A stretch of 64,000 nt of DNA from Tubulanus polymorphus (taxonomy: Eukaryota > Animalia > Nemertea). The stretch spans positions 17,657,807 through 17,721,806 of the forward strand of contig NC_134031.1 of assembly GCF_964204645.1 (NCBI RefSeq), read 5' to 3'. Under the pieces are notes generated by a model, which was not told the origin of the DNA, ran no database searches, and worked only from the letters and a program-made list of their open reading frames with translations. Positions within the stretch are counted from its first letter, which is position 1, and each line of letters opens with the position of its first letter. This document shows, piece after piece, positions 1 to 64,000 of this stretch. Both the position numbers and the translations under genes were made by a program.

Positions 1-17813: not shown

Positions 17814-18288
17814 TTTCGCTGATTCGTTGTTTTTGAAAGATATAATTTAGATGCATGTAGTTAGGCTAAAGCATGATACCTCGTTTCTCCTAATCGGCCA
17901 TTTTGTAAACCGCAATAGAAATTTGATCAGTTCATTTCTATAACTGGGTCTGTAATTGTAAGCATGGTTATGATTTTATTAAAAAGTAATTTACAGGGTA
18001 GATTGGCGGCCGGCCGGAACAACTGCTAAGCTCAGCAGAAAGGAGAAACAAGGGAGCATTTCTTTAGCCTTATAGGGTATATGATGTGTATGAATATACG
18101 TAGAACTTCATTACCGACGCGTATAAGACTGATGGCTATTAAACAATCATTTCATACTGTTCTTATCACTATATATATTATATATTCACGTTGTAATTGA
18201 ATTTTATAAATTGAGCATTTTATTCGTCGAAAAAATAAGATACTTCATGCTAAGTAGAAAATAATACTTTATTAAGAAAAAATATCCG

Positions 18289-18360
18289 TGCGTTCGCCGG
18301 GAATCGAACCCGGATCCACTGCTTGGAAGGCAACGATGCTAACCTTTACACCACGAACGC
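18289..18360 (-). tRNA. tRNA-Gly (TCC)
   Basis: GCGTTCGTGGTGTAAAGGTTAGCATCGTTGCCTTCCAAGCAGTGGATCCGGGTTCGATTCCCGGCGAACGCA folds as a cloverleaf; T-run terminator follows. Confidence 0.96.
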
Positions 18361-19032
18361 ATATGATGTCCCATCGTGTGTAAAGTACAAACATTTGGTA
18401 ATGCACATGCGTTTTCCACTGGGTAGTGAGAGCGCTCTTTTGTCCTAAGTGTGATCGAAATTCCTTCAGGCTCCAGGTCTATCTAAATGTCCATTCGAAA
18501 AGCTGACATTCCTGACGTTTCTTAATATAAACGTTGTGAAAAATGCGCACCCTGCATTCAAAGAAATCACCCAACATCGAGGAAAAGTATATTATTCTGT
18601 ATCGTTTATTTTTATAAGTTAATTTAATATAATATATTCATAAATGACAAAATTGATTTTTAGCCTTCTCAATAATCTGGATATTGGTGCTTTTACCCCC
18701 AGACCGATTGACCTTTAATGTTTGATATCGATAGTCGGTACCTATATAAAGAAAGCAATGAACCTTTGGCGTCATACGATTAGAACGGGACGGGCCTAAA
18801 TATGATACTGGACGATGATTTATGCTCGCAAGCCCTGGTATTTTGACAGAGATAAAGCCGTAGTATCGTGTTTAGGTCGTGCACTCATTATCAGTTTCTG
18901 GAAAACCCGGTGAAAATAACTAGATCAAATACTCGTTCATACTGATGTTACTGTATACTATAGTTACGTAAATGAAAAGTGAGCGTATTCATAAAGTTAT
19001 TTCGTGTCTAATCGGAGTCATAAATTCGCGCG

Positions 19033-20766
19033 ATGTCGTATGCTCAAGACAGAAGGTCGGCGGAACGGATAAGATGGAAAAGTCGACCGCTTCACAGGAA
19101 GCTTATCCTCGTCGGCGACCGAGGCGTCGGTAAAACACAAATATTTCGTAATTTCGTCGTCGACGCGCCGTCGAAGAACCGCAGCCAACCGTCGCCGAAA
19201 ACCGAATCACACGTTAGATCGTTCAGGACTGTTTTGGGGGAACAAGACAAACTAGTAGAGGTATGATATACATGTTATAACGCTGAAATACAAACGAAAT
19301 ACAAACGAATACTCAGATAACTTTGCAGAAATACATTATCCAATTGATTTATTATTGCAATCGCAAACATGCTGTTGACGAGGGGCCGTCCATAAAAAAT
19401 ATCCACGCTGTAGGGGAGGGGGTTTAGATTTTTTTGACTTTTGTGGGCAAGGGGGAGGGGTTCCTCTGATTGGGTGTCCATCTTGAAAGGGACATCGTTC
19501 ACTAGTTAGGGACATCTTTTGTGGTTAAAAGTATAGGTAAAATCACCTATGACTAGTTACCAGAACTTTACAAGTTATAATTATAATACCGGGTTAATAA
19601 GGGAATAAATGTAAATAAGTTAATAAAAGTTAAAATTTTTCATGTTGCATCAAATCTTGTGTGAAACTTAAGACCCACTGTCCGTCGGACAACAGGGGAG
19701 GGGTTCAAGATGATATATATTTTATGAGGGGGTCAGATTTTCCATACTTTTGTGTGGACACGTCTTTCATGGACAGCCCCTTAACTATTTCGATCTTATT
19801 TAAAAGGTTCGTTTATTTGACATGCTGAACAGTGAACCGCATTCGACTGGTAACCAGTATTACCGAGGGGCCGACGGTGTGTTGTTGGTATTCAGCGAAA
19901 ACTGCGTCAACAGCATGAACAATCTACTGAACGTCTGGATTCGTCTTGTAAAAGCCAGATCGGATGAACCTTACCCGGCTATGTTTCTTGTGAAAGTTTC
20001 AAAAGAATTGAACGAAGATCCAAAGATTTGGGCATTGTAATATTTTCTCTTTCCTTCAATACCCAAAATTTTAAATGCGAACTTTTCATTTCGAAAATCA
20101 TCCGTCTTTAAATGAAAATTTAACTGACTTAAGAATATATATTGGATCATGTAATTAAATGAACAGTATATATACAGTCGTATAGAATTTCCACAAGCGC
20201 GCAGCCACCAAGCGGAATAAAATAAAGTTACATCTTATCTTTAAATGCAAAGTGGGATTCGATAAAATGATGTACAATTTTAGCTAAAACGACAAAACCC
20301 GCTTAATTCGGATCGGCTTAATTCGAATCGATTTTGGTCTAATCCGGATATTAATCTATTAAACAAGAAAATGAATTTTAATCCAGATTAATATCCTGTA
20401 AATCGGGTGAATTTTGTTGGTCCCCAATGATACGAATTAAGCGGATTATACTATAGCGTATTTCATGCTCGCGTTTTCTATATGTTTTTCAGAGCTCAGC
20501 GCAGACGGGCGCCGGAATGCGTCACTCGGTCTCAATTCGACTCATTCGCCAGAGGTCTACGCGAACACGTCAGACTCGAAGGCCAATTTGAAATAGCCCC
20601 GGGAGTATTCGCCCGATCGAGCGTCGACGAAATGTTTCAAAAGATCGTTCCCGTTCTGATCGCCAGCAATCACGCGGATTCCTCCTTATCGATGTCGCAA
20701 TCAATAAGGAACAGCCAAGAAGAAAGACAATATTTGCGCGGGTGCGGTCACTGTTTCGGTGCTTGA
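19033..20766 (+). CDS. Divergent Rab/Ras-superfamily small GTPase-like protein, exons 19033-19260, 19807-20036, 20493-20766
   Basis: KLILVGDRGVGKT P-loop, YYRGADGVLLVF (Rab-like), C-terminal CGHCFGA; G3/G4/G5 degenerate; the second intron boundary is less certain. Confidence 0.75.
20295..20454. mobile_element. Tc1/mariner-type MITE (CCGCTTAATTCGGAT...ATCCGAATTAAGCGG family); other copies at ~2350-2512 and 63574-63727
   Basis: Terminal inverted repeats and shared internal 'ggtccc.aatgat' among three copies. Confidence 0.65.
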
Positions 20767-21142
20767 AGTGCACTTTTTAAAACGGATATAAAAGTGAAAT
20801 GATTCATATGTATTCACTTTATCTGAATGTTTCCCGCTTTTCCCTTTTAAGATAAAGACAACTTTTTTGTAACACGAAGGTCCTTGTAATTCTATTAGTT
20901 GACAATGATCGTGTGGAACTCGGATAAAACGATTCATCCGTAATGAAAAATACAGTGCAACCTCTTTAATACGAATCGTGTGGGCAAAAGTGAAATTGTC
21001 GCATTTAACTGGTGTCATTAAACTTGTATTATCCTAAGCATTATTGATATGAATATATTGTCTGGGACATGTTGGAAATCATCGTAACAAACGGAGGTTC
21101 GTCATAAACCGAATCGTATTGACGAGGTTCAATTGTACATAG

Positions 21143-21494
21143 AATTTCCTTCCTCCCTCTGCAGGGACTCGAACCTGATGGCATCGCTACACTCAGCCAC
21201 GGCACGAACCCCTGCATCAGTAGACCGGGTGCGCAGGTACATGCGCAGCTTTCCGAACGAAAACTGGCGGCACCAATCAGATTGCTCGTTGTATAATCGT
21301 TGAGGCAAATTTCAAGGATGAACTATAAATGGGAAAACCCGGGCTAAAATAAAACGGGATTTCTGATTGGCTAAAAATCACATCATCTGAACTGCGCATG
21401 TATCTGCGCACACGGTCGATTATGGCAGGGTTTCGTGCCGTGGCAATCTCGATGCCATCAGGTTCGAATCCCTGCCGGGGGAGGATGAGAATTT
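21143..21494. mobile_element. MITE-like fold-back element with ~110 bp imperfect arms, each containing a B-box-like GGTTCGA.TCCC
   Basis: gcagggactcgaacctgatggcatcg..gccacggcacgaa..catgcgcag is mirrored by ctgcgcatg..ttcgtgccgtggc..cgatgccatcaggttcgaatccctgc. Confidence 0.65.
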
Positions 21495-21511
21495 CGTACC
21501 AAGTACAAGTA

Positions 21512-21689
21512 CAGTCAACCCCCGATATACCGTCCTCCAATATACCACCACCCCCGCCTACTGCCAGGCTTCCTCAATGTACATCTCTATACAAATATAT
21601 AGTAAAACACCCCCGATAAACCGCCATACTATCTATACCGCCAAAATTGCTCTACACCGATATGGGCGGTATATCGGGGTTTAACTCTG
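21512..21689. mobile_element. Tc1/mariner-type MITE
   Basis: TA-CAGTCAACCCCCGATATACCG ... CGGTATATCGGGGTTTAACTCTG-TA termini. Confidence 0.65.
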
Positions 21690-21845
21690 TAAGATAATCA
21701 AATTGTTTTTACACTGCCATCAATTACATCTATGACGAAAAGATTTTCTTGTCCGTGAAGTTCTATCTAACAATGTTCCACTGTAATTTTCACTAACTAG
21801 AAAGGTTGGTTTAAGCCCTGTTCAAAATGTTGGTTCAAAGATGAC

Positions 21846-22150
21846 TTATATACACAATTCACGTCCGGAGAGGACTGGTTGTGATGGATGTATGCTTCGG
21901 ATGTGGCGCTGACAATTTTCGCTTTGCGAGAAACGCTTGTTACAATACGGACAACCGTACGGCTTGACCCCGGTGTGCGTCCGAATGTGTTTTATCATAT
22001 TCATCCGCGGGGCGTGACGCGGGCAATACGGGCACTTGATCACCAACACCGGATCGCCGAGTGATAAATCATCCGCCATACGACCTACAGGTGGCGCCAT
22101 AGTTGAATTTGCCAACGGCGGAGGCTTCTTTACTTTCGGCGGTTTCGTAA
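21846..22150 (-). CDS. Alternative terminal ZnF exon 1 (most distal), 2 fingers
   Basis: tttgcag|TT ACG; [26 protein letters not shown]; TAA. Confidence 0.85.
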
Positions 22151-25100
22151 CTGCAAAAGAATAACGTTGGGAAAAGATTTTAGAAGTTTTGAAAAAACTA
22201 CGTATTCAACAGGAGAAATCATAGCATAATTCTTTGGATTACATGATTCAAATATGACAAAACGGGGGCGGATCCAAGGGGAGGGTGCAGGGGTGCCTGC
22301 CCCCGCCTAAAAATGTCAAGTTGACCAGAAACTTTTACAGCAAAACGAAATAAAATACATCAAACTGATACCTAAACAAATTTGAATTAATAAGATTTTA
22401 ATTTTCTCTATATTTCCAAAAATGAGTTTATTTGTGCCCTTTTTCAATTATATGATATGTCCTATTTGCGTGTGCAAACCTTCCTGAATTAGACCCTAGA
22501 TCCGCGCCAGAAACTTAAGGAGGTAGGCTATAGTGTGTGCACAGTCACCAGACGGGCGAAGAACGAACTAGATTATTCCCAAAAAGAATAACATACGAAA
22601 CAAAGTTATTTCATTTTATAGGTAAAGGGATGAAGATTTATTTTTCATTATAAGATAACAGTAAAATACAAAGGCCGCATAAAGGAATTCTATCTTACAA
22701 CGATCGATAACGACAGTTCTTTTAGAAACGCATTTCAAGATTTACGTAAAGCGGATATAGAAGGTGGATATTGTTTGTTCATTTAACCCCTGTTGTCGGT
22801 GCACGTTGTCGTTCGGTCGATGATATCCTGTTGATCATCTCTACAATTTCTGGATCGACGACCAGCTCGCTGGCGGGTGGGATCATTTGGCGGGGGTGAT
22901 GGGAACGAATGTGACGTTGACAATTTTCGCTTCGAGAAAACTGCGTAAAACAGTGCGGGCATCCGTACGGTTTGAAGCCCGTGTGCGTCAATATATGCTT
23001 CTTGAAATTATACCCGGACAATACGATGTTTCTACGACAGAAAGGGCACACGCGAACTTTGGTCCTGTTGTCTTCAACGCCTAAAAATATCAAAATACAC
23101 AAATGAGTACAACTATATTGATCGCCCGCCGAAACCACGTGACAATGCATGACACGGAAAACAGGGGAATCTCGTCACAGACCGGAAGTTTAATCCGTGG
23201 AAGTAGAAGATTTGACCATGAACTCCATTTTTTAGAGTCCGTGATTTGACTAATTTCATAGCAGATGTTATGACCAGATTATTTGTTCCCCTGAATTTGC
23301 TGTTATTAAACGAGATTCCACTGTTCCGTATATAGGGCACGAATAACTTGAACCATACCGGGGACTACATGCAGGTCTGCAGTAGAACTGTCACGTCAGC
23401 TATGCTGAGCTCTCCTGACGGGGGCACACGGTGTCCTACGTGCACGGCCCGAATGTGACGTTGACAACTTTCAGGCCGCGAGAAAAATGTCTGGCAGTAC
23501 GGACACTTGTACGGTTTTGATCCGGTGTGGGTCAGTACATGACGTTTGAAGTTTGAAGCAGACGAACTGACGACTTTATGACAAAACGGACACGATTTTC
23601 TATAGGGATTTTCGCCGCCTGCAAAACCTACAAAACACGAAGTGAAAAACGATAACTCATGTATATACGGATAATATCTTCATCTTTATTCGATTATGAT
23701 TTGTCTAGAACGAAAGCATATATTTACACGTGAATTACGTATGTTTACAACGGTAAATGCAATACTTCAGATGATAAAGCCAACAGTTAAACAGATGCAG
23801 TTGACTCTAGTTTATAATTATGTTATCTGTAATAAAATTGATATCGAAAGTATGAAAGGATACATGATCTAAAAAAACAATTCATCTGCTATCATTAGAT
23901 AACGCTGAAACAACTTCAACAATATATGTATGCGTAAACTATTCTTTAAAAAAAAATTTTATTTCACTTTTTACACGAAATGATCAATAAGTATTTTTCG
24001 GTAGTGAAGTCCTAATCGTTTCTAAGTCGCTAAGTAAGTATCCATTCCGCACGAGGTCGTGATTAGAGATCGGAGGATGACAACTATTTCGGAGAGAACG
24101 ACATTATATTCATTCGGTTTGAAGACGGCACTGGTTGACCGGGGTGTATAGCGAGGATATGGCGTCGACAGTGTTCACCGCGCGAAAACAGCAATTGACA
24201 GTACGGACAACTGAACGGACGCGCCCCCGTGTGTGTTAACATGTGTCGCCGGAAATTCGAGGCGTACTTCGATATTTCTTTCGCGCAGTAAGGACATCGG
24301 TAGGTTGCCTTATCTGCAAAACACGAGAGAAATTTTAAAGAGATATAGTTTCGCATATTCCAGTTATTACAATCCTGTATTACGGGTAGACAAACGAAGC
24401 GGTTTCGAATGATTGTGCATTTACTGCCGGGTGCGGTTTGTGCCTGTGAAAGTGGTTCGGTCTTCAAATCAATGAAAGTGGTTCGGTCTTCAAATCAAAG
24501 CTTTACAATCGTCGAGTAAGCAGGGGAGCTATATCTCGTACATAGTATTGTATAATTATATTGTTGTAGCCTACAACCGTCATTTGAGTCGATGAAATCA
24601 TTAACATACAGAAATGTCGTGGATGTATATAGCACTGTTAAAAACTACATGTATCTTTTCCGTCGCATCTTTCTACATGTTTCTTCATGTTGCTATGGTC
24701 AGAGTACGTTTTATTACATTTCGGGCATTGGTACGGTTTAATTCCTAAATGCACCCGCAGATGGCGCCGATAATTGCCGACATAATTAGGCTGGAAAGTC
24801 TTCCCGCAGAAGTGACACGAGTAGACTTCCGTCGTTTTTGCCGACAACAGCCGGATCACTTCTGAAACGACAACAAACGGAAAGCGATTTAACAAATTTG
24901 CTAAGGAATTCACAAAACGAAAAACAAATATCTCCTTCATTTCGCTGCTGGGGAAATAGCGGTAACGCCGAATTCGATGAACTGCACTGAACGAGCTTCT
25001 TCAGATTTCAAACGAAAGATCAAAATAAAAGCGGAAACTCAAAAAGATAAGCTAAAAACTATGATTTATTTGTGACCATTGAATAAATACATACATACAT

Positions 25101-28100
25101 ACATACAAACATACATACAAACAACATTTGAAATAATCTCTTCGCAAAATCCGAGATCTGTTCAAAAAGAACCGAAATGCATCGTGCGCATATGTCGTCG
25201 CAAATTGCTTTTGTCAGAAAAACACTTCTGACAAACCGGGCACTGGAAGGGTCGTTCACCGCTATGAGAACGAATGTGAATAGTAAGAGAGTGCGTGGAT
25301 GGAAGATACCGGCCGCATTGGTGGCATTGATGGCGAAGTTCAGCGCTGCTGATTTCTGCAGATCTAGCCGATGTATCTCTGATACGGCGCTCTAGATAAG
25401 TACCAACTTGGCCTGAAAGGACACAAGCGCATAAGAAAACCTATATTAATGATGGTTAACTTATTGAAATAGGGTCGCTAATTCTTTAGTTAAAAGGGTT
25501 AATGGAGTGAAATAATGTCTAGATGGAGGAGGTAAGAATAAGCAGATGTCACAGACATCGACGGGTTCCCACAAACACACAGCCATCTTGTCAAATAAGT
25601 TCTTAACACGACACAATACATGAAGGGTCTACAATGAAATGTCTTAATTCACGAAATGTCACAGACATCGATGGGTTCCCACAAACGCACAGCCATCTTG
25701 TCAAATAAGTTCTTAACACGACACAATACATGAAGGGTCTACAATGAAATGTTTTAATTCACGAAATGTCACAGACATCGATGGGTTCCCACAAACGCAC
25801 AGCTATCTTGTCAAATAAGTTCTTAACACGACACAATACATGAAGGGTCTACAATGAAATGTCTTAATTCACGAATCGAGGCGCGAGTATTAAAATTTCA
25901 CGTGAAGTATAACGTGTCCTTGCAGATGGTGTTTACGAGAGAACGCTTTTCCGCAAATCGGGCAGACGAACGGTTTGATGCCGGTATGCAATTTCTCGTG
26001 CGTGCGAAGGTTTCCGGAACACGAGAAATGTTTATGGCAAATTTCGCAAACGTGAGCTTGACGAGCAGACGGCGACGAACCGCGAGGTCGTAACGGATTT
26101 TGCTCTACACGCCTGGTTAAATTCCACGCTAGCGAACTAATTGGGTACACGCCACCAATGTCTGAAAAATATCAACAGGAATGTCCTTTTAGTTTCATGG
26201 ATGGAAAAATTTTCGTTTTTTTGTTCAATTGCAAAACGTCGATATCGTAATCTTCTTCTATTTTGATCATGGTGCCATCACAAAAAAAACTTTCCTCCGT
26301 TTTTAAGTAAAAAATAAACTGAAACTGAAAGACTTAATTCTATATGATAACTCGACCATTTATTGAAAATATCTTCTTTTTACATAATATTTGCAGATAC
26401 ATTATTTCACAGATACCGGTACTCCATTTACAAACGATTAACAGTTCAAATCGATTAACATGAGTTTACAATAAGACTTTTTCTGGTCTCCTGAAGTTCG
26501 TAGCAAAGATGATCCACATTAGAATACTAATTTCTTTACTATCTATAGCCTTCTCTATACCTAAAACATTTTCTTTTGCTAAGAAATTCAAGTAAAAGTT
26601 AACATAGCATAAAAACTAACCTAAATAAAAAAAAAATAGAATAACACGCTGGTTACCACCAGTCGTGGCAGTGGCGGGCGTCAAACAGCCTTTTTCAAAT
26701 AAAATACGATCAGTAACAGTTTTCAGGAGATTTCACCCTTTACCTTTCAAATAAAGCAAAAATCACGGTTAAGTCCTCAAGTTAAAAAATTCTTATTTCA
26801 ATAGTAATCAGTTTTTCTCAGAATAAAACTGCAGCCTAACAAATATTTGTATATATACATTTCAAGAGAACAGTTGAGAGGCAACTCATGTTTTTTTGTA
26901 GAGGGGGGGGGGGAGTGAGGGGAGGGAGTCTTGAAAAAAGTTCAAGCTACAAAAAAGAAATGCGTATATTTTTTTCTCGTTACCCGTGTAATTTCTAGAA
27001 GCGTTGTATTTGTTTGTGTATATTGTGGAACGAGTTCATATGATTCTCCAAGTGGTGTTTACGCGAAAACGAACGGCCGCATTCGCCGCAGCCGAACGGT
27101 TTGATGCCGGCGTGCAGGTTCTCGTGCGCTTTCCGATTGAACAACGTCGAAAACGTTTTATCGCACATGCTGCACGCGTAACGCGGCTTTACGCCGGCCA
27201 CTCGCGTCGTCGATGGATTTGTACGGTCGGTCGGTCGCGGGTATTCAGAAAGTTGCCATTCGAGCCGGTATTCTGAAAGTACAAACGATGAAAGTGCCAT
27301 CACAACATCACTCACTCAAACACATATAATAACATATCGCGTGTATCTCTAGCGAGGATTTAAATCTTTTTCTCTGTTTTAAAAGAAAGAAAAAACAACA
27401 TCAGCCAAATGCGAACAACGCTAGCGGCGCCGCCTACTAACAAAAATTGGCTATGTCAATATGTACAAGAATAGAATGGTCGACCGATCTACGCGCTTTC
27501 CGTTCCCGGCATTACGTGAATAGTTGTTAGACTTCGTCACAGGAGATCAGTCCGAAAAATTGCTCGTGAAAGAAGCTGTCACGCGTAAAAGCAATAATCA
27601 GGTCGCGCTAAGATCCAATCCGATTGTCTGCGATTCAGACTTAAGAACGCTGATGTCACGTCGCGAGGTTGTTGTTGGATCTTTGCTGCACTCACGACGC
27701 TTAAAGTCATGTGATGCATACATCGCTGTTCATCGGCGGTTGTAAGTACACTCACGTCACGTAAGATCTGATCGTCTTAAGATATAGAACATGTCCAAAC
27801 AGCTTAAGTCTGGTTAAGTAAGATCTTATGCGTGCCGTGTTAGGCATGTAAACGTTCGGAATCTAGGAAAAAACCATAGAAAATCTTTCTCAAGGTCGAC
27901 TGACGGACAATTTATGCACGAGTCTTTGGTGACGATACAAACTACTGGACTGAACGAAGAACCTTGAACAGAGGGCGCAGTAATACGGTTTAACACCGGT
28001 ATGGGTGTTCTCATGTTTACGACAGTCAGCAGCCGAGCCGGACAATTTCCCGCATACGTAACAACGATGCCCCGTTTCATCGTTGCTGTTCCAAAGGGAC

Positions 28101-31100
28101 CTCAACTCGGCGCCGCCTGAAAAAAGCCGGAAAAAATTTCATCAGTTTTTCAATCGGTGGCAAGACAAATAACGCTAACAGGGATTCGGGGTTTTTTCAT
28201 GCGGGGCAAGACGGGGTCAGTTTCAAGGTCGGTCGGTCGGACGCGAGTCTGGTCAGCTAGTTCAGTCCTATTGTTTAGTAGTCGTCAGGGCGTGAACATC
28301 GACGTCAGGATGTTTGTTACGGACGTGACGATACAAGTTACTGCTCTGCGAGAATCTCATCAGGCAGAAATCGCAACTGAACGGCCGCGCGCCTAGATGA
28401 GTGAGTTCGTGTTTGAGACAGTGATCCTTGCGTCGCGACGGTCGATCGCAAAACCGACAGTGAAATGTGTTATCTGGCTGTCGAAACAGAGTTTTGCCAT
28501 TCAGAATTGTTCGAAGCGCGACCCCTGAAAATAGGCAAAAACAAACTTCGATCAATTCACTGAAAAGCTTAGTCATTGTTCGTACAATCAATTAATGTAA
28601 ATTTTTTCCCCCTAATTTTTGGTGGGAAGGAGAGGGGGCAACCGCTGTAAAGTTCTTAAAGTAACAATTGAAGTATTATCATTAATATCACGCAACACAT
28701 TCAACCGAACAATCGGGAATTCGATGGCAGGATTTTCGCCCCAAAGATGACGTTACAATAACACGCATACGAGTACAACAATGAGATTAATCGGACCACG
28801 CGACAAAACGCGCGATAATCCGGCGAACGAATAAATCCGATTAACGCCGATAAACGTCGCTCATTTCCAGTCGAGACGATAAACCGAACGATCGGTTAAT
28901 TTCAACGATTATGCGATAGGCGCATGTGTCTCTTTAAACTGCTGTATCTGATATACCATCGTTTGCACAATACGCAGGTATACGTGTGAGTCGGAGCCGT
29001 GTGCACTTGCTCGTGTTGAAGACAGTTCGTTCGGCGTGTAGACGTCGCGCCGCAGTTGTAACGACAGTGATACAGGCCGTCCGCGCCGATTACCAACGGG
29101 AATCGCGGCCCTTCTGAAAATAACCATTAGAAAATTGATCAGTCCGAGCGAATCCATATATATATTTATATACATATTTAGATGCTATATATTCATATTC
29201 AGATCAAGTGATGAAAATTTTCGCACTCGAAAATGATTATTCATCCAGTCCATAACAAATAACATTCAGTCTTCAAACCATCGAACCATATTTACAGCAT
29301 ATACGAACGACTCGTATAGATCATTCTCGAAGTTGAAAATTAGACAATGAGGAGGTTCCGTCGCCTGGTAGGAACCACTCCAGTACATATAACCCATACC
29401 TTTGGCTCTATATCGGTAGAAACCCTTTTCCTCGCGGGCATCGTTTCAGTTTATGAATAAGTTTCATGTGGCGGTAAAAATTTCCCGAATGGTTGAACGA
29501 TCGGTCGCACATTTTACAAGTGAATGGTTTGAATCCGGAATTTATATACATATTTAGGGGGTACAACTGAGACTATGTTCGCGGTCCGATGAAATAGCGC
29601 CGTCAATAGCCGTATTTCGTGTTCATAATCGTATGAAGCTTGAACACCTGGCCGTTCGTGTCCCACTGTTTATTATACCCGCGTAGACACAACCGGCAAA
29701 CATACGGCACGACCTTCCTACTGACGATTCGACGAGACTTGCAGTAGTTCGGTTTACCGCAAGAACTGCACGTTTCCTCCGTGTGCGGCGTCTTATCATC
29801 CGACCGAGCGACGACCGATCTGCCTGAAAAACGTGAAAACACCGAGAATGAGATGAAGCGATAAGAGATATACGGATGAATGTTGCGACACCACCACCGC
29901 GTATCGAACATCATCGCGCTACTGAAAACATTTCGGTAAGTTTCCTCGAGAGTCTTTTAAAGAGTCCTCCGGAAAGTCATCCGATAAAAACAACTATGGT
30001 TATACGTGTTACCGGATGAACTTGAAGAATAGTTCCGTCATCGAGTAGGTGGCGTTCTGGTTTTCGCGGAAACAGCGCATTGTTTCGGACAACACCTGAG
30101 TAGTGTCATAATTAAACCGATTTATTCCCGTCGCTGCACGTTTGTAGATGCTGTGTCAGACCGATCTATTGCCAATTGGATGGTGAGAAATCAACAAAGT
30201 ACAACCGTGGATCCGATATTCGATCGGTTACTCGAGGAAATACAGCCGGTCGCTGATATCGAGAGCTATATAAGGACTATGTTTAGTTGCGGGTGACGAT
30301 TTGTGACGGTTTTATCGAAAACCTCAAACGAAAATCATACGATAAACCTCCTCTGAATCGACATTATCAATGGCGACCGAATGTACAGAACGTAGGTGGC
30401 GCCGGTAACTGGAGCTTTGCGTGAAAGTGTTGCCGCAGATTTTGCACTTGTACGGACGATCTCCGACGTGTATGCGTTCGTGGATTTTACGATACGAATT
30501 GCTTTGACACAGTTGACCGCAGAACCGACACTGTTTCGTCCGGGGTTCGCTACCTGAAAAATACGTGAGCAAATCAAAGATATATCATCATCCCACTATC
30601 TTAAGAGAATATTTAAATCTGATTGATCGAATTGATTGATCACCGGTTCTCCAGCAGTAACAGTCACGAAAAAATCCTCAGCAGTCTCGAGTGTTCTCCT
30701 GAAAGCATCCGATTAATGAGGATTATGATTATGATTTGTTCCGCGACATAATTCTTCCTCAGGTCCTCGGCCGGCCACCGATCTGATTTAACTCCTTCGA
30801 ATTGACAATCAACGATGACCGAATGTACGGAACATAGGTGGCGCCTGTAACTATAACTTCGAGTGAACGTGTTTCCGCGGGTTTTACACGTGAACTATTC
30901 AACTAGGGGTTCACAACTGGAAGAGGCGAAAAACGAGTCAGTTCTCATCTTACTTTTCCTGCTAGAAAGTATCAGTGGAAAATATCAGTCAGGCATTCGA
31001 AAGCACATCTTTAAAAAGCAACCCATTCACTTTATAGCAATCAAAATGGTAAAACCAAATATCATCTGAACTAAGATTCTGTCATAAGCAACGGCGTATC

Positions 31101-34100
31101 TGTTTAAAAAAAAATAGATTTCATTCGTAATCATCCCCTATTCGGACAAAATTTGATGAAATCTTCAGAAAAATTCATACCTAGAAAAACATCGCACCAG
31201 CATCGCTTAGAAAAATAGAAAATTGAACAAAATATTAAAATAAATGCCTGTTGATAACAGCACAACTTCCCAATCAAAAAATATTGCTTCTTTCCTACAA
31301 TACGCACATTTTTATTTACAAGAATAAATCCATCAACATTTACACGGATCACTTTCTGGAGTTCAACTATTTTTCCGATCATGACCTTGGCCCTTGTTTC
31401 GTCTGATCTTTGCCGCACGATTTATTTTGAAGGAACACGTAAACTTCTTCGCCGTCGATCGTCTTCGCCGCCATCGAGTGCAACACGCGTAGATGGCGCC
31501 GGTAGTTACCGCACTGGTTGAACGTTTGACCGCAGACATGGCAGCCGTACGGTTTAATACCGAGGTGTATGCGTTCGTGTACGATGCGATTGTATCGGTT
31601 TCCGTGCGGTTTTCCGCAGTACGCGCATCGATGCATCGGATTCGCGTCCGCGACGCTTGCCTGGCCGTCGTCTTCGCTCGCCGGGTTTCTCGTCGGTTTA
31701 TACGCGGCGCTATTCGGGCGGCTCCAATCTGTTGACGTCGCTGAAAATATTCAGACGAAAAACACATCACCGGAATATCTAATAGATGAGTTAGATCCAA
31801 GGGTGCATTGGGGCTATTTTTGTGGGACATATTGCAAAGTCTCAGAAAGCGCCTAAAACGATGTAAGTTAAGCCTAACAGGTCGCGCTATGACGCGCTAA
31901 GATCCGATCCTATAGTCTGCTATTTGGTTCTTAAGAACACTACTGAGGTCGATTCGGCCAAGACTCATTTATTGGATCTTAGCTACACTTAACAATTGAC
32001 CACGATCATTGAACCGAGTGTTTAAATCATGTGATGCATACATCGCCGTTCATTGGCTACGAACTTACGATCGGTCGTAAGTGCACTCAGGTCACATAAA
32101 ATCCATTTCGATCCGAAAGAAATGATAGAATCCGATAGAATATGTCCGATCGGCTTACGACTGGTCTACGATCAAGTACACCGCAAAAATCGGAGACTGG
32201 TCGCTGATTTCCTACGTTGACCGACCAGAGTTTGGGCTTTTCTCGATGTTTTCGGTAAAAAAAGCGATCACTTAAACTGCTTCATCATATACATAGACCC
32301 GGTCGCAGCTGCACTCATATACATAGACCCAGTCGCAGCTGCACTCATATACATAGACCCGGTCGCAGCTGCACTCATATACATAGACCCGGTCGCAGCT
32401 GCACTCATATACATAGACCCAGTCGCAGCTGCACTCATATACATAGACCCGGTCGCAGCTGCACTCATATACGTAGACCCAGTCGCAGCTGCACTCATAT
32501 ACGTAGGCCCAGTCGCAGCTGCACTCATATACATAGACCCAGTCGCAGCTGCACTCATATACTACGAGAATTTATCAAATGTTTCACTCGATGAAGCAAT
32601 AAACCTCTACGGAGTCGACTGTTTTCGGTTCCGCCGCGTGAACGTTGCGTAAATGACGTCTATAGTTTCCCGATTGATTGAACGTTTTTTGACAAAGCCG
32701 ACAACGAAACGGTTTATCTCCCGAGTGGACTCGTTCGTGGATTATACGATGCGCGTTACTGACGTTCCGTTTACCGCAAAAACGACACGGGAACTGAGCA
32801 GCAGCGGCGTCGGCGGCGGCGTCGCCTTCTGACGCGATCCACGCGTCCGCCAACCGGTCGACTAACGAGCGTCCTGAAAATATGCCAAAAATACCGGTAT
32901 GAGAGAGAAGAACATTCGAATGATCTGCAATCCCTGTAACGTACTTTCCTGCTGGCATCGTTTGATCATAAATTGTTAAGTCATAAATCATCCTTTTGAG
33001 TCGAATCGTAAAGAAGGGCTATATATATAGAACAAATCGATCTCCTAATTCAACGACTCAATCGGTAGAAACCCGTCGCTTCCCTGGCATCGCTTCAGTT
33101 TATGAACGAGTCTCATGTGTCGGTAAAAATTTCCCGATTTGTTGAACGACCGTGCGCACATTTGACACTTATACGGTTTATATCCGGAGTGTATGCGCTC
33201 GTGTATGATACGATGCGACTTGCTCGGGTTCGATTTGCCGCAAAATCGGCAACTATGCGCGCCGCCGGCGCCCTCTTCGGTCGACGTGTTGACTACCAGC
33301 GCGCGATAATAATCGGACAGTTGGCAGTCTGAAAAAAACAGCAAAAAGAGAAACGCATGAAGTCGCGATTTCGAAGGGCATAAAAAACATCGGTAATTCA
33401 AGTGTTTCAAGAGCTGTTTTTTCATGACTACAAACTACGTCGTTTATCGATCAAAATAGACTAAATTAACGCAGAAATTTAGAAACAACAATTACATTTT
33501 TTTTATTCATAATGAATCAATAAATAACATTTTTTTTATTCATAATGAATCAATAAATAAAACACATACTCTATAACTGGAAAAATTATTTTCGTAAATT
33601 GTTATCTTATGACCCTCACGTTGTATTCGAACACATTTCAAAAATCAAAAATAATCAACGATCATGAGTCTCAAGAAAATTAATACCTTGTTTCTCATTT
33701 CTACTGAGCTTTAAAAAGTTGACACGGTCGACTGCATTTCTACCCTGTACATTACCGTTTCGAAATCATGATCAAGGTAACCGTATCAGACCCAGCAGTT
33801 ATAGAAATGAACCGATTACAAATTTTCATTGCAGTTTACGAAATGACCCGACCCATAATGAGAAACAAGGTATCATTTTTTGAAGCCTGAATTACAATAT
33901 TTATAATTCATAATCATAGCACTGGCTGATAGAATAGACAACTTCGTCTAAAAAATTGTATCAACATTGAATGAACTAAACAGCGTTTTTAACGATCCAG
34001 ATATAACAATCTATACATTGGATATAAAACCAGTAAGCCCATTTTATTGATTACACATTGAATACAAAGAAATATCGATATGAAGAACAGCTATTCTCCT

Positions 34101-37100
34101 GGAGGTTCTGTCGACTCACTGGTCAAATTGATTGAGAAAACATTCCTACGACGAAATATTCATCGAGTCAAGATCTACATTGGTAGAAACCCGTCGCTTC
34201 CCGGGCATCGTTTCAGTTTATGAACTTGCTCCATGTGACGATTGAAATTTCCCGATCTGTTGAACGATCTGCCGCATATTTGACACCGAAACGGTTTATA
34301 CCCGGAGTGAATTCGCTCGTGGACCTCTCGATTCCAGTTGCTCGTGCTCGATTTGCCGCAAAACCGACACGGGAAATGTTTGAATCGTCGCTTAACGAAC
34401 GCTCGTCCTGAAAATATGCGAAAAATATCGAAATGAGAGAATTATCAAAAGCCTCCTAACGATTCGCATATATATATACAGAGGATTCCACAGTCTATTA
34501 GGAAGCCCGTTGAGGACTCCACGGTCTATCCAGTAGTCCATTTAGGACTCCGCAGTCTATCCAGTAGTCCATTTAGGACTCGATCTGGTAGCCCGTTCAG
34601 TTTCGGCAAAATAATAAAATTTCCGTTTGCTCCTATTTTACAATAGATAAATATCGCCTAGTCAGGTATCGCATCTTTTTCGTTTTCCGCCTTATCTGGT
34701 AAAATTTTGACTTCATTTTCACCGATTCAGCGCCTAACCCTGTAAACCATAACAGCTCTTCACCTACAATACTGTAATATACTATACTGTCGATATTCTA
34801 TCTTCCTTGGTGATTCATATTAGGCCCTATGCCCGCTGCTACTGCACGCTCATGACCTTAATTGGCCATAGTTTTTAACGCAAGAGCATCGTGAATGAGT
34901 GAACCCGAAACGGAGGAAAATGCTGTGGAATTAAGAGAAGTCTATTGAAGAACTGGTTGCGGTATTTCAAACTGGTCGCGGCTGTAAGTAAACTCATATC
35001 GAAAAGGTTCCAGATAGCAAAATTGCAGACTTGACTGCTTATGATCAGATCAAGGTCGTTGCTTTATTTCGAGGTCTATATTGGTAGAAATCCCTCGACG
35101 CCGCGGCACCGTTTCAGTTTATGAATCAGTTTCATGTGACGATGAAAGTTTTCCGATCTGTTGAACGATTTTCCGCAAATTTGACATCGAAATGGTTTGA
35201 TTCCGGTGTGGATTCGCTCGTGGACCGTTCGATGCCAGTTACTGGCTTTCAACACGCCGCAGTACCGACACGGGTAACGACGTCGTTCAGTGGCGACGGC
35301 GGCGACCGCTTGGAACGGCTCCGCGAAAAACAATTGTCCTGAAAATATGCGAAAAATATCTGCATGAGTCGAAAAATCATAAGAGCCTAAATACGATCCA
35401 CATACACGTGGTCGATAATTCGAGGTAGTTCATGAATTTGTTCCCTTATTTGAGGCTTATTTATGAGAAACCTATTTAGAAAACTTTTTTTTCCATTTTT
35501 TCCATGAAGTTACGGTAAGTAAAAACTTTGAAACTTGGGTCAGTATAAACTGTTAATCGTCCACTGTGGGTTAACTCGGTAGAAACCCCTTTAGGTCGAC
35601 AGCCGCACTCCAATTTGTTTCACGAGGCAGTTTAAATTTCCAAATCGCTAGAATGATCGTTGCATATTTTACATCTGTATGGTTGATTTTGGGGACATGT
35701 ACGGTGTGACTGGCTTTCATTACGTTAATCGAACTATCGGTCGACTGCGTGAAGGTTACTGCTGCCCGGGCAGTGAACGGGACCGAAAACCTGGTAGTCT
35801 AGAAAAACCCAGCAAAATGACACACGTGTTGTCCGAATTCAAGGGTATAATTCCTGTCAGAGACGTGGTTAGTTTTTCCTCATGATAATAACCAAAATAA
35901 CTAACAAAACTTGTTCGATTTAAGAAAAAGAAATTTTTTATTTTGAATATAGTATATTCTTATAAGTACATACAAGCATCAGACATTGGTTAATGGGGCA
36001 CTGGCACACGAGCTATCCCAAAAATTAGGCAAATAACAAATCTAGAGAAACTCTAAACTTGAAAGTTTTATGTGGCAGTTTTCGTACACCATGTATAGAA
36101 TTTGAGAAATTATTGTGACATTTTAATTAAGTTTGAGAAGAAAGACAGCTTTGACATCATACCGTATACTGACACCTGGTGGATTATTGTGGAATTCCCT
36201 TGCCGCACTGCCAGTACCCCAGTGTAGGCTTAGTCTGTTCCGACTATGATAACATAACAGTAAACATATATCATATGTGTTTAATGGAAATAAATATCTA
36301 TTGCTCGCCGCAACTAACTAAACTGTCCAACAGATTATTAGGACATTTATAACTGAATAAAGCGTTACATATTTCCATAAGGAAAAGAATACAGTTGAAC
36401 TTTAAAAGCCTCTTAACTTCAACTAGTCAAGGACACGAAAACCTAATTAACCCAGATCAAGTGATGAAAATCTTCGCACTCGAAAATGATTATTCATCCA
36501 GTCCATAACGAATAACATTCCAGCTTCAAACCATCGAACCATATTTACAGCATATACGACTCTTATAGATCATTCTCGAAGTTGAAAATTAGACAATGAG
36601 GAGGTTCCGTCGCCTGGTAGGAACCACTCCAGTACATATAACCCATACCTTTGGCTCTATATCGGTAGAAACCCTTTTCCTCCCGGGCATCGTTTCAGTT
36701 TATGAATCAGTTTCATGTGGCGGTAAAAATTTCCCGAATGGTTGAACGATCGGTCGCACATTTTACAAGTGAACGGTTTGAATCCGGAATGCACGCGCTC
36801 GTGTATGATGCGTTTCGAATGACTACCGTTCCATTTACCGCAGTATCGACAATTGTGAGAGTTATCGCCGTGCGGCGGGACAGACGACGACGACGACGAC
36901 GGAGGGTAGTCTGAAAAAACAGCAAGAAAACGCATGTAGTCGTGTGATTCAAGACGGATTTCTATTCAGAGCGTGTTCGATCGCCGGTTGTTTCACATCG
37001 ATAAACACCACTAAAAGTCAATTAACATAACTCATTTATTAAATTAATTCAGAAACCGTTAACTTTCAGTTTTCCTTAAAAGATCGCTTTGCGTATAAGG

Positions 37101-40100
37101 TAAAAGCGTCTAACTTCTCGTTAGGGATAAATGAACTAATTTACATATACCGAGCGATGAAACTCAGTGCTTAAAATAATCACTTCTGATGATCGATGAT
37201 AATACACTCGTCCTCGATGTCAATAGAGAATTTTCGGCATAAAATTGATGAAACAAGATGATCGTAGCAAGGGATTCTAATGACTTTCAGTTTGTTTGGC
37301 ATTTGGAAACGATATTTCTGCAGCAATTCAACAAGCCTGAATTACACGCGGTCCATAAAACTGTTCGTAAAAATCGAGAACAATATCGCGAGGTTCTCAT
37401 TCGTCGTACGGGCGACCCGGTTTATATCGGTAGAAACCCTTCGCTGCCCGGGCATCGCTTCAGTTTATGAATCAGTTTCATGTGGCGATAATAATTGTCG
37501 GATCTGTTGAACGATTTATTACACATATTACACTGAAACGGTTTGTATCCGGAATGTATTCGCTCGTGTACGATACGCCGCGACTTGTTCTTGATCCATT
37601 TGCCGCAGTATCGACAATTGTGAGGGTTACCACTACTAGCCGGCCACTGATAATCAGACAGATGGTAGTCTAAAAAACAGCAAAAAAAACACATGTACTC
37701 GCGATTCAAGAAACAGATCGGTCTAAACCGCAGTTTAGGTCATCTCCACTAGTGTGGCGCTAGTGTTAAATACATTACTATTAGGGACGCCTGAACTGCG
37801 GTTGCTGCTATTTTTTTTCGAAAGGTTTAATTGGCTGTTTTTTCATATTGGACACCATTTTATCATAAAATCGGGGAAAAAAAATTAATTAAGAAAACTC
37901 ATCAATTAGGAAAAAGATACTTTCTTTTAATATTCAATAATGTTCACCTTGAATTAAATTACACAATGCACAATAATGAGTCAATATAAACAACACTTTA
38001 TATAATATATATATTTTCTTTCAGTTCCAAACCGGATTTTCAAATGCGATCAACCAGTGATTAAAACCCAAATCAAAATTGCGCGTGACTAAATTACGTG
38101 ACTAATAATCACTTGTCGCGATAATTACGATATTTACAATCATTTTATCTTTTCGCTCAAACGGAGAAAACGCTGTGAAATCATCGTTCAAATAATCAAT
38201 TACAATAGACTAAGCCTTATAAGGTACCAGTCAAAACACTCAAAACGATGATTTCAACTAAAATCTATTATCAACTCGTAAATGCTCGAATATTAAAACT
38301 CTTGATTAGATCGAATATGTACTCAGTTTACCCCACCTATACCACCGGTCAATGATTAAACACGAATTCTATTCTGAGTAAACAACTCATCTACTCGTCT
38401 ATCGATTTCCAGAATAACTGTTTGCTAAACGGCAGCTGAACCGAGCAAAGGCATAATGCTATATAATTCATTCTGTTCAGTCTGATCAGTCATTGTCGAG
38501 GCAATTTGTCACTTCTGATCTAAATCGTACGGTATATAATTCCAATATAGGATCGTCGGAAAATTCTTCGCCCAGCTGCTTGAAAAATTGTTGTTGAAGT
38601 TAACCATCAGAGGCTGCAGTTGCTAAAAATTTGGTTAGAGTTAACCAGTGGATAGTTGACTTGACATAATAACGATGAACCTTTAATTGTTACTATGGTA
38701 TTAATCCGCTGGTTATCTTTGACCAACTTTTAAGCAATTGCCGCCCCTGATCAATTCGATTGCAACCACACAATTCTATTTGTAGATAACTGGCTGACAA
38801 ATACCATAGTAACAACTGGCCCCTGCTGACATGCTCATCCAACTCTAGGAGTTTACTACTATTCCATATGAAAAACTGAACAGCAGGAATTCTGCGCGAT
38901 CATTTGAAAATAAAAACTTTCAGCATGATTGTGGCTTCAATAATGATCCGTCGATTGATAATGATCGGCCGATTGATCCATGTGAACGTTACGTTTATGA
39001 CGATACAGATTGTTCGATTGACTGAACTGTCGATGGCAGACGTCGCATTCGTACGGACGGAGACCGAGGTGAACGCGTTCGTGTTTCAGACGATCGGCGT
39101 CCGACCGACTGACTTTGCCGCAATATTGACACACGTACTCTTTCGATATGCGAAAAGTCGGGAACCGCGCCACGAGGGGAACATCCGCCGCGCCGACCGA
39201 CGAGCCTGAAAAAATCAATGTACGTACGATGAGCAAAATACTTTAAAATCGGTCGGCAATATTTCATTTTTTATCAGTTTTCAGGCTCCAGTTCGACGCA
39301 TGCATAATTCGTATCGAGAATATATTATCAATTTAGTTGTTCATCGTCGTAGTTCATTTTTCGATGTCCAACTGTTTTGATTATTGGTCCCTCGAGGCGT
39401 TTAGAGCACCGCTACGTTACATAATAAGTGGTCATTGAGCTGTGCTTACGAACGAACGAAGGAGAAAATCTTAATTTGCGCACGTTCTCGAGAACTCCAC
39501 AATAAAATTGTGTAAAGTATTCTAAAGAATTAAACGATGAAATCAATCGAAAACGTTCGTTTCTGACGAGGATTCAGTCGAATGCGAGTTGTTGGGTTTT
39601 ATTACGAAAGGGAAAATAAAATCGAAAATCTGCGTTGTTACTGGTTTATTTCATCGAATTGATTAAACCGACCGCGCGTTTTTCTCTAATTCACGTTATT
39701 TCGACATGTTCGCTCGTGTCGCGACAAATTGCTTTTGACGTTGAACGTTTTTCGACAGAATCGACACGCGTACGGCCGTACGCCCAAGTGGATATTCATA
39801 TGATTGTTTAGACCATTCGAATGTCGGAATCGTCGGCCGCAAACCTCACAACCAAACTTGCGTTCCATCGAATAAATCGGATTCGGACCGACAAAGTCAC
39901 CTCGCACCGTCAGATCACCCGACGTACCGATCATCAAACTGTGTCCTACAACAAACAAGGGGTAAACGATGAATGAATATCTGAATCATTAATCGTCAAG
40001 TTTCGCACGAGCATTCTGATTCATTCAGGGGATCTAAGCCGCTTTCAGTATTGAATGAGATGTCTTCCGAGATGTGAACGCGCGCTTCGATTTTTTCTAA

Positions 40101-43100
40101 TATCTTATTTCTCCTTCGATTCCATGCAATACGAACATGAACCATAACATTATTCCCAGCCTTTAAAAGATCAACTATTTAATGATCAACTACCGAACTA
40201 AAGTAGCAATCTGTTTAAGTACATCAAAAAATTGATGTACAGCCACAGTAATAGATACAAATAAACTAAGGTTTTTTTTAGGTGTCACTGGTCCGACTGA
40301 TTTCTAAAATGTCCTTTGCGGTGACGTTGCATTGCACTGGATTGATTGAACGATTTCTCGCAGATATCGCATCGATGCGGACGAACGCCGAGGTGTATAT
40401 TCACGTGATTGCGCAATCCGGACGACGTCTGAAATCGTTTGCCGCACATTTCGCAGCCGAACTTCCGCGCCATCGAATACATCGGATTCGGAATCATGCC
40501 GTACGACGTCGAGTCTCCCGCGCTGCTTGGCGACCATCTCGTTCCTGCAACAAGCCAAAGTGAACAACCTATTAGACGTTAAATCAAAACTGCGAAGGAC
40601 ATCACATCTTTTTCCTGCTGAACACGCTGTTAAAACCAAAAGTATTTCAACATCAAAGTTTAAGAATTTTGCACCAGGTTTTATCGTCCACTATCAATGC
40701 TGAGTGAAAAGTGGGTTCAAGCCCAACTGGCTGCTTACAGTGTGCGGGCAACACTTCAAAGGCCCTGGTCCCGTGCGAGGTTAAATGAATGATCCAATTG
40801 GGTTAGGGTTAGTCTTGGGAAACCAAGATCCAAGCGACGTAAAGCCAAAAACAAACAAATTAGAGTCCGCAGATGAACTAGTTTTTTCATCATATCAAAA
40901 GCAATCACGATCGCGAAGAATTAATTGTACTCGACTGAATGCCGCCGTCGATTTTATTTGTCCTTAAAATGCCGCCTACGATGACATCGCATGTTGCTGG
41001 CCTGCGCAAACGCCATCCCACAAACATCGCACTTATACGGACGCAATCCGAGATGTATATTCATGTGATTGCGCAATCCCGATTTGTCGCGAAATCGTTT
41101 GCCGCAAATTTCGCAGCCAGCCTTCCGTTCCATCGAATACAGCGGATTAGGACAGATAGCGTACGTCGAGTCTCCATCTCCGCTCGCCGTAAATCCAATT
41201 TCTGTAACGAGCCAAAGTGAACAACCAATTAGATGAAACATCAAAACTGAAAAGGCCATCACATCTTTTCTCCATCGCGTATTGTGCAAGTTTTTTTTCA
41301 TGTCATAGTTTAAGAAAGAAAAACCCGCAGTTGCAAAAACTATCGTAATCGCGATCGCTTAATTACCAGTCGTATAATTAAGTTCGATGTTGTTATTGAT
41401 TAGATTTATCCTTAAAATGTCGTCGCCGATGACAACGCATGTTGCCCGATTCTGTAAACGTCATCTGACAAATATCGCACTGATACGGCCGTAAGCCGAG
41501 GTGTATGTTCATGTGATTGCGCAATTTTGTTCGGTCGGGAAATCGCTTGCCGCACATTTCGCAGCCGAACTTGCGTTCCATAGAATATATCGGATTAGGA
41601 CTCGTGTCATACGGCGAATCCCCGGCCCTCCCTGACGGTCCTCCAATTCCTGTAACAAGTCAAAGTGAAAGATGTCAAATCTAGTGCACACGATAGTAAC
41701 AAGAAAAACATCGAAACAAGAATTAGATCTTGCCCACGCACGCATATGTTTCTTTAGTTACCATGACATCGCGCACAGCAATTCATGTTTCACAACACCA
41801 GGCAGTTACAAGGCCGGCGAGAAGTTTCTGTTTCATATTTATACCATGCAGTATGCAATAGGCATCAGATCACAGTTAAAATGACTCCCGACATTTCCCC
41901 TTGAAGAAAGAGCTATTCGCGACAATAGGCTTCGGTCTCCGATGATTTCATGTATACTCAATACGCAACAAGACTGCCATAAATTACGAAGTCAAAATTT
42001 TTTTTGTGAACTCATAAACGTGTTATTTTATGTTGAACTCACCAGCAGAACTAGGAGTTTTATACAATACCGGTATATATGTTTTTTTAAAATGTATCTA
42101 TATTGTAATATTTACAAAAGGACAAATGAAATTTCTCACGGAGATTGAAACGGCACCGATTTAAAATGTCCTTTACGATGACGTTTCATCGCGCTCGATT
42201 GACTGAACGTTTTTTGGCAAATGTCACATATATAAGGACGCAATCCGAGATGTATATTCATGTGGTTGTTTAACCCATTCGAATGGCGGAATCGTCGGCC
42301 GCAAACCTCACAACCAAACTTGCGTTCCATCGAATAAATCGGATTAGGACCGACAAGGCCCTCTTGCGCGGTCGAATCGCCCAACGTACCGATCATCAAA
42401 CCGTATCCTACAACAACAAGGGGTAAACGATGAATATCTGAATTAATAATCGTCAAGTTTCGCACGAGCATTCCGATTCATTCAGGGGGATCTAAGCTGC
42501 TTTCAGTATTGAACGATATTCCGGAGATATGAGTGCGCACTTCATTTTTTTCATGCAGCTCATTTCACAAACTTCCTTTCCGTAGAAAAAAAATACGAAC
42601 AATCTATCTATCTCACGGAGGTTCTCACTGGACTAACGCGAACTTAAAATGTCCTTTGCGGTGGCGCAACATCGCGCTCGATTGACTGAACGACTTTTTA
42701 CAAATGTCGCATACATGCGGCCGCAATCCGAGGTGTATATTCATGTGATTGCGCAATCCACATTTGTCGCGGAACCGCTTGCCGCACATTTCGCAGCCAA
42801 ACTTGCGTTCCATCGAATATATCGGATTCGGATTGGGAATTATTCCGTACTGCGAGTCTCCCTCACTGCTCGCCGATCCTCCATTTCCTGTAACAAGCCA
42901 AAGTGAACAACCTGTTAGATCATCAACGTTGAACAAAAGGCAATTAGAAAGATATCTCGTCCCCGTGTTCTCTCCATACTTAAGCTTTGCTAACTCCATA
43001 ATGACAAAAGACTAAGACATAATTAACCGAGATTGATTATTAATATTAAACGCAAACTTGGTACATTTAATTTACACAGATGTATATTTAAAGCAGAACG

Positions 43101-46100
43101 AATGAAGTGTCTCGTATAGATCGTCAACTGGTTCGACGAACAGACATAAATGTTCCACGCGGCTAGTTGATGAGCCCCGCAAAAATGTACCATATGTCAT
43201 AAACATGGGCAACAAACTGATCCGCATGTAGTGTAAAATTGAGAATAACAAATTCTGCCACCATATATCTGCGCCTAAGAATAGATCTGGTTCGGTCAGA
43301 TACGATTATGCGAATCTCAGTTCGTAAGCCAGCAGAATAAACAACTATCCAAGCCAGGCAGGCATCTTTAAGCCTAGCGCACATCGACACTGCGATTGGA
43401 GACAACTAGTTGCAAGGCAGTTTTCGGCGCATGAGAGGAACTGGCTGGATACGATCAGTTCCTTGGATGTGTCGATGTGAGCGAGCTTACGATTGGTAAG
43501 CGTCGATCTATCTCCAGTTCCAGCCAGTTGCCCATGTTCTACTTTTGAGCAACTGGTTGTACTCAATCGCAGTCATATCCGTCGATGTGCGCGCTCTGGA
43601 TCTCGACGATCGACACGCGCCATGCAGTTGCTGCAACTGACCGGTTGTAACTAGATTTCGACGTGCGCGGGGTAATCGTTCGGTAGCAACTAGTTGTCTC
43701 CAATCGCAGTGTCGATGTGCGCTAGGCTTTAGTTCCTTCGTTGTACTATGTTTGTCTAAAACAACCCGAGCAAAAATTTTAGTTTTATCGTTCGAAACGT
43801 TATTAAGCACCGCTTTCTTCTTAAAGTGTCGCTAGCTGGTTCCGACGCGCAAATCCGCTACATCGTCATTATTTACGCGAAGTTCGCCTCTTCGCCGGTT
43901 TATCGTCGAAATGAAGCTTACGATGCCGCGACATCGTACCCGACTGTCCGAAAGACATTTGACAAATGTCGCACCGATACGGCCGCACGCCGAGATGCGA
44001 GTTCATGTGATCGTGCAAATGCGAACTGTAAAGAAACCGACGGCCGCAAATTTCGCAGCCGAATTTCCGTTGCATCGAGTATATCGGATTTGGACCGATA
44101 ATACGCCGCGAATCCTCCGCACTGGTCACCGAACGTCCATTTCCTGTAACAAGTCAAACAACCTTATTATACGTGATACCACAAAGACGTTTTCAGTTCA
44201 TCTCACTTATTGAAAACAGATCTCGGTTTAAGTTTTGGCGTCGATGTATTGAGCATGCTACACTTATTAATAGACCGAAAAAAAAAATCAAAATTTCCAC
44301 CAATCGCAAGAAGTTCATTTTCAAATCATGATCGGTCTTTAAAATGTCTCCTACGATGACGCGACATCGTACCGGACTGTCCGAACCACATTTCGCAGAT
44401 ATCGCATTGATACGGCCGCACGCCCAAATGCGAATTCATGTGATCGCGCAAATTCGAACTGTAACGAAATCGGTGGCCGCAAATTTCGCAGCCGAATTTA
44501 CGTTCCATCGAATATATCGGATTAGGAGCGATATCGCGACGTGAATCTTCAGCGGCGCTGCTCGACGGTCGTCCAATTCCTGTAACAAGCCAAAGTGAAC
44601 AACCTTATTATATTCGAAAGACGAAATTCGAAAAATGTCACACCTTTCAAGCTCCCTGCACTAGTTTTATTAGAGTTTTAAGGTTGTTTTTTTTAAATCA
44701 ATTATATCTCATGTTTGAAACAGTATATTTTTGTATAGAGTTCAATGTCGTCGCGATGTGTGTCAAAATGTCTCCTCTTAAATATTGCACTTATACACCT
44801 AGATACAAAACCAAATAATTACCGTATCTAGTTTTGTCACGAAATTGGCAGCCGCAAATTTCACAGCCAGCCTTCTGTTTGCAATGAATAAATGGGATTA
44901 AGGCGGATGTCTTATCATCCAATCACTGCAATAAGGCTAAGGATACAACTTCCCCTAGTTTATGGTATATTCATGGGGCAGATGGTAAAAATGTGTAATC
45001 GTGTCACGGACAAGACCTCCTTATAGCGAACGATATACATAAATTGATCGTAATCGATTAAATCAACAAAGATCAGTTAAAAAACGCTAACATTTTATTG
45101 AATTTTATAGAAAAGATCGTTATTCCTCGACGCATTCTTCCAAGTCGGATTTTGCCTCCAGTTTGTAAATTGTTTGAAATTTCATCCACGATATCTTTTT
45201 ACTGAAAATTACATCGCAACGTCGACATCAATTAAATTCAAACTATTCAATCAAAGTAGCACCTAGAAGGCACCGTTCAAATAAACTAGATGCGTCCTTT
45301 ATATCCGTGTTGGTATAAATGACAGGTTCAACTGTTATTTCTTTCTCACATTCTCCCAAAATGTAATCGCCTTAAGAGTTTGCGAAATGTTTGAACCGGT
45401 ATCCTCGATATTTCTTTTTTGTTTAAAGTAACACCGCGACATCGATAATAACTATACAATCAGCGCAGCACGCAGAGCGTTTAATAAAACTATACAATCA
45501 GCGCAGCACGCAGAGCGTTTAAAAAACTAGGCCGTGTTCCTTGCGTCGGTGCTGGTATAAATGACTGGTTTGACTAAACGTTCGACTGCACACCGTACAC
45601 GCGTACGGCCGCAAGCCGAGATGCATCGATAGATGATTACGCAATCCCGTACGACGATGAAAGTGCTTGCCGCAGATCTGACAGCCGTGCGGTCTCTTCT
45701 TAGCCAAAACAGCAGCAGCAGCAGCCGTAGCAGGGTTCACGAATATGTACCCTGCAAGGAAACGAGACTCTTGATGAGTACATTACAGTTGATTGCCGTT
45801 TGTACCGGTTGTTGGGATTTTATTTTCAGGAAGAGGGACATTGACGAATGTGGCGCCATCTATATGCTCAAGTGTTCGATCAAGTTACATCCGAAAGAGA
45901 ACGAACTAAAACTGATAGGAATGTTTTTTTCTTTCGGTTTCTCCGCAGCCAAACGAGTTACTTTAGGAAATGCAATTCCAGTCGATGGTCCTTCCGTTTG
46001 TGCCGATAAAGCGTGCTCGTTTGCGAATACGATTTGCCGCACAATTCGCAACGATGCAAACGCAAGCCTAAATGCATCGACAGGTGATTCTGCAAACCGG

Positions 46101-49100
46101 CGCGACGATGAAACCTCTGGCCGCAGATCGTGCACGCGTGTCGACGCCGCGGGTCTTCGTGCTCGGCGAGCAGCGCCGGCCGGCCGCGCTTTTTACCGAA
46201 CGGCTGGAAATTGTCGAACACGTCGAGAATATCTTGACCTAGAAATAGTCAAAGTTGAATACATCTTATCCACCGATAACTCGAAATACAATATTCTTAA
46301 TTAGAAAACATTCCTCAAGTGGATAGTTTAGTGTCTTACTATGACTCGGCACTTAAAACATTCGCTACACGTATATATCTATTCCGTCAACAAAATTAAC
46401 TCCGCGTCATTTGTCAAATTAGTTAAATCGTGAATTTTCGGAGTCGTATGTTATAAAAGTAACGTTTAGAAAATCAGTTTCACCTTCTGGTAAAACGGAT
46501 AAAATCTTTATAACTATTAACTCAAAATACGGGCTTTCAGGTCGACATTCTCTAGACTCCATAAATTATGCAGATGCCATTTCCTAAAGTTTACCTAAAC
46601 GCGTAAATTACAGCAACGACCAGAATATGAGAGACATTTTCTAATCTTTTTATTTATAGAATCTCAGATGACAAAAAATGAAACAAAATACAACGAAACG
46701 ACCGACACCTAAAAAACCAACGGACGCCGCGATCTTCACGAGTTACGCCGATGGGCAGCGGCGCGGACGCTTCATCCGTCGAAAAACTCTCCGCATACAA
46801 AATAAAACCAAAGACGAAAAATCTGCCAAACGGTCCCTCAATGTTTATCGATGAACGGTGCGCCGATGTCGATAAAGCGTGCCCGGCTGACTGAACCGTT
46901 TCGCGCATATATCGCACTGGTAGTTCTTCAAGCCGATGTGGATCAACAGGTGGCGCTTCAGGTCGCTGCTCTGGCGGAATTTCTTACAGCAAATGCTGCA
47001 CTGGTGTTGCTTCGAGTCGAAGTGCGTCGCCATGTGCCGCGTCGCGTTCGTTTTCCGTACCGTCTTGTGGCAAATCGAGCAGACGATGTACGTCACCTGC
47101 GTGTAGAATCGCAGCAGTTTGCCTCCTGCAACGATCAGAAGAAAAATTTCGATGATTACAAGATACATCCGATCATCCGATTCTCTTGACCACCGAAAAA
47201 AATCATCATCATCATCGTCATCATCATCATCATTCTTATCACCATCACACACGGCAAACACCAACACCAACTCCTCGGATACAAAAATCAACCCTAGATA
47301 CGTAAAACAACCACAACCGGGAGGGATCGAGGGAAAGTAGAAAATCCCGAAGAAAGTCGTTTACTAAAACCGTGACCCGATCCGTACGTGCAGGTTGAAA
47401 CCCTAGTTATACGCGAAAACGCGACTGACTTCTTATCACCCGAGAATGACGTTCTTACGGATACTTAACGATCGCCATGGCAACAACAACTAAGTCGAAG
47501 CTAGTGTATAATACGCCGCGAGTTTTTTCCGTTCGTTAATCCTTTCGCCGCTCTAATAATAATCTGATGCTGTATTCCAGATTCTCACGCGGCTTTCACT
47601 AATATCCGTACGGTATCGCGAACTGTCACCGCTAAAAATTCACTTATTCGGTTTGTTTTTTTTTTTTTAATCTACGAATGAGACGCGCGTGGGATACGAT
47701 TGTTTACTATTCGACGCACGCACTGAAAATTCAAATTCATTTCCAGCAGGAACAAAAACAAGAAAATCAAAACTACTGCATAATAATAAATATGTGTTCC
47801 TCGTATCGGGGATAAAAATTGTACGAGGCGCGATTCTATAAACGATGTTGAGAATCGAACCAGGGAATTCAAATCCATAATTCGACCCACAGGCTCAAGA
47901 CGTTTTCTCCTCCAAATCGATGGTCGATTTCTAATGTAATATTCCAAATTTTTTCAACGGCGTTTCATCGAACCCGATAACACTAAAACGACCCGCGTCC
48001 GCGGCCTGCGTCCGGTTTGTTGCAATTTTTATCCGCCGATACGATCGAGGTTCAGATGATAATGACGAAAACGCATGATTTTTCACCATGACAAATCATC
48101 ACTATTAAATCAGCAGAGAACGATATATAACGATTTGTCGATCGAACGATCAGCTATCAAATACTCACCTTCCCGCGCGCACACGTAAAACAGAGAGATC
48201 GAAACATTTCCCATTAAACTGAGATTAAGACTTCCGAGATAGGATAGTGTGAGCGCCATCAAACATACAGCGTTCTTACTCGCGATAACTAATTGTAAAC
48301 TGGTGATTATTATAAAAATATTTGTCTAATGCTTAAGTTTTTCCTCCAGTTTATTCATCACACAGTAGGAGTAATCACGTATGTAAGTTAATATCTTGAT
48401 AGCTGATGGTTCGCTTAAAAAAGGGTCTACGACAGCAATATTTGCGCTTTATCGAAAATACCAGCTCGGTGAAATCGCATTAATGAAAATACCACGTCAA
48501 TTAAGTCTTAGTTCCCGAGATGCGAATCAATTTTGGATTTCGATTTTCTTTTAGATACCGAACAGATATTGCTTTCTGATAGACCGCTATACGGCTCTTG
48601 TACGCTTATCCAGAATCAGACAAAATGATATTTAATAGAATTACTTTCTTTCGATCATTCGAGCAAAATATGCAATATCAGAAGATTCGCGCTTGTTCCG
48701 ACCATAAGATTGATTCTCATGGAATGGATGCATTTTCAATTATCTGATAGGCGTACACCAGACCATATCGTACAGATTCCAGAACAACCTTAAGATCAGA
48801 TTTCAATCCCACTGAGTGTCATGTCATTTACAATTTCAGCTCCATGGAATTCCATCAATGGTCTCAGCTGTGTGAAACATTCTTACGGTAACAAACTTCT
48901 GCGCAATGTTTAAAGATTAGACTTTCCACTGCACTCATCGAACAAACTCATTTTAAGTGGATATGGCCCTAGTATTTTGAAACTCCAAACATGGTTCCCA
49001 CAGTAGTATGAATTCAAAATTCCCAAGTTTTTCCCAAGTATTTCATGGGTGATTTTTCAATTTTCCCAAATGGAAATGAACACATCGTCATTCAACAGTC

Positions 49101-51709
49101 TATATTTTACTGGTGACTGGTTGATAAAGGTGATTTTGAAGTGAAACTGCTGAAGAAAGTTGCCCTTGGCAAATGCAATGTATGAAATGTAATGAATTTC
49201 CCAAATATTTCCCTGATTTGAGGAAAATTTTTCAAATTCCCAATTATTTCCAAACCGGGAATTATTATTTCAAAATTCCCAAATTTTTCCCAATTTCCCT
49301 GTTCTGTGGGGACCATGTCCAAATCCAATGGATACGCATTTTAAAGACCCCCTCATAGATTCCATTGCGTAAAACTGTCACTATTTCATACTGGACAAAA
49401 ATAAGAAAATCTGCTTGTTCTGAAATCTGTATTTAATAATGAAAGTAAAGGATGAAAATTCGAAACCTACCGGCTTGATTAGGTGGTGGTTGAATACCGG
49501 ACGACGTGGAAGGCATAGGATTATTGGCGTGAGGTTGTCTCGGACGTCTGGCGCTGGTTTGTTTCGGTCGTTTCGGTGCGGTGTATTGTCTCGGCGTACG
49601 CTGCGTCATCGCTGGATTATACAGAGCGGCATTCTGCATCATCTGCTCCGAATATTGCTGCTGCTGTTGCTGCATCTGATGTTGTTGCTGCTGTTGCAGC
49701 AGCTGCCCCGTTTCGTCGTACATGTAATTGTTGTAATCGGCGCCCTCGTCTTCCTCGTCGTCGTCGCTGAGACTGATCACCTCCGGTTTCACGTGAACGC
49801 TGCCGACCGACGCCGCTAGCATCTGTTGATTATCGTACTGCGACAGGTAAAGTCCGGAATTCGGGTCGACGTCCGACATCGCGTAGCCGCCGCTGCTGTG
49901 ACTACCCGAATTCGACGGCACGCGACCCTGGAAGCTCAGCGATGACACGACGTTCTCCGCGTCAATGAGATTTTGATTTTGTTGAGACGTAATCGTTGCC
50001 GACGCTCGTCGACGTTTACGCTTCGAATGCAATTGTTGGTGAGGGAATGACTGACGAGGTGTTTTCGGCACCGCAGACGTTAATTGTTCGTCGTACGCGT
50101 TTGATAAATCACCACCAGGTGGCGCCTGGTTGTCGTGTTCGCCATCGCCGTGTTCGGCCACGGGCATTGTCAGATCGTTTTCATTATTTTCGCCGACGTT
50201 CGGTTCGTCCTGTTCGAACGCGTTATCGTCGTGTTCGGATAAATCGGCACCGGCAGCGAACTCCGACTCCTGCAGAGCTTTAGTATCGCTGTCGCTGAAC
50301 GCGGAGACGCTCGTCTCCATTTCCTGGTGGTAGAGTTCGTGTGTCGGGTCGCTGAGACGACGTTTTAACAGCGCCCGTTCGTGATTATTAATCTCCGGTT
50401 CGGATTTCACATTCCGTCGTAACGAACGCCCTGAATCAGAATGAAACATGAGTTAACACTTTCAAGAATATTTCTGGGATTAAAATATAAAAACCTATTA
50501 ATTAATACATTTCTATGAATCACACATTGATGATGAAATGGCAATGGCATTTCCAAATTTTCTGAGTTTTGGCAAAAATTTGTCATATTCCCTGAATTTT
50601 CCCCCACTTTTTATGTTGGGGCACAAAATTTGAAAAATGTCTCTCTTTACGAACGCACAAACTACAACTGATTCGTATCTCATGAAACACATATTGATAA
50701 AGCCTGGCCAATAGCATCATATGAATCCTCCAAGTTTGTCGATACTTTTTTTTGGACAAAATATGTCAAAGTATTCATTTTTCGACCTTTCCCCAATATA
50801 TTCTAGATTTGTCTGATCTGCGTTGTTTCCCTAATTTTGTTCATGCTTTACCACACAAAATTCCCTGAGGTTTTAATCTCGCAAATCCCCAAATATTTTT
50901 TTGACATTTTATTTTCTATTTCTATATAAGCAGGTTATACATTCAGAGTGAAGCGTCAAATTCATCGGCTCTTTTACTTTTTCAACATTAATGTTTTTCT
51001 ATCCATGACCTGTTTCAATAAAAAACTTTACGTGAAATGAAACGTTCTTACCGGGTGAATGTCTGGCACGTCGATCCTGCCATTCTAACCACGTCGGTTC
51101 ATCTACCTCGACGACTATATCGGCTATCACATCCAGGCGACTTTTCAAACATTCTTTCAAGTCAGCCTCATTCACTTGGAATGGTATGTCTGTAAGAAAT
51201 TAAATTTTAGAGATGCAAAAAATCTAAATCGTAGATTAAAACTAATCATCAGGGCCCGGTTTCACAAAAAAGTTTAAGCTTAAATCGGTTAAGTTTGAAT
51301 TGTTGTCCTCATTGAAAACATGAAGTAACCAATGGCAATTACACCAAATATTTGAGTTTAACTTTTTTTGTGAAACTGGGCCCATGTCTATTTGCAACAA
51401 AAACGAGCATTCATTGTTTTTTCATTATCAGGTAGATTTAATTTTAGTATTTTCACAAGTTGATTAAAATGATAGTGAAACTGAAGCGGAATACTCTGCT
51501 TCATAAAGAATAGAATTCGTAAACTGGCTTGTATTCTAGGGAGATCATCAACAACCAGGAAGTAAAATGTAACGAGCCAGTTTACAAGCCTCTGTTTGTG
51601 ATCTTTCACTTTAAAATCCAAAAAATGATGCTCGTTTTAAAACATTTTTTGACTAATAAAAGACAATTAACGAGTCAAATGGTTAAGAAAACTTACCAAG
51701 AAGCATCAT
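21846..51709 (-). CDS. Gene A: zinc-finger transcription factor locus with constant 5' exons and an array of >30 alternative 3'-terminal C2H2 exons (lola/mod(mdg4)-like layout, no BTB)
   Basis: The constant part is 1111 nt (370 codons + 1) and ends CAAGCCG|gtaggt; every intact downstream cassette starts with a phase-1 AG acceptor and ends in its own stop. Confidence 0.85.
22779..23080 (-). CDS. Alternative terminal ZnF exon 2, 2 fingers
   Basis: tttttag|GC GTT; [26 protein letters not shown]. Confidence 0.85.
23365..23618 (-). CDS. Alternative terminal ZnF exon 3, 2 fingers (absent from the ORF track)
   Basis: tttgcag|GC GGC; [51 protein letters not shown]; TAG. Confidence 0.85.
24084..24313 (-). 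CDS. Alternative terminal ZnF exon 4, 2 fingers
   Basis: tttgcag|AT AAG; [26 protein letters not shown]. Confidence 0.85.
24638..24861 (-). CDS. Alternative terminal ZnF exon 5, C2H2 + C2HC
   Basis: tttcag|AA GTG; [25 protein letters not shown]. Confidence 0.85.
25162..25412 (-). CDS. Alternative terminal ZnF exon 6, 2 fingers (absent from the ORF track)
   Basis: ctttcag|GC CAA; [50 protein letters not shown]; TGA. Confidence 0.85.
25546..25874. repeat. 110 bp tandem repeat x3
   Basis: Units begin atgtcacagacatcg at 25546, 25656 and 25766 and are nearly identical. Confidence 0.9.
25890..26161 (-). CDS. Alternative terminal ZnF exon 7, 2 fingers
   Basis: ttttcag|AC ATT; [25 protein letters not shown]. 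Confidence 0.85.
26995..27272 (-). CDS. Alternative terminal ZnF exon 8, 2 fingers
   Basis: ctttcag|AA TAC; [26 protein letters not shown]. Confidence 0.85.
27590..27815. mobile_element. Interspersed repeat; second copy at ~31875-32170
   Basis: Shared 'cgcgctaagatcc.atcc', 'cttaagaac', 'ttggatctt' and 'tcatgtgatgcatacatcgc.gttcat' blocks. Confidence 0.55.
27890..28116 (-). CDS. Alternative terminal ZnF exon 9, 2 fingers
   Basis: ttttcag|GC GGC; [26 protein letters not shown]. Confidence 0.85.
28268..28524 (-). CDS. Alternative terminal ZnF exon 10, 2 fingers
   Basis: ttttcag|GG GTC; [26 protein letters not shown]. Confidence 0.85.
28902..29113 (-). CDS. Alternative terminal ZnF exon 11, 2 fingers
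   Basis: ttttcag|AA GGG; CRYNC..HEQVH..CVLC..HMRLSH. Confidence 0.8.
29200..29541 (-). pseudogene. 5'-truncated copy of the cassette at 36657-36910 (finger 2 plus downstream flank), no acceptor
   Basis: Near-identical to 36453-36790; the insertion is flanked by an 18 bp direct repeat atttatatacatatttag (29164-29181, 29540-29557). Confidence 0.85.
29603..29823 (-). CDS. Degenerate alternative terminal exon: open frame, Cys pairs retained, His ligands mostly lost
   Basis: ttttcag|GC AGA; [31 protein letters not shown]. Confidence 0.55.
30324..30553 (-). CDS. Alternative terminal ZnF exon 12, 2 fingers
   Basis: ttttcag|GT AGC; [33 protein letters not shown]. Confidence 0.85.
30790..30916 (-). 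pseudogene. Decayed duplicate of ZnF exon 12
   Basis: cttccag acceptor, early TAG, finger 1 deleted; remnant [24 protein letters not shown]. Confidence 0.75.
31379..31740 (-). CDS. Alternative terminal ZnF exon 13, 2 fingers
   Basis: ttttcag|CG ACG; [33 protein letters not shown]. Confidence 0.85.
32286..32562. repeat. 30 bp minisatellite x9 (catatacatagacc(a/g)gtcgcagctgcact type)
   Basis: Direct tandem units with few substitutions and no spacers. Confidence 0.95.
32584..32873 (-). CDS. Alternative terminal ZnF exon 14, 2 fingers
   Basis: ttttcag|GA CGC; [33 protein letters not shown]. Confidence 0.85.
33045..33328 (-). CDS. Alternative terminal ZnF exon 15, 2 fingers
   Basis: ttttcag|AC TGC; [36 protein letters not shown]. 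Confidence 0.85.
33671..33883. mobile_element. MITE with ~27 bp TIR (ATACCTTGTTTCTCATT); related copies at ~3631-3925, ~17873-17952 and ~54990-55075
   Basis: Inverted termini and shared internal 'gacc...agttatagaaat.aac.gattacaaa'. Confidence 0.7.
34175..34407 (-). CDS. Alternative terminal ZnF exon 16, 2 fingers (absent from the ORF track)
   Basis: ttttcag|GA CGA; [64 protein letters not shown]. Confidence 0.85.
35076..35338 (-). CDS. Alternative terminal ZnF exon 17, 2 fingers
   Basis: ttttcag|GA CAA; [31 protein letters not shown]. Confidence 0.85.
35571..35798 (-). pseudogene. Decayed cassette of the GFLPI subfamily
   Basis: tttctag|AC TAC acceptor like exons 18 and 19; in-frame stops; remnants YRCKIC and KGFLPS*. 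Confidence 0.65.
36657..36910 (-). CDS. Alternative terminal ZnF exon 18, 2 fingers
   Basis: ttttcag|AC TAC; [31 protein letters not shown]. Confidence 0.85.
37422..37669 (-). CDS. Alternative terminal ZnF exon 19, 2 fingers
   Basis: tttttag|AC TAC; [31 protein letters not shown]. Confidence 0.85.
38937..39205 (-). CDS. Alternative terminal ZnF exon 20, 2 fingers
   Basis: ttttcag|GC TCG; [26 protein letters not shown]. Confidence 0.85.
39686..39945 (-). CDS. Alternative terminal ZnF exon 21, C2H2 + C2HC
   Basis: ttgtag|GA CAC; [37 protein letters not shown]. Confidence 0.85.
40285..40544 (-). CDS. Alternative terminal ZnF exon 22, 2 fingers
   Basis: gttgcag|GA ACG; [25 protein letters not shown]. 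Confidence 0.85.
40954..41201 (-). CDS. Alternative terminal ZnF exon 23, 2 fingers
   Basis: gttacag|AA ATT; [25 protein letters not shown]. Confidence 0.85.
41393..41649 (-). CDS. Alternative terminal ZnF exon 24, 2 fingers
   Basis: gttacag|GA ATT; [25 protein letters not shown]. Confidence 0.85.
42136..42407 (-). CDS. Alternative terminal ZnF exon 25, 2 fingers
   Basis: ttgtag|GA TAC; [25 protein letters not shown]. Confidence 0.85.
42625..42887 (-). CDS. Alternative terminal ZnF exon 26, 2 fingers
   Basis: gttacag|GA AAT; [25 protein letters not shown]. Confidence 0.85.
43371..43728. mobile_element. PIF/Harbinger (Tourist-like) MITE
   Basis: Perfect 43 bp TIR agcctagcgcacatcgacactgcgattggagacaactagttgc, with TTA on both flanks (43368-43370, 43729-43731). 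Confidence 0.85.
43869..44143 (-). CDS. Alternative terminal ZnF exon 27, 2 fingers
   Basis: gttacag|GA AAT; [25 protein letters not shown]. Confidence 0.85.
44326..44579 (-). CDS. Alternative terminal ZnF exon 28, 2 fingers
   Basis: gttacag|GA ATT; [25 protein letters not shown]. Confidence 0.85.
44760..44925 (-). pseudogene. Decayed cassette of the [10 protein letters not shown] subfamily
   Basis: attgcag acceptor; remnants [26 protein letters not shown] and RRHF, with frameshifts and deletions. Confidence 0.75.
45519..45751 (-). CDS. Alternative terminal ZnF exon 29, 2 fingers
   Basis: cttgcag|GG TAC; [26 protein letters not shown]. Confidence 0.85.
45958..46238 (-). CDS. Alternative terminal ZnF exon 30, 2 fingers
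   Basis: tttctag|GT CAA; [26 protein letters not shown]. Confidence 0.85.
46845..47125 (-). CDS. Alternative terminal ZnF exon 31 (most proximal), 3 fingers
   Basis: gttgcag|GA GGC; CSIC..HMATH, CSICC..HLLIH, CDIC..HRRTVH. Confidence 0.85.
48990..49317. mobile_element. hAT-like MITE
   Basis: catggttcccacag ... ctgtggggaccatg inverted termini; internal 'aaattccc' repeats. Confidence 0.6.
49471..50430 (-). CDS. Gene A constant exon 3: disordered acidic/Q-rich region with basic NLS-like cluster and SUMO-site/SIM-like motif
   Basis: attcag|GG CGT ... CAA GCC G|gtaggt; 960 nt open frame; [24 protein letters not shown], poly-Q. Confidence 0.9.
51052..51189 (-). CDS. Gene A constant exon 2: conserved N-terminal domain of unknown family
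   Basis: cttacag|AC ATA CCA ... TCA CCC G|gtaaga; [45 protein letters not shown]; conserved in genes B and C. Confidence 0.9.
51252..51383. mobile_element. Harbinger-like MITE
   Basis: gggcccggtttcacaaaaaagtt ... aactttttttgtgaaactgggccc inverted termini. Confidence 0.75.
51697..51709 (-). CDS. Gene A start-codon exon (coding part MMLL-; exon ~51737-51697)
   Basis: accATGATGCTTCTTG|gtaagt, phase 1; equivalent MLL exons exist in genes B and C. Confidence 0.75.
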
Positions 51710-51779
51710 GGTAGTGTTTAATACTCATTTAATCAATCTACAACGAAAAACAATTTACATAAATTCGTGAGAAATAAAT

Positions 51780-52450
51780 GACGCCACCTCTCTCTCTACT
51801 ACGAGATGCGTGTAACAAAATGGCGTCGATGATGGCGGTGGGTACGCGGAGGGACGCCAGGATTTTTCGCTCGGATCAACATCAAATTACAGCCACGTTT
51901 AGCGATCAATTTAGAGAATTCGTCGTCCGTCGAACTCTGTACACATTTTTCTAGTTCACGGTGATATTATTTTCGAATAAAGTAAATTTTAAAAGACATT
52001 ACCAGCAGTTTTAATTATGTTAGAGGACGTCACCGCGCCGCGTCAGATTCTTTGTCCTAATCAATTAGTTCGCTCGATTCCCGATGGGGGCAGCACCACT
52101 TTTTCGGGTTCATTCACGATTTCCGCGATTACGAGTGATAACTAAGGGTTTTCGGAGTTCTATCCGTTAGAACTAATGATGATACCGATGATGATGACTT
52201 GTATTGCGATGACGAGTCGAGGGTCCAAGTCTAAAGGGGTTGGAACCCAGAAAGTAATAAATCTTAATTGAATTGCTGGACAAGTTCGGCAATTTCCGTA
52301 TTATATACGGAAATAACCGAATAAAATAAAAGCAAAACAAGCGATAAATCCACAAGAACGATGATAATTTACATGTTTTCTGGAGTGTTTAATTGATTGT
52401 AACCTGGTGGGATCCTTTTCAAGGTTCTGTTTAACCGGTACGATCTCGCA
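51780..52450. promoter_or_regulatory. Putative bidirectional promoter region between head-to-head genes A and B
   Basis: CpG-rich; AAAATGGCG (YY1-like) at ~51817; GGGGCAGCACC motif at 52086; lies between the two start-codon exons. Confidence 0.45.
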
Positions 52451-52822
52451 TTTGCCATGTTTGCCCTCAAAAAGCATAATTTTCTGTCGAAAATGACATC
52501 ATTAGGCCCTAATTTTCTATCAATTCAACCAAATTTAAATCAATCAAGACTCAAGTATTATTCGTTTGTCATTATATTTATATTTATTGAGTGTTGGCAA
52601 TGTAAATCATAATTGCAATATGGGCATGGAACTGTGGCTAATTTGTCATGGTCGAGTTCATTTTAACTCCTCTCTGACTCTAGAGCCCTATCCTCTTTCT
52701 GAATATTAATTCTTTTCTTCAGCCCGTCGTGTCAGAGAGAGAGAATTGAATATATTTATCAATGTTTTGTTTTGTTAAAATATTGCATATTTAATCCTAT
52801 AATGTATAAATGATGTTATGGT

Positions 52823-53017
52823 GGGTAAAATTGCAGATCCGCACCTCTCCGCGTAAACGGTTCAATCAATTACATTAAATATCAATGTTTCAGATTCAAA
52901 ATTCAGTACATTGCCATTAGTTAATTTTAGATATCTTCACTAGAAAGATTTTAGCCTGGATTCTATCATTCAGCAGATTGCGTCAATCACGAGAGGTGCG
53001 GATCTGCACTTTTACCC
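52823..53017. mobile_element. MITE with 27 bp TIR
   Basis: gggtaaaattgcagatccgcacctctc / gagaggtgcggatctgcacttttaccc; tatggt on both flanks (TSD-like). Confidence 0.8.
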
Positions 53018-53131
53018 CTATGGTGCAATTTGAGTTATCCACAATGTCGTAAAATAAATAACGAAATCAAACTGACGCACTTTTCTCTTTTTTCAGATTT
53101 TAGATGATTGATAATCTCACTATAGCTTACG

Positions 53132-55524
53132 ATGCTTTTAGGTAAAAAGACTATTTGTACAATTGAATAAGAGAATATACCTGGGCCTTACGATTAGTTT
53201 TAACGTACAATTAAGATTTTTTACATCTCTAAAATTTAATTCCTTACAGACATACCATTCCAAGTGAATGAGGCTGACTTGAAAGAATGTTTGAAAAGTC
53301 GTCTGGATGTGATAGCCGATATAGTCGTCGAGGTAGATGAACCGACGTGGTTAGAATGGCAGGATCGACGCGCCAGACATTCACCAGGTAAGAATATTGG
53401 GCAATTAGTGATGCTCTGTCAGAGATTGAGTATTTTATCTGAAGCCAGTTCCTGAGTTCTCAGAAAGAAAATGTTAACGATTTATTTTCAATGTTTTGAA
53501 TATATCCAACTGCCTCCGCTAGGTACGGCCCTCAATCTTGATTTGGTTATGGCTACTATTTTTTAGAGTAGCTATTTTCTACTCTTTTTAGAATTAAGAC
53601 CTCAATTACTCCCAAAAATATCGAAATACTCATAAAATTAGAAATAGGCCCTATGTCTAGTTCATTTCCAATTAAAAGTACTAGGCTATTTCTTGTGTGA
53701 AATAACTCCTTTAGAAGCTACTACAATTAAAGATATCTGTAGGTAGGACTATTTTGTACCTGAAAAAGATGACCGATTAGTCAAGTCTAAACTGTGGAAC
53801 TGAGTCTTGCGTCCTTTACTGATATGAGTATAACTGCAAAGAATGGGCCGATGAAGTCGATAGTTAAAATTGCGATGTTTACTTTGAAAGCGTATTTAAT
53901 TCCAGGTTTCATGACTGGAATTGTAAAATCTGAAGAGGGATTAGATTTCAACACGTGCAAAGTATTAGAGCAACACCAGCAGCAGCAGCAGCAGCAATCG
54001 CAAACTGATGAGTTGTGTATCAACACATTTAATGAATCAACAGTTGAATCAGGGATTCTCATTACTGGACAAACATCGGAATCGAATATCTCTAATCAGG
54101 CGCTCGGTCATCAATCTGTTTTAGTTTCCGATTTACAAAACGATCCCGCCACCGATACTGTCAAATCGACAACAACACCGACCCCACCTAGTGACAAATC
54201 TATCAAACATCCGCAGTTGTTTACGAGTCGTCGACTTCGTACGAAACGAAAACGTCGACGCGCGACGACGTCTGCTTCGGTTACTGGCGACAATAACCGT
54301 AATGTTCCTCATTGTAGCGAAAACAATTATCATTTGATGTCGACCGACGGCGCGCATTCTTCTACTCAGATAATCGATCAAAACTATCCACTCTATCATC
54401 AGACAGTGGCGCCACCATCGCGAACTGTGTTCGATCAGCAGCAGGCGTTTCTCATCGGCGGTGGCGTTCAGATCGGTTCCGATTCCGCATTCCCGACCGC
54501 TCAAATGATCGACATGAAACACGAAGTAATCGATCTCAGCGGCGACGATGATGACGACGACGATGATAAAAGTGGAGCTGCTGCCGCTGATGAAGACGAC
54601 GCGAATAAGACGTTCGGTAGTTTCGTTTACGGCGATACCGGCGAACGACAAATGATTCATTTCACCGAACAGCAGCCAGTGTTCAATAACGTCGCGGCGT
54701 TTAACTACGAATGTCGACAACCGATCAAACCACCGAAACCGAAACAGCGTAGATCGATGCCCGCGTTGAAAGCAATGCCATCTTATTCAAATCATCAACA
54801 ACATCAACAACCACAACCTACTCATCAATCAGGTATTTGAATTTTCATTGGGTTTTTAGAAATCTGTGTTACGAAGTTTCAGTAGATCAGAAATCATTCG
54901 ATACAGCGACCAGCCATTCCATCCCAGAGGCATCCCGCGTGTTAATTAATTCATGGATGGTTCGGATGATTGAAGCTGGGCCTGAAGTTTTAAAAAAATC
55001 ATACCTTGTTTCTTTTTAAATTGGCCCAACTGCATTTACATTTATAATCGGTTCATTTCTATGACTATTGGGTTTGTTTGAAATTTTCTTTCAATCGATC
55101 AAACTTCTTTTGATTGAGAAATATGTCTTACATGTGAAAAGTGCAGATATTTTCTGGACTTTAGGGGATTCTGCCCAGGATTAATCTTCTGTTCAGTGAG
55201 AAATCCTTTTTCTTACAACGACGGATGTGTCTTATATTTTCAGCTTCAAATTCAACGACGACGCCGCGGCAGACGCTCACGCTGAAAGTCGGTAAAAAAG
55301 CCGCGCGAAAGTACGAGTGTCGGTTCTGTTCGAAGATGCACACGAGCAATCAGAATCGTATCGTACACGAGCGAATTCACCTCGGCGTTAAACCGTTTCA
55401 GTGTAAGATCTGTTTCCGTCGTTTCAACCAATCGAGCAGCTACAGGCGCCACCTACGTCTCAAACACGGCGTCGAACCGAAAACGGTGAACTCGAAAGAG
55501 ATTTATCAACTCATCATGGCTTAG
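53132..55524 (+). CDS. Gene B: paralogue of gene A with a single two-finger terminal exon; exons 53132-53141, 53250-53387, 53906-54832, 55244-55524 (~451 aa)
   Basis: All introns are phase 1 GT-AG and the total is 1356 nt in frame; exon 2 protein is identical to gene A; CRFC..HERIHLGVKPFQCKIC..HLRLKH; AATAAA at 55645. Confidence 0.88.
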
Positions 55525-56961
55525 CATTGATGTAAATTGACATTTTAAGCAGCTCCATCGACTCAGAAGTCAATCTCTCGTGCGTGGCATCTCATTGTTT
55601 TAATTTACAGGGTCCCTATAACTACTTGATCCCTTAGAAACTTCTAATAAATGGAAAATGCTTTTAAAGACGCTTGAAACTGCATTGATTTGAACAAATT
55701 GGTTAAAACTCCTTCAATTTTGAGAAACGGGTAATTAGAAATTTTTGTCTGGTTTGTAAATCGTTACACTCTTAGGACCAGGATTTTTTTTACCCAATTA
55801 GGCGGTTACTGAATTAGAAGCTGAGTTTGGTTAGTGTAACAAGATCCTGTAGTGATAGTGTAAATGTAACAAATTTGCTTACTGAACCACTGAATTTTAC
55901 TATCAACAGTACAGTTGTCTCACAGTGTAAGAATTGAATTATGTGAATAGAAATCTGGCAAATAAAATTGTGTTTAAACAATAGTTCATGTGTCAATGAA
56001 AAGTCATTGAGTAGCTGGTCTTCATGTTTCAAATTCATTATTGTACCTTCGTTTATTTTCTGCGAGATGAAACTTTTGTCATAAAACGTAAAATGGATAC
56101 GTGTTAAGTAGTGTTTGGTGCTAGTCCGTGCATCTATGTGTGACTGTTATATTTATGATTAAGAAATATTCTATCCAGCTGGTGTCTTAGCAGTTTACTC
56201 GAAACTTTTGTAAAAATTGTGTTCTACAATGTTGTGAATCTTTTTTGGTTTATTTCCTTTATTTTGTACATAGAAGATATGTTTTCTATTTTTGTATATG
56301 CAATATGTACATGTTCACGAAAAAAGCCGTAATTTGTATCAAGCCAAACACTCGGAAGTTAAAACACCTTGGATGATAGATTCGTCTGTGTTGGCCTGAT
56401 TTACCTGAGAATTTGTAGGTCTAAATTTCAAAAACTAAATGTGTTTATGTCAAAGCCAGCATATTATATAAGTGTATATTTTCGTTTAGACATACTCTTA
56501 TTTTTATGTTTTCTGACAACAGTAATGCATGTTAATGAAATTTGAAATAAATTTTTTTTTTAAACTTATAATTAACTAACCTTTATTGTTTTGGTTTTTC
56601 CTGGAAATCGTTTGAAATGTTCATGACTTCAATTTGATCAGACTGATTTCTCCACCACTGAGGGCTGAAAGGTATTGATATTTGATATTCTTTGAAGGGA
56701 TGAGTACTTATGATTATTGCTGTAACCAAACATTATAGGAGTTATTTCCTTAGTTTAAGAAAATTTGCGATTTATTTCTAGATAATGTTATTACTCTCCT
56801 ATCATTACCATAGTTGCGGAGGGTAAAGGTTAGAGTATAGGAAAAGATGAGATATTACTTTATTCTGACAAAAAAATGAGAGAACAATTGGGTATAAAAA
56901 GGTCATACATCATAATGCAGAAAAGATGCCAAATGTACAGGCTTTAAAAATTTCTCCAACC

Positions 56962-57040
56962 GTATGGTGCTGCCACCGTTGTTAAATCGGTGAACTACCG
57001 TGGACAATGGCGAAATTCAAGGAATTTTTTGCGGGTAAGA
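56962..57040 (+). promoter_or_regulatory. Putative gene C promoter and non-coding first exon
   Basis: gtatggtgctgccacc motif, then CAATGGCG and a donor gcgg|gtaaga at ~57034. Confidence 0.5.
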
Positions 57041-57656
57041 AATTCTCAGAAAAAGTATTATTTCTCGACTGAAATCATTTTTCTCTTTTTCGCATGTGTA
57101 TGTGATATTTTGCTCGAGTAACTGGTATGGCTTATTTTGTCTGAAAGTTACCTGTCGCTGCTGTTACCGCTGATATATACGAAAACTTAAGTAAAATGTT
57201 TGACAGTTAGTCTGGCTGCACTACGCTTACCTACGCTTTAGCATTAGGGACTATTCAAACTTAGTAAAACCTAGTCCGTGTTAAGTTTTTGATATCTGCT
57301 AGAGGTAATTAGAACTTAGAATTGCGAATCCCGTTAGGATTAATTGTATTTTTCATATAAAGATAGGTGGCCCTTAGTGCGGCTGTAGGAAGTAGAAAAG
57401 GACCCATTGCAGCAGGCCTGTGATTAATCAAGTGTCATAAATTGTATCAGCCTACTTATTTAACAACAAGTTTTTTTAGCAATTCTAAAAATGTATTGAA
57501 ATTTTTGATTGATTCAGACAAATTCCTGTCTTTATTTATGTTGGGATCACAAGAAATTGGAAGTTTGAAAACCTGTTGGGACCAAATTTCAGATTTTAGT
57601 AAAATTCTTTTAATAGGTTTTCATTGAACGCAGTGGCTCTCATACTGTTGAGGAAA

Positions 57657-60600
57657 ATGTTACTCAGTAAGTATAACGCTCAATGGGAATAGTGCTGCAC
57701 ACATTAGTCCTGTATAATTAAGTGTCGATGAGTCATGTAATTCTAATTCTTTCTAATTGATCAGCCATTCCTTTCCAAGTCGACGACGAAGATTTGAGGG
57801 AATGTTTGAAAAAGCGTCTTGATGTTATTTCCGACATTGTGATCAGTGTTGACGAGCCGATCTGGTTGGAATGGCAGGCCAGACGAAATCAAACCAGTAA
57901 GTATCGGAAGTTATTTCCAATTTTCTTTGGATAAGGGTCTCTATGACTCCTTGATTATTTAAAACTCCTTCTAAACATAAAATGCTTTTAAGGTGCTTGA
58001 AACTCTTTTAATTGGAGCAAAATGCACGAAACTCCTTTAAGACTTCAATTTTGATAGGCCATTAGAAATTTTAGTCTAGTTTGTAGTTGTATAGTAAGCA
58101 ACCCCTAAATCGCTAAATTTCAGACCAGGATTGTTTTTACCAAATTAAAAACGGAGTTTTGTAGTGTTAAGGAAAAAAAAATTGCTTACAAAACCACCAA
58201 ATCAACAGTTAACTGAGATAAACAGTGGCGATTTAGGAGGAGTCTACAGTAATTGGGATATGAAAGTGATGCAGACACTTCCTCATAAATTTTCTCCTTT
58301 AAAACTCCTTGAAAACTTCTCATATCCAGGAATAACCGATCAGCAGGGACCCTGTCTATCAAAAATGATGATAATTGATTTCTTAAATTAAAATTTTCTT
58401 TCTAGGGAACGATGATTTCACGGGCGAGGAAAACGGACTCGTTATAGACGAGAAAAATAGCAACGGCGAATGTCGAAAACGACGAAAATACGCGAAAAAG
58501 AAAAAATCGCGAAAAACGTTAAACGATTCGGCTGTAACGACGGCTGAACCTCGCGACGCCGATACCGATTTACCGAACGTTTATTCCGAATCGAACTTAA
58601 AAACCGACTCGAACGCCAGCGGAGAATCGTCATTCCCGAGCCACCATTCGCAAAATAAACGCCGCCGACGTCCGTCTGCCACGGTAACCTCGCCGGCGGC
58701 GACGACGACGGACGAACCGAGTTTATCGGTCGATCGTCCGCTTCTCCGCGACGATTTCACCATGTCGGAAACGCGTTTGAAATCGTACGCGAATTTTTGC
58801 GCTGACGACGACGATGAGGACGACGACGATGACAATTCGGCGTTGATCGCGGCGAACGTTCCCGAGTTAAACGTCGGAGATACGATCGTTGACGTTAAAC
58901 AGGAACCGTCGGTCGCCGCGAGTCTCAGCGACGACGAAAATAGCGATTTTTTATACGAGAATATCGGACAAGAACAGTACATCGGTCAGGAGATCATCGA
59001 AGGTGCTTTACAGCAGTCGCCTATGCCACAGTTATCACCGACCAGCAACAGTATGCATTGGACACAAGCAGGTAGGTTGAGTCTCTGTAGGTTGAATATC
59101 TGTTTGTAGGGTAAATCTCTGTAGGTTGAATCAGTAGGTTGAATATCTGTTTGTAGGTTGAATCCCTGTAGGTTGAATCATTGTTTGTAGGTTGAATCAT
59201 GTTAAGGTTGAATCTCTGTAGGTTGAATATCTGTTTGTAGGGTAAATCTCTGTAGGTTGAATCAGTAGGTTGAATATCTGTAGGTTGAATCTCTGTAGGT
59301 TGAATCATTGTTTGTAGGTTGAATCATTGTAGGTTAAATATCTGTTTGTAGGTTGAATATCTGTAGGTTGAATCAGTAGGTTGAATATCTGTTAGTAGGT
59401 TGAGTCTCTGTTTGTAGGTTGAGTCTCTATAGGTTGAATCACTGTTTGTAAGTTGAATCACTGTAGGTTGAATCACTGTTTGTAGGTTGAATATCTGTTT
59501 GTAGGGTAAATCTCTGTAGGTTGAATCTCTGTAGGTTGAATCATTGTTTGTAGGTTGAGTCTGCGTGTGTAGGTTGAATCTCTGTTTGTAGGTTGAATCT
59601 AAAAATTTATATATGCAGGCTACAGGTTGGCCACTGACCTGGAAAACTATTAAAAAATCAAGGAAAACTTGAGGAATTTACAAATTTTACAAAAACCTGG
59701 AGAACTCAGGGAATATGATTATTGTTATTGACCACATGTTTCTTTATCAATGTAACAATTTAGACATAGAAATTTCGCTGATTTCTCAGATAATTTGTGT
59801 TTAATCGTGTGGAAAAATCAGGGGATTTGAAAATAGGCGGAAAGTGGCCGCACTGATGAAGTATGCACCGTCCAACTTCGATGTGGCTTAAAAGTCAGAT
59901 GCATCTTCACTGCAGAAATATCTGAATTGAACGGCGAATTTGTCGTCTTGTATGCACCAATAGAGTAGACAGTGGGGAGTGTTGACAGCGGAGAATACCT
60001 GTTCACTCTCTCAACCGGCGTTACCGCGAGAGAGCCGCAGTGAAACTCGATCACGCGTGGTGTCAGCTGATAACGTGATCACTAAAGCGCTATTATTCCA
60101 TCTCGTAATCAAATTGTCGCCGATTACGGCGGCTAATTTGCGTGTATGAAAATTAGTTAATTACGTTCACAAATGACTGGTCTCTAGTGTATGTATGTAT
60201 GAATGCTGTATTATCGCGTCGGACTTTGTTTCGCCTGAGAATTCATTACGATCGTTTACGACCCTATTTATCGAGTATTGTTTTCATCATTAGCTCGTAT
60301 CGGCGTTCATAAATCAGTGAGAGGTTTTCAGGGGCGGTCTCGGGCCCGTTTCGTCATGCAGAAATTGTTGAAAAATTCGATGCTCGTCCTATTCTCGGAA
60401 TCTGCATCTCTTAGGATTAATTGTTCGAAAATATATTTACGACGCGGGTGGGACCCCGCTAGTGGTTGCTTTAGCCTTTAATTCCGTCTGGGCCTGGCTT
60501 TCCGATTTTCCTAGATCCGTTCCTGGCTTTGAATTGAGATCGGTCGAAGTCTTCGGGAGTTCGCCTGAAACTTCTGAACTGGTTTTCTGAGGTTTATTCA

Positions 60601-63280
60601 TTTTTCCATCTTCATATCGTTATTTCTTTCTTCCTTGTAGATCTATTCCGTCGTTATCCATCATCCAGATTACGTACATCAAGTATGAAACCTTGATACG
60701 GGATCTGCTATGATAAGACTCCGATGCTAACAGTTCCTATAATTCGTAGTTATTCTGGATGTTTAGAAGAGAAATGATGAGTGGGCTGTTTTACCAGACT
60801 AAGTGCAACATATTGCATCCTTTTTCCCCCCCAGCCGGCATATTTTTGCCGGGGGAAAAGTTTACATGCCTAGCTAATTGACTGCCAGTATACGGACCAA
60901 CTGTTTGCTGTATGTAATGGACGGGTGGAATTCGTTAATTGTCTGTTTACTGATTATGTCGTAAGCTGAAATAATGGCAGCGCTTTGCAGGCTTTTTACG
61001 TCTTTTTTTCCCGGGCATATTTGTTGATAACGATAAAAAGCCCATTTAGGTCTTAATCCTGCCGGGACAAGTAAAGCAGACTTCAATTAGGCTATTTCAA
61101 TTCATATAAGATTAGTGCTTTGGAGGGTTTCTTCAATGGATGAAGTAGCGCACATCCTCTCAAAAATAACTATGAAATGAAATGAGAGTTATGATATATA
61201 TCCAATTACAAAATAAACGCCAAAATTTACAATTGTAATTATTATTTCTAAATGCTAATATGGATGACATAAGTGCACATTGACTCACACAGAATCCCTT
61301 AAATAATGCAAACTAGGTATCAATGTATATAAGCATTATTGTAATGGTTTTAATGGAGTCAAATTACAAATTCTTCGCACTGTTTTGTGCCTTTATACAT
61401 ATTGTACACTGGCATCACGCTGGAAAAGATTTTTTATGTCCGTTATTAGCGTAATTGGGGAAAATCGATGCTTACAACATCATAACAAATAGAAATAATT
61501 TCTTTAAACAGTTCATTGGGAATTTTTTTGTCAAATTGGGAAAAATTAATTAGCTTTGGATTGGGAATATGTCCGGGTTACCGGACATAAGTACGGCCCA
61601 GCGTGATGCCGCCTGCTGTGTACCAGTACAGCTCGGATCTCTTAGTTGATCAAAAGTCAAGCGGCTTCGACGCAGTTTTCTCCACGTCACACGACGCGCA
61701 TATACATCCTCTCTTCGGTGTCATTGATTAGTGATTTGTTCCGATGGCTGCTCCTCTAATGTTTCACTCAATACGCTTCGTCTCACACTTGAATCTGTAA
61801 TGAATGATGATAAAGGGTTTACTTGTGAAACGACGTGGCATTAGATGCAGCGAACGCAGTCAGTCAGCAGACGTGTGTCTGTCGTATAGTAGAGTCAGTA
61901 CACAGTCCACAGCATGATTCATACGACATTTTACTATCAAATTCAGTACGAATCTGACAGGCTATGTAATGGTTTCGATGAATATTTCAATATTCTTTCC
62001 ATCCATAAGTAAGCATTGCTACTCAATTTTATTGACTTCTCCGATTATTTTATTCCGAGCCAGTGATGTATTATGGATCGGTTTGATGCTAAAGATGTAT
62101 ATCACGCTATGAAATGTTTATTTCTTAGGGCTATACGTTTTCATTTTCTCGCATCAAAAATTCGATGAATATCTTTACCTTTGAGGAGAAAAACCGAATG
62201 ATGTGATTTCTATTAAACAAGTTAAAAGAGACTCCATTTCTTTGATGCATACACACCAAGAATTTGAAAATTAGGGTTTTCTGACCATTTTGGCGGAAAA
62301 CCTCTTTTTTTATTCACCTGTTTGTTAAAGAACGTCTCTTTTCTGGAACTTTTTACTCATAGTGTAGTAATTGAAATTGAAATTTATTTTCATTTACGAT
62401 GTTACATTATTGAACGATATAATAAGTATGATTAGACGAAGAAAAATGTAACAGGATAATGGGGCTACACGGAGAGACTGAAACAGTCTATCTAAGCCGT
62501 ATCACCCAGAAGCATCCACACCACATTCATCACACATGCAGTAGTACATCACACATCAGGCATAGTATACCTAGTACTAACTGTTTGTTAAATTTGGTGA
62601 GAAAGCTAGATCATGAGTAAATTCAAACAGTTTCTGTTCATGTCTTACGTATTTGACTGTCTTAATTGATTGGATTCTTTACTGATCAAGTCAGGGAAAA
62701 CAACGTAGATGTCAGGGAATAAATAGTCAGCTAAAAAGCGGGTCCAATATAACCCCGTTAAACGAGCAAGGCAGAAAACCCGTTATCGCTGCTTCGCAGC
62801 TATATTATATTTTCATCATTGATTTTTTCAGAGGATGAAGATCTGCCGACCTCTACGCGACCGCGACGTTGTCGAACATTGTCGTCATCGATGGCGAAAC
62901 TGCGGCCGGCGCGGCGGAGGGTGAACGCCAAACGGTCGCCGCCGCCGCTCCCACCACCACTTCCGTCGAAAGACAAAAACGGTTTCAAACTGGTCTCCGA
63001 GTTCATTTTAGAAAACTCGCACAATAAAATGGAAAAGACGACGCCGCTGTTGTGCGGCGCGAAAATCGTCAAATGCGCGTACTGCGACAAACCGTTCTCG
63101 ACCAATCAGAACAAAGTGATCCACGAACGCATTCACCTCGGCATCAAACCGTACGAGTGTCAAATATGCCATCGATTCTTCACTCACGCCAGTAACTATA
63201 AGCGCCACCTACGAACGATGCACGCCGTCGAAAATAAAATCATCGATTCTACGGAGCATTATCGGTTCATCAAAGATTGA
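57657..63280 (+). CDS. Gene C: third paralogue; exons 57657-57666, 57765-57896, 58406-59071, 62832-63280 (~418 aa)
   Basis: MLLTIPFQVDDEDLRECLKKRLDVISDIVISVDEPIWLEWQARR; all introns are phase 1 and the total is 1257 nt in frame; [26 protein letters not shown]. Confidence 0.85.
59072..59600. repeat. Complex minisatellite of GTAGGTTGAATC(TCT/ATTGTTT) units
   Basis: About 30 variable 13-19 bp units starting exactly at the gene C exon 3 donor. Confidence 0.9.
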
Positions 63281-63573
63281 TACGGAGCGCGCGTGTGAGT
63301 TTCGAAGAAATGTGTCTGTTGGGGGTTGTAATGAAATTCATTTGTCGGTTTCGTAAATGAATAATGAATCTCAGTGAATATTATAGCCGCGATCCCGCGC
63401 TAGACTAAGCATCGAATGGGCGCGCGTCCGTTTGACTCGGGGTCCAATTAGGACCGTCCAAAAACGTCAGACCAGGCCTGAGCCAAATTTTAGCATGGGT
63501 CAAATAACTGCACGTGCGCGCTTGCTGCGGTTCCAGAAGTGACGCACCTCGCTTTGTCACACAATTATCTATT

Positions 63574-63727
63574 CAGTTAATCCCGCTTAATTCGGATTTC
63601 GTTCTAATCGGGACATTATTTGCAGTCTAATTGTTCATTACCATACAAGAAGATTACTATTAATCGAGATTAAAATTGGTGAATTTTTTTGGTCCCAAAT
63701 GATCCGAATTAAGCGGGTTCTATTGTA
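63574..63727. mobile_element. Tc1/mariner-type MITE
   Basis: cagttaatcccgcttaattcggat ... atccgaattaagcgggttctattg-ta; same family as 20295-20454. Confidence 0.7.
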
Positions 63728-64000
63728 TCGAGTGAGTAGTTTATGCCCAGTGTGATCGCAGCTTTCAAATGGAGCCAGTTGCATAGTCCAGGTTAACATT
63801 TACGAATGGTCTAAAAACCATCTTAGTTCAATAGCCAATCGAACAATTAGAGACTAAGTCTCAAGACTTAAGACTAGTAGCAAATACCGGTGTGCAACTA
63901 GGCCCAGTTCTACAGCTTAATGGGAATTTATTTGATAATGCCAAACCCATAAATAATTTAGATCTGAAATTAATCAAAATACAGTAGAAGTCACTTAATT

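Follow-up and report, generated by a model that had tools for sequence, protein, structure and literature searches.

The 64,000 nucleotides of genomic DNA analysed here (the window) harbor what we read, with a probability of about 0.85, as a single transcription-factor gene making up to 31 isoforms, the constant donor at position 49471 being spliced in each case to a single alternative terminal exon out of 31. Use of this donor and its junctions to three of these exons (A01, A02 and A05) are seen in RNA contigs, and from these we infer a like use of the remaining cassettes. Each isoform would combine a common N-terminal interaction domain with a different two-finger DNA-binding end. The source of the DNA is the nemertean Tubulanus polymorphus, whose RefSeq proteins map exactly onto the window. 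We found no paper on this gene or on the family defined by its head, and the locus is apparently undescribed, mis-annotated, RNA-supported and of independent origin.

A six-frame scan returned 31 intact multi-finger C2H2 segments, all of them on the minus strand and confined to a span of 25.3 kb (47125-21846), the same count that a sequence-only reading of the window had given (Table 1). Two fingers are present in 30 of these cassettes and three in the first (A01), and every cassette carries its own stop, 69-119 codons past the acceptor. When, blind to phase, the best-scoring pyrimidine-rich AG ahead of the first cysteine was chosen from the open frame, it fell in phase 1 in all 31 cases, as compared to 64 of the 164 remaining AGs in the same stretches; the AG score was adjusted after a first pass, the initial untuned score having given 30 clear phase-1 cases and one tie. 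The earlier statements that all acceptors are in phase 1 and that several cassettes have no in-frame ATG before the fingers thus both hold, methionine being absent between acceptor and first finger in 21 of the 31. Between the last finger and the stop, 14 cassettes have no GTR, and in ten there is no A[AT]TAAA within 700 nt. No further cassettes were found in the 10 kb before and the 60 kb after the window.

Table 1. Positions of the constant exons and tails of the array gene, and of its two paralogues, within the window.
Feature	Position	Strand	Evidence
Constant exon 1, ATG 51709, phase-1 donor	51697..51737	-	own acceptor; equals N-terminus of XP_074655718.1
Constant exon 2, ~45-aa family-defining domain, predicted three-helix	51052..51189	-	sequence, profile, fold model
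Constant low-complexity exon, ends at shared phase-1 donor 49471	49471..50430	-	sequence; donor use in X3
Tail A01, three C2H2 fingers	46845..47125	-	explicit joint to 49471 in run X3
Tail A02, two fingers	45958..46238	-	X3 contig ends at acceptor, 30 letters unaligned
Tail A03, two fingers	45519..45751	-	sequence; spanned unspliced by A02 contig
Tail A04, two fingers	44326..44579	-	sequence
Tail A05, two fingers	43869..44143	-	X3 contig ends at acceptor, 29 letters unaligned
Tails A06-A11, tandem paralogues of A04-A05; acceptors 42887, 42407, 41649, 41201, 40544, 39945	39686..42887	-	sequence, tree; X3 joint 44531-49470 for A07 or A11 (most likely)
Tail A12	38937..39205	-	sequence; RefSeq GT..AG join 49471 to 39205
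Tails A13-A17, one paralogue group; acceptors 37669, 36910, 35338, 34407, 33328	33045..37669	-	sequence, tree
Tails A18-A20, kin to single tails of genes B and C; acceptors 32873, 31740, 30553	30324..32873	-	sequence, tree
Decayed cassette	29200..29823	-	phase-1 acceptor 29823, 72-aa frame, fingers without His ligands, then A14 copy
Tails A21-A27; acceptors 29113, 28524, 28116, 27272, 26161, 25412, 24861	24638..29113	-	sequence, tree
Tails A28-A31, one paralogue group; acceptors 24313, 23627, 23080, 22150	21846..24313	-	sequence, tree
Gene B: ATG 53132, domain exon 53250-53387, linker exon 53906-54832, one phase-1 two-finger tail 55244-55524	53097..55524	+	sequence, tree
Gene C: domain exon 57765-57896, linker exon 58406-59071, one phase-1 two-finger tail 62832-63280	57765..63280	+	sequence, tree, XP_074655555.1

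The constant coding exons upstream of the array (51709-51697, 51189-51052 and 50430-49471) join into an uninterrupted frame of 370 amino acids that ends in phase 1, in agreement with the donor phase proposed earlier. A TGA lies in frame six codons upstream of the head ATG, which excludes an upstream coding exon, whereas the acceptor of the first exon itself implies a non-coding exon further upstream. The head domain contains two invariant tryptophans within about 45 amino acids, and an AlphaFold2 monomer model predicts three helices for it (mean pLDDT 86). Three fold searches with this domain gave nothing significant and no match at Z>=5; the weak best match of the monomer model, the beta-TrCP D domain (Z 3.8), is not significant either. 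Searches of the domain against Pfam, PDB sequences and the ESM Atlas likewise returned nothing significant, and a Pfam search of 18 family members gave no meaningful match, BTB and KRAB included. Word-indexed protein searches, in which blanks do not equal absence as they are length-limited, returned generic zinc fingers or the single known outside match only. The nearest BTB match on the contig lies more than 0.6 Mb from the head. A BTB identity of the head domain is ruled out by its sequence, its length (45 aa) and its predicted fold, and a BTB exon upstream of the head by the in-frame stop, such that the earlier claim of a head without BTB stands.

The linker exon that ends at the shared donor contains a basic NLS-like run, two SUMO-consensus sites, a SIM-like acidic motif and poly-Q. 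A SUMO-consensus site is found in 21 of 26 family proteins, and the basic run in about half. As pointers to function, the short motifs (basic run, SUMO, SIM-like) are suggestive only.

The joining of head and tails was followed in four runs (X1-X4), available as contigs, that were aligned on 43600-49599, a region comprising the donor and five of the 31 acceptors. Run types were judged from splicing and coverage: X1, X2 and X4 cross the acceptors unspliced, as DNA would, and the joints of X3, the one RNA-type run, are absent in all three. In X3, an explicit joint with GT..AG ends (47125|49471) connects A01 to the donor. Two other contigs of this run break off at 46236 and 44142, leaving 30 and 29 letters unaligned, respectively. 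Their distances from the acceptors at 46238 and 44143, 2 and 1 bases, are as expected from exons whose first letters (GT and G) agree with those of the intron that follows the donor, and these ends represent junctions from donor 49471 to A02 and A05. A fourth X3 joint, 44531-49470, has non-splice ends. Since the similarity of A07 and A11 to A04 starts exactly at 44531, this joint is most likely a contig running from donor 49471 into A07 or A11 that was placed on the paralogue. X3, whose contigs lose rare forms, showed no junction to A03 or A04. The X3 contigs read across the stops of A01, A02 and A05, which makes these cassettes last exons and not links of a chain, and the A02 contig extends unspliced over A03, suggesting a common 3' end for A02 and A03. 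Last-exon joining as proposed from the sequence is thus borne out at three of the five acceptors covered by reads, and probably at one more distal cassette.

The cassettes are under purifying selection. Between individuals, as judged by X1 against the assembly, no more than 3 of 1324 coding nucleotides differ, as compared to 34 of 1650 non-coding ones (Fisher p 2e-6), and the paralogue groups show either a dN/dS of 0.15-0.23 or a saturated dS. Base-contacting residues show excess change in only three of five groups, and we make no claim of positive selection. In the tree, whose deep branches are without resolution, related tails adjoin (A02-03, A04-11, A13-17, A24-25, A28-31), which argues for growth of the array by local tandem duplication. 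A decayed 32nd cassette, missing from the earlier list, lies near 29823-29408. It is adjoined by a 342-nt stretch (29200-29541) that is a 96% copy of 36453-36790, the 3' half and UTR of A14, inserted at a distance of 7 kb. Between or beyond the cassettes lie an AT microsatellite of 193 units and two minisatellites (110 and 30 nt), at 12975-13360, 25546-25875 and 32285-32562.

RefSeq presents the locus in a different form. XP_074655718.1 (1283 aa, 19 fingers), which maps exactly on the window, runs from the head to A12 by a GT..AG intron and then chains cassettes down to 27893. It is the public model for the view that the cassettes are internal exons of one long poly-zinc-finger protein. However, the 13 joints between its cassettes include three whose GA..AG or AA..AG boundaries fall within a stop codon, two that jump by AT..AC from one mid-finger word to an identical one, two of the GC..AG type, and one that reads A21 in the wrong frame. 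We read this fusion of 13 cassettes by stop-dodging, partly non-canonical introns as an artefact. Serial cassette-to-cassette splicing, which the sequence-only reading had named as incompatible with its proposal, is contradicted by the RNA contigs that pass through the stops, and a chained protein is hardly credible. The same reading had been right in expecting a mis-annotated locus, but not in expecting it to be split into many small genes, as RefSeq has fused the cassettes into one long protein.

Another possibility is that only the few proximal tails are real, the distal ones either forming a silent reservoir or being independent small genes, each with a non-coding first exon or a spliced leader. 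The read alignment covered only the five proximal acceptors, and one decayed cassette exists. Independent genes would, however, need no uniform phase 1, and 21 cassettes have no methionine before the fingers; together with the donor joints in X3, this contradicts separate small genes, the other outcome that had been named as incompatible. Moreover, the distal tail groups show low dN at saturated dS, and the RefSeq join and the 44531 joint point to the use of A12 and of A07 or A11. We therefore hold a merely proximal gene to be very unlikely.

For the reading that we prefer, alternative terminal exons behind donor 49471, the joining is probably in cis: one pre-mRNA would be read through from the head across the array, and the tail would be picked at the 3' splice site by joining the donor to one of the 31 acceptors. 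Some neighbouring tails may share a poly(A) site, as the A02 transcript over A03 and the ten cassettes without A[AT]TAAA suggest. The same isoforms could also be made by trans-splicing, with groups of cassettes transcribed from their own promoters and joined to a separately transcribed head. This is how mod(mdg4) makes all 31 of its mRNAs (PMC13490949), and the cis route is a demanding one, as the transcript would have to bypass as many as 30 acceptors and some 20 poly(A)-like signals. Also, no pairing elements for a choice in cis were found: a search for docking/selector (Dscam-like) complementarity of the first intron to the cassettes, and for common upstream motifs, gave A/T-rich background only. 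On the other hand, all 31 cassettes lie downstream of the head on the same strand; orphan cassettes on the opposite strand were not seen in the window, where the plus-strand cassettes have heads of their own. Low-depth X3 contigs in the middle and at the far end of the first intron (48772-48928 and 47248-47612) weakly favour read-through. On balance, we consider trans-splicing unlikely.

Since a pair of zinc fingers recognises no more than about 6-7 bp, the N-terminal domain would most likely oligomerise the isoforms or recruit a cofactor, by analogy with the role of BTB in lola.

The locus works like lola and mod(mdg4), yet it stands outside that family, BTB being absent. In Drosophila lola, broad, fruitless and tramtrack (the TTK-type BTB-ZF genes), a constant N-terminal interaction domain and a disordered linker are followed by alternative 3' C2H2 exons, as is the case here, and lola has different zinc fingers in 17 of 20 isoforms (PMC11426971). 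The joining of one constant donor to alternative terminal exons, common to lola and mod(mdg4), is found here explicitly for A01, by contig ends for A02 and A05, and in the match of phases. Different DNA-binding modules on the variable exons, the other shared trait, are predicted from helix positions -1, 2, 3 and 6, at which the 31 tails carry 31 distinct residue codes. In contrast to the lola group, the Tubulanus head has no BTB, the host is a nemertean and not an arthropod, there are 31 tails, and the design recurs among at least 47 heads. mod(mdg4) also has one constant region with alternative 3' exons and 31 isoforms (PMC13490949), but it differs in carrying BTB, in having FLYWCH tails for the most part, in the spread of its exons over both strands and in the obligate trans-splicing of transcripts that start at internal promoters, whereas the Tubulanus tails are C2H2 pairs that all lie on one strand. 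The TTK-type BTB has not been found outside Arthropoda (PMC11426971), and with a head that is not BTB, the layout appears to have arisen independently in a nemertean, as had been surmised. The array probably grew separately from the arthropod BTB loci, through local tandem copying of last exons within a lineage-restricted gene family.

A likeness also exists to the KRAB-ZNF and FiNZ-ZNF genes, in which a separate exon ahead of the finger exon encodes a short, lineage-restricted N-terminal domain, and which have expanded in clusters (bioRxiv 10.1101/2022.11.29.518450). However, these families diversify mainly by duplication of whole genes with long arrays, while Tubulanus has many short tails per head. 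The Tubulanus head matches no KRAB or other Pfam family, and the contrast in sequence with FiNZ is drawn from the Pfam searches.

The window contains two paralogues of the array gene (gene A) that were absent from the earlier list. Genes B and C each consist of a head and a single tail, and in the tree these tails cluster with A18-A20; for gene C, no extra cassette was found within 60 kb past the window. The domain exons of A and B (51045-51260 and 53179-53394) are the arms, 1.9 kb apart, of an inverted repeat of 216 nt (94%), which suggests recent gene conversion; despite this repeat, the linker exons of the two genes are strongly dissimilar. The first exons of A and B, and a likely common promoter, sit between the arms, and an inversion between them would exchange these first exons. 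In gene C, the intron after the last donor (59072-59600) starts with about 30 tandem units, each with a donor-like GTAGGT, the first of which is that last donor.

Beyond the window, the head domain occurs at no fewer than 47 loci of the T. polymorphus genome, several of them with their own tail arrays. A profile of the domain run against 1.84 billion representatives gave 28 matches, namely 26 T. polymorphus RefSeq proteins, one probable chance match and one exon of GCA_044232415.1. This exon, on a 1-kb contig, is 80% identical and has the same acceptor position and phase, and these two genomes are the only ones in which the domain has been seen so far. The same layout recurs at C7:16.176 Mb, with eight phase-1 tails behind one head. 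On C8, zinc-finger match positions place at least 16, 14, 7 and 6 separate short finger frames behind four heads, where they may form tail arrays. C8:11.40-11.65 Mb holds about 15 near-identical heads in two divergent blocks, several with many short zinc-finger frames behind them, and the RefSeq poly-finger models of this region (1200-1600 aa) may share the chaining artefact. Two RefSeq isoforms of LOC141901926 (X1/X2) have 198 amino acids in common and then different finger arrays. Some tails may not be zinc fingers: at C7:16160640 on the minus strand, a phase-1 last exon used in RefSeq isoform X2 (XP_074655154.1), after a head and two finger cassettes, carries a homeodomain that among single-domain PDB chains is closest to CDX. 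Four family proteins (P0001, P0010, P0022 and P0028) have annotated C-termini with 0-1 zinc finger and no Pfam match, possibly representing other tail types.

In the searchable literature, large constant-plus-variable transcription-factor loci are documented only for arthropod BTB genes. That a spiralian carries an array of 31 tails on an unrelated domain suggests that the design is repeatable, with a DNA-binding repertoire grown through copies of last exons and not of genes. The locus also exposes a type of annotation failure, in which tail arrays are masked as single long poly-finger proteins and may for this reason escape notice in other genomes. The locus offers a second, independent system for asking how one of 30 distant last exons gets chosen, and whether trans-splicing results from the layout. 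A wider reading, possible though doubtful, is that of a nemertean combinatorial transcription-factor system of independent origin, with a new oligomerising domain on about 50 heads, well over 100 alternative tails including a Cdx-like homeodomain, and possibly trans-splicing like that of mod(mdg4); such a system would be the first counterpart of the TTK-BTB isoform system outside the arthropods. If this were true, it would be a natural test of the reasons for which such an architecture evolves.

Follow-up and report, generated by a model that had tools for sequence, protein, structure and literature searches.

N-terminal domains of C2H2 proteins commonly dimerise, and the working and the expansion of large zinc-finger families have repeatedly been shaped by KRAB, SCAN, ZAD, BTB and FiNZ. 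In the Drosophila genes lola, mod(mdg4), fru and ttk, common 5' exons supply the N-terminal BTB/POZ domain as a constant part, which is combined with many different zinc-finger exons. According to a passage in PMC7913770, all Drosophila ZADs homodimerise and heterodimers form only between close homologues. The module we describe here, which opens three neighbouring zinc-finger genes (A, B and C) of the ribbon worm Tubulanus polymorphus, likewise holds a constant N-terminal position, and the BTB-like place in a lola-type architecture that a sequence-only reading of this DNA had given it is upheld. We propose that it is a genuine, undescribed N-terminal module whose role would be protein interaction, most likely self-association, a reading to which we assign a probability of roughly 0.4. 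It would be a further unrelated lineage-specific partner domain, and the first from Nemertea.

The domain exon in genes A, B and C

The window, that is the whole stretch of 64,000 nucleotides of contig NC_134031.1 that was analysed, contains genes A (minus strand) and B (plus strand) arranged head-to-head and gene C (plus strand) downstream (Table 1). Gene B was read exon by exon, and genes A and C through their RefSeq proteins P0015 and P0018, respectively. The domain exon, of 46 codons in A and B and 44 codons in C, is flanked by AG and GT, is in phase 1 at both ends, and translates in all three genes to the IPFQV...WLEWQ.RR peptide. It is preceded by a separate micro-exon of 10-13 nt with a GT donor, which encodes M(M)LL and the first base of the next codon. 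The spliced products start with MLLD in A and B (MMLLD in the RefSeq model of A) and MLLT in C, and the RefSeq proteins confirm this splice for A and C.

Table 1. Positions in the window of the exons and motifs of genes A, B and C
Feature	Position	Strand	Description and evidence
Gene A, micro-exon 1	51697..51709	-	ATG ATG CTT CTT G, then GT donor; M-M-L-L and first base of codon 5; pattern scan; P0015 begins MMLLD
Gene A, domain exon	51052..51189	-	138 nt, phase 1-1; P0015 residues 5-51; top own-genome match
Gene A, exon 3 (ends approximate)	49471..50430	-	Disordered constant region; tblastn of P0015 against the window
Gene A, exon 3 basic motif	49994-50023	-	Motif scan
Gene A, exon 3 psi-K-x-E and acidic tail	49745-49792	-	Motif scan
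Array of ~30 two-finger exons (context)	21888..47000	-	Downstream of the gene A constant part; C2H2 motif scan
Repeat arm 1 (216-nt inverted repeat), carries A domain exon	51045..51260	.	Partner arm 53179-53394, carries B domain exon
Gene B, micro-exon 1	53132..53141	+	ATG CTT TTA G, then GT donor
Gene B, domain exon	53250..53387	+	138 nt, phase 1-1; peptide as in A, 3 synonymous differences
Gene B, exon 3	53906..54832	+	Open constant region; acceptor and donor read in sequence
Gene B, terminal two-finger exon	55244..55524	+	In-phase acceptor; C2H2 matches
Gene C, micro-exon 1	57657..57666	+	ATG TTA CTC A, then GT donor; P0018 begins MLLT
Gene C, domain exon	57765..57896	+	132 nt, phase 1-1
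Gene C, exon 3 (constant region)	58406..59070	+	tblastn of P0018
Gene C, terminal two-finger exon	62828..63280	+	C2H2 scan; tblastn of P0018

The peptides of A and C are 75% identical over 44 residues (BLASTP, E = 3e-21), a resemblance that is, to judge from this alignment, far above chance, and the conserved N-terminal domain of about 45 residues on a phase 1-1 exon is found in the three genes where the sequence-only reading had placed it. That reading had also called it the only strongly conserved non-finger region. Its conservation stands, but its uniqueness is not complete: A and C also share an alignable basic motif, KRKRRR..SAT.TS (BLASTP, E = 5e-4), and the constant regions of 19 of the 27 family proteins contain a SUMO-consensus-like element, psi-K-x-E followed by an acidic tail. 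Exon 3 of gene B is not alignable with that of gene A (BLASTP, E = 0.34).

The domain-exon peptides of A and B are identical as the result of a recent copying event between these otherwise unalignable genes, which involved a tract of 216 nt; its two arms are 94% identical, whereas identity drops to 29-35% beyond the tract. The two genes are therefore not independent witnesses for the domain. We reject an assembly artefact as the source of the identity, since the tracts differ at 13 positions and lie in different genes. Of the 138 exon sites inside the copied tract 3 differ, a smaller share than the 10 of 78 in the co-copied flanks (p = 0.0025).

A family of about 40 genes in one genome

The idea of three paralogues has to be widened: all three genes carry the domain, but the T. 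polymorphus genome holds 42 matches to it, or about 40 genes. The E values in this own-genome search are 4.7e-25 for A and B and 3e-15 for C. With a family profile built from a 42-column alignment, in which C, D, W-x2-W and R are conserved, P0015 (E = 4.4e-14) and P0018 (E = 2.8e-13) are both recovered as family members. The domain match of the annotated members begins within the first 10 residues, and at residue 1 of almost every one, the exceptions to the N-terminal start being P0006, which is an ORF call, P0026, whose model is truncated, and three members in which an insertion follows the MxLL start; a methionine followed by two or three hydrophobic residues opens A, B, C and the other annotated members. 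Its fusion partners are C2H2 fingers and, in one case, a homeodomain; some models show no recognised DNA-binding domain.

When 1.84 billion proteins were searched exhaustively with the profile, 27 matched. Of these, 19 of the 20 that were looked up are T. polymorphus RefSeq proteins, the other being an ORF on a short assembly contig, which bears out the earlier claim of lineage specificity as far as these data extend. No FiNZ protein is among the 27, and a homologue search with the family alignment, which covered short proteins only, gave P0006 as its sole match. On present data the family appears confined to Tubulanus.

The searches for a described domain agree with the earlier statement that it is not BTB, KRAB, SCAN, ZAD or SET. 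Pfam, queried at E up to 10 with the exon peptides and 24 family N-termini, gave no match to BTB/POZ (PF00651), ZAD (PF07776), SCAN (PF02023), the KRAB A-box (PF01352), RRM (PF00076) or any other family except PAH, in one of the 24 members at E = 0.039; with 24 queries, chance alone should give about one match of this strength. A profile search of PDB sequences found no SCAN chain and no significant match, and its best entry, a Mycoplasma superantigen (E = 1.1), was rejected. From these searches we conclude that this is a real, lineage-restricted and undescribed zinc-finger-associated domain.

Within the family C13, D29, W33, W36 and R40 are invariant or near-invariant (the single conserved Cys is missing in three members), and the remainder of the proteins is unalignable. 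Between A and C, pS is 0.89 and pN 0.17, with synonymous sites near saturation; among 14 paralogues clustered on contig C8, pN/pS is 0.28 and the exon is 96.6% identical, whereas the DNA upstream of it is 64.6% identical. Selection on the domain is, as these substitution counts indicate, purifying. The net charge of residues 1-50 lies between -1 and -7 in 27 of 27 proteins, and since every member is acidic we reject the idea that the three helices form an HTH or Myb domain that binds DNA; the domain is probably not DNA-binding, and its charge is counted in support of this.

Fold and proposed role of the module

The AF2 monomer model (pLDDT 89.7) has helices at 7-15, 18-27 and 30-43. With the true N-terminus included the helices remain above 90, and the conserved hydrophobic residues 1-10 form a low-confidence coil (pLDDT 63); leaving this stretch unplaced would be in keeping with a strand that forms only against a partner. 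The Foldseek comparison with the PDB, which had been named as a check, gave 0 matches and hence no described zinc-finger-associated domain; the BFVD structure search gave none below E = 3, and the ESM-Atlas shape search unrelated entries only. VIA-align of two models against 48,161 chains gave best Z scores of 4.2 and 3.7. The best neighbours (Z 2.6-4.2) are the beta-TrCP and Cdc4 D domains, H-NS, the L7/L12 NTD, NblA and docking domains, mostly small oligomerisation modules, but all with Z < 5 and under the tool's own level for a meaningful match; in any case, oligomerisation modules are over-represented among the small helical domains that stand alone in the PDB.

In our reading the exon encodes an autonomously folding, acidic module of about 48 residues. 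It begins with a conserved hydrophobic segment (M-L-L-L/D leading into an alternating V.V.V-type stretch), behind which come three short predicted helices, the third with the invariant W-x2-W-x3-R. At the N-terminus of about 40 genes, this module is what defines them as one transcription-factor family. We propose that it acts as a protein-protein interaction domain, most likely by homo- or heterodimerisation. We infer both that it binds protein and that its partner is another copy of the domain. Self-association would serve these zinc-finger and homeodomain proteins as BTB serves lola, ZAD the insect ZAD-ZnFs and SCAN the vertebrate SCAN-ZnFs, and by analogy with the ZADs the identical domains of A and B could cross-pair.

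A wider version of this model, which we consider doubtful, is that a ribbon-worm lineage made its own small oligomerisation domain de novo and coupled it to alternative zinc-finger and homeodomain exon arrays, independently rebuilding the combinatorial pairing of BTB in lola, with gene conversion keeping the exon uniform so that the genes would cross-pair. The hundreds of pairs imagined in the sequence-only reading would be available only if the two-finger exons were true alternatives. In the RefSeq model of gene A several of these exons are strung together, and they are not modelled as alternatives.

The strongest competitor, which we regard as a serious though lesser possibility, is that the domain recruits a cofactor and does not self-associate: it would dock one common co-repressor or co-activator, as KRAB does TRIM28 and as is suspected for FiNZ, or would be an acidic activation domain. 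The invariance of the surface-type residues W33, W36, R40 and D29 across about 40 paralogues argues for it, and the near-identity of the 14 clustered exons is expected if one partner must fit all; a monomeric, compact three-helix bundle with a common cofactor would explain that near-identity equally well, as for KRAB. In the domain, acidity is combined with bulky aromatics, and its Trp/Phe/Leu-rich third resembles acidic activation domains; its pairing with differing DNA-binding domains (C2H2 fingers, homeodomain) and the psi-K-x-E and acidic motifs fit co-regulator biology, and FiNZ offers a precedent as a short lineage-specific N-terminal ZnF domain suspected of being an effector (PMC10547256). 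However, the identity within the cluster could equally stem from recent duplication or gene conversion, as for A and B, and a conserved hydrophobic N-terminus that the model leaves unplaced is rather what one expects of an oligomer interface.

We think it highly improbable that the domain has no function of its own and is a remnant of a recent duplication or gene conversion, or a translation or stability signal in which the hydrophobic ML- start is an N-acetylation or degron determinant. The copied tract through which A and B hold the domain would agree with this, as would the strikingly conserved M-L-L start, kept even as a separate micro-exon, but the peptide is 75% identical between A and C although their synonymous sites are near saturation, the module is retained in about 40 genes with unalignable linkers, and its AF2 fold is confident. 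Also highly improbable is a divergent copy of a described domain missed by the searches, be it an RRM half, PAH, an HTH/Myb-like three-helix bundle or the beta-TrCP D domain: RRM fragments, with a superficial beta1-alpha1-like resemblance, come first in the ESM-Atlas feature search (0.80), HTH_3 reaches TM 0.59 in the shape search, and PAH and the D domain have the scores given above, but each of these matches is at chance level by its own tool's description, AF2 predicts helices where RRM needs strands, acidity speaks against DNA binding, and neither the PDB profile search nor Foldseek points to such a domain.

If the module self-associates, as we favour, it would explain simply how two-finger isoforms of low specificity could act, and would be a second case of the lola design, arrived at independently. 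Cofactor recruitment would point to an unknown regulatory pathway in spiralians. Under either reading the family alignment suffices to define a new domain model, and the unusually small size of the domain eases its expression, structure solution and testing.

Comparison with known partner domains

With BTB the Tubulanus domain has no relation of sequence or fold: BTB has about 100-120 alpha/beta residues, against 45-50 all-helical ones here, and its oligomerisation is established whereas that of the Tubulanus domain is proposed. The beta-TrCP and Cdc4 D domain (PDB 2p64, 2p63), a small helical dimerisation module, is the top structural neighbour (Z 4.2, rmsd 2.9 over 45 residues), but with 0% sequence identity and a Z of 2.7 with the second model, both Z scores lying under the tool's guideline for helical folds, so that this is a resemblance only. 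ZAD of insects is likewise N-terminal, lineage-expanded and found in clustered C2H2 genes, but has four zinc-binding cysteines, in two pairs, against the one conserved Cys of the Tubulanus domain. SCAN of vertebrates, a selective dimerisation domain, is likewise helical, lineage-restricted and N-terminal in C2H2 proteins; it differs in having about 84 residues and five helices, against three helices in about 40 residues.

KRAB and FiNZ are likewise short, acidic, lineage-specific and N-terminal in fast-expanding ZnF families. FiNZ (Wells et al. 2023, PMC10547256) is encoded by a single exon, like the core of the Tubulanus domain, and is also without similarity to known domains; with 28 residues and an occurrence in cyprinid fish only, it is set apart by description and not by sequence. 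Unlike KRAB and FiNZ, the Tubulanus domain is also joined to a homeodomain, and it heads genes with many putatively alternative finger exons.

Exon structure and extent of the family

The motif IPFQV...WLEWQ.RR of the zinc-finger genes A, B and C had been assigned in the sequence-only reading to a phase 1-1 exon, and three such exons were found, whose translations carry it. Each protein starts in a separate micro-exon 1, which holds the M-L-L codons plus one base of the codon after them and is followed by a GT donor. The splices between this micro-exon and the domain exon are confirmed for genes A and C by RefSeq proteins retrieved in our profile search: P0015 (XP_074655718, LOC141909230), starting MMLLD-IPFQV, and P0018 (XP_074655555, LOC141909088), starting MLLT-IPFQV. 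The gene B protein is absent from the 27 matches of that search; its two exons listed in the table and those at 53906-54832 and 55244-55524, read exon by exon and not as one joined sequence, are all open, with canonical splice sites and phase 1 joins. The RefSeq protein of gene A joins at least 10 two-finger exons in series into a product of 1283 aa, which conflicts with a reading of these as alternative terminal exons.

Features of genes A, B and C (window positions)
Feature	Position	Strand	Remarks
Gene A domain exon	51052-51189	-	138 nt; AG acceptor, GT donor; phase 1 both ends
Gene B domain exon	53250-53387	+	138 nt; AG acceptor, GT donor; phase 1 both ends
Gene C domain exon	57765-57896	+	132 nt; AG acceptor, GT donor; phase 1 both ends
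Gene A micro-exon 1	51697-51709	-	~0.5 kb upstream of domain exon
Gene B micro-exon 1	53132-53141	+	108 nt upstream of domain exon
Gene C micro-exon 1	57657-57666	+	98 nt upstream of domain exon
Two-finger exons (~30)	21888-47000	-	downstream of gene A; C2H2 motif scan
Basic cluster then S-A-T/T-S, gene A	49994-50023	-	kept also in family protein P0012
Basic cluster then S-A-T/T-S, gene B	54244-54279	+	as for A
Basic cluster then S-A-T/T-S, gene C	58657-58683	+	as for A
Psi-K-x-E then acidic, Ser-rich tail, gene A	49745-49792	-	constant region
Psi-K-x-E then acidic, Ser-rich tail, gene B	54514-54561	+	constant region
Psi-K-x-E then acidic, Ser-rich tail, gene C	58894-58941	+	constant region

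Genes A and B lie head-to-head, their first exons ~1.4 kb apart (51697-53141), and a bidirectional promoter between them is possible. A sister pair found in the genome search, at 16169805 (-) and 16175984 (+) of the same contig, has the same divergent layout. Within the intron after exon 3 of gene C, 15/19/34-nt units resembling TGTAGGTTGAATC are densely repeated in tandem (59037-59611).

The domain had been described as common to three paralogues; it is indeed present in all three, whereas the family proved larger, since a six-frame search of the 268-Mb genome with the A peptide gave 42 matches. Among them are two further genes of the IPFQV type, located 1.5 Mb upstream on the contig of A, B and C, scattered single genes, and a cluster of about 20 near-identical copies on another contig (C8:11.41-11.64 Mb), where an M-L-L-L-E-G start runs directly into the helices. 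The consensus of our two family alignments is V.E..LK.CL..HLD.LD.IVI.VDE.TW.RW...R, with C13, D29, W33, W36 and R40 (numbering of the A exon peptide) invariant or nearly so in both. Nearly every annotated member has the domain starting at residue 1. In P0021, and in P0024 and P0025, two isoforms of one gene, inserted residues part the M-x-L-L start from the helices, which suggests that the hydrophobic start is one conserved element and the helical part another. The insertions measure roughly 20-40 residues, and that of P0024/P0025 resembles a partial duplicate of helix 1. The C-terminal partners of the domain are 2 to 23 C2H2 fingers, a homeodomain (P0013) or no recognised DNA-binding domain; the C-terminal parts of P0009, P0022 and P0027 contain no zinc finger and no Pfam domain, and these proteins may either be incompletely modelled or contain other modules not yet described.

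Searches for relatives

We found no evidence that the domain is a known one, and its description as unrecognised stands. The exon peptides have no Pfam match, and 24 family N-termini searched at E up to 10 gave a single PAH match at 0.039, about the chance yield of 24 queries. The family profile reached at best E = 1.1 against all PDB sequences. AlphaFold2 with the family alignment predicts three helices (exon-peptide residues 7-15, 18-27 and 30-43; mean pLDDT 89.7); with the true N-terminus the helices exceed 90 and the conserved hydrophobic first ten residues form a low-confidence coil (pLDDT 63). The Foldseek search proposed earlier for a known relative returned nothing from PDB or BFVD, the best VIA-align scores against 48,161 chains (Z 4.2, beta-TrCP D domain, and 3.7) fall below the tool's noise guideline, and neither the shape nor the feature search of the ESM-Atlas rose above chance level.

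With the family profile, HMMER run exhaustively over 1.84 billion cluster representatives retrieved only 27 proteins with E no higher than 1e-3; against a database of this size the 42-position profile needs roughly 35 bits, and diverged relatives in other nemerteans could escape. Nineteen of the 20 matches looked up are T. polymorphus RefSeq entries named "uncharacterized protein", in keeping, as far as these data reach, with the lineage-specific domain first proposed. The sole exception among these 20 is P0006, a 78-aa ORF call on a 1066-bp contig of assembly GCA_044232415.1; its core shares ~90% identity with the exon peptide of A and B. When 5.8 billion proteins were searched by word index with the longer alignment, a method that sees short proteins only, P0006 alone was again returned.

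Copying and constraint

The exon peptides of A and B are identical, and the likeness of the two genes is a 216-nt inverted repeat (51045-51260 / 53179-53394; 94% identical) with abrupt ends, the adjoining 100 nt on either side being at the random level of 29-35% identity. As the ends are abrupt and the long third exons do not align (BLASTP E = 0.34), the repeat is a recent local copy, made by gene conversion or exon copying between two head-to-head genes that have diverged elsewhere. Inside the repeat, the exon differs at 3 of 138 positions, all synonymous, and the flanks at 10 of 78 (Fisher p = 0.0025); the domain exon has been constrained ever since the copying. Between the domain exons of A and C, pS is 0.89 (near saturation) and pN 0.17. 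Fourteen paralogues of the C8 cluster give a pN/pS of 0.28, and an exon identity of 96.6% against 64.6% in the 150 nt upstream.

Outside the domain, one short stretch alone is common to A and C, the basic motif KRKRRR..SAT.TS (E = 5e-4); it is probably a signal for nuclear localisation that has a phospho-site next to it. The psi-K-x-E motif of the constant regions, by sequence a SUMO-consensus (NDSM-type) site to which A and B add a SIM-like V-I-x-L-S core, recurs in type in 19 of the 27 family proteins, and with its acidic tail may give the common front half a second functional element.

Proposed role and known systems

Judged from its acidity, protein binding would be the natural role of the domain. 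We tentatively propose, with a probability of about 0.4, that it would act as a self-association module, a reading favoured by the broad hydrophobic faces of the helices, by the strictly conserved hydrophobic N-terminal stretch that has no place in the monomer model, by weak structural neighbours that are mostly small oligomerisation modules, and by the dimerisation of most N-terminal domains of C2H2 proteins, such as BTB, ZAD and SCAN. The main alternative, somewhat doubtful in our judgement, is an effector domain of the KRAB or FiNZ kind, or else an acidic activation domain, with one common cofactor as its partner; this would explain equally well why the domain is nearly uniform among paralogues. 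A DNA-binding three-helix domain is unlikely, since residues 1-50 are acidic in every member (net charge -1 to -7).

If the domain self-associates, those of A and B, being identical, could pair with each other, by analogy with the ZADs, which form heterodimers between close homologues only (PMC7913770). Lineage-specific N-terminal domains associated with zinc fingers form a kind already established: FiNZ is described by Wells et al. 2023, who state that dozens of ZNF families are still uncharacterised (PMC10547256). The Tubulanus domain is a new and probably unrelated example of this kind.
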